Positions 1 to 64,000 of a stretch of DNA of 64,000 nucleotides are shown here, one piece after another (positions within the stretch are counted from its first letter, which is position 1; every line of letters begins with the position of its first letter). Source of the DNA: Candidatus Parcubacteria bacterium (lineage in GTDB: Bacteria > Patescibacteriota > Minisyncoccia > UBA6257 > 2-01-FULL-56-20); assembly GCA_003599135.1 (NCBI GenBank), contig QZIV01000007.1, forward strand, positions 3,944 to 67,943, written 5' to 3'. The position numbers were made by a program, and so were the translations under genes. The notes below the pieces were generated by a model. That model saw only the letters and a list, made by a program, of their open reading frames with translations, searched no databases and was not told where the DNA came from.

Positions 1-1355
1 TGTGGTTCGATTCCGGCGCGATGCCCTTTGCCCAGTGGCACTATCCTTTCGAAAACCGAGAAACGGTTGATAAAAAAAGAGCGTTCCCGGCCGACTACAT
101 CTCGGAAGCGGTTGACCAGACGCGCGGGTGGTTTTATACGCTCCTTTCGGTCTCGACCCTTCTCGGCAAGGGAGCTCCCTATAAGAACGTGATTTGTCTG
201 GGTCACATCAACGACAAGTTCGGCCAGAAGATGTCGAAGTCGAAAGGCAACATTGTCGATCCGTGGCTCACGATCCAGAAATACGGCGTCGATGCGGTCC
301 GATGGAACTTTTATTCCGCAGCGCCTCCCGGAGAGCCGAAAAACTTCGACGAGGCGGAAATTTTGAAAACGTCGAGGAAGCTCCACCTCATCCTCTATAA
401 TTCGCTCGTTTTCTATAGAACGTATGCCCTCGGAGGAAAACCGAAGGCGATTGAAAACTTGAAACCGAAGCACGTCCTTGATCGGTGGGTTGTTGCGCGG
501 CTCGGGGATACGATCCGTGTTGCGACGAGGCATCTCGACGCCTACGAAGTTCGCGAAGCCGCTCTCGCAATCGAGGCGTTCGTTGATGACCTCTCGCGGT
601 GGTACATCCGCCGCTCGCGCCGGAGATTCCAGCCTGCCCGCCGAAGTCTCAACGCAGGCGGGAAGCCAGAAAGTAAAAAAGATTTTGAGGCGGCCTCGGA
701 GATATTAGGAGGAGTGCTTCTCGAGACGGCAAAACTTCTTGCGCCGTTCACGCCGTTTTTCGCCGATGCTCTCTACGGCGCGCTTTCGAAAAGCGAGGCC
801 GAGTCAGTCCACCTAGCCGACTGGCCGGAGGCCCCAAAGAAGATGACCGACCTGAAGCTCGTTTCGGGAATGAGCGAAGTGCGCCGTCTCGCAAGCCTTG
901 CACTCGCAAAGCGGGAAGAAGCGAAAATAAAAGTTCGCCAACCCCTGCCGGTCCTTAAAATAAAGAGTGCCACCCTCAAGGGACAGCGTGAACTTTTGGA
1001 AATTCTCCGAGACGAAGTCAACGTGAAACAAGTTTCGGTTGATCCGAAGCTCAAAGAGGAATTGTGGCTCGATACAACAATTACGCCCGAGCTCCGCGAG
1101 GAGGGGATCGTTCGCGAGCTTATCCGCGCCGTTCAGGACCTCCGACAGAAAGCGGAGCTTCGACCGAAAGACAGAATTATTCTCATGCTCTCCTTGCCCG
1201 AGAATATTGCCGCCATGGCTCTACGGAACGAGGCGTTTCTCAAAAAAGAAGTGGGAGCGAAAGCGGTTCAATATAAAAAATCGGAGAAGTTCGGGGCGGA
1301 GACAGAGACGAAGATTGAGAATTGGGGCGTTTGGTTGGGAATTCGGAAAGCGTAA
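1..1355 (+). CDS. ileS: Isoleucyl-tRNA synthetase, C-terminal part (5' end lies outside the window)
   Basis: The ORF is open from the window edge. It carries the class I KMSKS motif (KMSKSKGN) and the EAVDQTRGWFYTL block typical of IleRS. The C-terminal coiled region has no Cys-rich zinc domain. Confidence 0.75.
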   Translation, partial: WFDSGAMPFAQWHYPFENRETVDKKRAFPADYISEAVDQTRGWFYTLLSVSTLLGKGAPYKNVICLGHINDKFGQKMSKSKGNIVDPWLTIQKYGVDAVRWNFYSAAPPGEPKNFDEAEILKTSRKLHLILYNSLVFYRTYALGGKPKAIENLKPKHVLDRWVVARLGDTIRVATRHLDAYEVREAALAIEAFVDDLSRWYIRRSRRRFQPARRSLNAGGKPESKKDFEAASEILGGVLLETAKLLAPFTPFFADALYGALSKSEAESVHLADWPEAPKKMTDLKLVSGMSEVRRLASLALAKREEAKIKVRQPLPVLKIKSATLKGQRELLEILRDEVNVKQVSVDPKLKEELWLDTTITPELREEGIVRELIRAVQDLRQKAELRPKDRIILMLSLPENIAAMALRNEAFLKKEVGAKAVQYKKSEKFGAETETKIENWGVWLGIRKA

Positions 1356-1361
1356 CGAAAA

Positions 1362-1391
1362 CGGCGCACGAGGATTTGGACCTGTGCGCCG
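1362..1391. terminator. Hairpin between convergent ileS and cupin genes; candidate bidirectional terminator
   Basis: An 8-bp GC-rich stem (cggcgcac/gtgcgccg) sits 7 nt after the ileS stop. On the minus strand the stem is followed by a TTTT run. Confidence 0.35.
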
Positions 1392-1414
1392 TGATTACTG
1401 TTTTGGACACTCAC

Positions 1415-1807
1415 CTAGCTGTTGGGCGAGTTCAGCAACTCGCCGTTCGATCCCATAATCTTATAGGGAAAAAGATCGCTAGGGTCGAAAGGTTTTGACG
1501 AGAGTGCCGTCATCGTGCTCCCTGGTTCGAAGATCAGGGCGTGGCCGATGCCGGCAGGAATGTGAATCCTAGTTCCGATTCCCAGATCTCGGAAGACTCT
1601 GCGGTTTTTCGTGACCACGTTCTCGAGGACAAGTATGCGGATCTTCCCCGAACTTACGAAGAAGATTTCTTCCTGTCGCAGGTGGACGTGATTGCCTACC
1701 GGGATGGAGGCCTTGAAAAAGAAGTGCCCCAGCCGCATCGCCGCGAACTCTCCGTTCATCGGCTCGAAGATGTCGCGCCGCTCGTCGGAGTTCGCCGGGG
1801 GGACCAT
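1415..1807 (-). CDS. Small cupin-fold protein, possibly a WxcM/FdtA-like sugar isomerase or epimerase
   Basis: The 130-aa ORF has a cupin-like His-containing core (PVGNHVHLRQEEIFFVSSGKIRI). Assigned by family resemblance only. Confidence 0.4.
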   Translation of the reverse strand: MVPPANSDERRDIFEPMNGEFAAMRLGHFFFKASIPVGNHVHLRQEEIFFVSSGKIRILVLENVVTKNRRVFRDLGIGTRIHIPAGIGHALIFEPGSTMTALSSKPFDPSDLFPYKIMGSNGELLNSPNS

Positions 1808-1847
1808 AGTGACAAGATCCCCAGGTTGATGTTGCCGTGCGGCTGAC

Positions 1848-2576
1848 TCATGAGGTGCACTCCGGAGTGAACTGCAACCTCAACCTCCCGAGCTTTTGCA
1901 GGGCGAGGAAGGTGGTGCTGATAGAGCAGTCTTCACGGACTTTACCTTCCTCAATGAGCTTCAGCCACTCGCCGAGCGGAATGGCAACTCCCTTCAAGAA
2001 CTCAGTCTCGTCGAGTTTGGCCCTGCGGCGGACGATTGGTTCCTTGGGGGTTCCGAGGAATGGAAAACAGCGTTGCGTTGACTGGCGTGTGCTCACGGGA
2101 ATGCCGACGCCGTTGCTCAACGAGATAACCTCGGCGAGTTCGATGCCGGTTTCATGGGTAAACTCACGTCTGGCGCAGGCTCCGTAGGGGTCGGTGGTTT
2201 TCATGTCGTCGTTGCTCGGCACGCCGGAAGGCGGTACGAGCGTGATGTCATTCGATCCCTGTTTCCACTCGCCGACAACGATGAGGAGATCTCCGGGAAG
2301 GAGTACGAAGGTCGTTGCCCAGTTCCGTCCGACGTGGCGAAAATAGCGTTCGATCCGGCCAGCCGGGTTTTTGAGGAATTGAACCTCGACCCGAGGCGCG
2401 AACTTAAGCTCGTGCAGCTGGTCGGGGGTAAGTGGTCCAGCGTTGCCAGCCAGATACTCTTGAATTGAAAGCGGCGGCCGCACCGTTTCCCACTCGCGGA
2501 CGCCGAGTTCGCCGAGCACTTGGTAAATCGTTTTTGCAGTTACAAGGGGAAAACCAAACCGTGTTTCCATGCTCAA
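1848..2576 (-). CDS. Nudix hydrolase
   Basis: A Nudix box-like segment is present (ARREFTHETGIELAEV, matching the REx2EExGU pattern). Confidence 0.5.
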   Translation of the reverse strand: MSMETRFGFPLVTAKTIYQVLGELGVREWETVRPPLSIQEYLAGNAGPLTPDQLHELKFAPRVEVQFLKNPAGRIERYFRHVGRNWATTFVLLPGDLLIVVGEWKQGSNDITLVPPSGVPSNDDMKTTDPYGACARREFTHETGIELAEVISLSNGVGIPVSTRQSTQRCFPFLGTPKEPIVRRRAKLDETEFLKGVAIPLGEWLKLIEEGKVREDCSISTTFLALQKLGRLRLQFTPECTS

Positions 2577-2667
2577 ACCTCCCTTTCACTTTGGGATATT
2601 TCTGGATATGAACCCGAAACGAGGGTTACTGCAAAAAACTGTACGATTTTGTTATGGGATTGTCAAG

Positions 2668-3681
2668 TCAGAGTGCAATACCGATCCGCTTTTTCGCCTC
2701 CTGAATTTTTTTGGAGGCGGCCACTGATGCCATTCCCGATCCTTTCACGAGCACCGCTCGGAGGGCGGACGTTTTATTTCTCAATTCCGCTTTTTTCGAT
2801 CTGAATTTCGCGAGCTTTTCCGATACTTCCTCCGCGACGGCGGCCTTGAACGTTGCATAGTTTTTGCCTCGAAACTTTTTCTCGAGCTGAAGAATCGGCT
2901 TTCCGGTAAAGGACGAAAGAATCTCAAGGAGATTACTTACCCCGGGTTTCTTCTCCCGGTCGTATTTTACTTCACTTCCGGAATCCGTAACCGCCCGGCC
3001 GATTTTCTTTTTTATCTCCTCAGGCGAGTCGTCGAGAAAGAGGCACCCTTCAGGCTGGGACTTGGACATTTTCTTTTCAGGGTTCATTAAACTCATCACG
3101 CGAGGCGTTTTCGTAAGAAGCGGCTGGGGCTCTACGAAGGTTCTTCCAAATTTCGAGTTGAATTTCCGGGCAAGAGTCCGAGTCAGTTCGAGATGCTGGA
3201 GCTGATCGTGTCCCACCGGAACAAATTTCGCATCGCAAAAAAGAATATCAGCTGCCATGAGCACCGGATAATAAAAGAGGCCGATGTTTGAAGTTTCTTT
3301 TTCACCTTCGGATTTTTCTTTAAACTGTGTCATGCGACGAAGATCGCCCATCGGAGTCAAGGTACCTAGAATCCATGCGAGTTCAGTGTGGCTCGGGCTT
3401 TGCGACTGTTGGAAGATGGTTGACTTCCTTGGGTTAAGCCCGGCGGCAAGAAAGTCGGCGACCAACTCCAAGATTTGTTTAGGTTTTTCTTTCGGGTCGA
3501 ATGCTTCGGTGAGCGAGTGGAGATCCGCGATAAAAAAATAGCACTCGTATTTGCCGGAGTCCTGAAGCTCCACGAAATTCTTGAGCGCTCCTAAGTAATT
3601 TCCAATATGCAACCGGCCGCTTGGCTGGATCCCCGAAACTAAAACTGGTTTTGCCATCCAATTATTATATCTCGATAACAA
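2668..3681 (-). CDS. trpS: Tryptophanyl-tRNA synthetase
   Basis: The N-terminal GIQPSGRLHIGNYLGA (HIGH region) and the KMSKS motif are in the correct spacing, and 337 aa is typical TrpRS length. Confidence 0.9.
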   Translation of the reverse strand: MLSRYNNWMAKPVLVSGIQPSGRLHIGNYLGALKNFVELQDSGKYECYFFIADLHSLTEAFDPKEKPKQILELVADFLAAGLNPRKSTIFQQSQSPSHTELAWILGTLTPMGDLRRMTQFKEKSEGEKETSNIGLFYYPVLMAADILFCDAKFVPVGHDQLQHLELTRTLARKFNSKFGRTFVEPQPLLTKTPRVMSLMNPEKKMSKSQPEGCLFLDDSPEEIKKKIGRAVTDSGSEVKYDREKKPGVSNLLEILSSFTGKPILQLEKKFRGKNYATFKAAVAEEVSEKLAKFRSKKAELRNKTSALRAVLVKGSGMASVAASKKIQEAKKRIGIAL

Positions 3682-3723
3682 CAGGAAGTATCACCCTTCG
3701 ACTGCGCTCAGGGCAAGTCGGCC

Positions 3724-5496
3724 TTATATCTCTATTACGACGGGCAAGATCATCGGTCGGCGGCGGGTTTTGTTATAGAGAAACTGCCCGATCTGGTCCC
3801 GGATGATCGTTTTTAAGTAATCGCTTTCAACGGATTGGGAGGTCGGGAGGCGCGAGATGAGGCCGCGGATGCGCTTCCGCACTTCCTCGAGCACCTCCTG
3901 ATTTTCTTTGAGGTAAATGAATCCGCGCGAGATGATGTCGGGGCTTTTCAAAAGCTTCGCCTTGTCCCGGGCGATCGTAACGATGATGACGACCATTCCC
4001 TCCTGAGCGAGTGTTCGCCTGTCGCGGAGCACGACCTCCTCGACGTCGCCGACGCCCAAGCCGTCCACCATTACGTAGAATGCAGGGACAGTTTCCTGGG
4101 TTACACGGAAGGAGTCTGGGGTAAGCTCCGCAACCTGGCCGTTGTCCATAAGGATAATGTTTTCCTTTTTGATCCCCGCCTCGCGGGCGTTTTGCGCGTT
4201 CGCGGCGCGCATGAAGTAGTACCCGTGCACCGGTACGAGGAATTTCGGTTTCAAGAGTTCCATCACCAGCTTTAAGTCTTCTTTGGGAGCGTGGCCGCTT
4301 GAGTGGATGTCAACAATTTTCGAGTGATAGACGATCGCGCCTTGCCGTGCGAGGTTGTCTTTCAAGACCTGTACACTCCGTTCGTTCCCCGGAATAATCG
4401 AAGACGAGAAGATGACCGTATCGCTCGGCTTTATCTTTATATGCCGGTGCTCTCCGGTTACGATTTTCATGAGACTCGCGTTTTCTTCCCCCTGTGCACC
4501 GGTTGAGAGCACCAATAATCTGTCGTCACGGATCTTGTGCATCTCTTCGAGGGAAATGATCGTTCCCTGCTTTGCCTTGATAAAGCCAAGACTCTGCGCG
4601 ATCTGGACGTTCGTCTTCATGGAATACCCCGAGAGCGCGACCCGTTTTCCGATTTTCTCGGCGATCTTCACTATCTCGGCGATGCGGGTGAGAAGCGACG
4701 CGAAGGTTGCGATGATGATCCTCCCCTCCGCTTTCTTAAAAATTTCTTCGAGATTTTTCTCGACAATGCGCTCGGAGAGCGAGTGGCCGGCCTCCTCGGC
4801 GTTTGTGCTGTCGACGAGGAACGTGTGCACCCCCATCCGTCCGATGCGCTCGAATTCTTCCAGGCCCTGCGGATTGTCATCGTCGTCGTAATCAATCTTG
4901 AAGTCCGCGAAGTGGACGATGTTTCCCGCCGGAGTTTTCAAAAGCACGCCGGTCGTCTCGGGGATGTTGTGCGCGACGCCGAAGAATTCGGCCTCGAAGG
5001 AATTGGAAACTTTTATCCGATCCCCGTTTTTTACTATGTGGATTTTGAGGCGCGGAGCGTTCGGGTGGTCTTCCTGACGTTTTTCGATAATCGCTTTGGT
5101 AAGCGATGTTGCGTAAATAATAGGGTTACCGAGTTTTTCGATGATATGCGGGATTGCCCCGATGTGATCGTAGTGAGCGTGCGTGAGGATGAGCGCCTGG
5201 ACATTCGATTTTTTGCTCTCGAGATATGTCATGTTCGGGATGATGTAGTCGATGCCAGGAGTCGCCTCTTCGGGGAATTGTAAACCGGCGTCAACGATGA
5301 CGATTTCGTTCTTGTATTCGAGGAACATACAGTTCCGTCCGACCTCTTCGAGGCCGCCCAGAGGCACGAGTCGAACCGCTCCGTCGGGAGACGAGGAAGT
5401 TGCCTGTCGATCTCGATCCATTGGGCGTGGATGAACTCCGGTTTTTGGGGGCCGGCTTGTCTCGGTTGTTCTAAAAGGAGTCCGTCGAGGAGTCAT
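3724..5496 (-). CDS. rnj: Ribonuclease J (metallo-beta-lactamase / beta-CASP family)
   Basis: The HAHYDHIGA metallo-beta-lactamase motif, the LGGLEEVGRNCMFLEY N-terminal region and a beta-CASP-like C-terminal half are present in a 590-aa ORF. The true start may be the internal Met near 5421. Confidence 0.85.
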   Translation of the reverse strand: MTPRRTPFRTTETSRPPKTGVHPRPMDRDRQATSSSPDGAVRLVPLGGLEEVGRNCMFLEYKNEIVIVDAGLQFPEEATPGIDYIIPNMTYLESKKSNVQALILTHAHYDHIGAIPHIIEKLGNPIIYATSLTKAIIEKRQEDHPNAPRLKIHIVKNGDRIKVSNSFEAEFFGVAHNIPETTGVLLKTPAGNIVHFADFKIDYDDDDNPQGLEEFERIGRMGVHTFLVDSTNAEEAGHSLSERIVEKNLEEIFKKAEGRIIIATFASLLTRIAEIVKIAEKIGKRVALSGYSMKTNVQIAQSLGFIKAKQGTIISLEEMHKIRDDRLLVLSTGAQGEENASLMKIVTGEHRHIKIKPSDTVIFSSSIIPGNERSVQVLKDNLARQGAIVYHSKIVDIHSSGHAPKEDLKLVMELLKPKFLVPVHGYYFMRAANAQNAREAGIKKENIILMDNGQVAELTPDSFRVTQETVPAFYVMVDGLGVGDVEEVVLRDRRTLAQEGMVVIIVTIARDKAKLLKSPDIISRGFIYLKENQEVLEEVRKRIRGLISRLPTSQSVESDYLKTIIRDQIGQFLYNKTRRRPMILPVVIEI

Positions 5497-5515
5497 ATAT
5501 TCTAAATATTCTGAG

Positions 5516-5597
5516 TGGGCAGGGAGGGATTTGAACCCTCAAGCCTTGCGGCATACGGCCCTGAACCGTACGTGTCTGCCAATTTCACCACCTGCCC
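5516..5597 (-). tRNA. tRNA-Leu, anticodon CAG, long variable arm, no encoded CCA
   Basis: The reverse complement folds as a type II cloverleaf: a 7-bp acceptor stem (GGGCAGG/CCTGCCC), D-arm, anticodon stem TACGG/CCGTA with loop TTCAGGG (anticodon CAG, G37), a 13-nt variable arm and a T-arm GAGGG-TTCAAAT-CCCTC. Confidence 0.85.
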
Positions 5598-5667
5598 TCG
5601 GAAAGACAAAATGTGCGCGATGTGCGTGGAAAGTAAGAGAGTATCCTAGCAAGAAAACGATTCGAAG

Positions 5668-7326
5668 TCAAGATTTGAACGCTCGCGCGGTTTTGAGGTA
5701 CCACAGGGATGCGTCTCGAAAGCGATCTGCCGGCTCGGCGATGTGTTGGGCTTCGATTCCCTGTAAGCCTTTCGGCACAAGATACAAATAGTCGGGTGAG
5801 TAAAGAAACACAGCCGGATAGTCCGCGATAATCGTGCTTTGAAGCTCCTCGAATTGCTCGTGCCGGTTGTCCGGAGCAAGGTTTTGACGGGTCGAAACGA
5901 TCAGCGAGTCGACTTTTTTATTGCTGTAGATGCTCAAGTTGAGTCCGGGGAAAAAACGCTCCGACGAGTGCCAGAAAGAGAAAAGGTCGGAGCTCGGCCC
6001 CAGAATGTTTCCGAAGAGAAGCATTTCGTAATCGCGGTTTTTAATGATGGTGTTCGTAACTTCTTCGGGCGACTGCGCGATCACATTTATCTTGAATCCC
6101 ACGCGTTCCCACATCGACCGGAGCTCGTTCGCGGTTTGGACAAGAAAGCCGATTTGAGGGACAACGAGGTTGAGTTCAAGTGGGATGGTGCTGCTTTTAA
6201 TCGCTTTCTCCCGGTAGCCTTTTTCTTCAACGAATTTCCAGCCCGCGCCCTCGAGAGTTTCCTTTGCAAGCTCCGGAGAGAACGACTCACCTCTGTCTTT
6301 GGAGATCGCGTATGGAGCTCCGGAGGGAATCGGACTCATGACTTCGGCGCCGCGGTTTTGGAGTATGTCGGCGAGGATGCGCGAGGTATCTGTTGCGAAC
6401 GTGAGAGCTCTCCGCACCTCGAGTTCCTTGAGTGCAAGATTCTTGCTCTGGTTCAAGAACACCGCGTAATAGCGGGGGAGCTGGAACGAGAGCATCGCGT
6501 GCGGCCGCTCCACTTGTTTCAGATCGCTTACGGGAAGGCCCGCCAACCCGTCAACTCGTCCGGCGTTGAATTCTTTTACAAGGTCCTCGCTTTGAGAGAA
6601 GAAACGGAAAACAATCTCGGAAATGAACGGGCGGCCGTTGTGATAGAGAGGGTTCGCGGCGAGGCGGTACGTTTCGACGAATCCGTCGGATCTCGCTTTA
6701 TAAGAAGCAAAGGCGTATGCTCCGCTCCCCACGGGCTGCAGATTGAATTCGGAAAGCCGCCAGTTGGGAGGCGCTACGTCGTCGAGGAGGTGTTTTGGTA
6801 CGACGTAGAGAGAGTCAAGGTTATACGAGAAAAAGGCGTACGGATTTGCGAGTACGAATTGAAGCTCGAGTTCGCTTAACCGGGTTGCGAGCACTCCTTG
6901 CCACGCGACCGCAAGCGGGGATTGGGTTTCGGGATCTTGGATTTTTTGAACCGTAAAAATGACGTCGTCGCTCGTGAGTTTTTCTCCGTCGTGCCACGTG
7001 AGGCGCTCTTTGAGGCGAACTTTCCAAGTCCGCCCGTCTTTGCTCGCTTCAACTTTTTCCGCGAGACTCGTCAGACTCGAGAAGACGAGGCGTGCTAGAT
7101 TTTTATCGGCCTCCGTTGTGGCGAGGAGAGGGTTTACATACGCAGGTTGGCCGATTACTCCTTCGATGAACTCCCCTCCTTCGGCCGCAACGACACGGGT
7201 CGACCCTTCGACCCAAAGCGCTGTAAGGACAATCGCACTTATGACCCCGATTGTTCCCGCGCCCACGAAGAAACGCCGCTCTTTGGGAGAAAACGAATCG
7301 TAGATGTGTTTGAGGTTAGCAAACAT
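5668..7326 (-). CDS. ABC transporter substrate-binding protein, family 5 (Opp/Dpp-like), with N-terminal membrane anchor
   Basis: The 552-aa ORF has an N-terminal hydrophobic helix and family-5 SBP-like conserved blocks. No permease or ATPase genes are adjacent. Confidence 0.6.
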   Translation of the reverse strand: MFANLKHIYDSFSPKERRFFVGAGTIGVISAIVLTALWVEGSTRVVAAEGGEFIEGVIGQPAYVNPLLATTEADKNLARLVFSSLTSLAEKVEASKDGRTWKVRLKERLTWHDGEKLTSDDVIFTVQKIQDPETQSPLAVAWQGVLATRLSELELQFVLANPYAFFSYNLDSLYVVPKHLLDDVAPPNWRLSEFNLQPVGSGAYAFASYKARSDGFVETYRLAANPLYHNGRPFISEIVFRFFSQSEDLVKEFNAGRVDGLAGLPVSDLKQVERPHAMLSFQLPRYYAVFLNQSKNLALKELEVRRALTFATDTSRILADILQNRGAEVMSPIPSGAPYAISKDRGESFSPELAKETLEGAGWKFVEEKGYREKAIKSSTIPLELNLVVPQIGFLVQTANELRSMWERVGFKINVIAQSPEEVTNTIIKNRDYEMLLFGNILGPSSDLFSFWHSSERFFPGLNLSIYSNKKVDSLIVSTRQNLAPDNRHEQFEELQSTIIADYPAVFLYSPDYLYLVPKGLQGIEAQHIAEPADRFRDASLWYLKTARAFKS

Positions 7327-7379
7327 AGGCGGTCAAAAATGCGGACGCGCGGAGGCCTTTGCGCCGCGTTCGGCCGATT

Positions 7380-7595
7380 TCAGTAAATAAGCTGAATTAT
7401 TGCAAGTCCCGCGAACACAATCGTGAGAGTGATGGTCGCTCTAAAAATTACTTTTTCGAGACCCCTCCGGGCCTGGTAGAATCCCCCTTCGCCTCCGCCC
7501 CCCAGGATTCCGGATATGCCGCCCGAGCGTTCTTGGAGGAGAATGAGAATCACGAGAACCACGGCGACTGCGATCTGAAGAATTGAGATAATCAT
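7380..7595 (-). CDS. secG: Preprotein translocase subunit SecG
   Basis: The 71-aa ORF has two TM segments and a glycine-rich loop (LLQERSGGISGILGGGGEGG), the characteristic SecG pattern. Confidence 0.75.
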   Translation of the reverse strand: MIISILQIAVAVVLVILILLQERSGGISGILGGGGEGGFYQARRGLEKVIFRATITLTIVFAGLAIIQLIY

Positions 7596-7957
7596 TAGTT
7601 TTTTCTTGCGGTTGCTTGATGGAACACGAAATTGATGGCCGTGAAAAGCAGAGTCCCGTAGATCAAGGCCGGAATCGTTTCAATCCTAAGGTCTTTCACG
7701 ACGGTGTCAAGAACGTAGAGCACAATCGCGTTCACAAGTATGAGTCCGAAGCCGAGCGTAAGGACGATGACGGGTCCGAGTACGAGTTTCAAAATCGGTT
7801 TGAGGACGAAATTGAAAACGGTAAGAATGAAGGCGATCGTTGCGATGCCTCTCACGTCTCCCGTGGCAAGCACGAAACCGGGAATATACGCCGCCGCGAC
7901 CCACAGGCCGAGGGCGTTGAGGAGCACTGCAACAACAATGCGCGAGATCCAGCGCAT
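7595..7957 (-). CDS. DUF360 / YvlD-like (phage holin 4_2 family) 4-TM membrane protein
   Basis: The 120-aa ORF has four predicted TM helices and the repeated GLWVAA..IPGF pattern typical of this family. Confidence 0.55.
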   Translation of the reverse strand: MRWISRIVVAVLLNALGLWVAAAYIPGFVLATGDVRGIATIAFILTVFNFVLKPILKLVLGPVIVLTLGFGLILVNAIVLYVLDTVVKDLRIETIPALIYGTLLFTAINFVFHQATARKN

Positions 7958-7986
7958 ACCTACATTATAACACGGGAGCAGTCCTC

Positions 7987-9522
7987 TCAGAGAAGCAGGT
8001 TCTCGAGGAGACTCCTTCCGGTCATTTCTTTTTGTTTTTCGATGCCCATGAGCTCCACGATCGTTGGTGCAACATCGGCGAGGGACCCAATACTCTCTCG
8101 TTTCATCGTTTTCCAGTTCGCGAACTTTCGCCCCTTGAACTCCGGAGCGATAAGGTAAAACGGAACCGGGTTCGGATCATGTTGGCTCTCCGGAAGCCCG
8201 GTTATCGGATTCAAAACTTCCTCCAGGTTTCCGTGATCGGACGTGATCGCGACGATATGCTCCTCGCTCACGGCGATCTTCATCAAGCGGGAAAGTTCGG
8301 AGTCAATAATCTCCGTGGCGCGGATCGCGGCTTGATAGTTGCTCGTGTGCGCCATCGTGTCCGGGTTCGCGTAGTTTACGAGGATAAAATCGAATGCGCG
8401 ACCCTGTAGCGACTGGATAAGCCGGTCGGTGATCGCTCCAGCCATCATTTCCGGATGTTCTTCTGGTTTCGGACCGGAAATCGAGGGAATAAGAACTCGA
8501 TATTCATTTTTGAAAGGCCGTTCCCGGTAGCCGTTGAAAAAATACGTGACGTGAGCGTACTTGTACGTTTCGGCCAGACGAAGCTGTGTTTTTCCGCTGT
8601 CACTCACGACTTTTCCTAGAGGGGTATCTACGTGATCCGGCGGGAACGCAACGGGAGTTTTAAAACCCTCTTCATATTGCGTCATTGTTGCGATGTGGAG
8701 GTTTTCGAATTTTTTCACCGGAAAGTGATTAAAGTCCTTCACGACGAAAGCTTCGCTTAGCTGCCGCATGCTGTCTTCTCTATAGTTAAAAAAGATAAGC
8801 GCGTCGTTGTCTTCTATGGCGGAGTCTTCTTTACAACGGATTGGCGGGAGATATTCCTCAGTGAGTCCCCGGCTATAGGTTTCTTCCATCGGTTGTGAGA
8901 AGTTTTCCATGACGGGAGCGACGGCTTTCGTCAGGTTTTCGTAACATGCCTGGGTAAGTTGCCAATTCGAGTTCCTGTCCATCGCGTAATAGCGGCCAGT
9001 GAGCGTCGCCACCCTGTCTTTCGGTACTTCTTCTAAGAACCCCTTCAGTGATTTCGGAGAACTGTCTTTCCCGTCGCTAAAGAGGTGAAGTCGTATGTTT
9101 TTTACCCCTTCTTTCTTCGCCATTTCGATGAGGGCTCCGAGGTGGTCAATGGAGGCGTGAACATTCCCTTTGCTCAAGAGCCCCGCGAGATTAAGAGAAG
9201 AATCGTGCTTCTTCGCGTGTTCGATAGCTCCGCGAAGCGCCGGGTTCTGGAAAAAACTTCGGTCTCGGATCGCAAGGGTGATTCTCGGATAATATTGGTA
9301 GATAATCTTTCCGGCCCCAAGAGTAAGGTGGCCAACTTCACTGTTTCCGACCTCTCCCCAAGGAAGCCCCACTCCGATGCCGGACGCCTGCAGGCTCGTC
9401 GAAGGGAAATTTTCTTCAATCCACGCAATGGTTTTCGGCTTGACCACATGAATCGGATTGGACTCGTTTTCATCCCCAATACCCCAACCGTCCAATACGA
9501 TGAGAGTCATGCACCGTTTCAT
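7987..9522 (-). CDS. gpmI: 2,3-bisphosphoglycerate-independent phosphoglycerate mutase
   Basis: The N-terminal LIVLDGWGIG motif, 511 aa and an alkaline-phosphatase-like core are characteristic of iPGM. Confidence 0.85.
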   Translation of the reverse strand: MKRCMTLIVLDGWGIGDENESNPIHVVKPKTIAWIEENFPSTSLQASGIGVGLPWGEVGNSEVGHLTLGAGKIIYQYYPRITLAIRDRSFFQNPALRGAIEHAKKHDSSLNLAGLLSKGNVHASIDHLGALIEMAKKEGVKNIRLHLFSDGKDSSPKSLKGFLEEVPKDRVATLTGRYYAMDRNSNWQLTQACYENLTKAVAPVMENFSQPMEETYSRGLTEEYLPPIRCKEDSAIEDNDALIFFNYREDSMRQLSEAFVVKDFNHFPVKKFENLHIATMTQYEEGFKTPVAFPPDHVDTPLGKVVSDSGKTQLRLAETYKYAHVTYFFNGYRERPFKNEYRVLIPSISGPKPEEHPEMMAGAITDRLIQSLQGRAFDFILVNYANPDTMAHTSNYQAAIRATEIIDSELSRLMKIAVSEEHIVAITSDHGNLEEVLNPITGLPESQHDPNPVPFYLIAPEFKGRKFANWKTMKRESIGSLADVAPTIVELMGIEKQKEMTGRSLLENLLL

Positions 9523-9551
9523 GCCTTACATTGTAAGGGATACTTGGAATG

Positions 9552-9579
9552 TTGACTAATTGGAACCGTACATTACAAT
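9552..9579 (+). promoter_or_regulatory. Sigma70-like promoter upstream of rny
   Basis: TTGACT (9552-9557), a 16-nt spacer and TACAAT (9574-9579) lie in the 150-bp divergent intergenic region. Confidence 0.4.
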
Positions 9580-9673
9580 ATGAAAGTAAGTAAAAAGTCA
9601 TCGACATTACACCCCCAAAGAATTCAGAAAACTAATCCTTTTAGTCCAATGAAGAATTTAGGGAATCACTTGT

Positions 9674-11203
9674 ATGGAAACGTTCGGTGGAGCGACGTTA
9701 GTCGCTCTTGGTTTGGTTTTGGGTTTTCTCGTCGGGTACTTCGGACGGCGGTACTGGGCGCTACGGCAAACTAGCTCTTCCGAAAAGCGAGCTCAGACGC
9801 GGCTCGAAGAAGCAGAAGAGCGCGCTCGGAAACTTCTCGTTGATGCGGAAACGAAAGCCGCGGGTATTTTGGCCGATATCAAAAGCGAGGAGCGGGAGCG
9901 TAAGACACAGATAAGCGCTCTTGAAACCCGCCTGCTTCACCGCGAAGAAGCGCTCGAAAAAAAGGAAGTGTCGTTACATGAAGGAGAGCGAGCTCTTCAG
10001 ACCCGAGCTGAAAACCTGAAACGCGAAGAGGAGGAGCTTACGAGATTAAAACAGGAAATCGGAACCCGACTTGAGCGTGCGAGTGGTCTTTCGCGCGAAG
10101 CTGCAAAGGAAGAATTACTCCGGCAAGTACGGGAAGAAGAAAAAGAAGGACTTGCTTCCGTACTCCAGAAAATCGAGAAGGAACGCAGAGACGAAATCGA
10201 GAAAAAAGGCCTCGAGATTATCACCACGGCTCTTCAAAGGTACGCTCGATCGCACGTTTCGGAAATTACAACCACAGTTTTTCACCTCGGCGACGAGGAG
10301 TTGAAGGGGAAGATCATCGGCAGGGAAGGGAGAAACATCAAAGCGCTGGAGCGGGCGACGGGCGTGGAGCTCGTCATCGACGAAACTCCGGATAGTCTCA
10401 TCATTTCTTCGTTCGATCCGTACCGCCGCGAGGTGACGCGCATGGCCCTCGAGAAGCTCATCAAGGACGGACGCATCCAGCCCGCGAAGATCGAAGAGAA
10501 AGTGGAGGAAGCGAAACAGGAACTTAACAAACGAATCGCGGAGATTGGAGAGACCGCCGTACAAGAAGTGGGAGTCTACGACCTTCCGAAGGAGATAGTG
10601 CAGTTTCTCGGCCGGCTCCACTTCCGCACGAGCTACGGGCAGAATGTTCTTACTCATTCGATCGAAATGACCTATCTTGCGGCAATGATTGCGGGAGAGC
10701 TCGGACTGAACGTCGAGGTGGCGAAGAAAGGGGCGCTCCTTCACGACATCGGAAAAGCGATCGATCACGAAGTGGAGGGAACACACGTCGAGCTTGGACG
10801 GAAGCTTCTTATGAAGTATGGCGTGAGCGATCTTGTGGTTCAGGCGATGCAGTCGCATCACGACGATTATCCCTACGCGATTCCGGAAGCCTATATCGTG
10901 ACCGCGGCGGACGCTCTTTCCGCCGCCCGTCCGGGAGCTCGGCGAGGGACCCTTGAGACATATATCAAGCGCTTGGCGGACCTCGAGAAACTCGCGCTCG
11001 ATTTCCAGGGAGTAAAGAACGCCTATGCGATTGCCGCAGGCCGCGAACTTCGGGTGTTCGTGGTTCCGGAGAAAATCGACGACTTCCGAGCCCTTGAACT
11101 TGCTCGAGAAATTGCCAACAAGATTCAATCCGAGTTAAAATACCCCGGCGAGATTAAAGTGAACGTGATCCGCGAAATGCGGGCGGTTGAATACGCCCGG
11201 TAA
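9674..11203 (+). CDS. rny: Ribonuclease Y
   Basis: An N-terminal TM helix, a coiled-coil, a KH domain (GKIIGREGRNIKALE) and an HD domain (LLHDIGK) occur in the canonical order in a 509-aa ORF. Confidence 0.9.
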   Translation: METFGGATLVALGLVLGFLVGYFGRRYWALRQTSSSEKRAQTRLEEAEERARKLLVDAETKAAGILADIKSEERERKTQISALETRLLHREEALEKKEVSLHEGERALQTRAENLKREEEELTRLKQEIGTRLERASGLSREAAKEELLRQVREEEKEGLASVLQKIEKERRDEIEKKGLEIITTALQRYARSHVSEITTTVFHLGDEELKGKIIGREGRNIKALERATGVELVIDETPDSLIISSFDPYRREVTRMALEKLIKDGRIQPAKIEEKVEEAKQELNKRIAEIGETAVQEVGVYDLPKEIVQFLGRLHFRTSYGQNVLTHSIEMTYLAAMIAGELGLNVEVAKKGALLHDIGKAIDHEVEGTHVELGRKLLMKYGVSDLVVQAMQSHHDDYPYAIPEAYIVTAADALSAARPGARRGTLETYIKRLADLEKLALDFQGVKNAYAIAAGRELRVFVVPEKIDDFRALELAREIANKIQSELKYPGEIKVNVIREMRAVEYAR

Positions 11204-11207
11204 CCCA

Positions 11208-12632
11208 ATGTTTCTCAAAGCATCCCGATTTTTTTTGTACCTTGCGCCGCTCTGCGTCGCGGTTGTGCTCGTGGGAACGTTTTTCCCATTCATCGGAGGG
11301 AAATATTTCTTCTTCCGTGTCGCGGTAGAGCTCTCGTTTATTTTCTTCGTTCTGTGGTGGGGATTTGGAGCAGCGGAAGGGGAGGTGTTCCGGAGAATGA
11401 AGTCGCTGTTTTCGAAACCCTTGGTGATCGCGGTTTCAGTGTTCGTTTTGGTTTTCCTTCTCGCGACGGTTTTCGCCGACAATCCTGGCGGGGCCTTCTG
11501 GTCTAATTACGAACGCGGCGACGGAGGGTTTCAGATGATTCACTATTACCTTTTCTTTTTACTCTCCGTCTTTCTTTTCAGGGAGTGGACTCATTGGCGG
11601 CTCCTGTTCCGAGTTTCTCTCGCGGCGGCGGCACTCATGATTCTTTACGGGCTATTTGGATACTTCGCAATCCTTTCGCCGAATCTTTTCTGTTCAGAAT
11701 CTTCCGGACCGCACCCAGTCCAGCAATGCATCAGTTTCATCACGCCGTACCAGGGGCAGGGGGCAACCATTCCCAAAACATTATGGGGGCTTTTCACGCA
11801 AAACCGATTCCAGGGATCTTTGGGAAATCCCGCGTACGTTGCTCCTTATCTAATGTTTTCGATGTTCTACGCTCTTTATCTCTGGGGACGGGAACGAGGA
11901 GGTCGCCAGTTAGTCCGAAACATTCTGTACGGATCTTCTCTTCTGGTATTTCTTTTCTTCTTTTTCATCAGTCAAACTAGAGGCGCCTTCCTCGGCTTGG
12001 GCGCCGCCATATTTTTCTTTTTTATTTATCTTGCTTTGGAGAAAAAAGAATGGCGCATAAAGATCGGAGCGACGGCCGCGATTCTCGTCGTTCTCACCTC
12101 AATCCTCGTTTACAACCGCAAGAGCGATTTCGTTACAAGTCTTCCCGGGGGTCGACTTTTCGATTTGTCGTTTTCGGAACAAACGGTGCAAACTCGTTTG
12201 TGGACGTGGGGATCGGCGTGGAAAGGATTTCTGGAGCGACCGATCTTGGGATGGGGGCCGGAGAATTTTAGCGCGGTTTTCGACAAGCATTTCGATCCAA
12301 GGCATTACGTTCCCGGGCAAAATACGGAAACTTGGTTCGATCGAGCCCACAGCGTCTTCTTCGATTATCTGGCGGAGACGGGTATTTTGGGAGCGCTAAG
12401 CTACCTTGCGATATTCATCATCTTTTACAGAGAATTTTTCCGTTTCCGTGGACGGTTGCTTGGAGAGAGAAACGCCGAGATTTCTCCTTCGCTGCTCCGA
12501 TCTTTTATATTTGCGCTTCCGATTGGTTATCTCGTGCAGGGCCTCGCTCTTTTCGACGTACTTCCCATCTACATCAACTTTTTTCTTTTCCTCGGTTTCG
12601 GCTCGTGGTTATTCTATAAAGAGGAAGCATGA
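11208..12632 (+). CDS. O-antigen ligase/polymerase family (Wzy_C-type) polytopic membrane protein
   Basis: Ten or more TM helices and the ISQTRGAFLGLG block resemble the O-antigen ligase signature. The start was chosen at the Met just after the rny stop. Confidence 0.6.
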   Translation: MFLKASRFFLYLAPLCVAVVLVGTFFPFIGGKYFFFRVAVELSFIFFVLWWGFGAAEGEVFRRMKSLFSKPLVIAVSVFVLVFLLATVFADNPGGAFWSNYERGDGGFQMIHYYLFFLLSVFLFREWTHWRLLFRVSLAAAALMILYGLFGYFAILSPNLFCSESSGPHPVQQCISFITPYQGQGATIPKTLWGLFTQNRFQGSLGNPAYVAPYLMFSMFYALYLWGRERGGRQLVRNILYGSSLLVFLFFFFISQTRGAFLGLGAAIFFFFIYLALEKKEWRIKIGATAAILVVLTSILVYNRKSDFVTSLPGGRLFDLSFSEQTVQTRLWTWGSAWKGFLERPILGWGPENFSAVFDKHFDPRHYVPGQNTETWFDRAHSVFFDYLAETGILGALSYLAIFIIFYREFFRFRGRLLGERNAEISPSLLRSFIFALPIGYLVQGLALFDVLPIYINFFLFLGFGSWLFYKEEA

Positions 12633-13261
12633 ACAAGACACTCAAAGGAGTAATCGCTGTTATTCTCTCTCTCATCACGCTGTGCGTGCTTTACTACGGT
12701 TCTTATCTGCCGTTTAAAAAATCACGCGCGTTTATCTCGACACTCCGAGAACTCGGAGCCGCAAAGTCGTTCCAGGAGTTTACGGAGAAGCTTTCGGTTC
12801 CGCTCGACATGCCCTCGCCCATCGGGCAGGAGGAGTTAGTGAGAAATGCGGGGAGCGCAGTTTTAAACATCGTAATCGGGAACGGCGCGAATAACCCCGC
12901 GCTTGTCGCGGCGGCCGTAAAGTACCTCGAAGACTACTACAGCCCCATCATCGAGAGTGGGAGCGGGATGAGTTTTGAGCAGAATCTTTACATCCTCGGT
13001 CTGGTCAATCAGGTTGCGTTCGAGCACACAAGGGATCCTCGGTATTTTGATGCCGCGAAACGCTATTACAGCCAGGGGCTGGCTCTTGGTCCCCGCCGAC
13101 CCCAGTTTTTGTACGGGATATTTGATATATACCGCGTTGAAGGAAACCTTGAGAAGGTCCGTGAAACGGCAAACCAGATCTTGGCGCAGTGGCCAGGGGA
13201 TGAAAAAATCCGGAAGTTTCTGGAAGAATTAGAAAAGGGTCAGGGTCAAAACACCGAGTAG
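12629..13261 (+). CDS. Hypothetical membrane-anchored helical protein
   Basis: The 210-aa ORF has an N-terminal TM helix and overlaps the upstream gene by 4 nt (ATGA). No recognizable motif. Confidence 0.45.
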
Positions 13262-13290
13262 GATCGACTTTCTGGAATTATAAGACGCGC

Positions 13291-14310
13291 ATGAAAAAAG
13301 CATTAATCACCGGCATTACTGGCCAAGACGGTTCGTATCTTGCGGAACTTCTCCTTCGGAAGGGGTACGAAGTGCACGGCGTCATGCGTCGGGCGTCAAC
13401 GTTCAACACGGGAAGAATCGATCACATCTACCAGGACCCGCATGAAGCGGGAAGACGCCTCGTGCTCCACTTCGGAGACTTGTCTGATGCGAACACAATC
13501 AGGAAACTTATTTACAAGATTCAGCCCGATGAGATCTACAATCTCGGAGCCCAATCCCACGTCCGCGTATCCTTCGACATTCCGGAATATACGGCGAACA
13601 TCACGGGGATAGGAGTTCTCCGAATTCTCGAGGCGATTAAAGATTACGAGGAACATACGGGTAAGAAAGTTAAATTCTACCAAGCCTCAAGTTCTGAGAT
13701 GTTCGGAGCGGCGCCCCCGCCGCAAAACGAGGAAACCAAGTTCTATCCGCGGAGTCCGTACGGAGTTGCGAAAGTTTTTGCGTTCGACACCGTGCGGAAC
13801 TACCGCGAGGCGTACGGTATTTTTGCGGTGAACGGGATTCTTTTTAACCACGAGTCAGAGCGTCGCGGGCAGACATTCCTCACAAGAAAAGTTACTCGCG
13901 GAGTCGCGCGGATCAAGGCAGGCCTCGACAAGAAAATCTATCTCGGCAACCTCGAAGCCAAAAGAGACTGGGGGTATGCCCCGGAATACGTCGAAGCAAT
14001 GTGGCTCATGCTCCAGCAAACCGAGCCGGATGATTTTGTGGCTGGGACCGGGAAAAGCCACACCGTTCGAGAGTTCGTTGAACTTGCGTTTCGGCACGCG
14101 GGATTGTCAAACTGGGAGGACTACGTTGGAGTGGATCCTCGGTACTATCGCCCGACCGAGGTTCAGCACCTAGTTGCTGATTCTCGGAAAGCGAAGGAGA
14201 AACTCGGCTGGGAAGCGAAAACCGATTTTGAGACGCTCGTAAAAATCATGCTGAAGCATGACCTCGAGGCGCACGGTCTCAAGGAAGACGCAGCGAACAT
14301 TAAGCTTTAA
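13291..14310 (+). CDS. gmd: GDP-mannose 4,6-dehydratase
   Basis: The start [29 protein letters not shown], the NLGAQSHV block and 339 aa give a classic Gmd signature. Confidence 0.9.
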
Positions 14311-14765
14311 TGGCACGAGAGCGGGTTATCGAGCGATCGCTCTATCGGCGGATTCTTGAAGTGATCCCGATACCCTGTGTCGACATGGTCATCATCCACG
14401 GCACGCGTTTTCTTCTTGGAAAACGGAAGAATAAACCTGCGCGGGGTAAGTGGTGGCTCATCGGAGGCCGAGTGTATAAGGGAGAACTTCTCCGCAACGC
14501 AGTGTCGCGGAAAGCGAAAGAAGAAGCGGGGCTTCGTGACATAAAAATCAAGAAGCTTATTGGCGCGCGGGAAACTATGTTCAAGAACAGCGCTCAGGGA
14601 CCTTCTGCTCACACTATCAATTCGGTATTCTTAGTGGAATCCAGATCGTCGCGCCACCTTCTGCCGAACGACAATCAAAATGTCGAACTTCGGTGGTTCT
14701 CTCGAGTAGACAAAAGATGGCCGCCATACGTAAAAGAAATGATCCGTCTGGCGGGGTTTAGATAG
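14310..14765 (+). CDS. Nudix hydrolase, GDP-mannose mannosyl hydrolase-like
   Basis: A Nudix box (GGRVYKGELLRNAVSRKAKEEAGL) is present. The start overlaps the gmd stop (TAATG), the same gmd-gmm context seen in colanic-acid clusters. Confidence 0.6.
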   Translation: MARERVIERSLYRRILEVIPIPCVDMVIIHGTRFLLGKRKNKPARGKWWLIGGRVYKGELLRNAVSRKAKEEAGLRDIKIKKLIGARETMFKNSAQGPSAHTINSVFLVESRSSRHLLPNDNQNVELRWFSRVDKRWPPYVKEMIRLAGFR

Positions 14766-14836
14766 AGATATAAACCCGGATCAGAGAAAATCTATTGATA
14801 GGGAAAGCCTGGTAGTGTTATGTTATTGGGGCATTG

Positions 14837-15760
14837 ATGAACCTTCGGAGCAAAAAGATTCTTGTCACGGGGGGTGCGGGGTTCTTGGGAAAGCATGTTG
14901 TCCGGAAACTCGTCGAACACGGAGTTCCGGAAGGCAATATTGCAGTACCTCAAGCAGAGGATTGCGATCTCCGCTTCGTCGAGAACTCCCGGCGCGCCGT
15001 CCGGGGGAACGACGTAGTCGTCCACCTCGCCGGAGTTACCGGAGGAATCGAATTTCACCGGCAACATCCCGCGAGCGTCTTTTACGATAACTTGATGATG
15101 GGCGTGCAGCTCATGGAAGCGGCGCGGGAAAAAGGAGTCGAAAAATTTGTCACCATCGGGAGCGCAACCGAGTACCCCGAACGAGCACCTCTCCCTTTTA
15201 AGGAGGAGACGCTCTGGGACGGGTTTCCGGAGAAACTGCACGCGCCGTACACAGTTGCGAAGAAGATGCTTCTTGTGCAGGCGCAAGCGTATCGGAAGCA
15301 GTACAACTTCAACGCTACTCATCTGCTTCTCACCAACATGTACGGCCCCGGAGAAAAGATTGAGGAAACCAGTTTTGTAATCCCGATGCTCATCAAGCGC
15401 ATCGGAGAGGCCAAGAAAACAGGAGCAAACTTCATCGACGTATGGGGCACCGGCAGGGCAACGCGTGATTTTCTCTATGTCGAGGACGCAGCGGAGGCCA
15501 TTTTTCTTGCCGCCGAGCGATATGACAAACCCGAACCGGTTAACATCGCCTCAGGGTGGGAGATCTCGATACAAGAGCTCGTGGAGCTCATCGCGAAACT
15601 CATGGGTTTCCAGGGCGAAATTCGATGGGATACCTCGAAGCCCGAAGGCCAGCTCCGCAGGATTCTCGATGCCTCGAAAGCCGAACGGGAATTTGGATTT
15701 CGTGCAAAGGTTGATTTTGAAACCGGATTGCAGAAGACGATTCATTCTCACGGGTATTGA
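14837..15760 (+). CDS. GDP-L-fucose synthase-like NAD(P)-dependent epimerase/reductase (paralog 1)
   Basis: It has a GGAGFLG Rossmann motif, Fcl-type length and a TNMYGPGE...FVIPMLIKRI block matching the Fcl NLYGP...SHVIPALL region. The ATG is 3 nt inside the track's TTG start. Confidence 0.6.
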   Translation: MNLRSKKILVTGGAGFLGKHVVRKLVEHGVPEGNIAVPQAEDCDLRFVENSRRAVRGNDVVVHLAGVTGGIEFHRQHPASVFYDNLMMGVQLMEAAREKGVEKFVTIGSATEYPERAPLPFKEETLWDGFPEKLHAPYTVAKKMLLVQAQAYRKQYNFNATHLLLTNMYGPGEKIEETSFVIPMLIKRIGEAKKTGANFIDVWGTGRATRDFLYVEDAAEAIFLAAERYDKPEPVNIASGWEISIQELVELIAKLMGFQGEIRWDTSKPEGQLRRILDASKAEREFGFRAKVDFETGLQKTIHSHGY

Positions 15761-16708
<948 letters not shown>

Positions 16709-16717
16709 ACTCTCGTC

Positions 16718-17947
16718 ATGAAAATTGCGATTGTATGCAACAATCTCTCCTTTATTACTGGCGGGCCGCGGCTTGCTTTTGAACTGGCGAGGCATCTTGG
16801 CAAGCTTGGGCACACTGTTGTGATATACGCCCCGGATTCGGGGGGGGCGCATTTCAGCGATGTTCTCGGAGACCTCGACATCCGGGTAGTGGAAGCAAAG
16901 CCAACGGTGTCGAGATCGGGAGGTTTTTTGGGGTGGATTACCGCAAAAATTCGCGAGGAGCGCCGGGACGTGGAGCTCGCGAAGACCATTGCGAAGACAA
17001 TGGATGACGACTTTGATGTCGTGAACGTGCACGATATCGCGTATCGCACCGGCTACTTTTATAAAAAGAGGAATCCGAATGCGAAGGTGATATGGCAAGA
17101 GAACATCCCCCTATTTGTCTACGTGAAGAGAAGAAAAATCTTTCACGATATTGTGGGCGCGCTGTACTGGATTCTGAAGCGATTCATCGACCGGAAATAC
17201 TACGCCGCCATCGACGGCGTTTCCGTACTCGATAAACTTACAAAAAAACTCAGAGAAGATCGTGGCGGGAGGAACGTCCGCATCATCCGCGCCGGGATAG
17301 ATTTCGAGAAATTCTATGCCCCGGTCAAAAGTTTCCGGAGGAAGGCGGCGAAGAAAGAAGTGCATCTGCTTGCAGTGGGGGCGCTGAACGAAGCGCGCCG
17401 GTTCGACAATATCATCGAAGCAGTCCGGCTTCTCAGGGAGTGGGGATATAATGCGCGGGCGCTTATCGTGGCACACAACACGTGGCGCCAGGATAAGTGT
17501 CGGGACGATCTCATGGCACTCATAAAACGCTATCACCTCGAACCTTATGTAGTATTCCGATTCGATGGTATGCCCGAATTGGAACTTGTTGCGGCGTTCC
17601 AGGGAGCCGATATTTTCGTCCAGGCGGTATACGCCCCGCCGCCATCACACCAAGGCTGGGGGCTCGTGAACTTCGAGGCGATGTCGGCAGGGGTGCCGGT
17701 TGTCCTCATTAAGTCGTCTACCGCGGCGGAAGTGCTTGCGGATGGGGAAAATGTTTTTCTCTTCGAGCCTCTCCACCCCGAGCAGATCGCTGAGAAGATC
17801 AAGTTTCTGGTTGATTACCCCGAGATCTACGACAGCGCAGCGCGGACGGGTCAGGCTTTCGTGCGGGACAATTTGTCCTGGAGGAAGTTTGCCGAGGAGA
17901 TGCTCAGCTTTTTCGAGGATATTCGGCGTTTGCCGGAGAGGCGATAG
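16718..17947 (+). CDS. Glycosyltransferase family 4 (GT-B fold)
   Basis: The C-terminal E-x7-E region (GWGLVNFEAMSAGVPVV) is typical of GT4 retaining enzymes. Confidence 0.75.
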   Translation: MKIAIVCNNLSFITGGPRLAFELARHLGKLGHTVVIYAPDSGGAHFSDVLGDLDIRVVEAKPTVSRSGGFLGWITAKIREERRDVELAKTIAKTMDDDFDVVNVHDIAYRTGYFYKKRNPNAKVIWQENIPLFVYVKRRKIFHDIVGALYWILKRFIDRKYYAAIDGVSVLDKLTKKLREDRGGRNVRIIRAGIDFEKFYAPVKSFRRKAAKKEVHLLAVGALNEARRFDNIIEAVRLLREWGYNARALIVAHNTWRQDKCRDDLMALIKRYHLEPYVVFRFDGMPELELVAAFQGADIFVQAVYAPPPSHQGWGLVNFEAMSAGVPVVLIKSSTAAEVLADGENVFLFEPLHPEQIAEKIKFLVDYPEIYDSAARTGQAFVRDNLSWRKFAEEMLSFFEDIRRLPERR

Positions 17948-20408
17948 TGTTCCGGAGCGCCGGATATGCAAAGGAGCCGATTGCGCCGATGAGGCAGGCG
18001 AGAGAAACCGCAATGCTTGGCCAGAACCACCAGGGTTTGTATCGGAAGACGACTATGTGTTCGCCGCGCGGCAGAAAAACTCCGCGGAAAAGGACATTCG
18101 CTGGGTAAATAGAAGTTCTCTCGCCGTCGATATAAGCGTTCCAGCCGGAGTAGAACGTATCGGTCAAGACGAGTACGCCATCCCGGTCCGTTTCGCTTCG
18201 CAGTACAACCTCGTTTTCTTTGTATTCTAGGACAGTTGCTGCCACGAGGTTTTCCGTCGCGGCTCGCGGGACGAGAGAGAGAACGTTCTCATCTTCGAGG
18301 ATGACGCTCACGCGTGGATCGAACGACGGTTCGTAGAATATGCGTCGAGCTTCGGAGGGCGACGAGGCAGATCGAGTGTTAAATACCACATACGCCTTAG
18401 GAAGCACTCCGAGGTTCTCATAGATTCGAAGGTCGCGGTCGTAGATGAGGCGAAAGTCACGCGAGGCAGGGAGTTCTTGTTCCGATATGAGATATCGGAT
18501 GTTGTATGCGTCAAGAAAGTTCTTCGGGATTTCGGATAGCCGTGATGCGGGCCAAAGTCCGTCGATGGGATTTTCCTCGAGAATCGGTTGGGGGAGGAAT
18601 GAGAAGTATCTCTGTGGTTTAATAACAGAATTGTTTTGAGATCGTTGTATGCGGTAGACATCGCCGAGGTGTCCCGCAAAGACGTTCCCCACCGAAAACG
18701 TCCTCGCCACGCCTTTCTTGGAGTATTCACTTTGGAGGAATTGAACGTACGGGGGGGTTTGGGCATACGGATCAAGATAGCGGAAACCGTCCCGTACCTT
18801 CGGCATATAGAACCATAGTTCGAACGCGGTGAGGATGAGCAATGCATGCACTGCGTACCGCTGTTTCTTTTGTGCGAGAAAAAAGATGGCGAGCGCGAGG
18901 CCGCCGAAGAAGATTGCTTCGGCGAACAGTACAAGGGTGAGGTATTCGCCGTGATCTTGCATGATTCCCAAGACGAATTCTTGGAGAACGCGTGGCCAGC
19001 TTTCCGTGAGTGCGACAACTTTTTTGATCATTTCAGGCCTCCGGTTAAAGAAATCGAAATTCGGAACGTAGGTGGCGAGAAATGCGCTTTTGAAAAACGC
19101 ATATGCTCCTGCGAAAAGGACTGGGATCGTCGCAATGAGGGTGTAAAACTTTCGCCATCGTACGAGTTCTCCGCGCTCGCGTTCGCGAAGCATGTGTTCG
19201 AACGCGATTGAAGCGCAGATAACGATCGCGAGAGCCAGAGATCCGTACGCTTTATACCAGCCGATTTGTTGGAGAATAGGCAGCGTCCCTATCCAGTGCA
19301 CAATTGGGAAGCCGGCGTTTTTGAGGATGATGAATCCGATCCACGCATAGAGCGGGAAGAGTGGGAAAGGTTTTTTCTTAAGGAACAGGCTCACAAGGAA
19401 CAGGAGGATGACGCTCACACCGACGTAGGGGATAATCACTTCGTATCGGTCGAAAAGATGACCGCTCGCGGCAACTTCCGGCATCATCGTCGGAGTGATG
19501 AGGAAATGAAGAAGCTGTATCGGAGCGAAACTTGTTAATCCCTTACTCACCCACGCGGCAATGGTTCCGCCCTGCTTCCAATTGATGAGGAAATCAATAA
19601 TAAAAGGAGATGCAATCGCGCAGGCGACCGCAATAACTATCGTTGCGTGACCCACGAGTATCCACCAGTCTTTTCGTGAGGCGGTCTGCCTCGTCGCTTT
19701 CCACCCGAAGTAGAGTAAGAGGAAAAGGAACGCGATGATTGCCGATTGCGGTTGACCAACGAGAATAATAAAAGAGAACAAGATACCTATGAGCGCTGCT
19801 CGTGCAGCACTCCGTGTACGAAAGAAGTATTCGATTGAGAGGAGGGTCCACGGGAGCAGACTTTCTATGTCGAGGAAAGAGAATGTAAGATACAGCATCA
19901 AGTATCCGCAGAACATGTACGCGATGCCACCCCACAGGGCTACACTCTTTCGTAGGTCCAAGAACCGCAGATAGAGAAATGTGCCCAGCCCGGTGATGAA
20001 AAATCTGAGCAGAAAATACCAGTCGAATGCGCGCGTGGAGTCCCACAGAAAAGAAAAAATAAACCGCAAAGGATAATAAATATTTACGGGATTGTTCGGG
20101 ATCGGCGCCTCGCCGCCTCCGGAGTACGGAGTCCACAACGGCGGCACGCCTTTCTTTACCATCGCAATCTCGCTTTTAACGAGCGGAATGACATCAAGCG
20201 TATGCCACCCGCCGTCAACCTGCCACAGTGTCTTTACGTTTGGGTCGGGCGAGGGCTGCGAGTAGAACGTCGGCACCGCTTCAGTAAGAGACTGCCATCC
20301 GATCACCACGGGAAAGAAGAACAGGAGAATGATAAGCGCAAGCCAAAAACTTCCGTAGAGAAGGTCGAAGGAGAACAAAGTGCGAATGCGGTTAAGGAGA
20401 TATTGCAT
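17904..20408 (-). CDS. YfhO-like / GT-C type large polytopic membrane glycosyltransferase
   Basis: The 834-aa ORF has about 14 TM helices in the first ~530 aa and then a ~300-aa soluble C-terminal domain. It sits next to a GtrB-like GT2. Confidence 0.5.
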   Translation of the reverse strand: MQYLLNRIRTLFSFDLLYGSFWLALIILLFFFPVVIGWQSLTEAVPTFYSQPSPDPNVKTLWQVDGGWHTLDVIPLVKSEIAMVKKGVPPLWTPYSGGGEAPIPNNPVNIYYPLRFIFSFLWDSTRAFDWYFLLRFFITGLGTFLYLRFLDLRKSVALWGGIAYMFCGYLMLYLTFSFLDIESLLPWTLLSIEYFFRTRSAARAALIGILFSFIILVGQPQSAIIAFLFLLLYFGWKATRQTASRKDWWILVGHATIVIAVACAIASPFIIDFLINWKQGGTIAAWVSKGLTSFAPIQLLHFLITPTMMPEVAASGHLFDRYEVIIPYVGVSVILLFLVSLFLKKKPFPLFPLYAWIGFIILKNAGFPIVHWIGTLPILQQIGWYKAYGSLALAIVICASIAFEHMLRERERGELVRWRKFYTLIATIPVLFAGAYAFFKSAFLATYVPNFDFFNRRPEMIKKVVALTESWPRVLQEFVLGIMQDHGEYLTLVLFAEAIFFGGLALAIFFLAQKKQRYAVHALLILTAFELWFYMPKVRDGFRYLDPYAQTPPYVQFLQSEYSKKGVARTFSVGNVFAGHLGDVYRIQRSQNNSVIKPQRYFSFLPQPILEENPIDGLWPASRLSEIPKNFLDAYNIRYLISEQELPASRDFRLIYDRDLRIYENLGVLPKAYVVFNTRSASSPSEARRIFYEPSFDPRVSVILEDENVLSLVPRAATENLVAATVLEYKENEVVLRSETDRDGVLVLTDTFYSGWNAYIDGERTSIYPANVLFRGVFLPRGEHIVVFRYKPWWFWPSIAVSLACLIGAIGSFAYPALRNTIASPANAEYPRKS

Positions 20409-20429
20409 ATCCTTCTCCGAGAACAGGTT

Positions 20430-21182
20430 CTACGTTGGCTGGTGTAATTGCACGCGGAGCGCTTCGAGTTTTTTCGCGAGATGAAACCTCATCTTAACCA
20501 TCTCTTGTATCGCTCGCAGACTGTCGCTTACCATCTTTACCGTGCTTTTCCTTTCCGGATAGCGATCGTGCCAAGTAATGGGAAGTTCTTTCACAGCGAT
20601 ACCGAGCCGTTCGACAAGAAGCAGAAACTCAAGTTCAGACCACCAGGTAGGATCCTCCGTTTCGAGCATGATCGGCGTCGTTCGTTCGTTCATCATTTTG
20701 AGAGGGCACTGCGAATCGCTTGCACGGAGACCGGTGATCATTCGTGCGAGCATAAGAAATATCATTGAACTTCCGTTGCGCAAGAACGATCGTTCTTGCG
20801 CCGCGCTTTTTACAGCGAAGCGCGTGCCAACGACTACCTCACATTCACTTCCAAGAATCATTCGGAGTCCCTGTACTATCTCCTCTGGGGAGATTGGGAG
20901 GTCTGCGTCGGTAAATGCGACGACGCCTCCTCCGGCCGAACGAAAAGCTTCGCGAATCGCCCTGCCGCGCCCTTTTTCTTTGAGGCGGACCGTGCTCACA
21001 CGAGAGTCATTCATGGCGTCGACGAGGTCCGCCGTATGGTCAGTTGATGCGTTATCGGCAACGATAACGTGCCATGGGCATGGGCATAGAGCGGCAAAAG
21101 CGTCGCAGATCGTTTTTATAGTTTCGCGGATAATTGAGGCCTCGTTATACGCAGGGATAACGAGCGTGAATTTCGTGGCCAT
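20430..21182 (-). CDS. GT2 polyprenyl-phosphate glycosyltransferase (GtrB/CsbB/DPM1-like)
   Basis: VIPAYNEASII, VADNASTDHT and TDADL motifs are present in a ~250-aa soluble GT-A ORF. The ATG at 21182 is preferred over the track's TTG. Confidence 0.7.
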   Translation of the reverse strand: MATKFTLVIPAYNEASIIRETIKTICDAFAALCPCPWHVIVADNASTDHTADLVDAMNDSRVSTVRLKEKGRGRAIREAFRSAGGGVVAFTDADLPISPEEIVQGLRMILGSECEVVVGTRFAVKSAAQERSFLRNGSSMIFLMLARMITGLRASDSQCPLKMMNERTTPIMLETEDPTWWSELEFLLLVERLGIAVKELPITWHDRYPERKSTVKMVSDSLRAIQEMVKMRFHLAKKLEALRVQLHQPT

Positions 21183-21225
21183 AGAGAACAATGGTTAGTA
21201 TAGCAACGAAACTATCGCGAGCAAA

Positions 21226-23220
21226 TTATGTGATAAGGCGGGTTATTTCTTTTGCCACGGATACGGAATTTATGATTTTCCCTCCCAAAATTGAAAAACA
21301 ACCGAAACCGTGTTCCGTGACGTCCGAGGTCCTGGCATCGTCATGCTCTCTGTAGGCGTTTACTCCCCTTAACACGTAATGAATACGCAAAAGTTTTAGG
21401 TTTTTTAAAAACGGGAACCATTCCATGCTCCGGTCGATGATTTTTTTGGCGCGTGAGCGTTTGGCGCTTAGGAAAATGTTTTTCGGCACCAGACCGTCCT
21501 TGGGAACGAACCGCCGCAACACGGATTCCTTGATGTGCACGAGCGTAAATACGCCGTCGTCGTGTGTCGGGACTATATTTGTGAATTTCCCGTCCATGAC
21601 TGCGAGAGAGATTCGGGGGATATTGAGTTTGACCCACAACACCTCGACGAGGTCGAGGCGTAGGGGTTTTCGGGGGAATCCGAGCCATTTGCAGAAATTG
21701 TTGTATCGCGCGTACGTGGCGTTGATAACAGAATCAAATTGTTCCTCGTGCACAGCACCATCTTTCCTGACCCGGATGACTTTTTGTCCTGAGGGGAGTA
21801 TGCGGGCGTCGAGCACTTCGGTGTTGCGCCTCAAAGTGGCTTTCGAGCGCTTCAGTAGTTGTTCTGTAATGCGCTTAAGTTTTTTATAGTCGTAAATGGG
21901 CTCGAATGTTTTAATACACACGTCCGTTTTTTCTCGGTTCAAAAAGTTCTCTGATGGATATTCTATGACGTACGGGAGATTGTTCCTGTCGCAGAAATTC
22001 AGATATGCATCGGCGCCTACTTTCGATCCTTTTTTCGCGACGCTGTAATATGTCGGAAACTTTCTGATAATTGCTTTTGCATAGCGCTGTTCGAATTCGT
22101 TGATTGCTGAAAAAATGTCATCGACTGTTTTTTGACTCCGCGGGTAATGATATCCCCAGTGGTGCCGATATTGGTTTATCTTAGAAGCCTCGGAGAAAAT
22201 ATCCCCATTCTTTTCAAAGATCGTTACGTCGCAGTAGGGAGCAAGTTCGATTGCGCAGTTTGTCCCGAAGATGCCGCCCCCGATTATCGCAACTTTCCTC
22301 TTTGTGGGAGCTCCGGAAACGGATTTGCGTCCCATCGTTGCGACACGTACGATGCGGTGGCCGACGTCTGCGTCGGGATATTCGACTTTTTTCGAACGCA
22401 TAGCGCGCACAAATGTGCGTAGTTCGGCCTCAAGAGGAGACATGGGATCACTGCAGTCAATACGTTCTGCCACCGATCCATTTTTGTAGATGTGGATAGC
22501 GTTTTTCTCAAGGTCGCAAACCATGGTTTTGCTAGGAAATTGCAGGGTAACTATCCTCTTCTTTTCTTTGCCGGACCAGCCGATTTTGAGCAACGCATGT
22601 ATTCCTCGTTTATATACTAGACTGACCACGTGCATCCGGCCTTTGTCGTCCACGTTTTTTCTGGTTGGCATGGCGTCGAAGACGTAGTCGAGCATATCGA
22701 AGGGATGGAGCATCTCCAGTTCAACATCTCTTCCGGTATCGGTAGCGGCGGGGTTGATGAATTCGATCTGTACGGAACTCGGACGTTCTTTGATGGACCG
22801 AAGCAGTTTTCGGAGACGGATTATTGTCGGGTTGAAGCGGAATATATGCCCCACCATAAGAATATGGGGAGACTCTGCGGCGCGCTTTTTGAGCATCGCC
22901 GTTTCGTGTACCGTCGAGGCGAGCGGTTTTTCGACAAAGACGTTCACCCTCGGAAGACATTGAGATACGAGAGAAAAATGCGTGTTGGGCGGCGTCGCGA
23001 TATCTACGGCGTCAACACCGTCAAGGAGTGGCGGATCGAGCGCGTGATAAATAGGAAGCCTGTATTTTTTCTTTAGACGCTGCTCCTCGGTGACTGTACG
23101 CACAACCACGCCAGCAACCACAAGGACACCTTTTTCCCCGAGACCGATCAATGTTTCGAGGTGTTTTATTCCGAATCTGCCCGCACCTATGAGGAGGATG
23201 CGGGGTTTTTTCATGGGCAT
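21226..23220 (-). CDS. Fusion protein: N-terminal Gfo/Idh/MocA NAD(P)-oxidoreductase plus C-terminal FAD-dependent (DAO-like) oxidoreductase
   Basis: The N-terminus has KPRILLIGAGRFGIKHL...EKPLA (Gfo/Idh/MocA). From about residue 340 a second dinucleotide fold begins with KVAIIGGGIFGTNCAIELA (FAD GxGxxG). It is one uninterrupted ORF. Confidence 0.6.
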   Translation of the reverse strand: MPMKKPRILLIGAGRFGIKHLETLIGLGEKGVLVVAGVVVRTVTEEQRLKKKYRLPIYHALDPPLLDGVDAVDIATPPNTHFSLVSQCLPRVNVFVEKPLASTVHETAMLKKRAAESPHILMVGHIFRFNPTIIRLRKLLRSIKERPSSVQIEFINPAATDTGRDVELEMLHPFDMLDYVFDAMPTRKNVDDKGRMHVVSLVYKRGIHALLKIGWSGKEKKRIVTLQFPSKTMVCDLEKNAIHIYKNGSVAERIDCSDPMSPLEAELRTFVRAMRSKKVEYPDADVGHRIVRVATMGRKSVSGAPTKRKVAIIGGGIFGTNCAIELAPYCDVTIFEKNGDIFSEASKINQYRHHWGYHYPRSQKTVDDIFSAINEFEQRYAKAIIRKFPTYYSVAKKGSKVGADAYLNFCDRNNLPYVIEYPSENFLNREKTDVCIKTFEPIYDYKKLKRITEQLLKRSKATLRRNTEVLDARILPSGQKVIRVRKDGAVHEEQFDSVINATYARYNNFCKWLGFPRKPLRLDLVEVLWVKLNIPRISLAVMDGKFTNIVPTHDDGVFTLVHIKESVLRRFVPKDGLVPKNIFLSAKRSRAKKIIDRSMEWFPFLKNLKLLRIHYVLRGVNAYREHDDARTSDVTEHGFGCFSILGGKIINSVSVAKEITRLIT

Positions 23221-23222
23221 GG

Positions 23223-24146
23223 ATGATAGTATACCAATACATATTCGGAAAGAAATATGACGGTTACGAGAACCTGTCGCGCATGTGGTATAGTGATTTC
23301 TATCGCAACAGGCGTTCGCGCAATGCGGCGCGACATTCACACGTGTTCAAGAGATATCTTATACGGTTATATACGATTCTTCGGCGCAGTATTTTCGGCG
23401 GCCGCGGTTTGTCGAGATACAGAATTCTTCGCGAGCTCAATTTTCGTCTGGAGCGTTTTCTGCGCGGCGGAAGGAGAGAATATGTGGACTGCAAGGGACT
23501 GCGTTTTTTTCTTGACCCGAGGGGATCGCTCTCTCAGCCGTTTCACGAATACGAACCCGAGACGACTTCTTTCATCGAAAAAAACCTGAAAAACGGAGAC
23601 TTTTTCGTGGACGTGGGAGCTTCAATAGGATGGTTTACACTCATTGCTTCAAGAATCGTTGGAAAAGGAGGAGTCATCGCCGTTGAACCGAATCCAGTGG
23701 AGGCAGCTCTGTTGCGGAAAAATGTTGAGTACAATGCTTGTACGAATGTCGAGGTTATTGAGAGAGCCGCTGGAAACACCCGCGAGCGTCGGATTCTCTA
23801 TGTTGTTTCCGATATGCACACGGGGGGATCTCTGGAAGACCCGCGCATCGATCCAAGGAGGGATCCATCAGCACACCTTCTGGATTCCGAGGATCATACG
23901 GTCTACGAATACCCGGTTGAGGTTATACCCCTCGACGCCGTTGTTTCCCGTGCTAGTATGATAAAAATTGACGTTGAGGGGGCGGAATTCGAAGTCGTGA
24001 AGGGAATGTCTCAGGTTTTGCGACAGTATAGACCAATAGTCATTCTCGAACATCCGTCGCCGAAAACCAGGAGATTGATAGGATCCCTTGGTTACAAGGA
24101 AAAGTTTTTTTTCGATAAACTGAACACGGTTTTCTTCGCGTCATAG
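23223..24146 (+). CDS. FkbM-family SAM-dependent methyltransferase
   Basis: The FVDVGASIGWFTLIAS glycine-rich SAM motif matches the FkbM domain architecture. Confidence 0.65.
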   Translation: MIVYQYIFGKKYDGYENLSRMWYSDFYRNRRSRNAARHSHVFKRYLIRLYTILRRSIFGGRGLSRYRILRELNFRLERFLRGGRREYVDCKGLRFFLDPRGSLSQPFHEYEPETTSFIEKNLKNGDFFVDVGASIGWFTLIASRIVGKGGVIAVEPNPVEAALLRKNVEYNACTNVEVIERAAGNTRERRILYVVSDMHTGGSLEDPRIDPRRDPSAHLLDSEDHTVYEYPVEVIPLDAVVSRASMIKIDVEGAEFEVVKGMSQVLRQYRPIVILEHPSPKTRRLIGSLGYKEKFFFDKLNTVFFAS

Positions 24147-24152
24147 AACAGA

Positions 24153-25124
24153 ATGATCTATAGCGATATTAAAAGCTTCAATAAACAGTTTGCGTGGGAC
24201 CGACATATCGAGAATGCCCGCGCGTTGAAGAAATTCAGGAACTATATTGTTATCGGCATGGGCGGTTCGCATTTTGCCGCCGATCTCATAAAAACCTGGC
24301 GACCGGATTTTCCAGTCGTCGTGTGGTCGAATTACGGCCTCCCTCCGTTGGCTCGTAAGGGGCTAAAAAAGAGCCTAGTTATCGCCACTTCTTATTCTGG
24401 GAACACGGAAGAAACAATTGACGCGCTCGAGTTAGCACTCAAGCGTAAGTTGAATATTGCTGTCATAGCGTCCGGCGGAAAACTGATTGCCATGGCCCGT
24501 AAATTTGGGATACCCTATGTCCTTGTTCCATCCGGCATCCAGCCGAGAGCGGCTCTGGGATACCTCCTCGTAGCGACGCTCACGGTCATGGGCGAGAAAC
24601 GGGCGCTGCGCGGTCTTCGCGAGCTTGCGGGAACGTTGCGCCCGGGTCGCTACGAGCAACAAGGGAAGAGTCTCGCGCGAAGACTGAGAAGAAGTGTACC
24701 CGTAATCTACGCTTCACCCAGAAATTATTCGGTCGCCTACAACTGGAAGATAAGACTCAACGAAACAGGAAAAATCCCAGCTTTCTATCACTTGGTGCCG
24801 GAGATGAATCACAATGAAATGATCGGTTTTGATGTGAACCGGAGCACGGTGTCTCTCTCCCGGCGTTTTCACTTCATTTTCCTTGAAGACCCCGACGACG
24901 ATCCGCGGATTCTGAAGAGAATGCGCGTGACGAGGAAACTCTTCGCAGGGCGTGGATTTCGGTCGGATGCAGTTCCACTCCGAGGCAGAAACGTTTGGGA
25001 GAAAGTGTTTTCCTCCATCGTTCTCGCGGATTGGGCATCGTACCATGTAGCAAGGCAATACCACTCCGAACCGGAAGCCGTAGCGATGATTGAAAAGTTC
25101 AAAAAACTGATTGCGAAGCAGTAA
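24153..25124 (+). CDS. Bifunctional phosphoglucose/phosphomannose isomerase family (SIS domain)
   Basis: IVIGMGGSHFAADL and a second SIS-like half occur in a ~320-aa ORF, as in archaeal-type PGI/PMI. Confidence 0.6.
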   Translation: MIYSDIKSFNKQFAWDRHIENARALKKFRNYIVIGMGGSHFAADLIKTWRPDFPVVVWSNYGLPPLARKGLKKSLVIATSYSGNTEETIDALELALKRKLNIAVIASGGKLIAMARKFGIPYVLVPSGIQPRAALGYLLVATLTVMGEKRALRGLRELAGTLRPGRYEQQGKSLARRLRRSVPVIYASPRNYSVAYNWKIRLNETGKIPAFYHLVPEMNHNEMIGFDVNRSTVSLSRRFHFIFLEDPDDDPRILKRMRVTRKLFAGRGFRSDAVPLRGRNVWEKVFSSIVLADWASYHVARQYHSEPEAVAMIEKFKKLIAKQ

Positions 25125-25146
25125 AGAGAAGAATCATTGCTCTATA

Positions 25147-25177
25147 TTCAGTATTCGAATAGTATCTCAATACTGAA
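25147..25177. promoter_or_regulatory. Perfect 9-bp inverted repeat ending 3 nt before the ADH start; candidate operator
   Basis: The sequence is TTCAGTATT-cgaatagtatctc-AATACTGAA with an internal ATTCGAAT palindrome. A TATATT box lies at 25143-25148. Confidence 0.35.
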
Positions 25178-25179
25178 CC

Positions 25180-26232
25180 ATGCGCGCCTTATTATTCCGG
25201 GGACCTAACGACTATCGCGTCGAAGAACGGCCATTGCCGCAGATTGTCGAGGGCGACGTGTTGCTTAAGATCATCGCTTGCGGGCTCTGCGGCACCGACG
25301 TGAAGGTTCTTGGCAACGGCCACCGTGCGGTAAAGCCCCCGATGACGACGGGACACGAGATCGTGGGAGAAGTTGAGGAATCGAAATCGAGTGCGGCAGG
25401 AGTCGCGAAGGGGGACAACGTTCTTGTCGTGGCTCCAATCGGCTGCATGAAATGTAATTTTTGCCTTCGGGGAGAGCAGAATATTTGCCCAGTTGTCGTA
25501 GAGAGCGTACATGCTTTTGGCTACGATACCGACGGAGGATTTGCCGAGTACATGCGCGTACCGAAGGAAGCCGCCGACCAAGGCGTGCTTATCAAGATCC
25601 CGGAAACTTCGATTCCGCTTGCGTCATTCGCGATCGCGGAGCCGTTGGCTTGCGTCTTGAATGGCCAGGAAAAACTTCATATCTGTCCCGATGACACTGT
25701 TGTCGTGATCGGCGCGGGACCCATCGGGGTTCTACATGTGGTCGCGGCCCGGGCCGAAGGTGCGAAGAAGGTTATTCTTGCAGATGTGAATCCCGCAAAG
25801 CTCTCGCTTGCTGCTGGTGTTTGTGCCGACGCGCTTGTCGACAGCTCGAAAGAAAACCTTGTCGAACGCGTCCGCAAGGAAACGGAGGGACGCGGAGCGG
25901 ATGTCGTAATCGTCGCGGCGCCGGCGCCGTCGCTTCAGACCGAAGCAATCGAAATGGCGGCAGTCCGTGGGCGCGTGTCATTCTTCGCGGGTCTTGCGAA
26001 AGGAACTACATCGCCGCCTATCGATACGAACGCCATCCATTACCGCGAGATCGAGGTCTACGGGGCCTTCGGCGCGTGCCGGAAGCAGTATGAAAAAGCG
26101 ATGCACCTCATTCTTGACGGGAAGGTTAACCCTGCGCAGCTTATCACGCACACATTGCCGCTCGAAGACATTGAAAAAGCCGTGGATCTCATGAAGGCGG
26201 GACAGACGATTAAGGTTGTGATCGTGCCGTGA
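25180..26232 (+). CDS. Zn-dependent medium-chain polyol(-phosphate) dehydrogenase (sorbitol/threonine/galactitol-1-P dehydrogenase family; TarJ-like context)
   Basis: It has the GLCGTDV catalytic-Zn motif, a Cys cluster (CMKCNFCLRGEQNIC) for structural Zn, a DGGFAEY block and a GAGPIG Rossmann motif. Confidence 0.75.
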   Translation: MRALLFRGPNDYRVEERPLPQIVEGDVLLKIIACGLCGTDVKVLGNGHRAVKPPMTTGHEIVGEVEESKSSAAGVAKGDNVLVVAPIGCMKCNFCLRGEQNICPVVVESVHAFGYDTDGGFAEYMRVPKEAADQGVLIKIPETSIPLASFAIAEPLACVLNGQEKLHICPDDTVVVIGAGPIGVLHVVAARAEGAKKVILADVNPAKLSLAAGVCADALVDSSKENLVERVRKETEGRGADVVIVAAPAPSLQTEAIEMAAVRGRVSFFAGLAKGTTSPPIDTNAIHYREIEVYGAFGACRKQYEKAMHLILDGKVNPAQLITHTLPLEDIEKAVDLMKAGQTIKVVIVP

Positions 26233-26954
26233 ATATTGTCATTCCTTTGGCCGGCAAGGATCCGCGGTTTGTGGACATGCCTAAGGCCCTCGTCGACGTT
26301 TGCGGCAAGCTTTTTATTGCTCACATTCTTAAGCAACTCCGCATTGAACCCGAAGATCGTTTGATTTTTGTCGTGTTGGAAGAAGATGTGAAGAAATTTA
26401 ATATTGACGAAACACTAAAGAATGTCACGGGGAAGCGCGCAATCATTCGGGTTCTTCCTCGTGCGACGCAGGGGTCGCCGTGCTCGATTTTAGAAGCCGC
26501 GCGGGACTTGATTGATAACGAGACAGATCTTTTAATAGAACTCGGCGACGTGTTGCGAGATGTCGGCAATCTCTATCAAGATATCGCGGATCGTCGCTCC
26601 GAGGTTTCAGGGATCATCCCTGTTGAGCGGCGAGATATGACAGGCCGTCTTTTCGGCTACGTGCGTGCCGACGAAGAAGGGTTTGCGGAGGCGCTCCTCG
26701 AAAAGGAAGCAACGTACGTCGCTCCGTGGGCGACGATGGGGCTGTATTATTTTTCTCGCGGCAAAGATTTTGTCTGGGCAGCCGAGGAGATGATACGGAA
26801 ACGCAGTTTCGTTCATAACGACATGTTTTTCGTCGGGCCGGTGTATAATGAGCTGGTGAAGCGAGGAGATAAGGTTATTCTTTCACAGAATACCGTCAAG
26901 GCAGTGTTGGGGAGTCCAGAAGAAGTCGAAGCGTTCCACAAACAATGTGTTTGA
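26229..26954 (+). CDS. IspD/MobA-like sugar- or polyol-phosphate nucleotidyl(cytidylyl)transferase
   Basis: The GTG start overlaps the ADH stop (GTGA). The N-terminal IPLAGK...KAL..V.GK.LI.H motif has an NTP_transferase-like fold and the arrangement parallels tarI-tarJ. Confidence 0.55.
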   Translation: MNIVIPLAGKDPRFVDMPKALVDVCGKLFIAHILKQLRIEPEDRLIFVVLEEDVKKFNIDETLKNVTGKRAIIRVLPRATQGSPCSILEAARDLIDNETDLLIELGDVLRDVGNLYQDIADRRSEVSGIIPVERRDMTGRLFGYVRADEEGFAEALLEKEATYVAPWATMGLYYFSRGKDFVWAAEEMIRKRSFVHNDMFFVGPVYNELVKRGDKVILSQNTVKAVLGSPEEVEAFHKQCV

Positions 26955-27714
26955 GATTTTCGCGCATCGGGGGTTGATCGACGAATACCCCGAAAACAGC
27001 CTTCCGGCGCTTCGGGAAAGTTTTCGACGCGGTTTTGGGGTGGAAACCGATCTGCGCCTTACGAAAGACGGGGACTTCCTGATCATTCACGACGATACGT
27101 CTCTTCGGCTTATAGGGATGCGCCGGCGAGTTGAGGATGCAACTTTAAAAGAAGCTGAAACAATGCAGTATGCTCATTCCGATGAGCACCTCATCTCATT
27201 TCGCACATTTCTTACGATGGCCGCAAAAGAAAATAAGGGACACCAGATGGCCATTCATCTTAAAGCAGATGCCCAAGATGAGGCGGGACTTACTCTACTT
27301 GCAAAGTATTGGCGGGAATTTGATCTCTATAAAACGGCCTTTACGTTCGATCTTACGAAAAAAGCTGCAGTGTGTCTCAAAGAAATCGATCCTAAAATAC
27401 AAATTGCGCTTATCATTTCAGAATTCAAATTTGAACCGACAATTTACACGTGGGAAGAGGTTAAGGATTTTAAGCCCATGGATATTGTCTGGGCTGCCGA
27501 ATATAAGAAACTCTACAGTAAAAAGTTTATTGATGAGGTAAAAGCAACGGGGAGAACATTTTATGCAATGTCTCCAGATGTGCATTGGATTTTGAATCAC
27601 CCCTTGGGCTATGAGGGATACGAGAAAACGTGGGATGATCTCATTGCATGGGGCGCGGATGGAATTTGTACGGATTATCCGGAAAAACTCGCTAAATGTC
27701 TTACTCGTGGTTAG
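26947..27714 (+). CDS. Glycerophosphodiester phosphodiesterase (GDPD) family protein
   Basis: FAHRG...ENS.PA and E.DL..TKDG...HD motifs of the GDPD TIM-barrel are present. A GTG start is inferred. Confidence 0.65.
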   Translation: MFEIFAHRGLIDEYPENSLPALRESFRRGFGVETDLRLTKDGDFLIIHDDTSLRLIGMRRRVEDATLKEAETMQYAHSDEHLISFRTFLTMAAKENKGHQMAIHLKADAQDEAGLTLLAKYWREFDLYKTAFTFDLTKKAAVCLKEIDPKIQIALIISEFKFEPTIYTWEEVKDFKPMDIVWAAEYKKLYSKKFIDEVKATGRTFYAMSPDVHWILNHPLGYEGYEKTWDDLIAWGADGICTDYPEKLAKCLTRG

Positions 27715-27729
27715 GATATACCCAAACGT

Positions 27730-28476
27730 ATGAAAATCGTTATGCCGATGGCTGGCCGGGGGTCAAGATTTGCGAAAGCGGGCATCACGCAACCAAAGCC
27801 CCTGATTGAAGTACTTGGGAAAACCTTGGTTCAGTGGTCGGTTGAAGGAATGAAGATTACAAATCCCGGACTTGAGGACAAAGATTTTGTGTTCGTCTGC
27901 CACGCGGATCACGAGCGAGATTTCAAAATCGGCGAGAAACTGAGAGAGATAGTAGGACCGGGTATTGCTGTTCTTTTCACCCCAGTTGTTACAGAAGGCG
28001 CGGCGTGCACCGTGCTTTTGGCGAAAAAAGTAATTGACCCTGACGAAGATATGCTTATGTGCGACTCGGATCACTTTGTGGTATGCCCAGCGTTTCGGAG
28101 CGCTCGCGAAGAATCTCGGAAGCACGACTGGGGCGGCATCATTCCAACAATCGAAAGAGACAAGCCGCACTATTCCTATGCGCGCCTTGACGATCGAGGT
28201 AATGTGGTTGAAACCCGCGAGAAGCAGATGATTTCGACGCATGCCGCCGCGCTGTACTACTTCACGAAATGGAAATATTTTGTCTCTGCAGCAGAAGCGA
28301 TGATCGCGAAGAACGAGCGGCACAACAACGAATTCTATATGTGTCCTGTATACAACCACATCATTGCACAGGGACGCGTTGTGCGCACGGTGCCGGTTGA
28401 ACTCGCAATGCACCTCGGAACGCCGGAAGAAATGCAGTACTTCGTCGAACATGTCCCTATGCAGTATCGGACCTGA
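27730..28476 (+). CDS. Sugar-phosphate nucleotidyltransferase
   Basis: The N-terminus has MPMAGRGSRF...KPL (G-x-G-x-R nucleotide-binding loop) in a 248-aa ORF. Confidence 0.65.
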   Translation: MKIVMPMAGRGSRFAKAGITQPKPLIEVLGKTLVQWSVEGMKITNPGLEDKDFVFVCHADHERDFKIGEKLREIVGPGIAVLFTPVVTEGAACTVLLAKKVIDPDEDMLMCDSDHFVVCPAFRSAREESRKHDWGGIIPTIERDKPHYSYARLDDRGNVVETREKQMISTHAAALYYFTKWKYFVSAAEAMIAKNERHNNEFYMCPVYNHIIAQGRVVRTVPVELAMHLGTPEEMQYFVEHVPMQYRT

Positions 28477-28512
28477 ATTTACAAAGTGTTGAGAGGGGTG
28501 TAAAGTTCTCGC

Positions 28513-29376
28513 ATGCGATTGGGACGGTTGGTACTCACACATCGCGAGAAGTACATCGAGAAGCTCAAAAAGTTCTATCTCGATGCGAAGCGCACAGAGT
28601 TTTTGGTGGTTGCGTATAACCAGAAGACCGTTGATGTTTCGCGGTTCACTTCAACGGATTCGTTCAAACTAGTGCCTTACTGTGCGGGGGCAGAAGGCGA
28701 GTGTAGCGCGACGGGCCGGCAGTACCGCGTGTGGCTTTCCCACATAAAGCAATTTCCGGAAATCGAAGGATGGGTGGTGCATGATTACGATCTCGTCTGC
28801 CGCGTGCCAGACCGAGAGATTTTCTCGCGCATCAAACCAGATGAATACGCAATGATCGGAAAGGCTTTCCCTGTCCGGCAGGAAGGCATGAAGGATGCGG
28901 GCGTTGATACTTTCCCGTTCGCGCAAGATCATCGCCATTGGCATAAATTGAATCCTCCGAATCCAGTTGACGAAGAGGTGGATGCATTGCTCATGCGCAG
29001 ATTTCCGCATACATTTCAAGGCATCAAGACGATTTTGGGAGGTTACAGCGATTTTATTGCTACGTCGCGCAAGAATTTTTTACTACTTGACGATCCTGCA
29101 GTTAAGGATTTCTCCGCTGGAGGCAACGAGCAGATTCCGCATAGCATTTGGGGCGCAAAAGGGATACAGCCCGTCGATCTCAGGCCATGGTATAAGATGA
29201 AAATATCGCTTGACGTGATGTACATGCCGATGGATGCCCGCTACGACATGATTCACCCTGTAAAAATATGGGAAGGTGAGAGTGTTCCGCCTCGAGAGCG
29301 CGCCGGCAACGTAAAGCGGAAGCTCAAAAACTTCGTGAAATGGCTTATTGGCTATCAGGGCTGGAAGCGGACATAG
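28513..29376 (+). CDS. Hypothetical protein; possible divergent GT-A-like transferase
   Basis: No clear family. LVVAYNQ followed about 50 aa later by HDYDL loosely recalls a GT-A beta-strand plus DxD arrangement. It lies inside the sugar cluster. Confidence 0.3.
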   Translation: MRLGRLVLTHREKYIEKLKKFYLDAKRTEFLVVAYNQKTVDVSRFTSTDSFKLVPYCAGAEGECSATGRQYRVWLSHIKQFPEIEGWVVHDYDLVCRVPDREIFSRIKPDEYAMIGKAFPVRQEGMKDAGVDTFPFAQDHRHWHKLNPPNPVDEEVDALLMRRFPHTFQGIKTILGGYSDFIATSRKNFLLLDDPAVKDFSAGGNEQIPHSIWGAKGIQPVDLRPWYKMKISLDVMYMPMDARYDMIHPVKIWEGESVPPRERAGNVKRKLKNFVKWLIGYQGWKRT

Positions 29377-29428
29377 ATTGTACAAGCGAGTCCTCCTGCG
29401 GTAGAGTTTCGGGACTCAATTTCTTTGT

Positions 29429-30589
29429 ATGAAGCACACCGATCGTCTTGACGTTCTCCTCAAAGCGCGGCAATGCACCTTATTGGGCATAGGTCCGATG
29501 AGCAAGCTTTGTGTCGATGCTACGATAGAAATTGCGAACGAGCTTGATATCCCGCTCATGCTCATCGCCTCAAGGCGCCAGATCGAGGCTGCATCCCACG
29601 GCGGAGGGTACGTCAACGGCTGGACTACAGAAACTTTTGCAGAGTACGTGCGCACGCATGACGCGAAGTCCAATGTGCTTTTGGCGCGCGATCACGGCGG
29701 CCCGTGGCAGAATTATTCTGAGGTGAAAGGGGGCTTGAATCTCCAAGAAGCGATGAAATCCGCGAAGCAGTCTTATGAAACCGACATCAAATCGGGTTTC
29801 GATATGATTCACATTGATCCCTCGATCGACATTCACAAGCGCCCGTCATTCGAGGAGGTGCTGGAGCGACTTTTCGAACTTTATCTTCATTGCGTGGAAT
29901 ACGCCCGCTCGTTGGGGAAAGAAGTGTTTTTCGAATTCGGTACCGATGAGCAGGGGGAAGGGCTACATGACCTGGAAGAGCTAGAAGCTCTCACGGAAGA
30001 AATTACGGATTTCTGCAGCAAACACCGCCTCCCAAAACCTTATTTTGTAGTGGCACAGACGGGAGCTAAAGTGAAAGAAACGAAAAACGTCGGCGTCATT
30101 GCCGACCCCGGTGAATCTGGGGCAGTCAAAGCACAGCTCAAAAAGCTTGTTGCTATCTGTAACCGCTATGGCGTACGACTCAAAGGTCATAATGGCGACT
30201 ATTTATCAGACGATACTCTTCGGTGGCATCCTGAAATCGGTATTCATGCCCTGAACGTTGCTCCGGAGTTCGGCGTTGCGGAGACAAAGGCGCTCATCAA
30301 GGTGTGCGATGATCTTGGCCTCAAAAGCGAGCGAGATCAATTTCTCACGCTTGCTCTCAATTCCCGCAAGTGGGACAAGTGGCTTCTCGCCGATACAAAA
30401 GCCACGGATTTCGATCGTGCAGTGATTGCCGGTCATTATGTGTTTGCGACGCCGGAGTTTACGAAGATTAAAGCTCGAATTGCCTTTGCAAGCCGCGCCC
30501 GAGGATTGGATCTCGATCAGTACTTGAAGGAAGCAATTAAGTCGTCTATCATGCGCTATGTGTCAAGTTTGAACTTATCTCATGGTTGA
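29429..30589 (+). CDS. GatZ/KbaZ-family protein (tagatose-6-phosphate 4-epimerase / tagatose-bisphosphate aldolase accessory family)
   Basis: Blocks IASRRQIEA...GGGYVNGWT.ETF.EYV, LLARDHGGPW and FDMIHIDPS align with GatZ blocks IEATSNQV..FGGYTGMTP.DFREFV, ILGGDHLGPNCW and FSKIHLDAS. Confidence 0.7.
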   Translation: MKHTDRLDVLLKARQCTLLGIGPMSKLCVDATIEIANELDIPLMLIASRRQIEAASHGGGYVNGWTTETFAEYVRTHDAKSNVLLARDHGGPWQNYSEVKGGLNLQEAMKSAKQSYETDIKSGFDMIHIDPSIDIHKRPSFEEVLERLFELYLHCVEYARSLGKEVFFEFGTDEQGEGLHDLEELEALTEEITDFCSKHRLPKPYFVVAQTGAKVKETKNVGVIADPGESGAVKAQLKKLVAICNRYGVRLKGHNGDYLSDDTLRWHPEIGIHALNVAPEFGVAETKALIKVCDDLGLKSERDQFLTLALNSRKWDKWLLADTKATDFDRAVIAGHYVFATPEFTKIKARIAFASRARGLDLDQYLKEAIKSSIMRYVSSLNLSHG

Positions 30590-31067
30590 TCTTGTTGAGT
30601 ATTTGAACGAACTGTTCAACGGAGAGGGGGCGGTGGGTACACCGAAAGACGCACCCCTGGGTTTTGTCGTCAGAAGCTTTTCCAACATTAAGAAAGTGGT
30701 GAAACCCTGGGGTTTTGAACTTTGGCTTTCTGATGCAACCGAGACTCCATACGCTCTGAAAGTCCTTTACGTCAAGAAAGGAACCAAAACCAGTTTGCAA
30801 GTTCATCGGAAGAAAGCTGAACATAATACTGTTTTTTCCGGCAGAGCGAGGTTTTATTACGAAGACAAGAGTAAAGAACTCAAGTCGGTTGACATGGGCC
30901 CGGGTCATGTAGTGATGGTTTTACCTGGTATGGTTCACCGCTTGGAGGCTCTTACCGACCTTGTCCTCTTCGAAGGTTCTACTTCAGAGCTCGACGACGT
31001 GATACGCCTTGCCGATGATTACAAGCGCCCCGACGGAAAGATTGCATCGGAGCATGGTGCGGCATGA
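30582..31067 (+). CDS. Cupin-domain protein (mannose-6-phosphate isomerase type II C-terminal-like / sugar-nucleotide epimerase-like)
   Basis: The KPWGFELWL motif and a cupin core with His (QVHRKK...H) are present. It overlaps the upstream gene by 8 nt. Confidence 0.5.
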   Translation: MVDLVEYLNELFNGEGAVGTPKDAPLGFVVRSFSNIKKVVKPWGFELWLSDATETPYALKVLYVKKGTKTSLQVHRKKAEHNTVFSGRARFYYEDKSKELKSVDMGPGHVVMVLPGMVHRLEALTDLVLFEGSTSELDDVIRLADDYKRPDGKIASEHGAA

Positions 31068-31160
31068 AAGTTCTCCGCACGACGCTCGATGCAAGATGAA
31101 GAAAGATGAAGAATTGTACGGCCCTCATGCATGTTTTAAGAGGAAGAAAAACGTGAATCC

Positions 31161-31898
31161 ATGAGTTATTCGCTCATTCTGGGAGGTACCAAGGGATTGG
31201 GATTTGCCCTGGCCCGGGAATCGGCGCTGAGGGGCATAGAGCCAATTGTAACCGGTCGGTCCGCGGCCGATCCGGGAGTCGCCGCTTCTCTTCCGCAAAA
31301 CGCAATCCGGATCGCGATGGATCTGACTGACGACGAAAGTATTGACGAGGCCTTGCGCAACCTGGATCAATACACAGTAGATTACTTTTTCTGGAACGCC
31401 GGCATCTGGCCAGGGAGGGTACCGTTTCGGCAACTTTCGGTGACAGATATAGACGACGTAATTGCCACGAATTTCACAGGACCTCTTAAACTGTTGCGGC
31501 GATTTCACGAAACGCGCGTTTCACAAGGACGTCCGTACCGTCTTGTCGCTATCTCGTCGGCGTCTGCATGGCTAGTCCGCAAAAACGAAACGGTATACTG
31601 CGCCTCGAAGGATGCACAAGCGGTGTTCGTTCTGAACTTCGCAGACGAGTTGGCGCAAGAGCTGCCCGGGTCTCAAGCCACCATTTTTTACCCGGGCGGC
31701 ATGAAAACAGAAATCTTCAAGGGCAATGTTCAGGACACAAGCGGCTACATGGAGCCCGCTTCAGTTGCGAAGGCTGTGTGGGACGAGGTAATGGGGCAGA
31801 AGGAAATTTGCCGCGAGGTGCACATCATTCGCAACAAAGAAAAAAATGACGGGTCGTTTACGATTGAGTACGGCCCGAGGCCGAGGGGGGTTCAATAG
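31161..31898 (+). CDS. Short-chain dehydrogenase/reductase (SDR)
   Basis: LILGGTKGLG Rossmann motif, NAG.W and YCASK catalytic motif (Y-x3-K). Confidence 0.7.
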   Translation: MSYSLILGGTKGLGFALARESALRGIEPIVTGRSAADPGVAASLPQNAIRIAMDLTDDESIDEALRNLDQYTVDYFFWNAGIWPGRVPFRQLSVTDIDDVIATNFTGPLKLLRRFHETRVSQGRPYRLVAISSASAWLVRKNETVYCASKDAQAVFVLNFADELAQELPGSQATIFYPGGMKTEIFKGNVQDTSGYMEPASVAKAVWDEVMGQKEICREVHIIRNKEKNDGSFTIEYGPRPRGVQ

Positions 31899-31942
31899 GA
31901 TTTCAAGAAAACAGGAATCTACGCATACGTTGATACAACTTC

Positions 31943-32905
31943 ATGAATAAATCTTTTTGGAACGGGAAACGAGTCGCAGTTCCGGGAGGGGGAGGATTTT
32001 TGGGATCGCGAATCGTAGAACGCCTGCAAGCCGCAGGAGCAGAAATTGCGGTACCGAGAACCTCGGAGGGAGTTGATTTCCGGCGCGAAGAGGACTGCCA
32101 TAACTATTTCAAGACTACGAAGCCCGAGATTGTCGTGAATTGCGCGGCGATTCAGGGAGGTATCGGATATCACAAGGGCAAGGAAGCGAGCCTCTTTTTG
32201 GATAACACGAAGATGGGCTTGTTCCTTATGGAAGCCGCGCAGGCGTCGGGAGCAAAAAAGTTCGTGAACATTGTTGCCGGGTGTTCGTACCCCGGTTATC
32301 TCGAGAAAGACGAACTGAACGAGGATGATTACTGGAACGGCGAAGTACACGAATCCATTTTCAGCTACGGATTCTCACGCAAGGCGAGTGTTGCCTACGG
32401 CACGGCCTTAAAACGCCAATATGGATGGAATTCGATCCATCTCATACTAGCGAATATGTACGGCCCCGGAGAGCATTTTAATCCCGAGCAGTCAAAAGCG
32501 CTCGCGGGGCTTACGAAAAAAATCTATGATGCCAAAAAGTCAGGCGCGCAAACGGTAGAAATCTGGGGGACCGGGAAACCGGTTCGCGATTGGCTGTACG
32601 TTGAGGACGGCGCCGAAGGGATCCTCCGAGCCGCCGAAGTGTACGACGACGTTTCGCCGTTGAATATCGCAAGCGGCGTCGGCGTCTCCGTGACTGAACT
32701 TGCCGAGATTATCAAGCGAATCGTCGGTTATGAAGGGAGCTTCGCATATAATACGAGCCGCCCGGATGGTGCGATAAAAAAAACCTTCGGTGTTCGGAAG
32801 ATGAAAGAAAAACTGCATTGGCTGCCGGAGACGCCCCTTGAAGAGGGCATTCGCTCAACACTCTCGTGGCTTGACGCAAACTACGAGCATGCCGTCACAC
32901 ACTAG
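31943..32905 (+). CDS. GDP-L-fucose synthase-like NAD(P)-dependent epimerase/reductase (paralog 3)
   Basis: PGGGGFLGS Rossmann motif, ANMYGPGEHFNPEQSKALAGL (Fcl-like block) and 320 aa. Confidence 0.55.
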   Translation: MNKSFWNGKRVAVPGGGGFLGSRIVERLQAAGAEIAVPRTSEGVDFRREEDCHNYFKTTKPEIVVNCAAIQGGIGYHKGKEASLFLDNTKMGLFLMEAAQASGAKKFVNIVAGCSYPGYLEKDELNEDDYWNGEVHESIFSYGFSRKASVAYGTALKRQYGWNSIHLILANMYGPGEHFNPEQSKALAGLTKKIYDAKKSGAQTVEIWGTGKPVRDWLYVEDGAEGILRAAEVYDDVSPLNIASGVGVSVTELAEIIKRIVGYEGSFAYNTSRPDGAIKKTFGVRKMKEKLHWLPETPLEEGIRSTLSWLDANYEHAVTH

Positions 32906-33692
32906 AACAGTGGGAATCATCGGCGGCAAAGGACTTCTGGGATCGGATCTTGTGGAGCATCTTGGGAAAGACTTTGAGTCTATTTCCATCGACAAGGACA
33001 ACTACGAAACTCATCGCGGCGCCTCATTCGACGTCCTCGTGAACGCAAACGGCAACAGCCGCCGGTTTTGGGCGAACGACAACCCCCGGGAAGATTTCTC
33101 CGCTTCCACGATATCGGTGTATAACAGTACCACCGACTTCCATTTTAAAAAATATGTTTACATTTCTTCAAGCGATGTGTATGAGAACCACGAAGAATCG
33201 GATGCGACAAAAGAAAATGTTTTAATCCGCCCGGAAGGGCTTTCTCCGTATGGATTACATAAATATCTTGCGGAGCAGGTTGTGAGGAATCGCACCGACA
33301 ATTTCCTTATTCTGCGATCTTCGATGATACTCGGTGCGAATTTGAAAAAGGGTCCGTTCTACGATATACTGCACGGGTCCCCGCTCTTTATCACCGCCGA
33401 CTCGCGCCTCCAGGCAATCTCTACCTCTGTCATCGCAGACGTCATTCGCCATCTCATCACGAGCGACCGGCGGAACGAAGTATTCAACATGGGCGGCCAA
33501 GAGACGTTCAATTTTCAAGATCTCTCTACATTCGTATCCCTACCCGTTTCTTTCAGGCAGGATGCCGAGCGCCAGATTTACGAGATGAATGTCGATAAAC
33601 TGAAATCAATCTATCCGCTCAAAACGTCAACCGAATACGTTGGAGAATTCCTCTCTCACTATGTCACCGAGAAAACACACCAAGAAAACTAA
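32889..33692 (+). CDS. RmlD-like NAD(P)-dependent sugar-nucleotide 4-reductase (paralog A)
   Basis: VGIIGGKGLLGSDL is followed by short-SDR YxxxK (YGLHKYLAE). The ATG is at 32889 inside a longer track ORF. It is a clear paralog of 37168..37941. Confidence 0.55.
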   Translation: MPSHTRTVGIIGGKGLLGSDLVEHLGKDFESISIDKDNYETHRGASFDVLVNANGNSRRFWANDNPREDFSASTISVYNSTTDFHFKKYVYISSSDVYENHEESDATKENVLIRPEGLSPYGLHKYLAEQVVRNRTDNFLILRSSMILGANLKKGPFYDILHGSPLFITADSRLQAISTSVIADVIRHLITSDRRNEVFNMGGQETFNFQDLSTFVSLPVSFRQDAERQIYEMNVDKLKSIYPLKTSTEYVGEFLSHYVTEKTHQEN

Positions 33693-34665
33693 ACCCGGAA
33701 AGCCGACGAAGGGTACTCAGAACTTTTCGCCGCCTTCCCGAGTTCTCATCACGGGAGGCGCGGGGTATGTTGGGTCCACGCTTGCGGGAGAGTTATTGCG
33801 GGAAGGGTATGGCGTGACCGTTCTCGACTCGCTCAAGTTCGGAGCCCAGGGGCTCATGCCGTATTTCGGAGACGCTCGATTTCGCTTTGTGAAAGGGGAT
33901 GTCCGCGACAGCCGTGCGGTGAAAGAAGCATTGAAAGATGTGAGTGTTGTCGTGCATCTCGCCGGAATCGTCGGGTTCCCGGCATGTCGGAAAGACCCCA
34001 AAGGATCCCAGGACATCAACGTTCGCGGCACGAAAGTAGTCGTGGACGCAACGCCGAAAAACGTCCCCGTCTTGTTCGCTTCGACCGGGTCGAGTTATGG
34101 CAAGATGATCGAGAAATTCTGTACGGAAACGACTCCGCTCAATCCCCTAAGCGACTACGCGCGACAAAAAGCCGAAGCCGAGGATATCGTGAAGCGTCAC
34201 AAAGAATTTGTGATCTATCGCTTCGCGACCGCTTTTGGAGTAAGTCCCCGCATGCGGCTCGACCTTTTGCCGAATGATTTTACATATCGCGCCGTAAAGG
34301 ATAAAACACTCATCGTCTATGAGAAGCATTTTATGCGGACATTCATCCACGTTCGCGACATGGCGCGAGCGTTTATTTTCGCTATCAAGAACTACCGGCG
34401 CATGCGGGGCGAAGTCTACAATGTAGGCAGTAACGATATGAACTACAGCAAAGAGGACATCTGTTTGATTATCAAAGAACGAGTCGATTACTACCTGCAC
34501 TTTGCGGACGTCGGTCACGACCTTGATCAGAGGGATTACATGGTGTCGTACGACAAGATTCACGGCGTTGGGTTTGCGCCATCTGTCTCGATGCATCAGG
34601 GAATCGAGGAGTTGATTAAGATGAGCGAAGCGATCGAAATACAGAACCCGCACTATAATGCATAA
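33661..34665 (+). CDS. NAD-dependent epimerase/dehydratase family protein
   Basis: VLITGGAGYVGS Rossmann motif and YxxxK (YARQK). A Lys-rich N-terminal tail is present and the ATG at 33661 is preferred over the track's TTG at 33640. Confidence 0.65.
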   Translation: MSPRKHTKKTKPGKPTKGTQNFSPPSRVLITGGAGYVGSTLAGELLREGYGVTVLDSLKFGAQGLMPYFGDARFRFVKGDVRDSRAVKEALKDVSVVVHLAGIVGFPACRKDPKGSQDINVRGTKVVVDATPKNVPVLFASTGSSYGKMIEKFCTETTPLNPLSDYARQKAEAEDIVKRHKEFVIYRFATAFGVSPRMRLDLLPNDFTYRAVKDKTLIVYEKHFMRTFIHVRDMARAFIFAIKNYRRMRGEVYNVGSNDMNYSKEDICLIIKERVDYYLHFADVGHDLDQRDYMVSYDKIHGVGFAPSVSMHQGIEELIKMSEAIEIQNPHYNA

Positions 34666-35944
34666 ATCCGAAACGGCCATCGCGCGCACCACGTGCAGGG
34701 TGTGCGGCTCAAACGCGCTCGTCCCGATTCTTTCTCTGGGCGAGCTCTACGTTTCAAATTTTGTTGACGAAGCAACGGAAGGCGCCGCGTTCAAGGCGCC
34801 GCTCGATGTAGTGTTGTGCGCTACGGAGAGCGGCGGGTGCGGACTTTTGCAGCTCAAGCACACCGTCTCGCATGAAGCGATGTATCGGAATTATTGGTAT
34901 CGGTCCGGGATGAATCTGACAATGACAGAGCAACTGAAAGACGTCGCGCAGGCCGTGGAGCGGATTGTCGACCTCCGTGTAGGGGACTATGTTGTCGACA
35001 TCGGCGCAAATGACGGCACGCTCCTTCGGAGCTACACGGCGCAGGGACTCAAGCGAACTGGTTTTGAGCCCGCGCACAACCTCGAGAAATGGAACGTGGT
35101 CGGAACGACAAAAGTGATAAACGACTTTTTCAGTTACGACTCGTGGACGCGCGAGTTTGGAGCCGCGCGCGCGAAAGCGGTGACTGCGATTGCAATGTTT
35201 TACGATCTCGAAGATCCGAACAAGTTTGTTGCCGACGTGAAGAAGTTGCTCCACGACGAAGGAATATTCGTGATTCAGATGAGTTATCTTCCGCTCATGC
35301 TTTCCCAAAATGCGTTTGATAACATTTGCCACGAGCACGTAGAGTACTATTCCCTGCTTTCCTTGGAAAATCTTTTAACACGGCATGGCCTCGAGGTATG
35401 CGACGTTGAACTCAACGATGTGAATGGGGGGAGTTTTAGAACGTACATTCGGCACAGCAGGAAAGGAGCGCAGCTCCGTATTCCTCAAGAAGCCGAAGCG
35501 AGAATCAAGTCGCTTCGAAAGGCAGAGCTCTCTCAAGGCATCCATCGCCGAGATGCGTACGGGGCATTTGTTGACAGGGTGCTCAAGATAAAAGATAGGT
35601 TGCGGAGTTTTATTGAAGAGGAGGCGGGACGCGGGAAAAAGGTGTACGTGTACGGCGCATCGACAAAGGGCAATACTCTTCTTCAATTTTTCGGTCTCGA
35701 TCACCGGCTCATAGAAGCCGCGGCGGAGCGCAATCCAGATAAATGGGGAAAAAAAACAGTAGGCACGAAAATACCGATTATTTCCGAAGAGCAGGCGCGC
35801 AAAGAGAAGCCGGATTATTTTCTTATCCTGCCTTGGCACTTCTTGAAAGAATTTAAGGAACGGGAAAGCGACTTTTTGCGGGCCGGCGGCAGGTTTATCG
35901 TCCCTCTCCCGAGCTTCAAGGTTATAGGAGCGGCGGAAGAGTAA
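34658..35944 (+). CDS. TylCIII-type NDP-sugar C-methyltransferase family (N-terminal Zn ribbon, SAM MTase, C-terminal domain)
   Basis: N-terminal CRVCGS...C (zinc finger), a DIGANDG SAM motif, ~428 aa and the characteristic C-terminal domain. Confidence 0.6.
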   Translation: MHKSETAIARTTCRVCGSNALVPILSLGELYVSNFVDEATEGAAFKAPLDVVLCATESGGCGLLQLKHTVSHEAMYRNYWYRSGMNLTMTEQLKDVAQAVERIVDLRVGDYVVDIGANDGTLLRSYTAQGLKRTGFEPAHNLEKWNVVGTTKVINDFFSYDSWTREFGAARAKAVTAIAMFYDLEDPNKFVADVKKLLHDEGIFVIQMSYLPLMLSQNAFDNICHEHVEYYSLLSLENLLTRHGLEVCDVELNDVNGGSFRTYIRHSRKGAQLRIPQEAEARIKSLRKAELSQGIHRRDAYGAFVDRVLKIKDRLRSFIEEEAGRGKKVYVYGASTKGNTLLQFFGLDHRLIEAAAERNPDKWGKKTVGTKIPIISEEQARKEKPDYFLILPWHFLKEFKERESDFLRAGGRFIVPLPSFKVIGAAEE

Positions 35945-35959
35945 GACCTCCTACTTGTT

Positions 35960-37162
35960 ATGAAGATAGGTTTAGTACATCTTAATCTCACCACAGAAAG
36001 CGGGGATCCCCGGATGTTTCTCCATATTTCCCGGGCTTTGTGGCTTATGGGCCACAAAGTTGTCATCTACACTGCCGAATTTGACCCGAGGTGCTTCCCG
36101 GACTTACATAAAGGCCTCCCCGTTGTCGTTGTCCCGCCGCCCGCGCCACTCGGATCGGTCACGGGGGCTCGGAGTTTTCTGTCAAAGATCGTAACGCGTT
36201 TGCGTCGGGAGAAGCTGTACCGAGAGACTGTCAGAAGACTTGCGGAGAAAATCGATACGACACTCGATGTTTTGATCTGCCAAAATGACGAATCGTATTA
36301 CCTGGGCCTCTCGTATAAGACAATGAATTCTCAAGCGGTGACCGTATGGATTATGAATAACGCCCCCTTTTATTACGTTCGCAGGAACAGTTTTTTTGTT
36401 GACCTGGTCGGGCGGTTAAAGGTGTTCCTCGAGAAGCAGCGAGCTAAGAAATATTTATCTGGGATAGATCTGGTTGTCGTGCACGACTTGGAACGCGAGA
36501 AAATGATCCGGGAATTTGGTAAGCCAGTCACCTTACTTCGCATCCCGGTTGATTTCAAAAGTTTTTATCAACCTGCAAAACGGATCTCCCTAAGAAAAGG
36601 TCAAGCAGTTCTTCTGGGTATCGGTTCGCTGAGTCCAAATCGGAAGTTCGAAGACATTATAGTGGCAGGCGGTCTGCTTCTTAAAAAAGGATATGACACA
36701 AAAGTAGTTCTGGTGTGCAAGGATTTCTGGAAGGACGATTCTTATAAACAGCGGCTTTTTGAGGTAACGCGCCGATCCGGCATGAGTGAGAGAGTCATAT
36801 TTCACTTTGAAGGGGTTGTCGAGAAAGAACTCAGAGAAATTCAGCGCCAGGCAACGATTTTCGTGTTCCCCAATCATATAAACATTTGGAGTATGGCCTC
36901 GTTCGAAGCGATGGCGGCAGGGCTTCCGCTCGTTGTCTCCCGAGCGACGAGCTTGGCGGAAGTGCTTCGCGATCGCGAACACGCACTTTTCTTCGGAGCG
37001 GGCGATACAGCTGAACTTGCTCTCCGGATCCAGGAGTTGATAAAATCCCCGCAACTTTATCACCGGATTGCCGGGAACGGCCAGAAATTCGTCAAAGAAC
37101 ATTTAAACTGGGATCGCTACGGCGACGAACTCATGGACGTTGTTCAGAAATTCAGCCATTAG
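35960..37162 (+). CDS. Glycosyltransferase family 4 (GT-B)
   Basis: Contains the C-terminal motif FEAMAAGLPLVVS. Confidence 0.75.
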   Translation: MKIGLVHLNLTTESGDPRMFLHISRALWLMGHKVVIYTAEFDPRCFPDLHKGLPVVVVPPPAPLGSVTGARSFLSKIVTRLRREKLYRETVRRLAEKIDTTLDVLICQNDESYYLGLSYKTMNSQAVTVWIMNNAPFYYVRRNSFFVDLVGRLKVFLEKQRAKKYLSGIDLVVVHDLEREKMIREFGKPVTLLRIPVDFKSFYQPAKRISLRKGQAVLLGIGSLSPNRKFEDIIVAGGLLLKKGYDTKVVLVCKDFWKDDSYKQRLFEVTRRSGMSERVIFHFEGVVEKELREIQRQATIFVFPNHINIWSMASFEAMAAGLPLVVSRATSLAEVLRDREHALFFGAGDTAELALRIQELIKSPQLYHRIAGNGQKFVKEHLNWDRYGDELMDVVQKFSH

Positions 37163-37167
37163 CAATC

Positions 37168-37941
37168 ATGAGCGAACGACTGACAATCGCGGTTCTTGGG
37201 GGGCACGGCATGCTGGGAGCGGATCTCGTGAAATTTTTAGGAACGCGCTATTCAGTCACTCCGATTACGCGCGAGAATTACTCGGCTCACAAAGGTGGCG
37301 AATTCGACGTTTTTATAAACGCCAACGGAAACAGCAAACGCTTTTGGGCAAACCAGCATCCCTACGAAGACTTCCTTGCTTCGACGGTTTCTGCATATGA
37401 CAGCGTCGTTGATTTCAAGTTCAGAAAATATGTTTATATTTCCTCTATCGTCGTGTACGAAGACCCCTCCGGCCTTTCCGGGACGATCGAGGAACGCGAG
37501 ATCAATCCGTCGAATCTCCAGCCCTACGGATTCCATAAATACCTAAGCGAGTTGATTGTTCGGCACGCGGCGAAGGATTATCTGATACTGCGCTGTCCCA
37601 TCGTATTGGGAAGCTCTCTCAAAAAGGGAACTTTTTACGATATTCTGAATGGGAGGCCTTTATTCGTAACGCTTGACTCGAAACTACAACTCATCACCAC
37701 GAGAGCGGTTGCCGAGATTATCGCCGTGCTTCTCGAGCGTGGTACGTCGCGTGCCGTTTTTAATGTCGGCGGCCTCGGCACATTTCCTTTAAAAGAAGCG
37801 TCTCGCTACTTCGGGAGGCCGGTTGTCGTATCCGAGAATGCAGAAAAACAAATCTATGAAATGGACGTATCTAAAGTGCGGGCGATTTATCCTCTCAAAA
37901 AGTCCGAGGAGTATTTACAGGAATTTCTAAAGAGCACGTAG
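37168..37941 (+). CDS. RmlD-like NAD(P)-dependent sugar-nucleotide 4-reductase (paralog B)
   Basis: It is collinear in sequence with 32889..33692, sharing blocks such as FDVxxNANGNSxRFWAN and QIYEMxV.KxxxIYPLK. Confidence 0.55.
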   Translation: MSERLTIAVLGGHGMLGADLVKFLGTRYSVTPITRENYSAHKGGEFDVFINANGNSKRFWANQHPYEDFLASTVSAYDSVVDFKFRKYVYISSIVVYEDPSGLSGTIEEREINPSNLQPYGFHKYLSELIVRHAAKDYLILRCPIVLGSSLKKGTFYDILNGRPLFVTLDSKLQLITTRAVAEIIAVLLERGTSRAVFNVGGLGTFPLKEASRYFGRPVVVSENAEKQIYEMDVSKVRAIYPLKKSEEYLQEFLKST

Positions 37942-38080
37942 CACACCAATTTTTTTATGGATTTCCATTCGGGCGTCTCTCTTTGATCTAACGACGCACT
38001 TACGGGCGAACAACCGTCAACACCTGGTTACAGCGGGAGACATGCACAAAAAAGTTTTTGACATCGTAGCGCGGTGATTG

Positions 38081-38109
38081 TTGACACTCTTTGTCCTCGG
38101 TCATAGAAT
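38081..38109 (+). promoter_or_regulatory. Strong sigma70-type promoter for rfbB, predicted leaderless
   Basis: TTGACA (38081-38086), an exact 17-nt spacer and TAGAAT (38104-38109). The rfbB ATG at 38117 lies 7 nt downstream of the -10. Confidence 0.5.
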
Positions 38110-38116
38110 ATCCATT

Positions 38117-39172
38117 ATGTCAAAATCAAAAACGATACTCATCACAGGTGGTGCTGGGTTCATCGGCTCGAACACGCTACTGCATCTCTTCGGCAAGTAT
38201 CCGGATTATCGCTACATCATCTTAGATGCCCTCACCTATGCGGGCGACATGCGGAGCATCCCGGCGCATATTCAAAAATCTCCGAATTTCACTTTTGTCC
38301 ACGGGGATGTACGGGACAGCAAGGTGGTAAGTGACTGTGTTTCGCGGGCGGACACGGTAATCCATTTTGCCGCAGAAACGCATGTTGCCCGCTCAATCTC
38401 CGACAACACGAACTTTTTCGAAACCGACGTGATCGGCACCCAGCGAGTGGCGAACGCGGTGTCAAACAATCGAGACAGAATCGACCGGTTCATTCATATT
38501 TCCACAAGTGAAGTGTATGGTACGGCGCGGAGCGAGTTGATAGACGAGAATCACCCCCTAAATCCCCAGAGCCCTTACGCGGCGGCAAAAACAGGCGCCG
38601 ACCGCTTGGTGTACGCGTACCACGCCTGCTACAAAATCCCGGCAGTTATCATCCGTCCATTCAATATGTATGGGCCGCGCCAGCATCCGGAGAAAGCAAT
38701 CCCGCGCTTCATCACGAGCTGTGTCTTAGGAGAACCGTTGACAATTCACGGAACGGGTCAGAGTCAGCGGGATTACACGTACGTTGAAGATTTAGTCCAA
38801 GCGATCGATCTTGTTTTGCATGCCCCAAAAAACGCGGTTATCGGCGAAGTTTTCAACGTCGGAAGCGGCAAAAGTTACGCAGTACGGGATATCGCCAATT
38901 TGATTCTTGAGATGATGCGTGCGGGCAGCCCCCAGAACCCGAGTTTGCCTCCCATGGTGAATACAAGCGACAGGCCCGGCCAGGTGCTCCGGCACGCCGC
39001 GGATGTTAAAAAAATTCAAAACGTTTTAGGCTGGCGACCGACAACGGATTTTGCAGATGGCATGAAGAAAACCATAGAATGGTACAAGGAAAATCAGGAT
39101 TGGTGGAAAGACAAATTGCACATGCGGCACGTTCCCATCGAAGTCGAAAGAGGACGAGTTGAACTGCATTAG
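38117..39172 (+). CDS. rfbB: dTDP-glucose 4,6-dehydratase
   Basis: ILITGGAGFIGSN, DALTYAGD and the YAAAK catalytic motif in ~350 aa. The ATG at 38117 is preferred over the track's upstream start. Confidence 0.85.
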   Translation: MSKSKTILITGGAGFIGSNTLLHLFGKYPDYRYIILDALTYAGDMRSIPAHIQKSPNFTFVHGDVRDSKVVSDCVSRADTVIHFAAETHVARSISDNTNFFETDVIGTQRVANAVSNNRDRIDRFIHISTSEVYGTARSELIDENHPLNPQSPYAAAKTGADRLVYAYHACYKIPAVIIRPFNMYGPRQHPEKAIPRFITSCVLGEPLTIHGTGQSQRDYTYVEDLVQAIDLVLHAPKNAVIGEVFNVGSGKSYAVRDIANLILEMMRAGSPQNPSLPPMVNTSDRPGQVLRHAADVKKIQNVLGWRPTTDFADGMKKTIEWYKENQDWWKDKLHMRHVPIEVERGRVELH

Positions 39173-40064
39173 GTGGATGAATGGAAAGCCTCTTGTGTCT
39201 ATCATCACCCCGGCTTATAACGCCGGGGCTTATCTAGGCGACACCATACGAAGTGTTCTTGCGCAGACGTACTCGAGCTTTGAGCACATCGTTGTTGACG
39301 ACGGCTCGACTGACGACACCGCAAAAGTCGTTCGTGCAATTTCAGATCCTCGTATAAAATATCTCTATCAGAAGAACAGCGGGCAGTCCAGTGCTCGCAA
39401 TGCCGGCATCGCGGCGGCGAAGGGCAAGTATATCGCTTTTCTTGACGCTGACGACCTATTTCTACCAGGGAAGCTTTCTGAGCAGGTGAATTATCTGGAA
39501 ACGAACCCGAACTGCGATTTCTGTTATTGCAAGATATATCATTTTTTCCACGACGAGCCGGATAGGCTTTATTATCTCAAAATGGAACATCCCTCAGGAT
39601 ATCTTTTCGGCAGACTGCTCATGACAAACTTTATCAATCCTCTGAGCGCGGTAGTGCGCAGAGACATTTTCGAAAAACATGGCGCTTTCGAACCTTCGTA
39701 TCGATGGGCCGATGAGCAATATGTATGGCTGAAATTGTCGTATCGAAAGGTGAGATTTTGCTACATAGACAAAGTGCTTGCGTACTATCGGCTTCATCGC
39801 CAAAGTTTCACCAATCGGCCGAGATATTTCCTAGAATCCCAGAAAGAGTGCTTACAAATCCTCAAGGTCGTCAAGACATGGATGAGCGAAGCAGAAGTGG
39901 AAGAATATCAGATAAACAAGCTGGAACGAAAACGAAGAATACGCATAGTGCTTGGGATGTTGATGGCGAGCGGGAACCTATTGACACGGCCTCTACTTGC
40001 CCTGTACCTGCTGAACCGAAGAAGAAAACTAAAATACGTTGGGAACGGAACAAGCACAACATGA
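39159..40064 (+). CDS. Glycosyltransferase family 2
   Basis: Contains VSIITPAYNAGAYL, VVDDGSTDDT and DADD motifs. Confidence 0.8.
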   Translation: MNCIRWMNGKPLVSIITPAYNAGAYLGDTIRSVLAQTYSSFEHIVVDDGSTDDTAKVVRAISDPRIKYLYQKNSGQSSARNAGIAAAKGKYIAFLDADDLFLPGKLSEQVNYLETNPNCDFCYCKIYHFFHDEPDRLYYLKMEHPSGYLFGRLLMTNFINPLSAVVRRDIFEKHGAFEPSYRWADEQYVWLKLSYRKVRFCYIDKVLAYYRLHRQSFTNRPRYFLESQKECLQILKVVKTWMSEAEVEEYQINKLERKRRIRIVLGMLMASGNLLTRPLLALYLLNRRRKLKYVGNGTSTT

Positions 40065-41068
40065 AAGTTCTGTGGCAAATTAACTACGAGACGGGTTTGG
40101 GTGCTGATCGCTGGATTGTGAGCGGTTATAAAGCCGCGTTTGAAGATCTTGGGCACGCGTTTTTCTTCTGGCAGAGCCACGAAGATTTGGACGAGAGACT
40201 TCGCGAGGTCAAGCCGGATATATTGGTGATTTCTCAACGGAGTATCAGGTACAAAGTCCTTCCCGTGTTGAAAACGGCCCGCGCAGACGGTACGAAAGTA
40301 TTCATTTGGGTTGATTCTCTCTTTTACCAGGAACCCGAAGCCGCCGACATTCTCACGCACGACGATCCCGGAGACGTGTACCATGGCGAAACCGAAGAGC
40401 CTTGGATGGAACGATTCCGGAAAGAGACCGGGAAACGGTATACGGTTACGCCAAACGCCGCCAATCATCGTCTCCACTTTCCGACAAAACCAGTAAAGAA
40501 GTATGAATGCGACATCGCATTCCTGGGAGCGAACTTGCCCTCGAAGCAAGAAGCCTTCAAAACACTCCTCTTCCCGCTCGTGAAGAGACATCGCGTGAGG
40601 ATCTACGGACCGGGCTGGACCTTTTCCGATCACGTTCTGCGGTCACTCGCGGGGATATGCCGGAAGGCGGGATGGATGAAGGGAAACGACTGGCTCAGCC
40701 GGAAACGCATCAGCGTCCCGCCGGAAGAGGAAAACCAGCTCTATTCGTCGGCGAAAGTGGCGATCAATTTCCATGAGCGAGGGGAAACACTGAAAACGCA
40801 CGTCATTTTGAACGAACGGACGTTCAAAATACCTGCGTGCGGAGGATTTGAGATTTGCGATTTCGTACCACCGCTCCGGAAATACTTCACGGAAGACGAA
40901 ATGGTTATGGCGGAAGACGACGGAGACTGGTTTGAAAAAATCGATTATTATTTACATCACGAAAACGAGAGAAAGAAAATTCAAGCCGCAGGAACAGCGA
41001 GAGCCAGACGGGACCATACCTATCTGAATCGAGCAGAACAGATGCTCAAATGCCTCAATCTCAAGTAA
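40061..41068 (+). CDS. CgeB-like (DUF3880 / Glyco_trans_1_2) glycosyltransferase-family protein
   Basis: The C-terminal NERTFKIPACGGF...YYLHHENERKKIQAAG..RRDHTY block is characteristic of the CgeB family. The ATG overlaps the GT2 stop (ATGA), and the track's upstream extension crosses GT2 in another frame. Confidence 0.55.
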   Translation: MKVLWQINYETGLGADRWIVSGYKAAFEDLGHAFFFWQSHEDLDERLREVKPDILVISQRSIRYKVLPVLKTARADGTKVFIWVDSLFYQEPEAADILTHDDPGDVYHGETEEPWMERFRKETGKRYTVTPNAANHRLHFPTKPVKKYECDIAFLGANLPSKQEAFKTLLFPLVKRHRVRIYGPGWTFSDHVLRSLAGICRKAGWMKGNDWLSRKRISVPPEEENQLYSSAKVAINFHERGETLKTHVILNERTFKIPACGGFEICDFVPPLRKYFTEDEMVMAEDDGDWFEKIDYYLHHENERKKIQAAGTARARRDHTYLNRAEQMLKCLNLK

Positions 41069-42537
41069 TTCAGCGCGAAAGTCGCACCGAAGTGACGGGT
41101 AATTTTTTCTACCGCGCTGCCTCTTTTTTGTTTTTACTCGCGATCGTATCGCTTGTGTGGCGGAGAAATCACTTCGTGAACTTCGGAGAATACACGCCTA
41201 CGGTAAAATTCACTGAAGTCTCCGCCTTTTTGGCACTCATTGCCGTGGTTCTCGCGTTGATTTTTTCTAAATCTTTGCGCCGGAACGAGGCGCGGAACGC
41301 CCTGCTTGCGTACTGGGGTAAATACTTTCTTCTCTTTTCCGTTTTTCTCGCCGTAGGATCGTTCTGGACTCTTTTGTTTTTGCATCGGGGCCTCGAAAGC
41401 ATCGATGTACTGCAGTACGGGCGGATATTCTTCGGTATGACGTTGTTCTTCCTCGCTCTTTTCCTTGGGTTTGGCAGGCCGTCGTACGCAAGACTCCTCG
41501 TGCTCTCTTTTTTGTCTGCGATCGCACTTCTTCCGGTTCTTTTTCTTTCTGAAGATGTCGTTGTGCGGAACTATCTGATCGTTTCTCCCAGTAGCTACAC
41601 GTTACTCGCGTCGCAACCGGGCACAATCGTTCTTGGATCATTTCTGATTTTCCCGGCTGTAATCCTTTTTTCACTTTTCGTGGCGGGAAAGGGTTTCAAA
41701 AAAGTCGTTTCTTACGTTGGCGCTATGTTACTGATGAGTCTGGTGCTTTGGACCGGCTCTCGCGCCGCTTGGCTGGGGACACTCTTCGGTTGTTTTGTTG
41801 TTGTGGGCGTTTATGCGTATTGGAAAAAGTCCCAAAAGGAAGTGTGGATATATTCGCTCGCCGTGATTCTCATGCTCATTTGCTCGTTCCTTATACTTCC
41901 GCGCCTTGCTCGCAATACTGTCCTCGTGAGGGTTTTCCCTGACTTGAGGGTTGACGTCCAGCTCGATAGAAAAGTTCTGGAAAAAATAGCGGCGTCGCCC
42001 GACGAGCTTACTTTGGATCGTATCGCTTTCCTCTGGCTTCGGTTGCCTACGCGGTACTATTTCACGGCACACCGGCCGAAACCCGAGCTTGGTTTTTACG
42101 ATGGGAGAGGGCAGATTTGGATCGAGCATGCGAAAGAAGCTGCCCTGAATCCGTTAGGCTTGGGACCTGCATATGCTGATGTGCTCTCGAGCGAGAAACC
42201 CGCTGGTTTTTCTGAAACATTAAGCTATGCGAGATCGGCGAACGCGCATAATCTGTGGTTGCAGGTTCTTTTGAGCGCCGGAGTCGGCGGGCTGGCAGTT
42301 TTTCTTTTCATGACGGTTGATATATTGCGGAAACTTTTCGTCCTCGTGAAGTCGAATTATGCCACAATAACCCTATGGCTCGCGGGTGGGGTCGTCGGCA
42401 TTTTGATTAATCTGTTCTTTATCGACGGCCTCGAACTTCGCTGGTTGTGGGTACTTTTTGCTCTGGTTGTCCTCGTGCATGAAAACTTCCTCCGTTTTCG
42501 CGGTCAAGGCGCGCAAGAGAGCATTTCTTCCGTATGA
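41050..42537 (+). CDS. O-antigen ligase/polymerase family (Wzy/WaaL-like) membrane protein
   Basis: Twelve or more TM helices and a LWTGSRAAWLG block resembling the Wzy_C signature. Confidence 0.6.
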   Translation: MPQSQVIQRESRTEVTGNFFYRAASFLFLLAIVSLVWRRNHFVNFGEYTPTVKFTEVSAFLALIAVVLALIFSKSLRRNEARNALLAYWGKYFLLFSVFLAVGSFWTLLFLHRGLESIDVLQYGRIFFGMTLFFLALFLGFGRPSYARLLVLSFLSAIALLPVLFLSEDVVVRNYLIVSPSSYTLLASQPGTIVLGSFLIFPAVILFSLFVAGKGFKKVVSYVGAMLLMSLVLWTGSRAAWLGTLFGCFVVVGVYAYWKKSQKEVWIYSLAVILMLICSFLILPRLARNTVLVRVFPDLRVDVQLDRKVLEKIAASPDELTLDRIAFLWLRLPTRYYFTAHRPKPELGFYDGRGQIWIEHAKEAALNPLGLGPAYADVLSSEKPAGFSETLSYARSANAHNLWLQVLLSAGVGGLAVFLFMTVDILRKLFVLVKSNYATITLWLAGGVVGILINLFFIDGLELRWLWVLFALVVLVHENFLRFRGQGAQESISSV

Positions 42538-43577
42538 AAGTTTTTTACGCCGGATTGCGCTACAACTACTATGACTCGAAACGCGGGGTAAGCTTCGAAC
42601 ATGAAAATTTCTATGAGAGTTTACACGCCTTCCCCGGCGCGGAAGTGAGATACTTTCCTTTCGAGCGGATTCTCGAAGTGGGCAAAACAAGATTTAACGA
42701 GGAGATCCTCGAGGCTGCGAAAAAAGAGAGGCCGGATATCCTTTTCGTATTCACATACTCCGATGAGTTCGACTTTACAATCCTCGACGAAATTCGGAAA
42801 TACACAATAAGTGTTGCGTGGTTCGCCGATGACAGCTGGCGCTTCCACAACTACTCGAAGTTCTTAGCTCCGCATTTCAGCTGGGCGGTGACAACGTACT
42901 CTTGGATGCCGGAACTTTACAGGCGAGCCGGACAAAAAAACGTCGTCAGATCCCAGTGGGCCGCGAGCACGAACATTTACAAACGCGACGAGAAAGATGG
43001 CGGAGAAGAGGTGTTGTTCATAGGCGGCTGGACAAAGGGTCGAGAAAAAATAGTAGAAAAACTAAAAGCGTCGAATATCTCTGTTGCGGTGTACGGTCAA
43101 GGATGGAGCACGAGGCGTGTGAGCAGGGAAGAGATGATCAGGCTTTTTTCTACGAGCAATATCAATTTGGGTCTTAACCCTCCGCCGGGATACTGGGCGA
43201 TAAATTCTCTCGGCCGCCTGTTTTCCCGAGCGTCAATCGACAGAATCGTTCCGGACTTCCACATCGTGCGTAACATCCAATCATGGCTGTCGAGAGGCAT
43301 TCCCCAAATTAAGGCACGCCACTTTGAGATTCCAGCCTGTGGCGGTTTCTTGATGACCGAAATGGCTGACGATCTTGATTCTTTCTACGTGCCTGGCAAA
43401 GAAATCGTGATTTATAAAGGAATGGATGACATGATCAAAAAAATCCGTTATTATCTAACGCACGATGCGGAAAGGAGTGAAATCGCGGAGCGCGGATACA
43501 AACGAACACTCCGTGATCATACCTATGAAAAGCGTTTTCGAGAAATTTTTCGTACCGTCGGTGTCTTGCGAGAGTGA
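42534..43577 (+). CDS. CgeB-like glycosyltransferase-family protein (paralog 2)
   Basis: ARHFEIPACGGF...YYLTHDAERSEIAERGYKRTLRDHTY matches the same C-terminal family block as 40061..41068. It overlaps the upstream gene by 4 nt. Confidence 0.55.
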   Translation: MKVFYAGLRYNYYDSKRGVSFEHENFYESLHAFPGAEVRYFPFERILEVGKTRFNEEILEAAKKERPDILFVFTYSDEFDFTILDEIRKYTISVAWFADDSWRFHNYSKFLAPHFSWAVTTYSWMPELYRRAGQKNVVRSQWAASTNIYKRDEKDGGEEVLFIGGWTKGREKIVEKLKASNISVAVYGQGWSTRRVSREEMIRLFSTSNINLGLNPPPGYWAINSLGRLFSRASIDRIVPDFHIVRNIQSWLSRGIPQIKARHFEIPACGGFLMTEMADDLDSFYVPGKEIVIYKGMDDMIKKIRYYLTHDAERSEIAERGYKRTLRDHTYEKRFREIFRTVGVLRE

Positions 43578-43609
43578 CCGATTTTGCCCCCGAGGCTTCC
43601 TAACATAAC

Positions 43610-44716
43610 GTGGACAGAATACTCATCACCGGCGGAGCCGGCTTCATCGGGAGCCACACCGCGGACGCGCTCGCTACAAGGGGATACCGCATCCGTATTT
43701 TGGATAACCTTGCACCTCCGGTACACACTGGAAAATGGCCCAAATACGTTTTGGGCAAAGGATACGAACTTCTGAGGGGTGATGTGAGGAAAAAGGGATC
43801 TTGGAGGCGGGCGTTGCGAGGAGTTTCGTTCGTGTATCACCTTGCGGCGTACCAGGATCAGCGACTGGATTTCAGCACGTTTTTCGAGACGAATACGGTA
43901 AGTACAGCAATACTTTACGAGCTTATCGTCGGCGAAAGATTGCCGGTGCGGAAAGTAATTTTGGCAAGCTCCCAGTTTGTCTACGGCGATGGGGAGTATC
44001 GATGTGCTCACTCGCGAGGCACAACATTCTATCCGGAATTGAGGTCGCTCGGGCAGTTGAAAAACAAACAATGGAATATTCTTTGTCCTCACGGGAAAAA
44101 AGCAAGAAACATTCCGTTCCGAGAAGATCAGCGGGTTCTGCCTACAAACTCTTACGGTCTATCAAAGTTTGCCCTCGAGAATGCCGGTTTGAGACTCGGT
44201 AAGACGTACAACATACCCACCGTTGCCTTGCGATACTCGATCGTTCAGGGTCCCCGTCAATCCCCTCGAAATCTTTATTCGGGAGCACTGCGGATTTTCG
44301 TGAGCCAGGCTGTGGCCGGAGTTCCGATTACTGTTTACGAAGATGGGCACGCGACGCGCGATTTTGTGAACATCGACGATGTTGTCAAAGCGAATTTGGC
44401 TGTCCTCAAAAACTCGAAAGCCGACTTTCAAATCTTTAATGTCGGAGGAGGCAGAGCATACGATGTGCTCGATTTTGCGAGAGAGGTAAAAGAAATTACA
44501 GGATCCCCTTCTGAAATTATTGTAGGAGGATTCCGTCGAACGGATACTCGCCACGCGGTTTCAGATATTTCGAAATTAAAAAAACTCGGTTGGAGGCCGC
44601 GCTTTGATACGGAGCGATCGATTAAAACCTACGCGAAGTGGTTTCTCAAAGAGGGATTCGAAAAAACCTTAGATCGAAAAAACCTGCTCGGTCTAAGAAA
44701 AGGGATTCCTCGGTAA
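43610..44716 (+). CDS. NAD-dependent epimerase/dehydratase family protein with a Cys/His-containing insertion
   Basis: ILITGGAGFIGSH and YxxxK (YGLSK). A ~40-aa insert (YRCAHSRG...NILCPHGKK) is absent from canonical extended SDRs. A GTG start is inferred. Confidence 0.6.
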   Translation: MDRILITGGAGFIGSHTADALATRGYRIRILDNLAPPVHTGKWPKYVLGKGYELLRGDVRKKGSWRRALRGVSFVYHLAAYQDQRLDFSTFFETNTVSTAILYELIVGERLPVRKVILASSQFVYGDGEYRCAHSRGTTFYPELRSLGQLKNKQWNILCPHGKKARNIPFREDQRVLPTNSYGLSKFALENAGLRLGKTYNIPTVALRYSIVQGPRQSPRNLYSGALRIFVSQAVAGVPITVYEDGHATRDFVNIDDVVKANLAVLKNSKADFQIFNVGGGRAYDVLDFAREVKEITGSPSEIIVGGFRRTDTRHAVSDISKLKKLGWRPRFDTERSIKTYAKWFLKEGFEKTLDRKNLLGLRKGIPR

Positions 44717-44756
44717 TTTTGTTGACAATACCCTTCGCTCGTTTTACGCTTCTTGC

Positions 44757-45779
44757 ATGATCGTTGTCCGCGCACCAATGCGCATCAGTTTCGTGGGAGG
44801 CGGCACCGACCTCCCCGATTTTTACCGTCGTTCTCCGGGACGGGTGATTTCCACCGCGATCGACAAGTTTGTCTACGTAGTCATCAATCGGACCCCGCTC
44901 TTGGATCAAGTTTCTGCGCGGTACTCCGTGTCGGAAACCGTTCCCCACGCGAAAGATTTGAAACATACGCGAATCAAAGCGGCGCTTCTCGATCTTGGAA
45001 TCGAAAAGGGTATCGAGATCGCGTCATTCGCAACGCTCCCTTCGAAAACGGGCCTCGGATCTTCTTCGAGTTTTTCCGTAGCCCTCATGAAGGGGCTACA
45101 CGCGTACCTGGGGCGGAAACTCGACAAAGGAGAGACAGCGGAGGCCGCGAGCCGCCTTGAAATAGAGCTCGTCGGAGAGCCGATAGGCAAACAGGATCAA
45201 TACGCCGCCTCGTTCGGAGGATTGAACGTAATCCAGTTCAACTCGGATGAGTCAGTCGATGTCGATCCGGTGCTTATGGATTACAAGCTGCGCCTCGCCC
45301 TCGAAAACCATCTCCTTGTATTCTTTACCGGCGTGACCCGCGCGGCTTCGAGCGTTCTTACCGAGCAGAAATCGAATATAGATAAGAAATTCGACACGCT
45401 CCGCGAGATGGCGGACACGGTAGAGGAGTTTAGGGATCGCCTGCTCCGGGGCGACTTTAAGGGGCTTGGGGAGGTACTCCATAAAGCCTGGCTCAAGAAA
45501 AAAACACTCGCCTCGAACGTTTCGAATCCGGTGATTGATGAACTCTATGAAACGGGGATAAGTCACGGTGCGTGGGGCGGTAAGATTTTAGGGGCGGGAA
45601 GCGGCGGTTGTATAATGTTCCTTGTACCTCCGGAGAAACACGCCGAAATTAGGAAAACAATTCAAGCCGTCGCAAAGAAGCACAACCTGACAGATTTTCG
45701 GGAAATCCCGATTAAGTTTGTACAATCCGGCGCCGAAGTTCTTTTCAATGGCGACCATTTTCATAGGCTAAGCATGTAA
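44757..45779 (+). CDS. hddA: D-glycero-alpha-D-manno-heptose 7-phosphate kinase (GHMP kinase)
   Basis: PMRISFVGGGTDLPDFY and PSKTGLGSSSSFSVAL (GHMP motif 2). The adjacent gmhA, gmhB and hddC genes support the assignment. Confidence 0.7.
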   Translation: MIVVRAPMRISFVGGGTDLPDFYRRSPGRVISTAIDKFVYVVINRTPLLDQVSARYSVSETVPHAKDLKHTRIKAALLDLGIEKGIEIASFATLPSKTGLGSSSSFSVALMKGLHAYLGRKLDKGETAEAASRLEIELVGEPIGKQDQYAASFGGLNVIQFNSDESVDVDPVLMDYKLRLALENHLLVFFTGVTRAASSVLTEQKSNIDKKFDTLREMADTVEEFRDRLLRGDFKGLGEVLHKAWLKKKTLASNVSNPVIDELYETGISHGAWGGKILGAGSGGCIMFLVPPEKHAEIRKTIQAVAKKHNLTDFREIPIKFVQSGAEVLFNGDHFHRLSM

Positions 45780-45785
45780 AAAAGA

Positions 45786-46394
45786 ATGGAAGAGTTCATC
45801 AAAAGTTTTGCCGATAAAGTGAGAGCGTCTCTCGAAAATCTCCCCTCGAAGGAGATTGCAAAAGCCCTAAACATTCTTCAAGCCGTCTATGAGCGCGACG
45901 GAAGGATCTACGTTTTCGGGAATGGCGGGTCGCTCGCAATTGCAACCCACTGGGTGAGTGATTTCAATAAAACTGTTTTCAGCCACCACCTCGACAAACC
46001 CGCGCGCCGGTTTCAGGCAATCCGACTTCCGACGACCGAGGCGGAACTCACTGCATGGGCAAACGATGTCGGATTCGATATGGTCTTTGTCGGCCCACTC
46101 AAGAATTATCTTCAGGACTCCGATGTCGTTGTTGGAATCTCAAGTTCCGGCAACTCTCCGAATGTTGTGAAAGCAGTTGAGTTTGCGAAAGAGCACAAAG
46201 TCCCCGTGATCGGCCTCTCGGGATTCGACGGAGGGAAACTGAACGATCTTGCGGACGCAAAGATCCTTGTCCCCACCCCGAAAGACGAGTACGAACTTGT
46301 AGAAGTGGTTCACACGGCCATTTTTCACCTTATGACGGTATATTTTAAGGATTATTTCGATCATCTCGTTGAGCGCGAAGCGGCTCAAAAATAG
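45786..46394 (+). CDS. gmhA: Sedoheptulose-7-phosphate isomerase (SIS domain)
   Basis: IYVFGNGGSLAIATH in a ~200-aa SIS fold. Confidence 0.75.
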   Translation: MEEFIKSFADKVRASLENLPSKEIAKALNILQAVYERDGRIYVFGNGGSLAIATHWVSDFNKTVFSHHLDKPARRFQAIRLPTTEAELTAWANDVGFDMVFVGPLKNYLQDSDVVVGISSSGNSPNVVKAVEFAKEHKVPVIGLSGFDGGKLNDLADAKILVPTPKDEYELVEVVHTAIFHLMTVYFKDYFDHLVEREAAQK

Positions 46395-46397
46395 CGC

Positions 46398-46961
46398 ATG
46401 AGGAGAGCGGTGTTTTTGGATCGGGATGGAGTCATCAACCGCGAGGTTGATGTCCTCCGGAGCGTAAAACAACTCCGCCTTCTTCCGAGGGTCGCCGAAG
46501 CGATCCAGAGACTGAACGAAGCCGGCTTTCTCGTCGTTATCGTAACCAATCAGCCCGTTGTTGCCCGAGGATGGCTTACCGAAAAAGAGGTTGATGGGAT
46601 CCACGAGATTCTCCTCCGAAGGCTCCAGGGGAAGGGCGCGAGAGTCGATGCTGTCTACTATTGTCCGCATCACCCGAACGCAAATCTCAAACGGTACCGC
46701 AGGAAGTGCAGCTGCCGGAAGCCGAATCCCGGACTTTTTATAAAGGCGGCAAAGAAGTTCAAGATAGGCCTTAAGAAAAGTTTCTCCGTGGGTGATATGA
46801 TGTGGGATATTTTGGCGGGAAAGCGTGCGGGGACCACGACTATTCTTGTGGAAACCGGGTATGGAGGAAAAGATAAGAAGCTCGCAATCGAAGTGAGTCC
46901 GGACTATACTGCGAAAAACCTCTACGAAGCGGTTCGAATCATTAAGCGCTATGCAAAATAA
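46398..46961 (+). CDS. gmhB: D,D-heptose 1,7-bisphosphate phosphatase (HAD, HisB-like)
   Basis: AVFLDRDGVIN, VVIVTNQP and YYCPHHP (Zn-binding motif of GmhB). Confidence 0.8.
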   Translation: MRRAVFLDRDGVINREVDVLRSVKQLRLLPRVAEAIQRLNEAGFLVVIVTNQPVVARGWLTEKEVDGIHEILLRRLQGKGARVDAVYYCPHHPNANLKRYRRKCSCRKPNPGLFIKAAKKFKIGLKKSFSVGDMMWDILAGKRAGTTTILVETGYGGKDKKLAIEVSPDYTAKNLYEAVRIIKRYAK

Positions 46962-47688
46962 AATTACTCAAGCAGTGCTTCTCTCTGCGGGCCTTGGCAC
47001 GCGCTTGAGGCCTCTCACCGACACGGTTCCCAAAGTGATGGTGCCTTTGGCCGGAAAGCCCCTCCTTCTGCACCACATGGATCAGCTGAAGCGCTTCGGC
47101 GTGAACGAGTTTTTCATAAATTTGTTCTACTTACCCGATGTTATCACAAGCTACTTCGGTGACGGATCAAAGTTCGGGTTTAAGGTCCACTACTTCCTTG
47201 AAAAACCTGAGATTTTAGGAACCGCTGGCGGAGTCAAGAACTTTGAGGAACTCCTGGGCGACAACTTCCTCGTTCTTTACGGGGATACGTTCTATGAAAT
47301 TGATTATGGACGACTCTTCGAGTTTTATTTGTCTCACCCCGACGCATTTGGGATGGGAACGGCTCGGAAGACCGATCATCCGTGGGATTCCGATCTCGGT
47401 GTTTTGGGCGACGACGGAAAAGTTCTGAAGTTTCTTATTAAGCCGCACAAGGAGCTCCCCGAGAACTACTGGGGGATGTCCGCGCCGTATGTGTTCGAAA
47501 AGAAAGTACTGGAGTATGTTCCGGCTGGGGCGTATTACGAAATTGCCCACAACCTCGTGCCGGATCTTCTGGCTCGTGGGTACCATTACTACGCGTATAC
47601 GCTCCGAGAGGGCGAATTCCGAAAAGACATTGGCACGATAGAGCGATACAGGGAAGTTGAAGAATATTTAGAACGGAAACGGGGCTGA
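46951..47688 (+). CDS. hddC: D-glycero-alpha-D-manno-heptose 1-phosphate guanylyltransferase
   Basis: LSAGLGTRLRPLT...PK.MVPLAGKP (NTP-transferase) in ~245 aa. It overlaps gmhB by 11 nt. Confidence 0.65.
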   Translation: MQNKITQAVLLSAGLGTRLRPLTDTVPKVMVPLAGKPLLLHHMDQLKRFGVNEFFINLFYLPDVITSYFGDGSKFGFKVHYFLEKPEILGTAGGVKNFEELLGDNFLVLYGDTFYEIDYGRLFEFYLSHPDAFGMGTARKTDHPWDSDLGVLGDDGKVLKFLIKPHKELPENYWGMSAPYVFEKKVLEYVPAGAYYEIAHNLVPDLLARGYHYYAYTLREGEFRKDIGTIERYREVEEYLERKRG

Positions 47689-47691
47689 CGC

Positions 47692-48414
47692 TTATGCGTG
47701 AGCCCCGTGTTGATTGTTGAGGTTTTGGATCAGTGCGCGAATATTGATTTCGCGCCAATCAGTGAAAACTCTTTTTGCACCCGCCTGGAGGAGAGGAACG
47801 ACGGTTTCATACCGATTGAGAACTGGTATGCCGATCGCCCTTGATCCGGCCCTGATGGCTGCGGTGACGCCGCGCGGAGAGTCCTCGAAGACTAGCTGAT
47901 GTTCTGGTGGAATGTCCATTCGCCGTGCCGTTTCCAAGAATACATCCGGCGCTGGTTTTACTTCCTTCACGGCTTCCCGGAGTACGATGGTGCCGCGTTG
48001 GAAGTGGTTGATCAAACCGGATTGCTCAAGAAGAAACATAGCTTCTTCCGTCCGAGTGAGCGACCCGATCGCAAAGGGGAGACAGAGTATCCGTAGTTCG
48101 GTGAGAACATCGAGAAGACCTGGACGAGGCTCGATCTTGGTGGTGTTGAGAATTAACTTGTAGTGAAATTTGTCTCGTTCGAGGAATTGGCGGCAGAACT
48201 CTTCTTCCGGTACGAGTTTGTCGCTCAAGGCCCAGATGTCCCGAGCCACTGCTTCGTCGGGTCCACCGATGAAGTGCAGAACGCTCGTGAGCGCGGATTC
48301 GATTGTGAGCGACACGCCGAGTTCCTTTGCTGACAAGATATGCCCTTCGAAATGAGCCCGCTCCACATCGACGACTGGCCCCTCGAGATCAAAAGCGACA
48401 CCGAGGATCTTCAA
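47692..48414 (-). CDS. HAD-IA family hydrolase (beta-phosphoglucomutase / sugar-phosphatase-like)
   Basis: An N-terminal FDLEG (DxD-type nucleophile motif) and a C-terminal FEDSPRGVTAAIRAG. Confidence 0.65.
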   Translation of the reverse strand: MKILGVAFDLEGPVVDVERAHFEGHILSAKELGVSLTIESALTSVLHFIGGPDEAVARDIWALSDKLVPEEEFCRQFLERDKFHYKLILNTTKIEPRPGLLDVLTELRILCLPFAIGSLTRTEEAMFLLEQSGLINHFQRGTIVLREAVKEVKPAPDVFLETARRMDIPPEHQLVFEDSPRGVTAAIRAGSRAIGIPVLNRYETVVPLLQAGAKRVFTDWREINIRALIQNLNNQHGAHA

Positions 48415-48426
48415 GTAACACCTCCT

Positions 48427-48846
48427 TCAGAGAAGAAACTTTAAGCCGATGGCGACAATGATCGCCCCGATGATTTTCTTCTGTGGGAAAGGTTCTCCAA
48501 ACAGCCAGGCCGACCCCACAGCTGTTGAAAGCAATTGGACCGAAAGGACGAGGAAAACCAGGCGTCCCAGGTCGGTTTTCTCGGAGATTATCTTTGTGAA
48601 AGCAAGAGTGCCGAAACCGTTGACGAGCCCAGCAGCGAGTGGAATGAGGAGAAGCTGCCATCGGATCCCGGTCGTGTGGTGCGTAGTTTCGGGAATCATC
48701 GTCACGAAGGCCACCCCCGCCGTTGTGATGGAGAGAAGAAATGCCCTCATCGGCGGCGTGAGTTCGCTCGCTTTCATGATCACCGGCCAGGCTCCGAAAC
48801 AGAGCCCGGCGAAAATGCAGGACAAGTACAACCAGTGTGTTTTCAA
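48427..48846 (-). CDS. Small EamA/DMT-like 4-TM membrane protein (ArnE/ArnF- or GtrA-like candidate flippase subunit)
   Basis: 139 aa with four TM helices. The TTG start is preceded by GGAGG at a 6-nt spacing. Confidence 0.45.
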   Translation of the reverse strand: MKTHWLYLSCIFAGLCFGAWPVIMKASELTPPMRAFLLSITTAGVAFVTMIPETTHHTTGIRWQLLLIPLAAGLVNGFGTLAFTKIISEKTDLGRLVFLVLSVQLLSTAVGSAWLFGEPFPQKKIIGAIIVAIGLKFLL

Positions 48847-49036
48847 TTCATGCCTCCAGAGTGAGACTTTGATGCCGTTTTAACTGTATAATCTTTTAAC
48901 TTTTTTGTCAATAAGTAGAAACGAAAACGCCGCAGGTGTAAAACTTTTTTCCTGCGGCGTGCTGTGACGCTCACGATACGGTAATGAATTCGGAGTGATT
49001 TGTCAAACGAAACCGCTGTCTGCTATTTTTATACCC

Positions 49037-49867
49037 ATGACCGGAAAACCGAAAGTTTCTGTTCTTCTTGCGACTTGGAATCGCGCCGGGATGATTTCGC
49101 GCACGATTGAGAGCGTGCGGAATCAGGCGTTCAAGGATTGGGAGCTCGTGATTACGGACGACGGCTCGACCGATGATACGCCGAGTGTTGCGAGGGATTG
49201 GCAGAAAAAAGAGCCGAGGATCGTCTACGTACGAAGTGAGGTAAACCAGGGTATCTCGAAAAACTACAACCAAGGATTCCGCGCGGCGAAGGGGGAGTAT
49301 GTTGCGATGATTGACGACGACGATCCGTGGATTACCCCGGAGAAGCTTGCGAAACAAGTCAGATTTCTCGACGAGCACCCCGACTACGTCGGTTGCGGCG
49401 GAGGGGTAATCGTTGTCGATGACAAAGGAAAAAACATGTACCGATATTTCAAACCCGAAACCGATCGAGAAATCAGAAAGTACATGCTTTTTTCAAACCC
49501 GATGGCGAACTCGACGACGATGTTCCGCTTCGACGTCGCGAAAAAAATCGGTCTCTACGACGAGTCAAACCGCTACGCCGGCGACCGTGATTTTTGGATG
49601 AAGATGGGACTCGAGGGGAAGCTCTATAACTTCCAAGAATATTTCTCCCATTACACGATGGGAGACCAGAACACCTCGATCCTCCGCATGCGCCCGCATC
49701 TCAAGTCATCGCTCACCTTTATGAAGCGTTATCGAGACAAGTATCCGTATTATCCTCTGGCGCTCGTCTTCAACACCGTGCAGTACTGGTACTCGTTTCT
49801 TCCCTTGGCGGTGAAACGCCCTATCCACGCACTGTTGGCTCGCTTGAAACGTCTCGTCGTAAAATAA
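49037..49867 (+). CDS. Glycosyltransferase family 2
   Basis: VSVLLATWNRAGMI, ITDDGSTDDT and DDDD motifs. The ATG at 49037 is preferred over the track's GTG at 48995. Confidence 0.75.
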   Translation: MTGKPKVSVLLATWNRAGMISRTIESVRNQAFKDWELVITDDGSTDDTPSVARDWQKKEPRIVYVRSEVNQGISKNYNQGFRAAKGEYVAMIDDDDPWITPEKLAKQVRFLDEHPDYVGCGGGVIVVDDKGKNMYRYFKPETDREIRKYMLFSNPMANSTTMFRFDVAKKIGLYDESNRYAGDRDFWMKMGLEGKLYNFQEYFSHYTMGDQNTSILRMRPHLKSSLTFMKRYRDKYPYYPLALVFNTVQYWYSFLPLAVKRPIHALLARLKRLVVK

Positions 49868-51323
49868 GGAACAGTTCGCGAAGCAGGGGATCCCGAAGTT
49901 TGAGGAGTAACGAGAGATATGCGATAGCTGCAATCGCCACGATTGCTACGAAGTGCAGGTGAAGCGCGGCGAAAAGTGCCGTGAGGATTCCCACGCCGAG
50001 AGTCGCGAACACCGCGATTTTAAGGTGAGGGAGTACCTCGAATTGGATCAAGCTTCGCGCGGTATGCCATAGATACACGTTGCTTACGAACTGGGCGATA
50101 AGTGTAGCAACGGAGGACCCCGCGATGCCGAAGCGGGGGATGAGGAGAAAGTCCAGGAGAACATTCAGTCCGCCACCGATCGCGGCATACACGATAAGGT
50201 TCTTCTGGCGGTCGTAGGCCACAAGAGCGGAGCTTAATATCACGGCAGGAAAATCAATGAGGATGGTAAGAAGAAGTACTTGGAACGCAATCGTCCCCGG
50301 TGAGAAACTCTCGCCGAAAAGGCCTGCCATAATCGGTTGTCCCAGAATAATTCCCCCGACTGCGGCAGGTAACGCGATTATGAATACGAGACTCACAACT
50401 CGCTCAAGCGCTTCGCGCATTTTGATAGGATCTTTCACGGCGAGGCGCGCGAATGCGGGCAAGGCGCTTGCCGCAACGATACTTGGGATGATGTAGAGAA
50501 GCTGAATGATGCGGTTCGCAGCGGAATAAATACCGACATCCGTTGCGGATTTGAGCCAGCCGATGACGAGTATGTCGGTGTTGATCATAAACATTCCAAG
50601 AAGGCTCGAGATAGCGAACGGCCAACAGGCGCCGAGTATCGGTTTGATGAGGGATGGGTTGAAGTAGGTAAAGACTTTTTTAAAACTGTCGCGGAGAGCG
50701 TAGAACGTTGCCATCATTCCAATTCCGGTTCCTATCGCATACGCGTATGAGAACGACTCTACGGTCCGAGAAAATTGGAGGAACGCAAGGCCGAACGCGA
50801 CAATCCCGAGGTTCGTGAGGAAATACAGGCCCGCCTCCCGCTCCATCTTCTCTGTTGCCTGGATAATTGAGAATCCGAACTGACGAAGTGTGTCGAAGAC
50901 GAGAATGGCGGCAACAATCGGAAAGATCGTTTTTGCCGCAGAGAGCGTGGTAAATCGGGGGACTATAAAGAGCACGATTGCAACCCCGATGACTAGAAGA
51001 CCTAGTTTTAGGAAAAACGAGGTCGAAGTGATTTCAAGGCGCCGCTGTTTTTCGGGAGTTCGCGCTGCTTCCCGGATGAGAATTGCGTTGATGCCGAAGT
51101 CGATAAAGAGCGTGAGTACCGCCACGATGGTTATCGCGTACGAAAATATTCCCCACTGTTCGGCGCCGAGCACTCTTGCGGCATAGATAATAACAATGGC
51201 GCGAAGGAGCCTTCCCCCGACGTTTGAGACCGTGAGCCAAAACGTGTTTTTCGCAACCGTCTGTCGAGTCGTCCGGTTTGTGAGAAGAAATTCCTTTATT
51301 TTCTTAAACATTCGTTTTATCAT
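49821..51323 (-). CDS. wzx: Wzx-type oligosaccharide flippase (MOP/PST superfamily)
   Basis: About 12-14 TM helices and an N-terminal TNRTTRQTVAKNTFWL...IARVLGAEQWG region typical of PST flippases. The start was chosen at Met-100 of the track ORF (MIKRMFKK). Confidence 0.7.
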   Translation of the reverse strand: MIKRMFKKIKEFLLTNRTTRQTVAKNTFWLTVSNVGGRLLRAIVIIYAARVLGAEQWGIFSYAITIVAVLTLFIDFGINAILIREAARTPEKQRRLEITSTSFFLKLGLLVIGVAIVLFIVPRFTTLSAAKTIFPIVAAILVFDTLRQFGFSIIQATEKMEREAGLYFLTNLGIVAFGLAFLQFSRTVESFSYAYAIGTGIGMMATFYALRDSFKKVFTYFNPSLIKPILGACWPFAISSLLGMFMINTDILVIGWLKSATDVGIYSAANRIIQLLYIIPSIVAASALPAFARLAVKDPIKMREALERVVSLVFIIALPAAVGGIILGQPIMAGLFGESFSPGTIAFQVLLLTILIDFPAVILSSALVAYDRQKNLIVYAAIGGGLNVLLDFLLIPRFGIAGSSVATLIAQFVSNVYLWHTARSLIQFEVLPHLKIAVFATLGVGILTALFAALHLHFVAIVAIAAIAYLSLLLKLRDPLLRELFLILRRDVSSEPTVRG

Positions 51324-51365
51324 ATCAGTACCTCGTACGATGTGTAAAATGTTCGCTATCACAGC

Positions 51366-51863
51366 ATGAGAACAAAAAGGGATTTCAAAAAGAAAAGGAA
51401 AAAAGTTGTTGTCGCGGTAAGCGGCGGGTTCGATCCTATTCACGTGGGGCATGTGCGCCTCTTTGAGGCAGCGAAGCGTCTCGGAGACATTCTCGTTGTG
51501 ATTTTGAATAACGACAACTGGCTTAGGAAGAAAAAGAGTCACGTTTTTATGCCGCAAGAAGAGCGGAAGGAGATCATCGAGGGCCTTCGGGCAGTTGACG
51601 GGGTAGTCCTCACGGCTCACCGGCCCAATCCGGCCGATATGAGCGTTTGCCGCGAGCTTCGGAAAATCAAACCGGACGTTTTTGCGCAGGGGGGCGATCG
51701 GAACACGGCTAACATCCCGCCCTGCGAGGTTGAGCTCCAGAGAGATCTCGGATTCCGGATAGTTGAGAACGTCGGCCGAGGAGGAAAGGTTCAGTCAAGC
51801 TCCTGGCTTCTCAGAAAGTATTCCGAGACCGTTTCGAAACGGCGTTCGTCCGGGAAGGCCTAA
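51366..51863 (+). CDS. Cytidylyltransferase-like nucleotidyltransferase (TagD / HldE domain II-like)
   Basis: VSGGFDPIHVGHVRLFEAAKRLGD, an HxGH-type motif of the cytidylyltransferase superfamily, in 165 aa. Confidence 0.55.
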   Translation: MRTKRDFKKKRKKVVVAVSGGFDPIHVGHVRLFEAAKRLGDILVVILNNDNWLRKKKSHVFMPQEERKEIIEGLRAVDGVVLTAHRPNPADMSVCRELRKIKPDVFAQGGDRNTANIPPCEVELQRDLGFRIVENVGRGGKVQSSSWLLRKYSETVSKRRSSGKA

Positions 51864-51865
51864 CC

Positions 51866-52768
51866 TTACCGGGTTATCGCCTCGAGAATTCCTTTACTGA
51901 GACTGACTTTTGGGATCCAACCTAAAGCTTTTCGAGCTCGATTGGCATCAAGCGTTATGTGTTCGACTTCTCCCTCTCGTCGTGGAGCGTAAACGGGAGA
52001 TTGCTTGAACCCTAGGTTTTTTGCGACTTCTTCAAATACCTCCTGATCGCTCGTGTTTTTTCCCGAACCGATGTTATAAATTTCTCTGTTGCCTTTTGAG
52101 AGAGCCTTGAGAGTTGCGCGTGCGACGTCACTTACGTGCACATAATCTCGCGTTTTACTTCCATCCCCGAAAATGGTCGGGCGTTTCTCTCTCCGCATAA
52201 GGCTGGCGAACACCGACACGACCCCCGCTTTCTGCCTCGATCCATATACGTTTGCGTAGCGAAGGATCGTATAGTCGAGCTTATCGACTGTTCCGTGAAA
52301 TCGTACGGCTTCTTCTCCCATGAGTTTTGAAAGGGCGTAAGGGGAAAGCGGGTTGGGAGCAGCATTTTCTTTTACGGGTAGGAGTTTTGGATTCCCGTAA
52401 ATGGAGCCACCGCTCGAGGCGAAGATAATTTTTTTCCGTTTTTCTTTGGACTCTCTGAACGCCACGAGGACGTTTATAGTTCCCAGAACGTTGACGTTGA
52501 ACGTGGGGATCGGATTTCGCATGGATTCGGCTACGTGAACGAGCGCCGCATAATGGCTTACAACGCGGGGACGTTCTTTCTTAAAAATCTTTTTGATGGC
52601 CGTAAGACTTCGGACATCCGCCCGGTAAAACTTCGCTCGAGGATCGAGATTTTTGCGGGAGCCCGTGGAGAGATTGTCGACGACAACAACGCGGTGACCT
52701 GCTCGGAGATAGGCGTCGACAACATGGGAACCGATGAATCCTGCTCCCCCTGTTACTAAAATTTTCAC
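51866..52768 (-). CDS. NAD-dependent epimerase (UDP-hexose 4-epimerase-like)
   Basis: ILVTGGAGFIGSH, YxxxK (YALSK) and ~300 aa (short GalE/WcaG-like). Confidence 0.7.
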   Translation of the reverse strand: MKILVTGGAGFIGSHVVDAYLRAGHRVVVVDNLSTGSRKNLDPRAKFYRADVRSLTAIKKIFKKERPRVVSHYAALVHVAESMRNPIPTFNVNVLGTINVLVAFRESKEKRKKIIFASSGGSIYGNPKLLPVKENAAPNPLSPYALSKLMGEEAVRFHGTVDKLDYTILRYANVYGSRQKAGVVSVFASLMRREKRPTIFGDGSKTRDYVHVSDVARATLKALSKGNREIYNIGSGKNTSDQEVFEEVAKNLGFKQSPVYAPRREGEVEHITLDANRARKALGWIPKVSLSKGILEAITR

Positions 52769-54102
52769 GTTTGATTCACGAAAAACGACTTGAGTGTTTT
52801 GAGAAAAATAGAGATATCGAGTACGACGGAACGGTTTTTTAAGTAATAAATGTCGTGCTGGAGTTTTTCGTACGCATCTTCAACCGATGCTCCGTAGCGA
52901 TAGTTGATTTGAGCCCATCCAGTCACCCCTGGCTTTACGAGATGGCGGATGTCGTAGTAGGGGATTTTCTCTTCGAGGAGTTTTACGAACTCCGGGCGTT
53001 CCGGCCTCGGACCCACAAAAGAAAGCTCATTCTTTATTATGTTAATCAATTGCGGGAGTTCATCGAGGTGGGTGTAGCGCAAGAATCGCCCGAAAGGAGT
53101 TGCTCGCGCGTCATTTGGATCGGCCCATTGAGCCCCGTTTTTTTCGGCATTCATATCCATGGTCCGGAATTTGTAGAGCATGAAACTCCGCCCGCCTCTC
53201 CCGACACGTTCTTGTTTGTAAACTGCCGGCCCGGGGGAAGCGATTTTGACTCCGAGCGCGATGAGAATTTCGAGAGGGAGGAGAGCGATGAAGAGAAAGA
53301 AGGCGATGACGAATTCCAGAGCTCGCTTGAGTTGGTCATAAAACTTTTGCTGTCCGACGAGGTTTTCGAGAAACCACGCTTCCTCAAGGTCGGCGAGGGG
53401 GATTTTTCTAAACACGACTTCGTAGAAATTCGGGAGATCTCGGGCTTCCACTCCGTGGCTCAAGAGTCCATAGAGAGCGCCGGTGAGCCGAGTATCTTTC
53501 TTAAGGTGTCTCGGTATGACGATGAGGTTGATGCCGTGTTCTTTGACGAGTGCGTGAAGATTTGCTTTCCGGGTGTTCGCCGAGTCCTCCTTGAGCCACG
53601 CTTTTATTTCATAGCCAAGCTGGGGATTGAGATTCACGGCGCGCACAACCTCTTCGGCAGTAGGGCCGTTTCCGATGAGAAGGACTTTGTTCGGCGGCTC
53701 GCTCGATCCGATATGTGAATTGAAAAATCGCCGCCATAGGGTTTCGATGACCGCGAAGATGATGATGAAGAGAAACAAGTTTCTCCGAGGGGCGATTCCG
53801 AAGGTCGGGATGAGGTAAAAGAGCGTAATAGTGAGTAAGCCGTTCGTAAAGAGCGCAAGCCACAGCGTTTTTATAAAGTCGATGCCGTTGCGGAGACGCC
53901 GGAGATCGTAAAGGCCGGCAACATAGAAGACAACGACCCAGATGCCGAAAATGACGGTGAACGGCGTTGCATGTGTTTCCGTGAATCCGCGGTACGCATC
54001 GTCTCCGTACCGGATAAATAGGGCGGCAAAAAGAGAGAGATACAACGCCGCAACGTCTCCAGTGAAAAGCACAAGCAACCTTATTTTACTTTGATGCTGC
54101 AT
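52765..54102 (-). CDS. Polyprenyl-phosphate sugar phosphotransferase (WbaP/CpsE-like initiating enzyme)
   Basis: Four N-terminal TM helices and a C-terminal bacterial sugar-transferase domain with LDELPQLINIIKNELSFVGPRPERPEF. Confidence 0.85.
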   Translation of the reverse strand: MQHQSKIRLLVLFTGDVAALYLSLFAALFIRYGDDAYRGFTETHATPFTVIFGIWVVVFYVAGLYDLRRLRNGIDFIKTLWLALFTNGLLTITLFYLIPTFGIAPRRNLFLFIIIFAVIETLWRRFFNSHIGSSEPPNKVLLIGNGPTAEEVVRAVNLNPQLGYEIKAWLKEDSANTRKANLHALVKEHGINLIVIPRHLKKDTRLTGALYGLLSHGVEARDLPNFYEVVFRKIPLADLEEAWFLENLVGQQKFYDQLKRALEFVIAFFLFIALLPLEILIALGVKIASPGPAVYKQERVGRGGRSFMLYKFRTMDMNAEKNGAQWADPNDARATPFGRFLRYTHLDELPQLINIIKNELSFVGPRPERPEFVKLLEEKIPYYDIRHLVKPGVTGWAQINYRYGASVEDAYEKLQHDIYYLKNRSVVLDISIFLKTLKSFFVNQT

Positions 54103-55285
54103 TTCCGGTTTTGTATTTTTTCAATCCTATCGTGCTTTCATAAAAAGACAAGAGTTGGTTAGTGGTGTTCTCTATAGAGTACTCCCGCGCCTTCTCAAGT
54201 GCCTCGAGGTGTTTCTTCTGCCGCAACCGATCGCTTCCGAGAAGTTCGCTTACGCTATGAACGAACGACTCCGTGTTATTTACCATAACTCCTCCGCGGT
54301 TTTTACCGAGCACGTCTTCTACTCCCATTCCCTGTAAGGCGACGACAGGCAAGCCCATCGCCATCGCTTCGAGTATAACAAGGCCCTGTGTTTCTGTAAG
54401 CGACCCGAAGACGAAGATGGAAGCCGCCTTGTAAATCGCAAGAAGTTTTGCTTGGTGTAAAAACCCAAGAAAGATGACGTCCCGACCGATACCGAGTTTT
54501 TGAGTTTTGCTTTCGAGGCGGCCGCGTTCCGGTCCGTCTCCCGCGATGAGGAGTTTTACCGAAGAATGTTTTTTTCGGAGAACGGCAAAGGACTCAATAA
54601 TAAAATCTAGATTCTTTTCTTTGCCAAGTCTGCCTGTGGTTATGAGGAACGGTGCGCCTGGGGCAATCCCGAAGGCTTTTAAAATCGATTCTGGATCTTC
54701 TTGCGCCGCGAGCGCGCGTATCTTTTCCGTACTTACGCCAGTTGGGATTACGGCAATTGGAGTCGCGATACCGTAGCCCTCCAATTTTTCTTTCATTCCG
54801 TGAGACGGGACGACGACGCCGTCATGTTTCGGAACGAACTTTCGCGTTCCCCATATGACGAGTTTCTTGAGTAATTGGGCAGGAAGAAAGGGGACATAGT
54901 GAACGTACTCTTCGAAGAACGTGTGATAGGTATGCACCAGAGGTATGTGGAACTTTTTCCCGACGTGGATGCCCCACAAGCCGAGCGTGGAAGGCGTCTG
55001 GGTATGGATGATGTCGAGTGAAAGCTCAGGGATCATCGCCGTCGAGAAAAAGGGGAGAACCAATCTTGTCTGCTTATCGAAACCGAAGCGGACGGAGGGG
55101 AACTGCCAGATGCCCTCCGAGGGGTTGTGAGTGGAATGAATACTGTGGTTTGGAGCGAAAATAGAGACGAGATGACCTCTTCTTCGGAATTCCGAAGCGA
55201 ATGAGGTGAGAGAAGTGACGACGCCGTTTATCTCGGGCGTGTAGGTATCCGTGAAAATCCCGATATTCATCTCACGACTCTCCAC
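54086..55285 (-). CDS. Glycosyltransferase family 4 (GT-B)
   Basis: Contains the E-x7-E region LEAMAMGLPVVA. Confidence 0.75.
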   Translation of the reverse strand: MESREMNIGIFTDTYTPEINGVVTSLTSFASEFRRRGHLVSIFAPNHSIHSTHNPSEGIWQFPSVRFGFDKQTRLVLPFFSTAMIPELSLDIIHTQTPSTLGLWGIHVGKKFHIPLVHTYHTFFEEYVHYVPFLPAQLLKKLVIWGTRKFVPKHDGVVVPSHGMKEKLEGYGIATPIAVIPTGVSTEKIRALAAQEDPESILKAFGIAPGAPFLITTGRLGKEKNLDFIIESFAVLRKKHSSVKLLIAGDGPERGRLESKTQKLGIGRDVIFLGFLHQAKLLAIYKAASIFVFGSLTETQGLVILEAMAMGLPVVALQGMGVEDVLGKNRGGVMVNNTESFVHSVSELLGSDRLRQKKHLEALEKAREYSIENTTNQLLSFYESTIGLKKYKTGNAASK

Positions 55286-55989
55286 TTTTTAAACGGCGAC
55301 TTGCCGAAAATGAAAACACAGACCCCGCTTACAATCCACTGGAACAGTAATTTCATCCAGCCGGTTGCGCGGGCTCTTCTTCCGCTATGCAAAACACAGA
55401 GAGACGTCTCGACGAGTGTCCGCCCGATTCGCGAGAGTCTATAGAAAAGATCGTTATCCTCCCCCGTTACCAAATCTTCGCGGTATCCGCGGACATTCTT
55501 GAACGCGGCGGCTCGTACGGCCTGGAACTCGCCTGAAGCGTTCCCGACGCGGAGCACGTTGTTCGAGAATACATAGAGTCCGTTTAAGAGTCCGAAAATG
55601 ATTTTGTCTCCGAAGGTTTCAGCTTCTGGGCGTACGCGTATCGGTACTGTAAGCGCCGCTAGTCGTTGGTTAGACTGGAACATTTCCGCTAACTTGCGGA
55701 AAAACTTTTCTGTATCCGGAATCTCAACGTCCGCGTCTATAAATACCAAGAGGTCGCCGCGAGCCTCCGCGGCTCCAAGATTTTTTCCGCGAGCGATATT
55801 CTTTTTTTCCGGCTCCGGGTCAACGACGATCCGGTCCGCGAAGGGTTTTGCCAGTTCGACCGTCTTATCAGAACTTTTTCCGTCGGACACGATGATCTCG
55901 TGCCCGAGTTTTCGGAGCGGCTGGAGACGCCGAAGTGTCTCTTCGATGACCTTTTCTTCGTTCAGGGTGGGAACAATGATCGAGATCAT
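55267..55989 (-). CDS. Glycosyltransferase family 2
   Basis: Contains ISIIVPTLNEEKVI, VSDGKSSDKT and DADV motifs. Confidence 0.75.
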   Translation of the reverse strand: MISIIVPTLNEEKVIEETLRRLQPLRKLGHEIIVSDGKSSDKTVELAKPFADRIVVDPEPEKKNIARGKNLGAAEARGDLLVFIDADVEIPDTEKFFRKLAEMFQSNQRLAALTVPIRVRPEAETFGDKIIFGLLNGLYVFSNNVLRVGNASGEFQAVRAAAFKNVRGYREDLVTGEDNDLFYRLSRIGRTLVETSLCVLHSGRRARATGWMKLLFQWIVSGVCVFIFGKSPFKKWRVVR

Positions 55990-56606
55990 AGTCTTCGCTC
56001 CAAATCTTTTTTCTTGAGGTATCGGCTTATTCCCCAGAATGCTGCGGCGACAATGATAACGAAGGCGATAAGCGATGCAGTCTGCAGTCCCTCGTTGATC
56101 ACGAGATAAAGATTCCCGAAGGAGTACCCTATAAACATAAGAAAGCCGGTCCAGAAAAACTGCCCAACCGCGTTGAAAGCGAGATATTTTTTAAAAGGGA
56201 CCTTCGCTATTCCCGCGGTGATAAGAATGACAAGCGCGAATCCGAGCCCCATCGTGATTTTGGAGAGAAAAAGGATTTTATTTTGATGCTTGTGAAACGC
56301 AGCCTCTGTTTTTAAAACGAGCTCCTCGGTGATGTTGAAATAGCGGCCGTATTTTTTGACAAGGGGGTGGGCGCCGAAGTACCCCACAGCGTACCAGATG
56401 GCGTCGGCGGCAAGATCACCTGCCATAAGAGTAAGGTAGAGGGGCCAGAACTCGAAGTGACCGAGTTTCAAGAAAAATCCGGAGATGGTCATAATCACCG
56501 GCCCCTCGACGATAGCAAGGACAAACGTGAGAACATATTTGTACGGCAAGAGCCACAGAAGGAAAGAAGGAGCCCCGATCATGAATGCCCTCATTATACC
56601 CGACAT
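55986..56606 (-). CDS. DedA-family membrane protein
   Basis: About 200 aa with a TM core and the characteristic G..KF..F...L.G glycine-rich block. Confidence 0.6.
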   Translation of the reverse strand: MSGIMRAFMIGAPSFLLWLLPYKYVLTFVLAIVEGPVIMTISGFFLKLGHFEFWPLYLTLMAGDLAADAIWYAVGYFGAHPLVKKYGRYFNITEELVLKTEAAFHKHQNKILFLSKITMGLGFALVILITAGIAKVPFKKYLAFNAVGQFFWTGFLMFIGYSFGNLYLVINEGLQTASLIAFVIIVAAAFWGISRYLKKKDLERRL

Positions 56607-56657
56607 TCTCCCTCATTTGACAGGCCGAACATTCTTTTGATACGCTTGTAGGAATTT

Positions 56658-57371
56658 GTGATGGAAGAAACCGAATCGATTGTTGAAAAGAAAGGGCGCG
56701 ACAATTTTCTGCCGATAAGCATTCTGGTCGCGGCCGTTTTAATTTCGGGATCGATTCTCTATGCAATCGGGAGAACAGACACCCCTTCTCCTCGGGTGAT
56801 ACCTCCGCCAAACCCGAACGACGCCGCATCTCTCAAGGTTTCAGAGCGAGATGTTATTTTGGGAGACCCGAACGCACCCGTTACCCTCATTGAGTACGGC
56901 GACTATCAGTGCCCGTTCTGCGGTCAGTTTTTCAGTCAGGTGGAAGAACCGCTGCGCGAGGAATACATCAAGACCGGAAAGGTTAAGATGGTCTTCAGGA
57001 ACTTCCAATTTCTGGGGCCGGAGTCCGTTGCCGCGGCAGAAGCGGCCGAGTGCGCGAAAGATCAGAAGCAGTATTGGGCCTATCATGACTCGCTGTATCG
57101 AGAGGAAATTCGCGACGGAGAGGAGCACAACGGAAACTTGAATCGGGATCTCTTTTTGAGCATCGCCGCCGACCTCAAGCTCAATGTATCGGAATTTGTA
57201 AATTGCGTTGATAGCCGGAAGTACGGGGGTCTTATTGAAGAAGATCTCTCCGCTGCGAAGGGCATTGGAGTAAATTCGACGCCGACCACGTTTATAAACG
57301 GCGAAGAGGTGAGAGGTGCTCAGCCGTACAGCGTATTCAAGGCCGTTATCGAAAGGCTGCTTCAGGGATAG
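56658..57371 (+). CDS. DsbA-family thiol:disulfide oxidoreductase with N-terminal membrane anchor
   Basis: An N-terminal TM helix and a thioredoxin-fold CPFC active site. Confidence 0.7.
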   Translation: MMEETESIVEKKGRDNFLPISILVAAVLISGSILYAIGRTDTPSPRVIPPPNPNDAASLKVSERDVILGDPNAPVTLIEYGDYQCPFCGQFFSQVEEPLREEYIKTGKVKMVFRNFQFLGPESVAAAEAAECAKDQKQYWAYHDSLYREEIRDGEEHNGNLNRDLFLSIAADLKLNVSEFVNCVDSRKYGGLIEEDLSAAKGIGVNSTPTTFINGEEVRGAQPYSVFKAVIERLLQG

Positions 57372-57434
57372 TTTCTTCGTTACTTTAGAGAGAGTAGACG
57401 AAAAAAGGGCGATACACATTATTTAAGAAAACAA

Positions 57435-57611
57435 ATGGCATTTACCCAAGACGGCGGGAGTTTCCAGCCACGGAAGATGTTTGACGTCAACGTGCAGTGC
57501 GGCCAGTGCGGTGCGAAGATCGACAAACTTCCTTTTGAGCCGGATCCGAGTCGCTTAAGCAATATTTTGTGCCGAGATTGCTACCGCTCAAAGCGGCAAG
57601 GCCAGCGCTAG
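57435..57611 (+). CDS. Small (58 aa) zinc-ribbon protein, absent from the ORF track because it is under 60 aa
   Basis: ATG...TAG with CGQC and CRDC pairs about 27 aa apart. A strong intrinsic terminator follows immediately. Confidence 0.4.
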   Translation: MAFTQDGGSFQPRKMFDVNVQCGQCGAKIDKLPFEPDPSRLSNILCRDCYRSKRQGQR

Positions 57612-57637
57612 AGGCAAAAGTTATTAGAAGAATGCGG

Positions 57638-57670
57638 GTCAAGCGGCGCTAGCCGCTTGACTTTGTTTTT
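57638..57670 (+). terminator. Rho-independent terminator
   Basis: A perfect 10-bp stem (GTCAAGCGGC/GCCGCTTGAC) with a 4-nt loop is followed by TTTGTTTTT. Confidence 0.65.
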
Positions 57671-57704
57671 GCGAGGAGAGAAAATGAGATAACATACTGA
57701 ATAC

Positions 57705-57890
57705 ATGACCACTCGTTGGATCGAAATCGGGCTGGGAGTTTGGATTATTGTTTCGCCCTGGATCCTCGGGTTTTCGAGCATCTCGATTATGAAGTGGAGC
57801 AACGTGATTGTAGGAATGTGTCTCGTTCTTCTCCATGTTTGGATGATTTTCGGAGAGAAAGGCGATCGGAGTCAGGGAAGCGTACAATAA
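57705..57890 (+). CDS. SPW-repeat small membrane protein
   Basis: 61 aa, two TM helices and a VSPWILGF (SPW) motif. Confidence 0.5.
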   Translation: MTTRWIEIGLGVWIIVSPWILGFSSISIMKWSNVIVGMCLVLLHVWMIFGEKGDRSQGSVQ

Positions 57891-57927
57891 CGAAGGTCGA
57901 AAAACATCGGAAAACAAGCAATATACT

Positions 57928-58164
57928 ATGGCAAACGTTAAAATCTACAGCACCCCAACCTGCGTTTACTGCAAAATGACGAAAGAGTTCTTTGCGAAGA
58001 ACAATATCCAATATCAGGAATTCAACGTTGCAGAAGACGCCAAAGCTCGCGAGGAGATGGTGCAAAAATCGCGTCAGCTCGGCGTGCCGGTGATCGATAT
58101 TGACGGTGCAATCTACGTAGGGTACGACCGGAACGCTCTGGCGAAAGCCCTGAATATTCAGTAG
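57928..58164 (+). CDS. Glutaredoxin / NrdH-like redoxin
   Basis: 78 aa with a CVYC active site near the N-terminus and a thioredoxin-fold pattern. Confidence 0.75.
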   Translation: MANVKIYSTPTCVYCKMTKEFFAKNNIQYQEFNVAEDAKAREEMVQKSRQLGVPVIDIDGAIYVGYDRNALAKALNIQ

Positions 58165-58180
58165 GGAGGATATTTTCGAC

Positions 58181-59107
58181 ATGTACGACCTCATTATCGT
58201 TGGCGGCGGCCCCGGCGGAGTTGCCGCGGGCGTCTATGCCGCCCGGAAAAGAATAAAAGTGCTTCTTGTGACCGACACCTTCGGTGGGCAGTCTTTGGTT
58301 TCCGCCGACGTCCAGAACTGGATTGGCACAAAGTCCGTCTCGGGTTTTGATCTCGGGAAAATGCTCGAGGAGCACCTCCGAGCGCAGGAAGGAATCGAAA
58401 TCATCGACGGCGATCTCGTGGAAGAAGTGGGGAAAATTGAAGGGGGGTTTCAGGTGAAGACGAAATCGGGGAAATCTTTTGAGACAAAGTACGTACTTAT
58501 TACGTCGGGAAGCCGCCGGAGGAAGCTCCAGGTGCCCGGCGAGAAAGAATTTGAAAGCAAGGGAGTGTTTTACTGCTCGATCTGCGATGCGCCCGTTATG
58601 AAAGACAAAGTTTCCGTAGTTGTTGGCGGCGGGAACGCGGGCCTCGAAGCGGTGCTCGACCTTCTGCCCTACGCCACGAAGATTTACCTTCTTGAGCGCG
58701 GAGAGCACATCAAGGGAGACCCGGTAACGTTCGAGAAGATTAAAAAGGATCCGAAAGTCGAAGTTTTGACGCAGACAGAGACCCTGGAGATCAAAGGTAA
58801 AGATTTCGTAACGGGTCTTGTCTATAAAGATCTCCAAACCGGGAAATCGGCGGAACTTGCGCTCGACGGCGTTTTCGTCGAGATCGGGGCGGTCCCGAAT
58901 TCCGAGTTCGTAAAAGATCTCGTGGAACGGAATCCGTTCGGGGAGATTGTCGTCGACCACAAGACCCAGGCGACGTCCTGCCCGGGCATCTGGGCGGTGG
59001 GAGATGCAACCGACGTTCTCTATAAGCAGAACAATATCTCGGCGGGAGACGCCGTAAAGGCAGTTTTGAACATCTACGAGCGTATTTCAAAGGGAAAAGG
59101 GGCTTGA
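58181..59107 (+). CDS. trxB: Thioredoxin reductase
   Basis: IIVGGGPGGVAAGVYAA (FAD), redox-active CSICDA and VVGGGNAGLE (NADPH) motifs. Confidence 0.85.
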   Translation: MYDLIIVGGGPGGVAAGVYAARKRIKVLLVTDTFGGQSLVSADVQNWIGTKSVSGFDLGKMLEEHLRAQEGIEIIDGDLVEEVGKIEGGFQVKTKSGKSFETKYVLITSGSRRRKLQVPGEKEFESKGVFYCSICDAPVMKDKVSVVVGGGNAGLEAVLDLLPYATKIYLLERGEHIKGDPVTFEKIKKDPKVEVLTQTETLEIKGKDFVTGLVYKDLQTGKSAELALDGVFVEIGAVPNSEFVKDLVERNPFGEIVVDHKTQATSCPGIWAVGDATDVLYKQNNISAGDAVKAVLNIYERISKGKGA

Positions 59108-59133
59108 CAGGGTTTCGGATCCTGCGCTAAACT
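59104..59133 (+). promoter_or_regulatory. Sigma70-like promoter of groES-groEL
   Basis: TTGACA (59104-59109) overlaps the trxB stop, followed by an 18-nt spacer and TAAACT (59128-59133). Confidence 0.4.
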
Positions 59134-59136
59134 CTC

Positions 59137-59163
59137 TTGGCACTCTACGGTCGAGAGTGCCAA
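59137..59163. promoter_or_regulatory. CIRCE-like inverted repeat (candidate HrcA operator), variant TTGGCACTC-N9-GAGTGCCAA
   Basis: A perfect 9-bp inverted repeat with a 9-nt spacer lies between the -10 and the groES ATG. It differs from canonical CIRCE (TTAGCACTC-N9-GAGTGCTAA) at one symmetric position per arm. Confidence 0.6.
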
Positions 59164-59176
59164 TCTTTTATTCAGT

Positions 59177-59467
59177 ATGACGTTTCAACCATTATCAAAC
59201 CACGTTTTTCTCGAACCGCTCGAGGAGGAGAAGACCACGAAGTCTGGTATTGTTCTCCCCGACACGGCGGAGCGTGAAAAACCGATTAAGGGCAAGGTGC
59301 TCGCCACGGGCCCCGGGAAAGTGAACGAGAAGGGCGAGCGGGTGCAGATGTCGGTCAAGGTCGGCGACATGGTTCTCTTCAAGAAGTACGGCCCCGATGA
59401 AATCGAAATCGAGGGGAAGAAGTATCTTGTTGGAGACGAGGACGATATCCTAGCGATTCTCAAATAA
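59177..59467 (+). CDS. groES: Co-chaperonin GroES
   Basis: 96 aa with the typical GroES mobile loop and core. Confidence 0.9.
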   Translation: MTFQPLSNHVFLEPLEEEKTTKSGIVLPDTAEREKPIKGKVLATGPGKVNEKGERVQMSVKVGDMVLFKKYGPDEIEIEGKKYLVGDEDDILAILK

Positions 59468-59471
59468 GAAG

Positions 59472-61115
59472 ATGGCAAAACAAATTTTATTCCACGAAAA
59501 CGCCCGAAGCGCGATCAAAAAAGGGATCGATAAACTCGCGGAGGCGGTCCGGATGACGCTCGGTCCCCGCGGCCGCGCGGTTATCATAGAAAAGAGCTAC
59601 GGCGCGCCCCAGGTAACCTTCGACGGCGTGACCGTCGCGAAAGAAATCGAGCTTGAAGGAAAGTACGAAAATATCGGCGCGGAGTTCATTAAACAGGCGG
59701 CCGAGAAGACGAACGACAACGTCGGAGATGGAACGACAACCTCCGTCGTTTTGGCTCACGCGATGATCGATGAGGGAGAGAAAGTCATCCGCGAGAAGGC
59801 GTTTAACGTCATTCACCTCGCGGAGGAGCTCAAAAAATACAGCCAGACTGTTTTGAAGAATCTCGAAGGGCAGAAAGAACTTATTAACGACAACAAAAAA
59901 ATCGAAGAGGTGGCGACGCTCTCTTCAAAGGACGAAAATATCGGCAAGCTCATCGCCGAAGTGATGGTAAAGGTGGGCCGGGACGGAGTCGTAACCGTCG
60001 AGGACTCAAACACGATCGGCAATTCCTACGAGATGGTGGAAGGAATGCAGTTCGATCGCGGCTACGTCTCGCCGTATATGGTTACAAATCAGGAACGAAT
60101 GGACGCGGTCCTCGAAGACCCCTACATTCTCGTGACCGAAGAAAAAATCTCGGCGATTAGCGACCTTCTCCCGGTTCTCGAAAAGATCGTCCAGGGCGGG
60201 AAGAAGGAACTTGTGATTATTGCCGAAGAAGTCGAGGGCGAAGCGCTTGCGACCTTAATCGTAAACAAACTTCGCGGCGTCTTCAGTGTCCTCGCGGTAA
60301 AAGCTCCCGGCTTCGGCGACAGGCGGAAAGAGATGCTCCAGGATATCGCGATCGTGACCGGGGCGCAGTTCGTCTCAAAGGATCTCGGCAAGAAACTGGA
60401 GAACGTTGAACTTGCGGATCTCGGCCACGCGCACCGGGTCGTTTCGAACAAAGATAATACAACGATCGTAGGAGGAAAAGGGGATAAGAAGGAAATCGAG
60501 AATCGCATCTCACAGCTCAAGGCCCAGATTAAAAAGACGGATTCCGATTTCGACAAAGAAAAACTCCAGGAGCGGCTTGGGAAGCTTGCGGGCGGCGTTG
60601 CGGTGATCAAAGTTGGTGCCCCGACCGAATCCGCGCAGAAAGAGTTGAAACAGCGCGTCGAGGACGCGGTTGCCGCGACTCGCGCCGCAATGGAAGAGGG
60701 AATCGTTCCCGGCGGCGGCGTTGCGCTCTTCAATGCGAATCTCGGAGAGTCTTCCGACGCTCCGGCGAGCGAAGCCGTGATGATACTCCAGAGAACGCTC
60801 GAGGCGCCCCTCCGCGCGATTATCTCAAACAGCGGCGAATCTCCCGAGCGCATCATCGATCAGATCAAGCGTGAACGCGCGAAGGGCAACAAATGGGTCG
60901 GTTTCAACGCGGTAACGAATAAGGTGGGAGACTTAAAAGAAGCGGGCATCATCGATCCTTTGAAAGTCACGAAGACCGCGTTCGTAAATGCGGTATCAGT
61001 TGCAAGCAACTACTTGATGGTAGGCGCCGCTGTCGCGAACATCCCCGAAAAGAAAAGTCCTCCGTCGGGCGGAGGCGGCATGGGAATGCCGGGCGGAATG
61101 GGTGAAGACTACTAA
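59472..61115 (+). CDS. groEL: Chaperonin GroEL
   Basis: 547 aa with a GDGTTT ATP-binding motif and a C-terminal GGM repeat tail (GGGGMGMPGGMGEDY). Confidence 0.95.
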   Translation: MAKQILFHENARSAIKKGIDKLAEAVRMTLGPRGRAVIIEKSYGAPQVTFDGVTVAKEIELEGKYENIGAEFIKQAAEKTNDNVGDGTTTSVVLAHAMIDEGEKVIREKAFNVIHLAEELKKYSQTVLKNLEGQKELINDNKKIEEVATLSSKDENIGKLIAEVMVKVGRDGVVTVEDSNTIGNSYEMVEGMQFDRGYVSPYMVTNQERMDAVLEDPYILVTEEKISAISDLLPVLEKIVQGGKKELVIIAEEVEGEALATLIVNKLRGVFSVLAVKAPGFGDRRKEMLQDIAIVTGAQFVSKDLGKKLENVELADLGHAHRVVSNKDNTTIVGGKGDKKEIENRISQLKAQIKKTDSDFDKEKLQERLGKLAGGVAVIKVGAPTESAQKELKQRVEDAVAATRAAMEEGIVPGGGVALFNANLGESSDAPASEAVMILQRTLEAPLRAIISNSGESPERIIDQIKRERAKGNKWVGFNAVTNKVGDLKEAGIIDPLKVTKTAFVNAVSVASNYLMVGAAVANIPEKKSPPSGGGGMGMPGGMGEDY

Positions 61116-61130
61116 TCCGGTTTTGGACTA

Positions 61131-61160
61131 AAAATCCCCAGCGTCACGCTGGGGATTTTT
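61131..61160. terminator. Bidirectional intrinsic terminator between groEL (+) and folA (-)
   Basis: A perfect 13-bp stem (AAAATCCCCAGCG/CGCTGGGGATTTT) with loop TCAC. A/T runs on both sides give U-tracts in either orientation. The folA stop codon lies in the 3' arm. Confidence 0.7.
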
Positions 61161-61635
61161 AGTTTCTGCGCTTGTACGTTGTGAACCGAAAACCTTCGTG
61201 AAGTTCTTCTTCTGCGGTCGCCCAGTCGCCGTTCTTGATTTCCGGAAAGAATACATCGCCCTCAACGTCTTTTTCGACGTGCGTGATGTAGAGCACATCG
61301 GCTTTGTCGATCGTTTGCTTAAAAACTTCTCCGCCGCCGATTACGTACACATCTTTCCCTTCGAGGCTTTTGAACGCCTCTTCAATCGATGTGAAATGCA
61401 AAACTCCCGGCGCAACCTCATAGTCGGCATGCCTCGTTATGACGACGTTCGTCCGGTCGGGCAGGGGCTTTCCGTTCCGCTTCAAAATCGACTCAAAAGT
61501 TTTCCGGCCCATAAGCACGGTTTTACCTTTTGTAAGAGTGCGGAAGCGCTTCAAATCCTCCGGCAAGTACCACGGCAGGTCGTTTTTGGCACCAATGACG
61601 CCGTTTTGGGCAACCGCGGCGACGAGCGCAATCAT
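61159..61635 (-). CDS. folA: Dihydrofolate reductase
   Basis: N-terminal MIALVAAVAQNGVIGAKNDLPWYLPEDLKRF and 158 aa. Confidence 0.9.
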   Translation of the reverse strand: MIALVAAVAQNGVIGAKNDLPWYLPEDLKRFRTLTKGKTVLMGRKTFESILKRNGKPLPDRTNVVITRHADYEVAPGVLHFTSIEEAFKSLEGKDVYVIGGGEVFKQTIDKADVLYITHVEKDVEGDVFFPEIKNGDWATAEEELHEGFRFTTYKRRN

Positions 61636-61638
61636 GGG

Positions 61639-62481
61639 TTACACCGCAACCGGGAACTTGATCGCCGGATGGGGGTTATAGTTTTCAAGCTTAAAATCTT
61701 CAAACATTAGTTCCCAAAACGGCTTTTTGGCGATGGCAAGAGTCGGCTTTTCTTTCGGTGTTCGGGAAAGCTGTTCTTTCGCTCCCTCGACGTGATTCGC
61801 GTAGATATGGCAGTCGTTCAAGTAATGGCTGAACTCCCCGATCTTGAAACCGCACTCTTGGGCGAGCATTTGTGTGAGGGTTGCGTAGCAGGCGATGTTG
61901 AAGGGAACGCCGATCATAAGGTCCGCAGAGCGCTGGGTGAGGTGACAGTTTAGGCGGCCGTCCGCGCTTACGTGAAACATGAAGAGGAGATGACACGAAG
62001 GGAGAATGGGCCGCTTCGGGTCGTCCTTCGGCCGGTGGAGATCGGATGGGTTCCAGGCGGTTACGATCATCCGTCTGTCGTTCGGGTCGGTTTTGAGCTT
62101 GTCGATCACGTTCTGAACTTGGTTGATATGGTTCAGCGTGATTTTCCCCGTCTCCGGATCTTCGAGATACTGTTCCCACTTGACCCACTGGTAGCCGTAG
62201 AGGTTCCCGACCTCCCAATTTTTTTCTTCGGAGGTCCACGGGTCCCAGATCTTCGTATGCTGACGGAGATTTCGTATGTGAGTCTCGCCCGTTAAATACC
62301 AGAGGAGTTCCCGGATCACGGCATCAAAATTCACCTTTTTCGTGGTGAGGAGCGGGAATCCCTCGGCGAGGTTGATTTTGTAGTGGACGCCGAAATACGA
62401 AATCGCATCGACGCCGGTGCGGTTTGTTTTTCGCTGGCCCTTTTCGAGCACAAGCCGTACTGCGTCCAAATACTCTTTCAT
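61639..62481 (-). CDS. thyA: Thymidylate synthase (ThyA type)
   Basis: ThyA-specific blocks (RRMIVTAWNP, PCH active-site Cys) in 280 aa, directly upstream of folA. Confidence 0.9.
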   Translation of the reverse strand: MKEYLDAVRLVLEKGQRKTNRTGVDAISYFGVHYKINLAEGFPLLTTKKVNFDAVIRELLWYLTGETHIRNLRQHTKIWDPWTSEEKNWEVGNLYGYQWVKWEQYLEDPETGKITLNHINQVQNVIDKLKTDPNDRRMIVTAWNPSDLHRPKDDPKRPILPSCHLLFMFHVSADGRLNCHLTQRSADLMIGVPFNIACYATLTQMLAQECGFKIGEFSHYLNDCHIYANHVEGAKEQLSRTPKEKPTLAIAKKPFWELMFEDFKLENYNPHPAIKFPVAV

Positions 62482-62512
62482 CGTTGCAGTAACTATATCA
62501 AAGAGGTTTCGC

Positions 62513-62540
62513 TTGCGCTACTTTTCGATTGAGGTATAAT
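62513..62540 (+). promoter_or_regulatory. Promoter of lemA, predicted leaderless
   Basis: TTGCGC (62513-62518), a 16-nt spacer and a consensus TATAAT (62535-62540). The lemA ATG at 62550 is 9 nt downstream. Confidence 0.4.
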
Positions 62541-62549
62541 CTTCCTCAC

Positions 62550-63092
62550 ATGGAATACCTTCTGATAATTCTCGCGGTTATCGTTGTCTGGGTTATTTTA
62601 GTTTACAACCGCCTCGTAACGCTCCGGAACCGCGTTAAGGAAGCGTGGTCTGATATCGACGTGCAGTTGAAGCGCCGATACGACCTCATCCCGAACCTTG
62701 TCGAAACCGTAAAAGGATATATGACTCACGAGCGCGGCGTGTTTGAAAAAGTGACGGAAGCTCGCGCAAAGGCGATGGGCGCGACTCCGGGCCACGAAAA
62801 AGCGGGAGCGGAGAACATGCTCACGGGCGCCTTGAAGAGTTTGTTCGCGGTTGCCGAAAATTACCCCCAGCTCAAAGCGAATGAGAACTTCGGAAAACTC
62901 CAGGACGAGCTTTCGGACACCGAGAATAAAATCCAGGCAGCGCGGAGGTTCTATAACGGGAACGTACTGGCCTTGAACACGAAAGTAGAAACCTTCCCGT
63001 CGAACCTCATCGCTGGCGCGTTCGGATTCAAGAAACAGGAGTTTTTCGAGGCGGAAGGGGAAGCAGGACGGCCCGTTAAAGTCGGCTTTTAG
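62550..63092 (+). CDS. lemA: LemA-family protein
   Basis: An N-terminal TM helix and conserved LemA blocks ([22 protein letters not shown]). The ATG at 62550 is preferred over the track's TTG. Confidence 0.75.
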
Positions 63093-63095
63093 AAC

Positions 63096-63989
63096 TTGCG
63101 TTCGATGGCGTCTCTCTACGACCACAAAGAGTCTAATATTCGGCGCACATGGGCGCTCTTTACGGGGTTCCTGATACTCGTCATCGGTTTGGGGTTCGCG
63201 TTCTCGTATGTCTTCCAAAGCCGTGCCATTCTCGCGTTTGCAATACTCTTCAGCGTCATCACGAGCTTCATCGGCTACTGGTCGTCCGACAAGATCGCCC
63301 TGGCGATCTCCGGCGCCCGGCCTACCGAGAAAAAGGAAAACCCTTATCTTTGGAACATAGTCGAGAACCTCTCGATTACTGCGGGGCTTCCGATGCCGAA
63401 GCTCTACATTACGCCGGAGAAGCAGATCAACGCCTTTGCGACGGGGCGGAACCCCGAGAACGCGGTGATCGCGGTGACGCAGGGCGCGTTGGAGAAACTC
63501 GAAAACGAAGAACTTGAAGGAGTACTCGCCCATGAGCTGTCACATGTCGGCAACCGCGACATTTTGGTCTCGACCGTTGCGGTTGTGCTTGCGGGCGTGA
63601 TTTCCATGCTTGCGGATTTCTTCCTGCGCTCGATGCTTTGGGGCGGCCGGAGCCGCGACAACCGGGGAGCGGGAGGGATTCTTATCGTTCTTGGAATTGC
63701 CCTTGCGATCCTCGCGCCCTTGGGAGCCATGCTCATGCGGCTTGCGATCTCGCGGAAGCGGGAGTTTCTTGCGGACGCCTCGGGGTCGCTCCTTACGCGT
63801 TATCCCGAAGGCCTAGCCCGCGCACTCGAGAAAATCGGCCGTGATGCCGCTCCCATGCGGGCGGCGCACGACTCAACCGCGCATCTCTGGATTTCGAATC
63901 CCTTCAAGGGGAAAGGGTTTCACAAGTTATTCATGACCCATCCTCCGCTCGAGGATCGCGTGAAAGCGCTTCGCGGAATGTCTCTATGA
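63096..63989 (+). CDS. htpX: Zinc metalloprotease HtpX (M48 family)
   Basis: TM helices and an HELSHV (HExxH) motif. Close linkage to lemA is a commonly observed pairing. Confidence 0.8.
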   Translation: MRSMASLYDHKESNIRRTWALFTGFLILVIGLGFAFSYVFQSRAILAFAILFSVITSFIGYWSSDKIALAISGARPTEKKENPYLWNIVENLSITAGLPMPKLYITPEKQINAFATGRNPENAVIAVTQGALEKLENEELEGVLAHELSHVGNRDILVSTVAVVLAGVISMLADFFLRSMLWGGRSRDNRGAGGILIVLGIALAILAPLGAMLMRLAISRKREFLADASGSLLTRYPEGLARALEKIGRDAAPMRAAHDSTAHLWISNPFKGKGFHKLFMTHPPLEDRVKALRGMSL

Positions 63990-64000
63990 CCTACCGCTTC

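Follow-up and report, generated by a model that had tools for sequence, protein, structure and literature searches.

The closest described systems share most of their parts with the locus reported here. The rfb clusters of Salmonella and Escherichia coli and the colanic acid (wca) cluster combine a WbaP/WcaJ-type polyprenyl-phosphate glycosyl-1-phosphate transferase (PGT), a MOP flippase and many GT2 and GT4 glycosyltransferases in a variable gene set at a fixed chromosomal site, and wca also carries GDP-fucose genes, among them one for a Gmm-like NUDIX protein. GDP-D-glycero-D-manno-heptose-type genes (GmhA, HddA, GmhB and HddC), GDP-6-deoxyhexose genes and methyltransferases occur in the slg clusters of Aneurinibacillus, Geobacillus and Paenibacillus and in Campylobacter capsule loci, and in slg organisms a Wzy_C-family transferase O-glycosylates the S-layer protein. 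In three-component glycosylation of wall polymers, a CsbB/GtrB-type GT2 works with a large YfhO/GtrC protein and a small 4-TM transporter-like protein. The component parts of our locus are of these well-known kinds, and, as in the rfb and wca systems, there is a candidate Wzy_C polymerase and a candidate WaaL-like ligase.

We scanned every open reading frame (ORF) with Pfam and NCBIfam, judging scores against family or equivalog cut-offs. Within the window, which is the whole 64,000-nucleotide stretch of DNA that was analysed, glycan families ran without interruption from the ATG of Wzy_C protein 1 at 11208 to the end of the DedA/VTT gene at 56606 (Table 1). These 45,399 bp comprise 46 genes in eight strand blocks, are 97.8% coding and contain no intergenic gap larger than 190 bp. 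The original prediction of a single contiguous glycan island of about 45 kb was therefore borne out by the family scans, and nearly all of its individual gene calls were backed by them. These include the WbaP-like PGT, the Wzx flippase, the two Wzy_C proteins, the YfhO-like protein, the two methyltransferases and the GDP-6-deoxyhexose genes (Gmd and three Fcl-like paralogues). Nine of the roughly ten glycosyltransferases that it had listed were recovered by family (three GT4, four GT2 and two Glyco_trans_1_2/CgeB-like). The cytidylyltransferase-like gene at 51366-51863 was absent from that list.

Table 1 Genes of the glycan locus, with positions in the window and family evidence
Feature	Position	Strand	Evidence
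Wzy_C protein 1, WaaL/PglL-like ligase candidate	11208-12632	+	Pfam Wzy_C 72.8 bits
Membrane-anchored TPR protein, conserved partner of Wzy_C protein 1	12629-13261	+	
Gmd	13291-14310	+	TIGR01472 514.6 bits, above equivalog cut-off 415
NUDIX, GDP-mannose mannosyl hydrolase-like	14310-14765	+	Pfam NUDIX 56 bits; NF011963 55.5 bits, below cut-off
GDP-L-fucose-synthase-like SDR epimerase/reductase, tandem 1	14834-15760	+	NF047922 227 bits, below cut-off 500
GDP-L-fucose-synthase-like SDR epimerase/reductase, tandem 2	15767-16708	+	NF047922 285 bits, below cut-off 500
GT4 glycosyltransferase (a)	16718-17947	+	Glycos_transf_1 75.7 bits
YfhO-like polytopic protein	17904-20408	-	PF09586 29.0 bits, cut-off 28.5 (marginal)
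GT2 resembling polyprenyl-phosphate sugar synthases	20430-21191	-	Glycos_transf_2 82.5 bits
Gfo/Idh/MocA sugar-nucleotide 3-dehydrogenase-like + FAD (DAO) oxidoreductase fusion	21226-23220	-	Pfam
FkbM-family methyltransferase	23223-24146	+	TIGR01444 95.3 bits, above cut-off 37.7
Bifunctional phosphoglucose/phosphomannose isomerase	24153-25124	+	TIGR02128 226.2 bits, above cut-off 213.9
Zn-dependent medium-chain dehydrogenase	25180-26232	+	ADH_N, ADH_zinc_N
Nucleotidyltransferase-like	26229-26954	+	Pfam
GDPD phosphodiesterase	26947-27714	+	Pfam
Nucleotidyltransferase-like	27730-28476	+	Pfam
Orphan-family protein, predicted GT-A glycosyltransferase fold	28513-29376	+	
GatZ/KbaZ-like	29429-30589	+	Weak Pfam match, 32.6 bits
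Mannose-6-P-isomerase-type cupin	30582-31067	+	Weak Pfam match, 38.3 bits
Short-chain dehydrogenase	31161-31898	+	adh_short 90 bits
Third Fcl-like reductase	31943-32905	+	
SDR epimerase/reductase-like	about 32910-33692	+	
SDR epimerase/reductase-like	33661-34665	+	
NDP-sugar C-methyltransferase	34658-35944	+	Methyltransf_13, _23, _14 (Methyltransf_14 160.6 bits)
GT4 glycosyltransferase (b)	35960-37162	+	
Short epimerase-like protein	37168-37941	+	
RmlB-like NDP-hexose 4,6-dehydratase	38117-39172	+	TIGR01181 330.8 bits, below cut-off 365.1
GT2 glycosyltransferase (b)	39159-40064	+	
CgeB-like Glyco_trans_1_2 protein	40061-41068	+	
Wzy_C protein 2, candidate repeat-unit polymerase (Wzy)	41050-42537	+	Wzy_C 46.6 bits
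Second CgeB-like Glyco_trans_1_2 glycosyltransferase	42534-43577	+	110.7 bits
SDR epimerase/dehydratase-like (heptose module)	43610-44716	+	Below equivalog cut-off
HddA-like kinase (heptose module)	44757-45779	+	Below equivalog cut-off
GmhA-like isomerase (heptose module)	45786-46394	+	Below equivalog cut-off
GmhB-like phosphatase (heptose module)	46398-46961	+	Below equivalog cut-off
HddC-like nucleotidyltransferase (heptose module)	46951-47688	+	Below equivalog cut-off
Beta-phosphoglucomutase-family HAD protein	47692-48414	-	
Half-size EamA/DMT protein, 4-TM	48427-48846	-	
GT2 glycosyltransferase (c)	49037-49867	+	Glycos_transf_2 125.6 bits
Wzx/MOP-family flippase	49821-51323	-	Polysacc_synt 127.2 bits
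Cytidylyl/adenylyltransferase-like (RfaE domain II/TagD-like)	51366-51863	+	PF01467 (CTP_transf_like) 54.6 bits; TIGR02199 75 bits and TIGR01518 52 bits, both below cut-off
GalE-like NDP-sugar 4-epimerase	51866-52768	-	TIGR01179 211.8 bits, below cut-off 262.3
PGT, WbaP/WcaJ type	52765-54102	-	Bac_transf 212 bits; TIGR03025 352.6 bits, above cut-off 295.6
GT4 glycosyltransferase (c)	54086-55270	-	Best match alpha-monoglucosyl-diacylglycerol synthase (NF049988 178.6 bits, below cut-off 400)
GT2 (d)	55267-55989	-	
DedA/VTT protein, closest to undecaprenyl-phosphate transporter UptA	55986-56606	-	VTT_dom 47.4 bits; NF052604 65 bits, below cut-off 250

The locus occupies a fixed place in the chromosome, with rny on one side and a dsbA-like/trxB/groEL block on the other. 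Both flanks are housekeeping DNA, with tRNA synthetases, RNase J, tRNA-Leu, iPGM and RNase Y on the left and DsbA-like, glutaredoxin-like, TrxB, GroEL, DHFR, ThyA and HtpX genes on the right. We found no long repeats, which counts against assembly collapse, and the contiguity of the locus is supported by independent assemblies of relatives. Contig Ga0265292_1000306 has both ends of the locus, separated by 45.7 kb (head at 7.5 kb, DedA at 53.2 kb), and ERZ4903072 k141_115735 shows synteny with the middle. The host is a Liptonbacteria-type Parcubacteria (CPR/Patescibacteria) bacterium, probably a symbiont with a tiny genome. The best 80 relatives of rny all come from Patescibacteria/Parcubacteria MAGs, the closest of which include Liptonbacteria, and an NCBI protein of "Candidatus Parcubacteria bacterium" matches the YfhO-like protein at 100% identity. 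Genomes of relatives measure 0.83-0.91 Mb, so the locus takes up about 5% of the genome. The predicted unusual size thus holds relative to the genome, but at least one relative has a locus as large.

Comparison with relatives revealed a locus with conserved ends and a mosaic middle, an arrangement much like that of pathogen serotype loci. Of 66 related loci, 44 have Wzy_C protein 1, its TPR partner or both after rny, and gmd and fcl usually come next; where at least 6 kb of downstream sequence was available (51 loci), this head was present in 38, 28 of which also had Gmd. The tandem Fcl-like pair is kept in relatives, and GT4 (a) is 70% identical to its counterpart in L089. At the other end, L081 keeps the order heptose genes, GT2, Wzx (65% identity), CTP-transferase, GalE and PGT, continuing with GT and DedA genes and then DsbA, TrxB and GroEL. 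This tail is partly kept in L082, L084, L085 and L088; the heptose module is also found in L044, L081 and L082, and the cytidylyltransferase-like gene has the same position in L081, L082 and L029 (59-63% identity). Pieces of the middle recur: the Zn-dependent dehydrogenase in L041 and L093 (81-83% identity), the two nucleotidyltransferase-like genes with the intervening GDPD gene in L089, L092 and L093, and the GatZ/KbaZ-like and cupin pair in L093 (63% identity). A metagenome scan found no relatives of Wzy_C protein 2.

The reading that we favour, and consider likely, is that this is a Wzx/Wzy-dependent chromosomal locus for surface-heteroglycan biosynthesis, at a fixed site and with conserved ends and a mosaic middle. 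A less likely possibility is that several independent glycan systems lie side by side: a conserved module for protein O-glycosylation or ligation (Wzy_C protein 1, TPR and GDP-fucose genes), an exopolysaccharide system of Wzx/Wzy type in the tail and a teichoic-acid-like phospho-polyol system in the middle. The eight strand blocks are consistent with this, as are the different combinations of head, cassette and tail in relatives (head only in L038, head and tail in L029, head and part of the cassette in L041), and four nucleotidyltransferase-like genes, the GDPD gene and the TagD-like gene may point to a phospho-substituent. However, the 45 kb hold just one PGT and one Wzx, the scans of the locus ORFs detected no second initiating enzyme, ABC exporter or TagF-type polymerase, and a relative with 62-83% protein identity keeps head and tail on one contig. 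The locus may nevertheless encode more than one product.

Within the favoured Wzx/Wzy-dependent pathway, we infer the function of each step from the family membership of genes that are present. Gmd and the three Fcl-like reductases would make GDP-6-deoxyhexoses from GDP-mannose; phosphomannomutase and a clear GDP-mannose pyrophosphorylase were not identified within the locus. The C-methyltransferase and the FkbM methyltransferase would give methylated sugars. The GmhA/HddA/GmhB/HddC-like genes, with a modifying SDR, would make a GDP-heptose type sugar; the predicted GDP-heptose genes were recognised by family, although all fall below equivalog cut-offs. The RmlB-like dehydratase may lead to a further NDP-6-deoxyhexose, not necessarily dTDP-linked, and it is this enzyme that survives of the predicted dTDP-6-deoxyhexose branch, whereas the NCBIfam scan of the locus ORFs found no RmlA, RmlC or RmlD equivalogs. 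The PGI-ADH-NT-GDPD-NT-GT-A-GatZ-like-cupin cassette, which includes the sole ORF of the locus without a family (modelled as a GT-A glycosyltransferase), would yield some activated sugar or polyol. This conserved cassette corresponds to the predicted polyol-phosphate branch, but polyol-phosphate is just one possible product. Most enzymes scored below NCBIfam equivalog cut-offs, so the sugar identities are guesses.

The WbaP/WcaJ-type transferase would begin the repeat unit on polyprenyl phosphate, using a sugar probably provided by the adjoining GalE-like epimerase. Up to ten cytoplasmic glycosyltransferases would lengthen the unit, Wzx would move it across the membrane, the variable Wzy_C protein 2 would polymerise it, and the DedA protein may recycle the carrier lipid. 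Wzy_C protein 1 and its TPR partner, conserved in the lineage, would pass the glycan to a cell-surface acceptor. The two Wzy_C proteins have about 12-13 hydrophobic segments each (about 13 in protein 2) and no detectable similarity to one another, and their division into polymerase and ligase is suggested by just two observations, conservation pattern and profile matches. Wzy_C protein 1 lies directly after rny and is kept across the lineage, and a profile of 25 orthologues matched WaaL (7tpg, E=3e-9) and an oligosaccharyltransferase (9rmk, E=9e-7). Its invariant TRG (Arg) and AH (His) motifs align with both structures, in which the Arg is proposed to bind pyrophosphate and the His to act as catalytic base (PMC12800693).

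Side-branch sugars may be attached outside the membrane by the GT2 at 20430-21191 and the YfhO-like protein, possibly with the small EamA protein. The two genes are adjacent and in the same orientation. The YfhO-like protein has about ten hydrophobic segments, its homologues at 54-62% identity all carry PF09586, and it is probably an extracytoplasmic GT-C-type transferase. The GT2 has no hydrophobic segments, and its best NCBIfam matches (ArnC, AglJ and PpgS) were all below cut-off. The upstream Gfo/DAO fusion scored 84 bits against NF040723 (UDP-GlcNAc 3-dehydrogenase), below cut-off, and its best PDB match was 7bvj.

For the acceptor, a protein (for instance pilin or an S-layer protein) and a glycolipid both come into question; the window contains no candidate acceptor gene. 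The predicted S-layer or cell-wall glycan is supported as a surface heteroglycan, and on the sequence a protein, a glycolipid or the wall may be the acceptor. In the pneumococcal type IV lipoteichoic acid route, polyprenyl-PP repeat units are flipped, polymerised by a Wzy-like enzyme and ligated to a glycolipid by a WaaL-like one. A comparable lipid-anchored lipoglycan, ligated onto a glycolipid that the Mgs-like GT4 (c) would make, is unlikely here. The best NCBIfam match of that GT4, the ligase-like Wzy_C protein, the GDPD and cytidylyltransferase-like genes and the absence of LCP wall-ligase matches among scanned ORFs would all fit. However, GT4 (c) is below its cut-off and not conserved (the L081 gene at that position is 28% identical), the scanned ORFs gave no LicD-, TarI/J- or TacL-type matches, and both nucleotidyltransferase-like proteins of the cassette have PDB 4evw as best match, resembling sugar-1-phosphate enzymes and not IspD/TarI types. 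It is highly improbable that the locus is non-native to a CPR genome, whether through recent horizontal transfer out of an unrelated phylum or through chimeric assembly. GC and GC3 are a little lower in the island than in the flanks (0.507 versus 0.534 and 0.575 versus 0.637), and the L1 distance between their codon usages (0.22) is larger than in any of 500 random splits of the genes (mean 0.122, maximum 0.182). This shift is minor, however, and the flanking housekeeping genes are highly expressed. The scans found no long repeats, no signs of integration next to a tRNA and no integrase matches, dozens of related MAGs from different samples show head and tail in synteny with the housekeeping genes around them, and the nearest homologues of the YfhO-like, orphan GT-A and TPR proteins come from similar contigs, after which identity falls sharply.

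Read as a Wzx/Wzy-dependent heteroglycan locus, it departs from each known system in particular ways. Relative to the slg clusters, the window lacks an S-layer gene and an ABC exporter, and its heptose enzymes do not reach the equivalog cut-offs; Campylobacter capsules use ABC/Kps export, whereas the route proposed here is Wzx/Wzy. Wzy_C protein 1 resembles PglL/PglS/TfpO and WaaL of the Wzy_C/RfaL superfamily in its profile matches and aligned Arg/His motifs, but the E-values are modest, it has no PglL_A or Wzy_C_2 match, and a separate TPR partner replaces the C-terminal domain. In contrast to CsbB/GtrB systems, the GT2 that adjoins the YfhO-family gene lacks C-terminal membrane helices, the YfhO score is marginal, the GtrA family itself is absent, the small 4-TM transporter-like gene lies elsewhere in the locus, and the operon begins with a Gfo/DAO fusion oxidoreductase gene. 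The scanned ORFs gave no matches to ABC transporter, PCP/Wzz, Wza or LCP families; rfb and wca differ in the Wzz/PCP and Wza components, and also in that our host belongs to the CPR and the window has no outer-membrane or lipid A genes. Here, the candidate ligase sits within the locus, paired with a membrane TPR protein, and, unlike in rfb and wca, a single 46-gene cluster for a surface sugar polymer takes about 5% of a tiny genome's DNA.

We translated all long ORFs between 11.2 and 56.6 kb, refined their start codons and scanned them with Pfam and NCBIfam. The locus spans 45,399 bp and contains 46 genes in 8 strand blocks, with 97.8% of its length coding and a largest intergenic gap of 190 bp. 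Forty-five of the 46 genes matched sugar-nucleotide, glycosyltransferase, lipid-carrier or glycan-export families, or common companion enzymes and transporters, in Pfam or NCBIfam; the one gene without a family, which we call the orphan, was modelled as a glycosyltransferase. Housekeeping genes lie on either side (left: tRNA synthetases, RNase J, tRNA-Leu, a solute-binding protein, iPGM and RNase Y; right: a DsbA-like lipoprotein, a CxxC protein, a glutaredoxin-like protein, TrxB, GroEL, DHFR, ThyA and HtpX). The original prediction of one contiguous glycan island of about 45 kb, and of its boundaries, was thus borne out. tRNA-Leu was the sole match of an Rfam scan, which detected neither riboswitches nor other RNAs within the locus. 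All locus functions are assigned from sequence or predicted structure, and most enzymes score below equivalog thresholds.

Several small genes were observed in the flanks. A 120-residue membrane protein of the Phage_holin_4_2 family is encoded between the solute-binding protein gene and iPGM; because it is kept at that position in most relatives (33–58% identity), it is probably a resident membrane protein and not a prophage remnant. A 242-residue ORF, also in the left flank, had no Pfam or NCBIfam match and has the second-highest GC content in the window (0.573). To the right, two small genes 5' of trxB encode a 58-residue CxxC-x17-CxxC protein (TIGR04272, 30.9 bits, below the cut-off of 36) and a 78-residue YruB-type glutaredoxin-like protein (89.2 bits, above the cut-off of 88.55). 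A small thiol-redox cluster, made up of these two genes and those for the DsbA-like lipoprotein and TrxB, directly adjoins the glycan locus.

Positions of features in the window and in related contigs
Feature	Sequence	Positions	Strand
Left-flank ORF, 242 residues	Window	1848-2576	-
Phage_holin_4_2 family protein	Window	7595-7957	-
Glycan locus	Window	11208-56606	
Wzy_C protein 1 (candidate ligase)	Window	11208-12632	
TPR partner	Window	12629-13261	
YfhO-like protein	Window	17904-20408	
Gfo/DAO fusion	Window	21226-23220	-
Orphan (predicted GT-A glycosyltransferase)	Window	28513-29376	+
Third Fcl-like gene	Window	31943-32905	
Wzy_C protein 2 (candidate polymerase)	Window	41050-42537	
Heptose genes	Window	44757-47688	
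Wzx flippase	Window	49821-51323	
CTP-transferase-like gene	Window	51366-51863	+
WbaP/WcaJ-type transferase (PGT)	Window	52765-54102	
GT4, Mgs-like best match	Window	54086-55270	
Two small genes 5' of trxB	Window	57435-58164	+
rny	Ga0265292_1000306	6007-7470	
Wzy_C protein 1	Ga0265292_1000306	7498 (start)	
DedA	Ga0265292_1000306	53164 (end)	
RuBisCO-large-subunit-like protein	L089	3345-4550	-
GIY-YIG domain ORF	L092	3202-3462	-

Family matches supported the proposed assembly machinery. The initiating WbaP/WcaJ-type transferase (PGT) scored 212 bits against PF02397 and 352.6 against TIGR03025 (cut-off 295.55). The predicted flippase is a clear Polysacc_synt/MOP protein (PF01943, 127.2 bits; PF13440, 84.4 bits), to which NCBIfam Wzx-type models match weakly, and a Wzy_C domain was found in both of the polytopic proteins that had been called Wzy/WaaL-like. 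In total, the locus encodes a single PGT, a single Wzx and two Wzy_C proteins unrelated to each other, together with a DedA protein whose closest match is the undecaprenyl-phosphate transporter UptA and a small four-TM DMT protein. No Pfam match to PCP/Wzz or Wza was found in the 46 ORFs; not all monoderm or O-glycosylation systems possess them. Searches among the locus ORFs for an ABC exporter, LCP ligase, aminotransferase or acyltransferase also returned no matches.

The two Wzy_C proteins have no detectable similarity to each other (E = 0.19). Wzy_C protein 2 has about 13 hydrophobic segments and matched Wzy_C, a Pfam family that spans ligases and polymerases, with 46.6 bits; as a query in the metagenome scan it found no relative, which fits a highly variable polymerase. 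Single-sequence PDB searches gave no match for Wzy_C protein 1, the orphan ORF or the GatZ-like protein. A profile of 25 orthologues of Wzy_C protein 1 matched WaaL (7tpg, E = 3e-9) and 9rmk, an entry named oligosaccharyltransferase (E = 9e-7). As a rule of thumb, polymerases track repeat-unit structure and ligases stay conserved. This rule and the profile matches suggest candidate roles for Wzy_C protein 2 as the polymerase and Wzy_C protein 1 as the ligase. In the latter, invariant T264-R265-G266 aligned with the TRGA of WaaL, and invariant A387-H388 aligned with the AH of WaaL and the SH of 9rmk. Arginines are proposed to hold the pyrophosphate in WaaL and in the O-oligosaccharyltransferase PglS, with a histidine as the proposed base (PMC12800693). 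The TPR protein encoded next to Wzy_C protein 1 has 57 homologues of 186–269 residues, none fused to another domain, and its model (pLDDT 93) consists of a TPR superhelix preceded by one long helix at the N-terminus.

Cytoplasmic glycosyltransferase candidates number ten in the locus; family matches comprise three GT4, four GT2 and two Glyco_trans_1_2 (CgeB-like) proteins. The YfhO-like enzyme was recovered marginally (PF09586, 29.0 bits where 28.5 are required), by a match confined to the C-terminal 80 residues. Its homologues at 54–62% identity are all annotated PF09586, and its single-sequence PDB search gave one non-significant match (E = 0.063). The GT2 that best resembles polyprenyl-phosphate sugar synthases has the same orientation as the YfhO-like gene. 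The first gene of the operon containing these two encodes a Gfo/Idh/MocA sugar-nucleotide 3-dehydrogenase-like domain fused to an FAD-dependent (DAO) oxidoreductase domain. Because the locus has no aminotransferase, the usual route from a 3-keto to a 3-amino group does not apply to this fusion, and no counterpart was found beside the YfhO-like gene in either relative examined there (L089, part of contig Ga0265292_1000306, and L092, another related contig).

The orphan gave no match in Pfam, NCBIfam or PDB sequence searches and has just 23 homologues in a collection of 5.8 billion proteins, all at least 41% identical. Two orphan paralogues are present in L092. An AlphaFold model built with the homologue alignment reached a pLDDT of 88 and a pTM of 0.88, and an H-D-Y-D motif is invariant in the family. 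On the basis of this model, we read the orphan as a probable glycosyltransferase of GT-A fold from an undescribed sequence family.

The predicted precursor pathways fared unevenly. For GDP-6-deoxyhexose, both Gmd (514.6, above the equivalog cut-off of 415) and the 3,5-epimerase/4-reductase are present, the latter below equivalog level. Gmd is followed by a NUDIX gene of GDP-mannose mannosyl hydrolase-like type and then by two tandem Fcl-like reductases; with a third, more distant copy, the Fcl-like proteins score 205–285 bits. All three are below the cut-off of 500, so these matches do not fix the exact 6-deoxyhexose. The four families expected for GDP-heptose are adjacent, with an SDR ahead of them, but all score below their equivalog cut-offs (GmhA 101/276, HddA 157/600, GmhB 164/178, HddC 76/300); the pathway is therefore supported at family level only. 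Of the dTDP-6-deoxyhexose branch, an RmlB-like dehydratase was found (330.8, below 365.1), but RmlA, RmlC and RmlD are missing: no locus ORF matched the RmlA or RmlD equivalogs or the dTDP-sugar-isomerase (RmlC) Pfam. Among CDP-polyol components, a Zn-ADH is present, both nucleotidyltransferase-like (NT) proteins resemble sugar-1-phosphate enzymes (4evw), and TagF and LicD had no match in the locus ORFs. The two anticipated methyltransferases proved to be an FkbM protein and a three-domain sugar C-methyltransferase. An interval that the original prediction had left empty, between Wzx and the GalE-like gene, actually holds on the opposite strand a 165-residue cytidylyl/adenylyltransferase-like gene (PF01467), here called CTP-transferase-like. 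Its best NCBIfam models, RfaE domain II and TagD, are both below cut-off, and genes 59–63% identical occur at the same spot in three related loci (L081, L082 and L029).

To place the locus among relatives, we collected the best 80 loci matched by an RNase Y query in species-representative genomes and searched them with the window proteins by tblastn. All 80 derive from Patescibacteria/Parcubacteria MAGs, with Candidatus Liptonbacteria among the best matches (about 70% identity). Among the 66 loci with at least 2.5 kb downstream of rny, 44 carry Wzy_C protein 1, the TPR gene or both directly after it (both in 40). This head is present in 38 of the 51 loci with at least 6 kb downstream, and of these 28 also carry Gmd and 24 an Fcl-like gene. 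Identity of rny itself is 65–75% in head-bearing loci and 61–67% in headless loci, the latter labelled Harrison-, Wolfe- and Colwellbacteria among others. More than about 5 kb downstream of rny, gene content varies between genomes. Single modules recur in individual relatives: L041 has SDR-PGI-ADH-NT, L044 has the heptose module, L021 has Gmd with a C-methyltransferase, and L011 and L018 each have a CgeB-like glycosyltransferase. When the PGT served as query in a metagenome scan, the tail of the locus was recovered in relatives, in the order heptose genes, GT2, Wzx, CTP-transferase-like, GalE-like, PGT, two glycosyltransferases, DedA, DsbA-like, TrxB and GroEL.

Both ends lie on a single contig in Ga0265292_1000306 (80,390 bp), which was reached via a 62% identical YfhO homologue and in which the locus measures 45.7 kb, compared with 45.4 kb in the window. 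Identities between the two are 72–85% for most flanking genes (51–62% for the DsbA-like gene and DHFR), 56–83% for nine head genes and 47–75% for most genes of the tail, falling to 25–30% for the two glycosyltransferases and DedA beside the PGT. Compared outside a 12 kb internal stretch, its middle differs in content, for example by a RuBisCO-large-like gene. This gene, unusual within a glycan cluster, encodes a 401-residue protein directly before an NT-GDPD-NT-orphan GT module; its best match is to type III RuBisCO, but at 148 bits it falls well short of the cut-off of 497. An independent contig, ERZ4903072 k141_115735, has a middle syntenic with the window at identities of 49–83% (SDR, PGI, ADH, NT, GDPD, NT, orphan, GatZ-like, cupin, Fcl-like, two SDRs, C-methyltransferase, GT4 and CgeB-like), with insertions of methyltransferases, NUDIX and a DegT aminotransferase. 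The PGI-ADH-NT-GDPD-NT-orphan-GatZ-like-cupin genes form a conserved cassette. Within the NT-GDPD cassette of L092, we observed an 86-residue ORF with a GIY-YIG domain, which could be a homing-endonuclease-like element and a hint of cassette movement. At the short extreme, Wzx lies just 8 kb past rny in L029, and in L038 the locus is reduced to Wzy_C protein 1 and TPR, followed by dihydroorotate dehydrogenase, a PAP2 protein and the DsbA-like gene. Locus size runs from about 3 kb in L038, which has the head alone, up to about 46 kb, with both ends placed or closely bounded in three relatives. The site of the locus is fixed, between rny and dsbA/trxB/groEL.

Since head, cassette and tail are combined differently among relatives, the locus may possibly comprise several adjacent glycan systems instead of one. 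However, its single PGT and single Wzx favour one lipid-linked pathway plus decorations. A lipoglycan resembling type IV lipoteichoic acid is suggested by the GT4 at 54086-55270, whose best match is Mgs-like; this gene is not conserved, however (28% identity in a relative), and no teichoic-acid-specific family was matched. Recent foreign origin or a chimeric assembly is unlikely. Comparison of island and flanks did reveal a compositional shift (GC 0.507 versus 0.534; codon-usage distance 0.22 versus 0.122 ± 0.016 for random splits), but a mild one. No integrase or transposase was matched, and a repeat search returned just short motif-level matches among paralogues, with long repeats absent. 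Synteny with the housekeeping flanks is seen in many MAGs, with head and tail at the same site, and the match of the window gene order in independent assemblies argues against mis-assembly. We rejected an LPS O-antigen (a CPR, that is Patescibacteria, host clade and a window without Wzz, Wza or lipid A genes), an ABC-transporter-dependent route (exporter gene absent), a capsule with tyrosine-kinase control (no CpsC/D-type match) and a horizontally acquired genomic island (no mobility genes, site shared by relatives).

We consider one lipid-linked pathway plus decorations most likely, and outline its steps from what the same families do elsewhere. The PGT would start repeat units on polyprenyl phosphate, followed by cytoplasmic extension with the cassette product and with GDP-6-deoxyhexoses, a GDP-heptose and a further NDP-6-deoxyhexose; some of the sugars would be methylated. 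Wzx would flip the units and the variable Wzy_C protein 2 would polymerise them, while the conserved Wzy_C protein 1 and its TPR partner would move the glycan to an acceptor. The GT2/YfhO-like pair may add side sugars outside the membrane, and DedA may return the carrier lipid. TPR domains commonly bind proteins. CPR cells bear abundant pili, and pilus glycosylation has to date been a prediction only. On these two grounds a protein acceptor would be attractive, with a glycolipid or the cell wall as alternatives.

Relatives are represented by large contigs or complete chromosomes of 827,485, 840,672 and 913,682 bp, so that the locus would take up about 5.0–5.5% of a genome of such size. The original description of it as unusually large for a streamlined genome therefore stands, at about 5% of roughly 0.85 Mb. 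CPR bacteria are regarded as living attached to other microbes and as having shed a large part of their biosynthetic capacity. A conserved site, conserved assembly genes, a mosaic middle and this genome share together point to strong selection on surface sugar diversity. We consider it speculative and rather improbable that the following holds in combination: that Liptonbacteria-type CPR carry a serotype-like glycan locus at a fixed site (rny to dsbA/trxB/groEL), in which a conserved WaaL/PglL-like transferase and TPR partner attach strain-variable cassette glycans to surface proteins (pili, S-layer), thereby giving these ultra-small episymbionts their specificity in host attachment and towards phages, with the cassettes including a lineage-restricted pathway (PGI-ADH-NT-GDPD-NT-orphan GT-A-GatZ-like-cupin) for an undescribed sugar or polyol.

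For Liptonbacteria or Parcubacteria, our literature searches turned up no description of a glycan locus anchored at rny and conserved at its ends. Glycans are barely mentioned in reviews and in recent experimental work on CPR: a 2024 perspective contains no glycan terms, and a Saccharibacteria pilus study calls glycosylation processes "unexplored". Published accounts are general: Patescibacteria are said to encode numerous glycosyltransferases and surface modifications, and their phages to carry nucleotide-sugar genes for O-antigen (PMC12911398). Several features here exceed routine annotation: the genome share, the serotype-locus-like architecture, the conserved ligase–TPR pair, the orphan GT-A family and the conserved cassette. 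The last three offer targets for study, and possible uses include heterologous expression, lectin or antibody probes and typing of CPR populations in metagenomes.

The machinery of this locus is the same as that of Wzx/Wzy O-antigen, exopolysaccharide and protein O-glycosylation loci. Because it is conventional, the locus extends known biology to a new host group and reveals no new mechanism. Its heptose and 6-deoxyhexose modules resemble those of S-layer glycan clusters and Campylobacter capsule loci, the systems that the original prediction had proposed for comparison.

Follow-up and report, generated by a model that had tools for sequence, protein, structure and literature searches.

A conserved Gfo/Idh/MocA–DAAO fusion protein of surface-glycan operons in CPR bacteria and DPANN archaea, and its possible role as a two-step sugar epimerase

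The locus described here raises the question of what a single polypeptide does with a Gfo/Idh/MocA domain and a DAAO-type FAD domain among genes for glycan synthesis. The original prediction had described one uninterrupted ORF carrying both domains in the window (the whole 64-kb stretch of DNA that was analysed), had placed it in a glycan locus and had regarded the combination as undescribed. The ORF list and the Pfam matches bear out the first claim, the surrounding genes agree with the second, and our literature search gave no description of the fusion: the domain pair returned nothing relevant, 'Gfo/Idh/MocA' being unsearchable in that form, and no published function was found for the family. 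Databases call its members just 'FAD-dependent oxidoreductase' or 'predicted dehydrogenase', and the fusion itself is identical to the NCBI protein 'FAD-dependent oxidoreductase [Candidatus Parcubacteria bacterium]' (P0001). It represents a large unstudied enzyme family at the core of surface-glycan operons, in CPR and DPANN organisms whose envelopes are almost unknown. The features of the locus are collected in Table 1.

Table 1. Positions in the window of the fusion gene, its domains and motifs, and the adjoining genes.
Feature	Position	Strand	Remarks
Gfo/Idh/MocA-DAAO fusion ORF	21226..23220	minus	664 aa + stop; ORF list, Pfam, AF2
N-terminal Gfo/Idh/MocA domain	22321..23220	minus	about aa 1-300; GAGRFG Rossmann motif, EKP, H172/D175, beta2 end GVVVRT
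EKP motif (E97 K98 P99)	22924..22932	minus	invariant, 56/56 homologues
C-terminal DAAO-family FAD domain	21229..22308	minus	about aa 305-664; GGGIFG...FE dinucleotide motif, C-terminal HGFGC.S.LGGK
Family signature NQYRHHWGYHYPRS	22135..22176	minus	aa 349-362; HMMER alignment, hhalign, invariance
GT2 glycosyltransferase, polyprenyl-phosphate class (ArnC/AglJ/PpgS-like)	20430..21191	minus	253 aa; ~35 bp downstream of fusion
YfhO-like membrane protein	17904..20408	minus	834 aa; 21 bp downstream of GT2; last gene of three-gene operon
FkbM-family methyltransferase	23223..24146	plus	divergent from fusion; Pfam Methyltransf_21 3e-19

Domain architecture and spread of the fusion

Both domains scored above the Pfam gathering score, with GFO_IDH_MocA (PF01408) covering aa 7-125 (profile positions 2-120; E 7.5e-18; 65.8 bits, cutoff 24) and DAO (PF01266) covering aa 309-556 (E 2.3e-12; 47.5 bits, cutoff 27.9). 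The fusion starts with an ATG (MPMKKPRILL), and the longest ORF reaches a GTG at 23340. The two motifs quoted in advance, EKP and KVAIIGGGIFG (22264-22296), were both found; the FAD GxGxxG motif is present as predicted, but begins at residue 314 in the 664-aa numbering used here and not at about residue 340, a value that fits the 704-aa ORF. The AF2 model (pLDDT 93.4, pTM 0.89) is confident for both domains and the linker as one chain, and the pTM indicates a fixed arrangement between the Gfo and FAD domains in the model.

More than 120 homologues share the architecture and length of the fusion; each of the best 120 (38-63% identity) spans the whole protein and carries the two Pfam domains. 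Relatives are encoded in 163 GTDB species genomes, cultured isolates among them, and the family comprises 1,181 representative clusters at 50% identity, with a wide distribution among CPR bacteria and DPANN archaea and scattered members in Actinobacteria, Proteobacteria, Acidobacteria and Cyanobacteria. That the fusion is an artefact, two adjoining genes joined through a sequencing or assembly error, can practically be discounted: the window comes from a metagenome-assembled CPR genome and a few relatives appear frameshifted (L048, L066), but the same architecture and length recur in independent assemblies and cultured isolates down to 38% identity, and these full-length homologues, together with the confident single-chain model, argue against any frameshift or misassembly.

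The two modules also occur in other arrangements. Independent reverse-order FAD-Gfo fusions were found (P0315, P0372), as were split Gfo and FAD genes with a 4 bp overlap (L084, L085), split modules within one locus (L093), and larger fusions of the GT4-Gfo-FAD and Gfo-FAD-GT types or with a GNT-I-like domain. We take the fusions in both orders, the overlapping split genes, the shared locus and the pTM as evidence that the Gfo and FAD modules are functionally coupled. There are also FAD-only genes (L079, L081-L083), which follow a GT2 gene in the same operon slot, have no orthologous Gfo module and are nested among the fused forms in the phylogeny; P0282 is an ArnC-like GT2-FAD fusion from which Gfo is absent. 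These forms, together with the DegT loci described below, were counted as evidence that the FAD module acts in a sugar pathway by itself.

Cofactor-binding and catalytic residues

In the N-terminal half, the GAGRFG glycines (G12, G14, G17) are conserved in at least 90% of the homologue alignment, and the catalytic Lys98 is kept together with the invariant H172 and D175, so that the EKP motif and the downstream His/Asp pair of Gfo/Idh/MocA enzymes, the latter in the alpha/beta substrate domain, are both present in the sequence. Its best structural and sequence relative is GnnA, the UDP-GlcNAc 3-dehydrogenase of A. ferrooxidans (PDB 7bvj), and WlbA, like WbpB a UDP-GlcNAcA 3-dehydrogenase, also matches, in agreement with the kinship to nucleotide-sugar 3-dehydrogenases that had been proposed; the score against the NCBIfam model for archaeal UDP-GlcNAc 3-dehydrogenase (NF040723) was 84.3 bits, below its cutoff of 450. 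At the cofactor-specificity site, the end of beta2 reads GVVVRT in the fusion versus GVFDE, with Asp-Glu, in GnnA. Across the family this site carries R/K in 35 of 56 sequences and T/S in 43 of 56, and the NADP-bound PmdC has Arg-Arg. The pocket thus looks NADP-type, lacking the acidic NAD-specificity residue of GnnA; this preference is suggested by a few residues and does not extend to the whole family, since four of the 56 sequences have an Asp at position 42. The solved close relatives acting on nucleotide sugars are all described as C3 dehydrogenases or reductases, and the Gfo half could therefore be the oxidant.

The C-terminal half has the two-domain DAAO fold and a complete FAD-binding site, whose absence would have spoken against the predicted flavoenzyme: G314, G316 and G319 are invariant, with F335 and E336 kept at a conservation of 90% or more. 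Within the family signature, the invariant H354 aligned by HMMER and hhalign with the catalytic base of related alcohol oxidases, namely mpGlpO His51, L2HGDH His92 and GlpD His50; mpGlpO His51 has been equated with the hydroxyl-deprotonating His92 of dmL2HGDH (PMC10726252). The invariant H358, Y359 and R361 sit where GlpD has Arg54/Tyr55, with H358 and Y359 aligned by hhalign over a short stretch at 21% probability. The carboxylate-binding Ser88 of L2HGDH, four residues before its His, corresponds to Q350 in the fusion and to Q or C in relatives (NQYRHH / NCFRHH).

Beyond this region the likeness to known enzymes fades. The match to the type 2 GlpO model NF033460 reached 23.5 bits against a cutoff of 460 and covered aa 309-358 only, and the profile match to 4x9m spans just ~50 residues. 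The C-half has no match to the curated NCBIfam LhgO model, nor does LhgO emerge as its closest structural neighbour; the LhgO homologues found by our search were enterobacterial only, at 86% identity or more. The hhalign comparison of the C-half profile with E. coli LhgD covered 69 columns at 24% probability; in L2HGDH, Tyr289, His302 and Arg393 bind 2-oxoglutarate. With the glycerol-3-phosphate enzymes GlpO/GlpD and the L-2-hydroxyglutarate enzymes L2HGDH/LhgO, sequence alignment is limited to roughly the first 55 residues, and the substrate-binding domain has diverged too far for its residues to be mapped; the NQYRHHWGYHYPRS motif is seen in neither group. Judged by its sequence, the C-half is a divergent branch apart from its GlpO/L2HGDH-type alcohol-oxidising His, H354, a conserved residue that makes amine-oxidase chemistry less likely for this half.

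The operon and its counterparts in relatives

The minus-strand operon has the order fusion-GT2-YfhO-like. The GT2 protein matched Pfam Glycos_transf_2 (4.2e-23) and the NCBIfam models ArnC (2e-13), AglJ (3.5e-12) and PpgS (4.5e-11), and the 834-aa protein matched Pfam YfhO (4.8e-07) barely above the gathering score and in its C-terminal part only, from which we take it to be probably of the GT-C type. The window also has an overlapping pair of Zn-ADH and nucleotidyltransferase genes, PGI/PMI and GDPD. The heptose-phosphate genes are absent from the window, as from many family loci including Mycobacterium, no GtrA homologue was found in it, and tblastn with DegT of related loci returned no aminotransferase in the 64 kb. 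Between 17.5 and 24.5 kb, no promoter or terminator signal in our scan exceeded the shuffled expectation.

Across relatives, the commonest neighbour of the family is an ArnC-like polyprenyl-phosphate glycosyltransferase. Its cluster (c1, which includes the GT2 of the window) is represented in 31 of the 81 loci, and 26 of its genes directly adjoin the fusion, such gene-context counts being based on crudely called ORFs and on loci without phylogenetic independence. Transferases of the GT4, GNT-I-like and RXYLT1-like types are neighbours as well. In Mycobacterium the family gene lies beside GT1 genes and without an ArnC-like GT2; a lipid-linked substrate is therefore not general. GtrA-like genes and large membrane proteins occur in the cassettes of relatives, and in ~20 CPR loci the gene lies amid GmhA, HddA, GmhB, transaldolase and nucleotidyltransferase genes. 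Also repeatedly in the vicinity are genes for FkbM O-methyltransferases, sugar C-methyltransferases and B12-radical-SAM enzymes; FkbM cluster c9 is present in 11 loci, including Nanoarchaeota, and a Methyltransf_21 gene adjoins the family gene in Mycobacterium also.

A DegT gene was found within 7 kb in three of the four FAD-only loci versus 4/65 fused loci (p=0.0026, for loci that are not phylogenetically independent), and again near the FAD module in L090. In L082 the genes DegT, GT2, FAD and HddA are chained through 4-bp overlaps, and no other dehydrogenase that could supply a keto-sugar to DegT lies within 7 kb. We read the presence of DegT in the FAD-only loci as an exchange of the reductase for an aminotransferase, with one keto intermediate serving both. 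Some FAD-only loci (L083, L090) do contain Gfo genes of another kind (cluster c28), which counts against this reading, as a partner dehydrogenase may be encoded elsewhere.

Candidate reactions and related systems

We propose, with a probability of about 0.4, that the fusion is a two-step epimerase working by analogy with DprE1/DprE2, in which the flavin would oxidise a sugar carbinol and the Gfo half would reduce the resulting ketone with NADPH. The protein would be a cytoplasmic two-cofactor enzyme whose domains both act on one glycan-precursor sugar. First, the FAD domain would oxidise the secondary hydroxyl beside the phosphate-bearing carbon, with H354 as base and the flavin accepting the hydride, in the manner of GlpO, GlpD and L2HGDH; second, the GnnA-like Gfo domain with NADP(H) would reduce the ketone from the opposite face, for an essentially irreversible epimerisation that inverts one hydroxyl. 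The substrate would be the activated sugar of the adjacent ArnC-like GT2, either its nucleotide sugar or its polyprenyl-phosphate sugar product, probably a GDP-manno-type hexose or 6-deoxyhexose in the window and glycero-manno-heptose in most CPR relatives, and the YfhO-like GT-C protein would then transfer the product outside the membrane. The proposal draws on the functional coupling of the modules, the independent place of the FAD module in a sugar pathway, the catalytic and cofactor-site residues of both halves, and a setting among ArnC-like GT2, GtrA-like and large membrane protein genes.

A more far-reaching version, which we hold more tentatively, makes the family a convergent DprE1/DprE2 counterpart, in which a DAAO flavoenzyme and a Gfo reductase, usually fused, would irreversibly invert the hydroxyl beside the anomeric phosphate of a heptose or hexose carried on polyprenyl phosphate or GDP and yield an undescribed donor for extracytoplasmic GT-C glycosylation, with the FAD-only variants transaminating the same keto intermediate to an amino sugar. 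The data establish which domains are present, their catalytic residues, the conservation of the fusion and its gene associations; we infer the substrate, whether C2 or C3 is attacked, the directions of the half-reactions and an acceptor that reoxidises FADH2. This acceptor is not evident, which counts against the epimerase. CPR and DPANN organisms, to which many hosts belong, are generally held to be without respiratory chains. We also know of no DAAO-fold enzyme that oxidises a sugar ring hydroxyl, another point against this proposal. If it is true, lipid-carrier side-chain glycosylation would gain only its third kind of epimerase, the other two being DprE1/E2 and one SDR; the fusion would also be the first DAAO-fold flavoenzyme oxidising a sugar, and would point to new sugars on CPR cell surfaces.

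The original prediction had instead seen a possible built-in cofactor-recycling module. Spelled out, this model has a Gfo half of the WbpB/GnnA type acting as a nucleotide-sugar 3-dehydrogenase with tightly bound NAD(H), 2-ketoglutarate reoxidising the NADH, and the FAD half reoxidising 2-hydroxyglutarate (2-HG) or another small hydroxy acid with transfer of electrons to O2 or another acceptor, thus pulling an unfavourable sugar oxidation. The concept has an experimental precedent in WbpB, which keeps NADH tightly bound, uses 2-ketoglutarate as the compound to be reduced and, for LPS to be made, needs the help of an FAD-dependent 2-HG dehydrogenase encoded as a separate protein (PMC8651671), and it draws further support from GnnA and WlbA as relatives of the N-half, from the L2HGDH fold family and catalytic His of the C-half, and from the fused, reverse-fused and split-adjacent forms, which show the modules working together. 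The part without support is the recycling of the Gfo cofactor through 2-HG by the FAD module, and we consider this reading unlikely: the FAD-only genes and P0282 manage without an orthologous Gfo module; WbpB forms D-2-HG and works with D2HGDH, a different enzyme from the L-specific L2HGDH of the DAAO fold (PMC8651671, PMC10726252); Gln350 replaces Ser88, the LhgO model is unmatched and the LhgD active-site region is unaligned by hhalign; the Gfo pocket looks NADP-type; and the window has no aminotransferase that could use up a 3-keto sugar, nor is one near in more than a few fused loci. With its distance from the NF040723 cutoff, its NADP-type residue, its window free of aminotransferase and its attached flavoenzyme, the fusion differs from GnnA, WbpB and WlbA alike. 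Were recycling nevertheless its role, the fusion would represent the first 2-ketoglutarate/2-hydroxyglutarate cofactor shuttle to be built covalently into one protein. We dropped the idea that Gfo-bound NAD(P)H passes hydride directly to the flavin, which found no support; the cofactor sites of Gfo enzymes and flavoenzymes are normally buried, each in its own substrate pocket.

We rate somewhat lower the idea that the halves carry out two different redox steps, for example C3 oxidation by Gfo and a flavin oxidation or reduction elsewhere, giving a sugar of the keto, diketo, deoxy or branched kind for later methylation or transfer. Catalytic residues are retained in both domains, the FAD module is able to function where Gfo is absent, and the recurrent FkbM, C-methyltransferase and B12-radical-SAM neighbours suggest heavily tailored sugars. 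However, fusion in both orders and the confident, rigid interface suggest the hand-over of a shared and probably unstable intermediate, a single keto intermediate most simply accounts for DegT standing in for Gfo in the FAD-only loci, and no match points to a specific chemistry.

Lower again stands a sugar phosphate or alditol phosphate as substrate, where the GlpO-like half would oxidise the penultimate hydroxyl beside a terminal CH2-O-phosphate, for example at C6 of glycero-manno-heptose 7-phosphate, whose local structure matches glycerol 3-phosphate, and Gfo would reduce the ketone, converting D-glycero to L-glycero heptose or forming an alditol phosphate epimer before activation. The catalytic His of GlpO/GlpD is retained in the FAD half, with conserved residues at the GlpD Arg54/Tyr55 position, and both the heptose-phosphate genes of the ~20 CPR loci and the Zn-ADH/nucleotidyltransferase, PGI/PMI and GDPD genes of the window, which suggest alditol- or glycerol-phosphate chemistry, would fit. 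But those heptose-phosphate genes are missing in many loci, the nearest solved relatives of the N-half bind nucleotide sugars, and the most constant partners are glycosyltransferases, which with the GT2, GT4 and GNT-I-like fusions speak for an activated donor or transferred sugar.

For the preferred epimerase, the closest comparison is the decaprenylphosphoryl-ribose 2'-epimerase DprE1/DprE2 of Mycobacterium. This system epimerises a lipid-linked sugar with an FAD oxidase and an NADH reductase and feeds GT-C enzymes (PMC11127046). The fusion resembles it in the pairing of an FAD oxidase with an NAD(P)H reductase, in its association with polyprenyl-phosphate sugars and GT-C proteins and, under the proposed reading, in two-step logic; DprE1 and DprE2 are two separate proteins with a ribofuranose substrate, whereas the activity of the fusion is only proposed. 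DprE1 is a vanillyl-alcohol-oxidase-type flavoprotein and DprE2 an SDR, folds unrelated to those of the fusion. With PF01266 and PF01408 in place of FAD_binding_4/VAO and SDR domains, the relation is therefore one of functional analogy and not of membership.

KijD10, AFR and GenD2, which are Gfo/Idh/MocA sugar ketoreductases or dehydrogenases, are single-domain proteins with 15-19% identity and different substrates. The operon is more like CsbB/YfhO, GtrA/GtrB/Gtr* and the Arn pathway (ArnA-ArnB-ArnC-ArnT), since a single operon holds an ArnC/GtrB-like GT2 and, after it, a membrane protein of the GT-C type, although these systems, unlike the fusion operon, are without a flavoenzyme or Gfo-type oxidoreductase. 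The GtrA-like gene carried by relatives, and lacking in the window, adds to the likeness with the Gtr systems, and the FAD-only relatives recall the Arn pathway in showing a DegT (ArnB-like) gene and then a GT2 (ArnC-like) gene.

The fusion ORF and its homologues

The original prediction of a single ORF carrying a Gfo/Idh/MocA and an FAD domain was borne out: the ORF lies on the minus strand, its longest possible version starts at a GTG at 23340, and a Pfam domain search scores two domains above their gathering thresholds, GFO_IDH_MocA (aa 7-125, E 7.5e-18) and DAO (aa 309-556, E 2.3e-12). The EKP and FAD GxGxxG (KVAIIGGGIFG) motifs are located as described, with the latter at residue 314 of the 664-aa protein rather than about 340. 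The window protein (P0001) is 100% identical to an NCBI entry titled 'FAD-dependent oxidoreductase [Candidatus Parcubacteria bacterium]', which assigns the window to a CPR bacterium.

A homologue search of 5.8 billion proteins returned 436 matches; the best 120 (38-63% identity) all carry both Pfam domains and have lengths of about 650-720 aa or more. With each GTDB species represented by one genome, 163 genomes contained relatives. The hosts grown in culture are isolates of Mycobacterium spp. (IS-836 and IS-1264), Synechococcus (Cruz-7E5) and Methyloversatilis (XJ19-49); other hosts were many CPR lineages, DPANN archaea, Acidobacteriota, Burkholderiales, Planctomycetota and SAR86. Among 1.84 billion representatives, searched exhaustively with a profile, 1,181 clusters matched at E <= 1e-30. 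The whole chain was confidently predicted by AlphaFold2 from a 56-sequence alignment (pLDDT 93.4, pTM 0.89), with the linker at aa 296-307 as the sole lower-scoring stretch, and such a pTM across domains of 300 and 360 residues implies a defined inter-domain arrangement. A frameshift origin of the fusion is effectively excluded, given the conserved full-length homologues, the isolate genomes and the confident one-chain model. At two loci from metagenome-assembled genomes (L048:490-2443 and L066:6875-7999), the fusion gene appears split in two ORFs or truncated; these apparent breaks could be frameshifts, pseudogenes or assembly errors.

The two halves of the fusion

By every method, the best solved relative of the N-half is GnnA, the UDP-GlcNAc 3-dehydrogenase of Acidithiobacillus ferrooxidans (7bvj; phmmer 1.9e-12, profile search 5.6e-28, Foldseek 1e-21 with TM 0.86). 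K98 (of EKP), H172 and D175 are invariant or almost so among homologues. Against the curated model of the archaeal UDP-GlcNAc 3-dehydrogenase, the N-half scores 84 bits (cutoff 450), and is thus a relative of that family and not a member. GnnA reads GVFDE where cofactor specificity is set, including the acidic residue usual for NAD-binding enzymes, whereas the fusion has GVVVRT, aligned with VGRR of PmdC; the two cofactor-specificity positions hold R/K in 35 and T/S in 43 of 56 homologues. From these residues, we infer that the N-half probably prefers NADP(H).

The predicted structure identifies the C-half as a DAAO-family flavoenzyme about equally distant from several members, its neighbours being glycine oxidase (31.1), the LhgO-like Bp3253 (30.6), L-proline dehydrogenase (30.6), mpGlpO (29.9), GlpD (27.3) and Drosophila L2HGDH (26.8). 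By sequence, no PDB relative was detected beyond its first 55 or so residues. The FAD-binding residues expected here form a complete set on alignment (GGGIFG...FE and the C-terminal HGFGC.S.LGGK). The invariant signature of the family, NQYRHHWGYHYPRS (aa 349-362), sits over NSGVIHTG of Mycoplasma GlpO in the HMMER alignment, so that H354 aligns with His51 of mpGlpO, and hhalign against E. coli GlpD places H354 on His50 and H358/Y359 on Arg54/Tyr55. The L2HGDH structure paper describes His51 of mpGlpO and His92 of L2HGDH as the Lewis base deprotonating the substrate C2-hydroxyl (PMC10726252). The match of H354 to the GlpO, GlpD and L2HGDH histidine suggests that the flavin half, like these enzymes, is equipped for secondary-alcohol oxidation.

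Architectural variants and proposed function

Split orthologues occur at two DPANN loci (L084 and L085), where a Gfo gene that matches the N-half profile at 250-290 bits shares 4 bp with a gene for a 358-aa FAD protein. Many high-scoring stand-alone halves were found in the search of representatives, and at L093 both halves lie in one locus, each adjoining a GT2. Other fusions have the reverse order, FAD then Gfo (P0315, P0372), or include a glycosyltransferase (GT4-Gfo-FAD in P0069, Gfo-FAD-GNT-I-like in P0030). From the split, reverse-order and glycosyltransferase-fused variants, the Gfo and FAD modules clearly cooperate. Two further proteins differ in layout: the fusion is embedded at aa 114-805 of P0312 (1357 aa), and a 320-aa N-terminal region with no Pfam match precedes the FAD half of P0356 (705 aa).

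In the FAD-only forms (L079, L081-L083), the FAD gene follows the GT2 at the operon position otherwise taken by the fusion, with no orthologous Gfo gene within 7 kb; since the proteins nearest to them, at 53-59% identity, are fused, the loss of the Gfo domain was secondary. P0282 is a GT2-FAD fusion lacking Gfo, with an ArnC-like GT2, and its gene immediately follows that of a DegT aminotransferase in a heptose cassette. Our context statistics rest on 80 loci from species genomes, with crude ORF calls and clustering of neighbours. DegT lay within 7 kb in 3/4 FAD-only loci versus 4/65 fused loci (Fisher p = 0.0026; loci phylogenetically non-independent). At L082, DegT, GT2, FAD and HddA are chained via 4-bp overlaps, and no other dehydrogenase able to make the keto-sugar required by the DegT enzyme lies within 7 kb. 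The FAD-only, GT2-FAD and DegT-linked variants indicate that the FAD module acts in a sugar pathway without the Gfo module. A protein of about 538 aa (L081:10541-12157, L090:12319-13938) recurs in heptose cassettes with FAD-only or GT2-FAD forms; its N-terminal region resembles UDP-glucose/GDP-mannose dehydrogenases and is joined to a class I methyltransferase domain.

The simplest explanation, to which we give a probability of about 0.4, is that the flavin half would oxidise a sugar hydroxyl to a ketone, which the NADP(H)-type Gfo half would reduce to the epimer or, in FAD-only variants, DegT would transaminate to an amino sugar; the target carbon would be either C2 or C3 of a sugar carried on NDP or polyprenyl phosphate. 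The proposed order resembles that of DprE1/DprE2, in which decaprenyl-phosphoryl-ribose is turned into the arabinose form used by GT-C transferases, first by an FAD oxidase and then by an NAD(P)H reductase (PMC11127046); the lipid-linked side-chain donor epimerases listed in that 2024 study of three-component systems are only DprE1/E2 and one SDR. As glycosyl-phosphate C2 and glycerol 3-phosphate C2 share HO-C-C-O-P, a GlpO-like active site may be chemically apt for the C2 hydroxyl of a glycosyl phosphate. Neither the two domain families nor the two-step logic is new; the novelty seems to lie in the domain combination, the flavoenzyme's apparent sugar substrate and its role in lipid-carrier glycosylation. 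In agreement with the original prediction, a literature search, with most subscription journals outside its coverage, found no description of a Gfo-FAD fusion. No curated family covering these proteins was found, and databases name the homologues only 'FAD-dependent oxidoreductase' or 'predicted dehydrogenase'.

It had also been proposed that the fused FAD half recycles the Gfo cofactor through a built-in 2-ketoglutarate/2-hydroxyglutarate (2-HG) shuttle. The idea is legitimate, since WbpB binds NADH tightly and reduces 2-ketoglutarate, and LPS synthesis suffers when the FAD-dependent D-2-HG dehydrogenase is lost (PMC8651671). It also keeps a low probability for the fusion because some FAD-only loci (L083, L090) do carry other Gfo genes. 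However, such a shuttle is unlikely here, because WbpB yields D-2-HG whereas the DAAO-fold L2HGDH is L-specific, and the only L2HGDH substrate-binding residue recognisable in the C-half is the catalytic His, with Gln at the Ser88 equivalent. The fusion matches no LhgO model, L2HGDH is not a preferred structural neighbour of the C-half, the Gfo pocket looks NADP-type and tblastn with a DegT of related loci gave no aminotransferase in the window. The FAD-only and GT2-FAD forms also speak against it, as nothing would be expected to maintain a 2-HG oxidase that lacks its Gfo partner, or to join one to a glycosyltransferase. About equally improbable is that the two halves carry out two different redox steps on the sugar.

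Glycan loci in the window and in relatives

The fusion is the first gene of a tight operon on the minus strand, followed after about 35 bp by a GT2 (253 aa) and after a further 21 bp by a YfhO-like membrane protein (834 aa), and a divergent FkbM methyltransferase abuts its start. The best curated matches of this GT2 (ArnC, AglJ and PpgS) are all polyprenyl-phosphate glycosyltransferases. About 26 kb around the fusion forms a glycan island, with GDP-mannose 4,6-dehydratase (Gmd), PMI-type isomerases, many SDR epimerases/reductases, a sugar C-methyltransferase, GT4 enzymes and an O-antigen-ligase-like protein.

Features of the glycan island in window coordinates
Position	Strand	Feature	Detail
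13291-16708	+	GDP-mannose 4,6-dehydratase, NUDIX protein, two SDR epimerase/reductases	dehydratase E 1.9e-137
21226..23220	-	Gfo/Idh/MocA-FAD fusion ORF	664 aa from ATG (MPMKKPRILL); ORF list
24153-25124		PGI/PMI	just upstream of Zn-dependent alcohol dehydrogenase
25180-26232	+	Zn-dependent alcohol dehydrogenase	
26229-26954	+	nucleotidyltransferase	4-bp overlap with alcohol dehydrogenase
26947-27714		glycerophosphodiester phosphodiesterase	
27730-28476		second nucleotidyltransferase	after the phosphodiesterase
28513-29376	+	287-aa ORF	no Pfam match at E up to 0.01
29429-30589	+	GatZ/KbaZ-like (tagatose-bisphosphate aldolase subunit family), sugar-nucleotide block	32.6 bits, E 4.6e-08
30582-31067		cupin, mannose-6-phosphate isomerase C-terminal type	after GatZ/KbaZ-like gene
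31943-35944	+	three more SDR epimerases, sugar C-methyltransferase	Methyltransf_13/14

The presence of Gmd and PMI genes and of no heptose genes in the window suggests a GDP-manno-type sugar as the substrate here; that the substrate is a sugar phosphate, such as heptose 7-phosphate, is an unlikely alternative. Among relatives, the specific partner seen most often is an ArnC-like GT2 (31 loci; 26 of the genes immediately beside the fusion), and the window's GT2 falls in this cluster. About 20 CPR loci share the order nucleotidyltransferase, B12-radical-SAM, GT2, fusion, GmhB, HddA, GmhA and transaldolase, with GtrA-like and large membrane proteins nearby; this conserved operon looks like a glycero-manno-heptose nucleotide pathway supplying a lipid-carrier glycosylation system. 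The partner glycosyltransferases of other lineages belong to GT4, a GNT-I-like family and a weakly RXYLT1-like family. FkbM methyltransferases lie near relatives at 11 loci in Bacteria and Archaea, and the Mycobacterium gene belongs to a cluster of glycolipid type that also encodes GT1 enzymes, a Methyltransf_21 (FkbM-domain) methyltransferase and GMC oxidoreductases.

A conserved protein of about 315 aa is encoded divergently, directly upstream of the fusion, at L026, L027, L029, L030, L064, L067 and L086, and is also found at L092:495-1412. Its hosts are several CPR lineages (Saccharibacteria, Paceibacterota, Taylorbacteria), and an FkbM methyltransferase often accompanies it; the protein gave no family assignment, just a weak sub-threshold RXYLT1_C match, and may be a new glycosyltransferase family. 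At L037, L041 and L043 (SAR86 cluster, Halioglobus), the full-length fusion is directly preceded by a further stand-alone Gfo/Idh/MocA gene, a paralogue, with an SDR and a sugar C-methyltransferase ahead of it.

Within the island, the blocks at 13291-16708 and 31943-35944 suggest 6-deoxy and C-branched sugars, and the genes at 25180-28476 with the upstream PGI/PMI resemble a TarJ/TarI-type CDP-alditol pathway. GC skew is positive in all 2-kb bins of the window (1-64000), and the cumulative skew climbs steadily throughout.

Follow-up and report, generated by a model that had tools for sequence, protein, structure and literature searches.

In some bacteria, the CTP:phosphocholine cytidylyltransferase LicC and the choline kinase LicA are fused as LicCA. 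Previously, the Mnp1/Mnp2 and HS5.18/HS5.17 pathways have been shown to combine a PF01128 cytidylyltransferase with a PF01370 extended SDR (PMC10918830). Since these pathways exist, NDP-hexitol synthesis is already known in principle. E. coli GatZ is reported to be a C4 epimerase that converts fructose-6-P to tagatose-6-P, and the residue roles used below come from the same paper (PMC11907403). Our analysis of a 64,000-nucleotide stretch of DNA from a Parcubacteria (CPR) bacterium (the window) reveals nine genes, g02 to g10, that are pieces of at least two separately conserved sugar-precursor cassettes; for neither, GatZ-like or GDPD-NT2, did the literature searched hold a characterised member. 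Their setting is a large Wzx/Wzy-type surface-polysaccharide locus. We describe them at the level of gene families, folds, conserved catalytic residues and co-occurrence patterns. All the genes of the original prediction, including the cupin, the SDR, the GDPD and a second nucleotidyltransferase, are present in a single tightly packed run:

g02, 24153..25124, + strand: bifunctional phosphoglucose/phosphomannose isomerase (PGI/PMI), archaeal-type SIS (PF10432, 135.9 bits; TIGR02128)
g03, 25180..26232, + strand: Zn-dependent MDR dehydrogenase of the polyol/threonine-dehydrogenase clade (PF08240 and PF00107)
g04 (NT1), 26229..26954, + strand: divergent paralogue of NT2 (PF00483, 26.5 bits only)
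g05, 26947..27714, + strand: GDPD-family phosphodiesterase (PF03009, 76.4 bits, positions 1-244 of 244)
g06 (NT2), 27730..28476, + strand: canonical member of a ~245-aa nucleotidyltransferase family (PF00483, 34.8 bits)
g07, 28513..29376, + strand: orphan glycosyltransferase-like protein (GT-A fold, invariant H-D-Y-D as DxD)
g08, 29429..30589, + strand: class-II-aldolase-fold enzyme of the GatZ/KbaZ family, in a distinct ~389-aa subfamily (PF08013)
g09, 30582..31067, + strand: type II phosphomannose-isomerase-like cupin (PF01050, 38.3 bits)
g10, 31161..31898, + strand: classical SDR oxidoreductase (PF00106, 90.3 bits)

As predicted, the TGA stop of g03 overlaps the GTG start of NT1 at 26229 (GTGA), and g03, g04 and g05 are translationally coupled. 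NT1 and the GDPD gene also overlap by 8 nt, as do the GatZ-like and cupin genes; thus, the MDR-NT1 overlap is one of several. Three other CPR contigs (L002, L003 and L088) share synteny with the window at 60-80% amino-acid identity, which indicates that the window genes are real; these four loci are close relatives and therefore non-independent observations. All four keep the gene order PGI, MDR, (extra gene), NT1, with PGI directly upstream of the MDR gene each time. In all three relatives, MDR and NT1 are separated by another gene, encoding a 314-aa protein, a Nudix-like 241-aa protein or a 244-aa protein. The position of the SDR varies: in L002 and L003 it is found upstream of PGI and in opposite orientation, and no counterpart was detected in L088.

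The two nucleotidyltransferases had been taken for IspD/TarI-like enzymes, a view that their scores contradict. On the ispD model TIGR00453 NT1 reaches 16.3 bits and NT2 15.9, against a cut-off of 181, so that NT1 has no IspD match above threshold; NT2 scores 18.2 on PF01128, below the cut-off of 27. Judged by these profiles, NT1 and NT2 are a separate ~245-aa PF00483-type family outside IspD/TarI, whose sole solved relative is PDB 4evw (NT2 match, E 4e-15). NT2 has 2,513 homologues, some with a SnoaL fusion. In the metagenome scan, ORFs matching NT2 were mostly ~455 aa, and the member examined carries an N-terminal beta-PGM-type HAD domain. NT2 has canonical motifs (G-R-G-S-R-F...K and D-x-D). 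In NT1, which is 31-33% identical to it, the alignment shows a degenerate nucleotide loop (G-K-D-P-R-F) and ELGD at the D-x-D position of NT2; NT1 orthologues start MNIVIPLAGKDPR at the same position as the GTG start. Perhaps NT1 serves as a non-canonical or accessory subunit. The cytidylyltransferases of known CDP-alditol pathways are of the PF01128 family (PMC10918830). Since NT1 and NT2 fall outside this family and the NT1 P-loop is degenerate, the equation with "exactly" the tarJ-tarI/abp/mnp arrangement fails.

The GatZ-like protein g08 scores 32.6 bits on PF08013 (gathering score 26.7), covering residues 20-174 only. Its whole length matches the fold of the GatZ/AgaZ structures 3txv and 2fiq (Foldseek, TM 0.73-0.76), and D88-H89, D173/E174 and H254 align with D87-H88, E171 and H257 of GatZ. 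In agreement with the proposed assignment, g08 truly belongs to PF08013, if remotely, and its catalytic residues are intact. The prediction is that it works on a ketose phosphate, as a Zn-dependent C4 epimerase of retro-aldol type or as an aldolase. Consistent with ketose-phosphate chemistry, genes for a fructose-type PTS, a transaldolase and a transketolase accompany a 37%-identical homologue. The subfamily, with 3,280 homologue matches, was found in 245 species genomes, usually amid glycan genes; of 80 loci, at least 48 have recognisable glycan genes nearby, at odds with the earlier statement that GatZ proteins are not normal in polysaccharide loci.

The GatZ-like gene was further supposed to belong with the MDR and nucleotidyltransferase genes. 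In the 80 genome loci its partners are instead a PMI-type cupin (71/80), a 274-aa protein (72/80), a nucleotidyltransferase-kinase fusion (67/80) and a KdsC-like HAD (66/80), the last being the phosphatase of this canonical cassette. All five genes occur together in 57 of the 80, and with a methyltransferase in 40. The cupin g09 has the motif SLQVHRKKAEH...VHRLE and matches the C-terminal PMI domain of TIGR01479. GatZ and cupin alone on long contigs were seen in CPR loci only; a symbiotic plasmid of Sinorhizobium also carries the pair, together with aminotransferase and HAD genes. True MDR, NT1 or GDPD orthologues accompany the GatZ-like gene in 2/80 loci, both from close CPR relatives, and neither MDR nor NT1 in any of the 78 non-CPR loci. 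Conversely, MDR-GDPD-NT2 occurs in L089 without GatZ, PGI or NT1, and GDPD-NT2-g07 in L085/L086 without MDR, NT1, GatZ or cupin. L088 has both modules plus the nucleotidyltransferase-kinase fusion. The region may yet make an NDP-hexitol or another NDP-polyol, but nothing ties such a product to GatZ.

Our best, though tentative, reading, which we hold at somewhat less than an even chance, is that the region combines separately conserved precursor modules as a mosaic and is not a single tarIJ-like pathway. A rare hexose phosphate would probably be made by PGI/PMI together with the GatZ-like protein as C4 epimerase and the cupin as isomerase. Here, we infer all substrates and products, the order of the steps and the step that moves phosphate to C1. 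In the first module (g02, g08, g09), PGI/PMI would provide fructose-6-P, g08 would invert C4 by a Zn-dependent retro-aldol/aldol reaction to give tagatose-6-P, and the cupin would isomerise the ketose-6-P to an aldohexose-6-P, talose-6-P by analogy with the conversion of fructose-6-P to mannose-6-P. Fructose-6-P supply is the likely role of g02, which matches the equivalog TIGR02128 at 226.2 bits (cut-off 213.9); being bifunctional and directly upstream, it makes fructose-6-P a plausible feedstock. In the second (g05, g06, g07, with g04 a divergent paralogue), the NT2-family enzyme would yield an NDP-activated donor, and g07, the likely transferase using the NT2 product, would move its sugar to a glycan. 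The GDPD-like phosphodiesterase would be an obligate-looking partner without an explained step. In this CPR lineage, the second module would take the place of the kinase-nucleotidyltransferase fusion, KdsC-like phosphatase and 274-aa protein of the usual GatZ cassette. The MDR g03 and SDR g10 would be redox tailoring enzymes, with hexitol-phosphate or NDP-ketose reduction possible. No enzyme that moves phosphate from C6 to C1 was found in 24.1-31.9 kb; candidates lie 13-20 kb off, a HAD-IA gene at 47692-48414 (atypical D-L-E-G motif) and HddA/GmhB. Against the mosaic model, it gives a necessary role to none of MDR, SDR, GDPD and NT1, despite the translational coupling of MDR, NT1 and GDPD here. 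Furthermore, the PGI-MDR synteny, the GDPD and an FGGY kinase in L090 fit an NT2 family whose substrates are polyol or ketose phosphates, with the phosphate as a terminal ester, and not sugar-1-phosphates.

PGI/PMI, MDR and NT1 (and/or NT2) might instead constitute a pathway analogous to Mnp1/Mnp2 and HS5.18/HS5.17 but built from non-orthologous enzymes. In it, fructose-6-P would give NDP-6-fructose and, from this, NDP-glucitol or NDP-mannitol, unless the hexitol phosphate is made first; the GatZ-cupin pair would act independently and make a different precursor. We consider this unlikely, albeit the likeliest of the alternatives. The conserved order in the four CPR loci speaks for it, although these are non-independent. 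The MDR belongs to the polyol-dehydrogenase clade, and the list of its best PDB matches includes ketose reductase 1e3j and sorbitol dehydrogenases; the first on that list is the archaeal threonine dehydrogenase (TDH) 2dfv (158 bits; GatD 4a2c 98). Among NCBIfam models TDH again ranks first, with 196 bits (cut-off 380), ahead of IolM (181) and GatD (124). The MDR carries the predicted GLCGTD and DGGFAEY motifs and all four structural-Zn cysteines. Two-enzyme CDP-hexitol synthesis from fructose-6-P has precedent, but the known pathways run on other families, PF01128 and PF01370 (PMC10918830). A xylulokinase-like FGGY kinase beside NT2-family genes in L090 suggests terminal-phosphate substrates. 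On the other hand, the nucleotide loop of NT1 is degenerate, a 54%-identical g03 orthologue adjoins GDPD-NT2 in L089 where PGI and NT1 are missing, and no polyol-phosphate transferase was identified.

CDP-glycerol, or a CDP-polyol related to it, could also be made by salvage through GDPD and NT2, which we regard as doubtful. Here, GDPD would free sn-glycerol-3-P from scavenged glycerophosphodiesters, NT2 would activate it and g07 would add the phospho-polyol or glycerol to a glycan; if true, this would suit CPR bacteria, with their dependence on scavenged lipids. The catalytic motifs of g05 (HRG, E..ETD, HDD) are intact, and seven loci, CPR and non-CPR, have GDPD next to or close to NT2: it adjoins NT2 orthologues in L002, L085/86, L088, L089 and L090, and in L003 the called ORFs lie ~120 nt apart. 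In 39/80 metagenome loci, a 147-aa mini GDPD-like protein (hhalign probability 95.9%) stands beside the NT2-family gene, although these retain the N-terminal motif region only. L090 adds to GDPD-NT its FGGY kinase and a HAD related to hexitol phosphatase/beta-PGM; this kinase, however, scores best as a xylulokinase, above glycerol kinase. Moreover, g07 resembles a Leloir glycosyltransferase, and the known glycerol-3-P cytidylyltransferases belong to other families than NT2.

The pathway originally predicted ran from fructose-6-P through tagatose-6-P (GatZ) and a hexitol phosphate, galactitol-1-P or altritol-type (MDR), to a CDP-hexitol (NT1 or NT2) for a phosphodiester-linked, teichoic-acid-like polymer; we find it improbable. 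An MDR of polyol type, nucleotidyltransferases and a GatZ-family enzyme in one operon-like run stand; the arrangement, the GatZ link and the polymer do not. Every required enzyme class does lie in a single run with PGI/PMI upstream, MDR and NT1 are translationally coupled, GatZ-family enzymes make tagatose-6-P, and none of the four CPR loci has one gene set without the other. Yet neither MDR nor NT1 accompanies the GatZ-like subfamily in the 78 loci from outside CPR, its constant partner, the cupin, is left without a role, and the nucleotidyltransferases fall outside the IspD family. The dehydrogenase was called GatD-like, and E. coli GatD (galactitol-1-P) is in the same MDR superfamily, but g03 is equidistant from E. 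coli GatD and Tdh (29% identity to each). It is probably NAD(H)-specific, as its VILADVN motif suggests, whereas TarJ-type reductases use NADPH. As to the polymer, no phosphotransferase of the TagF, LicD or Stealth type turned up in the window, and the sole adjacent transferase, g07, has a Leloir-type GT-A fold.

Least probable is a true class II aldolase in g08 that builds or cleaves a higher-carbon or branched ketose phosphate, to be isomerised by the cupin and dephosphorylated by the KdsC-type phosphatase: the class II aldolase fold with its retained Asp-His, acidic and His metal/catalytic residues, substrate contacts that differ from GatZ (Ser25 for Cys20, and Asn276, which matches NVATE of GatY, for Lys279) and a cassette phosphatase of Kdo-8-P/KDN-9-P type, normally acting on long-chain sugar phosphates, favour it, but no cassette gene provides an aldehyde acceptor, the nearest relatives with a characterised function, GatZ/KbaZ, are either epimerases or non-catalytic, and the upstream PGI/PMI points to hexose-6-P.

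Among known systems, LicCA resembles the ~526-aa nucleotidyltransferase-kinase fusion that partners the GatZ-like gene, in which a C-terminal kinase domain of APH type follows an N-terminal nucleotidyltransferase domain. Among solved structures LicC (1jyk) comes closest to it, a weak match (E 2e-9) in the nucleotidyltransferase domain only, and sugar-1-P nucleotidyltransferases score nearly equally; the fusion is missing from the window. The canonical GatZ cassette follows the logic of GmhA/HddA/GmhB/HddC, with a cupin ketose-P isomerase, kinase, HAD phosphatase and nucleotidyltransferase. It differs in using a PMI cupin for SIS, an APH-type kinase for GHMP and a KdsC-type HAD, and in an additional C4-epimerase-like step; the window, in turn, has no kinase, HAD or cognate nucleotidyltransferase of this cassette.

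As with TarI/TarJ (CDP-ribitol) and the pneumococcal CDP-arabinitol genes, an MDR gene lies beside a GT-A-fold nucleotidyltransferase gene in a cell-envelope glycan locus, and here the two overlap. In contrast to TarI/TarJ, the window nucleotidyltransferases are outside PF01128/IspD, and the coupled copy, NT1, has a degenerate P-loop. Furthermore, g03, apparently NAD-specific, has no special kinship to any characterised polyol-phosphate dehydrogenase, an extra gene parts MDR from NT1 in all three relatives, and no polyol-phosphate transferase or polymerase was identified in the window. The Mnp1/Mnp2 (CDP-mannitol) and C. jejuni HS5.18/HS5.17 (CDP-6-D-glucitol) systems share with the window a plausible fructose-6-P feedstock, and by analogy a nucleotidyltransferase and a reductase could yield an NDP-hexitol in two steps; the window, however, has a PF00483-like nucleotidyltransferase family, an MDR and a classical SDR. 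Finally, g08 shares with E. coli GatZ/KbaZ and PDB 2fiq/3txv the family PF08013, the whole-length fold and the Asp-His, acidic and His residues with proposed roles in Zn binding and catalysis (PMC11907403). In contrast to GatZ, it has only 21% identity, is ~35 residues shorter, falls below the agaZ/gatZ equivalog model (27 bits, cut-off 569) and has Ser25, Ala/Ile at the Glu44 position and Asn276 as proposed substrate contacts. Where GatZ/KbaZ serve galactitol/GalNAc catabolism with GatY/KbaY, the setting of g08 is biosynthetic, in glycan loci with a PMI cupin as partner.

The window belongs to a contig of a Candidatus Parcubacteria (CPR) bacterium, and its GatZ-like, NT2 and g07 proteins each have a 100% identical NCBI protein from that organism. 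Housekeeping genes occupy the window up to ~11 kb, and a single large surface-glycan locus spans 11.2 kb to ~56 kb. The locus encodes two Wzy_C-type proteins, a Wzx-type flippase, a Bac_transf initiating transferase and many glycosyltransferases, and also a series of SDR epimerase/dehydratases and a TylC3-like C-methyltransferase. Within it, ORF calling and translation, together with Pfam and NCBIfam scans, delineated nine genes, g02 to g10, all on the + strand.

Genes of the g02-g10 run (window coordinates, strand, assignment)
g02: 24153-25124, +, bifunctional PGI/PMI, above the TIGR02128 cut-off
g03: 25180-26232, +, Zn-MDR dehydrogenase
g04 (NT1): 26229-26954, +, divergent nucleotidyltransferase
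g05: 26947-27714, +, GDPD
g06 (NT2): 27730-28476, +, canonical nucleotidyltransferase
g07: 28513-29376, +, protein without family match
g08: 29429-30589, +, GatZ/KbaZ-like protein
g09: 30582-31067, +, PMI-type cupin
g10: 31161-31898, +, classical SDR

Both the NT1/GDPD and the GatZ/cupin junctions have 8-nt overlaps. Since promoter- and terminator-like sites between 22.8 and 32.2 kb were no more numerous than in shuffled sequence, the run looks like one operon. A perfect 9-nt inverted repeat, TTCAGTATT ... AATACTGAA, with a 13-nt spacer (window 25147-25177), lies in the 55-nt gap between the PGI/PMI and MDR genes. It stops 2 nt short of the ATG of the MDR gene, lacks a T-run, and may act as a hairpin affecting translation or RNA stability, or as a site for protein binding.

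Several other features of the locus deserve mention. At 17904-21191 (-) and 21226-23340 (-), an 834-aa YfhO-like membrane protein is encoded beside a GT2, and upstream of this pair a GFO_IDH_MocA oxidoreductase is fused to a DAO-type FAD oxidoreductase in a 704-aa protein. In Firmicutes, a YfhO-like protein paired with a GT2 serves extracellular teichoic acid glycosylation. Across 44757-47688 (+), with 31943-39172 and 43610-44716, a GDP-mannose-4,6-dehydratase-like gene, at least six further SDR epimerase/reductases and the TylC3-like gene (34658-35944) suggest heavily modified, possibly C-methylated, deoxy-heptoses in a CPR glycan. The RmlD-like genes g12 and g16 (32838-33692 and 37168-37941) are paralogues, both ~49% identical to one gene of the CPR relative L003. 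Besides, a 447-aa ORF (39725-41068) overlaps the preceding GT2 (39159-40064) by ~340 nt; its orthologue spans only ~75% of the ORF, and the true start is probably further downstream.

The original prediction read g03 and NT1 as a tarJ-tarI-type pair. The GTGA stop/start overlap between them is real in the window, yet it is confined to it: an extra gene intervenes in the CPR relatives L002, L003 and L088, and NT1 is absent from L089, an NT2 context in which the MDR is present. A conserved reductase/cytidylyltransferase adjacency thus finds no support. The dehydrogenase carries the catalytic and structural Zn ligands and belongs to the MDR superfamily (Pfam, translation). Of its proposed polyol dehydrogenase type (GatD/TarJ/SDH-like), membership of the polyol/threonine-dehydrogenase clade stood and a specific likeness to GatD did not, as identity was 29% to both E. 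coli GatD and E. coli Tdh. No NCBIfam equivalog was reached (threonine dehydrogenase 196 bits against a cut-off of 380, IolM 181, GatD 124), and PDB scores were 158 bits for archaeal TDH, 138 for ketose reductase, 124 for sorbitol dehydrogenase and 98 for GatD. Judged from its sequence, g03 is an unassigned member of this clade with no particular tie to GatD. Its beta-2 strand ends in an Asp (VILADV), which suggests a preference for NAD(H) over NADP. TarJ-type ketose/aldose-phosphate or CDP-ketose reductases, which may be MDR or SDR enzymes, are typically NADPH-dependent.

The nucleotidyltransferases, predicted to be IspD/TarI-like, proved to be of another kind. NT1 had no PF01128 match and scored 16.3 bits with TIGR00453 (ispD; cut-off 181); NT2 matched PF01128 at 18.2 bits, below the cut-off of 27 and over the N-terminal 40 residues only, and the ispD model at ~16 bits against 181. 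Both match PF00483 weakly, and their sole solved relative is PDB 4evw, a V. cholerae 'NDP-sugar pyrophosphorylase' that is uncharacterised. In a 16-member family alignment, NT2, which has 2,513 homologues, shows the canonical nucleotide loop G-R-G-S-R-F...K (MAGRGSRF...KPL) and a D-x-D site (CDSDHF), whereas NT1 departs from the G-x-G-[ST]-R...K/D-x-D pattern with LAGKDPRF (G-K-D-P-R-F) and ELGDVL. Therefore, of the two nucleotidyltransferases it is the degenerate one whose gene is coupled to that of the dehydrogenase. Furthermore, no alditol-phosphate transferase/polymerase Pfam family (TagF/TarL, LicD, fukutin type) was found among the 49 window ORFs scanned. The rejection of the tarIJ reading is of value in itself: taking 'MDR + NTase' for tarIJ from motifs alone would have spread a wrong annotation.

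The assignment of g08 to PF08013 was borne out at 32.6 bits (gathering threshold 26.7) over residues 20-174, the N-terminal half only, and all g08 homologues listed but one carry the same domain. The AF2 model (pLDDT 87.7) matched 3txv and 2fiq best in Foldseek over its whole length (E 1e-15, TM 0.73-0.76), with class II FBP aldolases ranking below (TMq about 0.5); the fold is a class II aldolase TIM-barrel and includes the helical extension that GatZ/AgaZ have at the C-terminus. A 2025 study reports that E. coli GatZ/KbaZ epimerise fructose-6-P (F6P) to tagatose-6-P (T6P), with D87, H88, E171 and H257 as the catalytic/metal residues of GatZ, and assigns contacts specific to the family to C20, E44 and K279 (PMC11907403). 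On alignment with E. coli GatZ and GatY, D88-H89, D173/E174 and H254 of g08 correspond to these four catalytic/metal residues, and D88, H89, E174 and H254 are invariant across 16 members of the g08 subfamily. Two of the contact positions are occupied by Ser25 and Asn276. Sequence and model together point to a remote but true PF08013 member, predicted to be catalytically intact. Orthology to GatZ/AgaZ was rejected: g08 is 21% identical to E. coli GatZ and reaches 27 bits with TIGR02810, whose cut-off is 568.8. No GatY-like gene occurs near g08, whose neighbours are glycan-synthesis genes.

Homologues of g08 number 3,280, mostly about 389 aa, and the gene is present in 245 species-level genomes of many phyla, from Prochlorococcus and SAR11 to CPR. 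Clustering of the ORFs around 80 GatZ-like loci gave the following neighbours.

Neighbours of the GatZ-like gene (loci out of 80)
274-aa protein without known family: 72
PMI-type cupin: 71
~526-aa nucleotidyltransferase + APH-kinase fusion: 67
KdsC-type HAD: 66
Methyltransferase: 47
All five core cassette genes together (GatZ-like, 274-aa protein, cupin, kinase fusion, HAD): 57
True MDR, NT1, GDPD, NT2, g07 or SDR orthologues: 2 (Liptonbacteria L002, L003)

A partial MDR/NT1/GDPD/NT2/g07/SDR set also occurs in one Saccharibacteria locus. What sets the window, L002 and L003 apart is that they retain only GatZ and the cupin of this cassette. The original prediction had further held that GatZ proteins are not normally found in polysaccharide loci. 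That premise is wrong for the g08 subfamily, because at least 48 of the 80 loci carry recognisable glycan genes (DegT aminotransferases, ABC/MurJ-type exporters, GT2, UDP-Glc dehydrogenase). The cassette, including the methyltransferase, recurs across the loci L004-L081 (e.g., L016, 9447-15048), with hosts that include Prochlorococcus, Synechococcus, Pelagibacteraceae, Legionella and Geobacter. A PDB profile search gave no match for the 274-aa protein or for the APH half of the kinase fusion. Intermediate GatZ-like homologues (37-42% identical) are found on the Klebsiella pneumoniae IncR plasmid pCAV1016-90 (L171) and Sinorhizobium pSym (L172). On Klebsiella plasmids the gene accompanies a fructose-type PTS, transaldolase, transketolase and HAD, a setting that looks catabolic; the Sinorhizobium locus has the GatZ-like gene, a cupin, a DegT aminotransferase, an HAD-IA protein and a DeoR regulator.

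The second part of the run has contexts of its own. In L085/86, GDPD, NT2 and g07 are followed by FkbM, epimerase, C-methyltransferase and glycosyltransferase genes as in the window, with no MDR, NT1, GatZ, cupin or SDR. L089 has two MDR-type genes, one an MDR sharing 54% identity with g03 and the other MDR-like, together with a small cupin, GDPD, NT2 and a GT2, and lacks GatZ as well as NT1. In L088, both the GatZ and NT2 modules are complete and adjoining (PGI-MDR-x-NT1-HAD-x-GDPD-x-NT2-SDR-GatZ-cupin-cupin), and the nucleotidyltransferase-kinase fusion and two g07 paralogues are also present. L090 (4801-10723) combines a RuBisCO-like protein, GDPD, a nucleotidyltransferase, a beta-PGM/HxpB-type HAD, a xylulokinase-like FGGY kinase and another nucleotidyltransferase, with the KdsC-type HAD and 274-aa protein of the GatZ cassette upstream of the GDPD-NT genes. 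Its RuBisCO-like protein (form-IV type, weak OiaX/MtnW matches) lies directly upstream of GDPD, an unusual setting for such a protein, and an ABC exporter and a sulfotransferase follow the second nucleotidyltransferase. A window HAD-IA protein (47692-48414, -) is 27% identical to the beta-PGM-like HAD of L090, and its motif I is atypical, F-D-L-E-G versus D-x-D-G. This protein may supply the phosphomutase or phosphatase that the sub-cluster lacks.

When the NT2 family was used to seed a metagenome scan, most matches were HAD-NT fusions of ~40% identity, many of them probably phage-encoded; the scan was informative on the GDPD-like association and uninformative on MDR and NT1. These distant relatives (L091-L170) are mostly ORFs of about 455 aa with an N-terminal HAD-IA (beta-PGM-type) domain. 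A 147-aa protein that matches the N-terminal, catalytic part of GDPD (hhalign probability 95.9%, E 5e-9) accompanies them in 39 of 80 metagenome loci, and a ~100-aa cupin also occurs near the fusions together with this mini GDPD-like protein. The g05 protein itself matches PF03009 at 76.4 bits over profile positions 1-244 of 244 and keeps the HRG, E-x-D and HD motifs (FAHRG, ENS, ETD and HDD in the translation). Members of the NT2 family occur with WavE-family proteins on Azospirillum plasmids and in other bacterial loci (L082-L084). Azospirillum and Rhizobium plasmids hold two or three copies, with a WavE-family neighbour in the one inspected (L174, Azospirillum lipoferum), and cyanomyophages carry the family among glycosyltransferases (e.g., L173, Synechococcus phage S-CAM9, 5341-6726).

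The third member of this module, g07, matched no Pfam or NCBIfam family. Of 5.8 billion proteins searched, only 23 were homologues, all at least 41% identical, and a profile search covering 1.84 billion gave 11 representatives. In its confident AF2 model (pLDDT 92), g07 adopts a GT-A fold most similar to that of Leloir glycosyltransferases. It carries an invariant H90-D91-Y92-D93 motif and represents an orphan GT-A family. Distant homology between g07 and the 274-aa cassette protein was rejected (profile-profile probabilities 0.9% and 0.1%).

These comparisons split the run into three: GatZ-like protein plus cupin, probably fed by PGI/PMI; GDPD plus NT2 plus g07, with NT1 a lineage-specific paralogue; and the MDR and SDR. 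The cupin g09 matched PF01050 (38.3 bits against 23.6) and TIGR01479 positions 356-467. It has the PMI C-terminal cupin motifs Q-x-H...E-H and H-R-L-E (SLQVHRKKAEH and VHRLE in the translation), which we take to be those of AlgA-type (type II) PMI. Since the GatZ cassette (isomerase, kinase, phosphatase, nucleotidyltransferase and an epimerase-like enzyme) follows the logic of GDP-heptose synthesis, an NDP-sugar product is favoured, and we therefore infer a route via g02, g08, g09, NT2 and g07. Along it, g02 would convert G6P or M6P to F6P, g08 would convert F6P to T6P, and g09 would yield an aldohexose-6-P. The NT2-family enzyme would then activate the sugar from the g09 step, and g07 would transfer it; candidates for shifting the phosphate to C1 lie elsewhere in the locus (the HAD-IA protein at 47692-48414, HddA/GmhB). 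This route gives MDR, SDR, GDPD and NT1 no necessary role.

Two NDP-polyol models are less likely alternatives, a Mnp/HS5-like conversion of F6P to NDP-hexitol (PMC10918830) and CDP-glycerol salvage; the PGI-MDR synteny, the presence of GDPD and the FGGY kinase in L090 speak for them. The specific chain from GatZ through MDR to NT1 is unsupported.

The enzyme families are all known, and NDP-hexitol pathways are already in the literature. Apart from PMC11907403 and PMC10918830, our search on GatZ/AgaZ/KbaZ in O-antigen, capsule and flagellin-glycosylation loci, 4evw and CDP-2-glycerol enzymes yielded nothing of relevance. No characterised member of the GatZ or NT2 cassette emerged from the literature searched, and the biology behind them may therefore be new. 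Tentatively, and with doubt outweighing belief, we propose that GatZ-like protein and PMI cupin define an unrecognised, widespread nucleotide-sugar pathway, whose activation steps in CPR are replaced by the GDPD-like/NT2/GT-A module. In such a pathway, C4 would be set on the sugar phosphate by a retro-aldol epimerase, as against an SDR epimerase acting on the NDP-sugar, and the product would be a rare hexose, e.g., a talose-type sugar, or a hexitol phosphate. If the GatZ-like/cupin pair sets hexose stereochemistry at the phosphate level, this would be a new entry route to nucleotide-sugar diversity, and would account for thousands of genes that now wrongly bear the label 'tagatose-6-phosphate kinase' or 'non-catalytic aldolase subunit'.

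CPR bacteria are uncultured episymbionts, and to our knowledge their surface glycans are essentially uncharted. The glycan locus indicates that CPR bacteria assemble complex, heptose-rich glycans. It has also taken up parts of two precursor cassettes, both of them common among environmental bacteria and cyanophages. The TarI/TarJ system combines a PF01128 cytidylyltransferase, conserved gene adjacency or fusion, and an alditol-phosphate transferase/polymerase, and the window run shares none of these three. GatZ and AgaZ belong to hexitol or GalNAc catabolic operons with a GatY/KbaY aldolase partner, whereas g08 lies among glycan-synthesis genes. The GDP-heptose pathway shares its logic with the canonical GatZ cassette and uses other enzyme families, and to this logic the cassette adds an epimerase-like enzyme.
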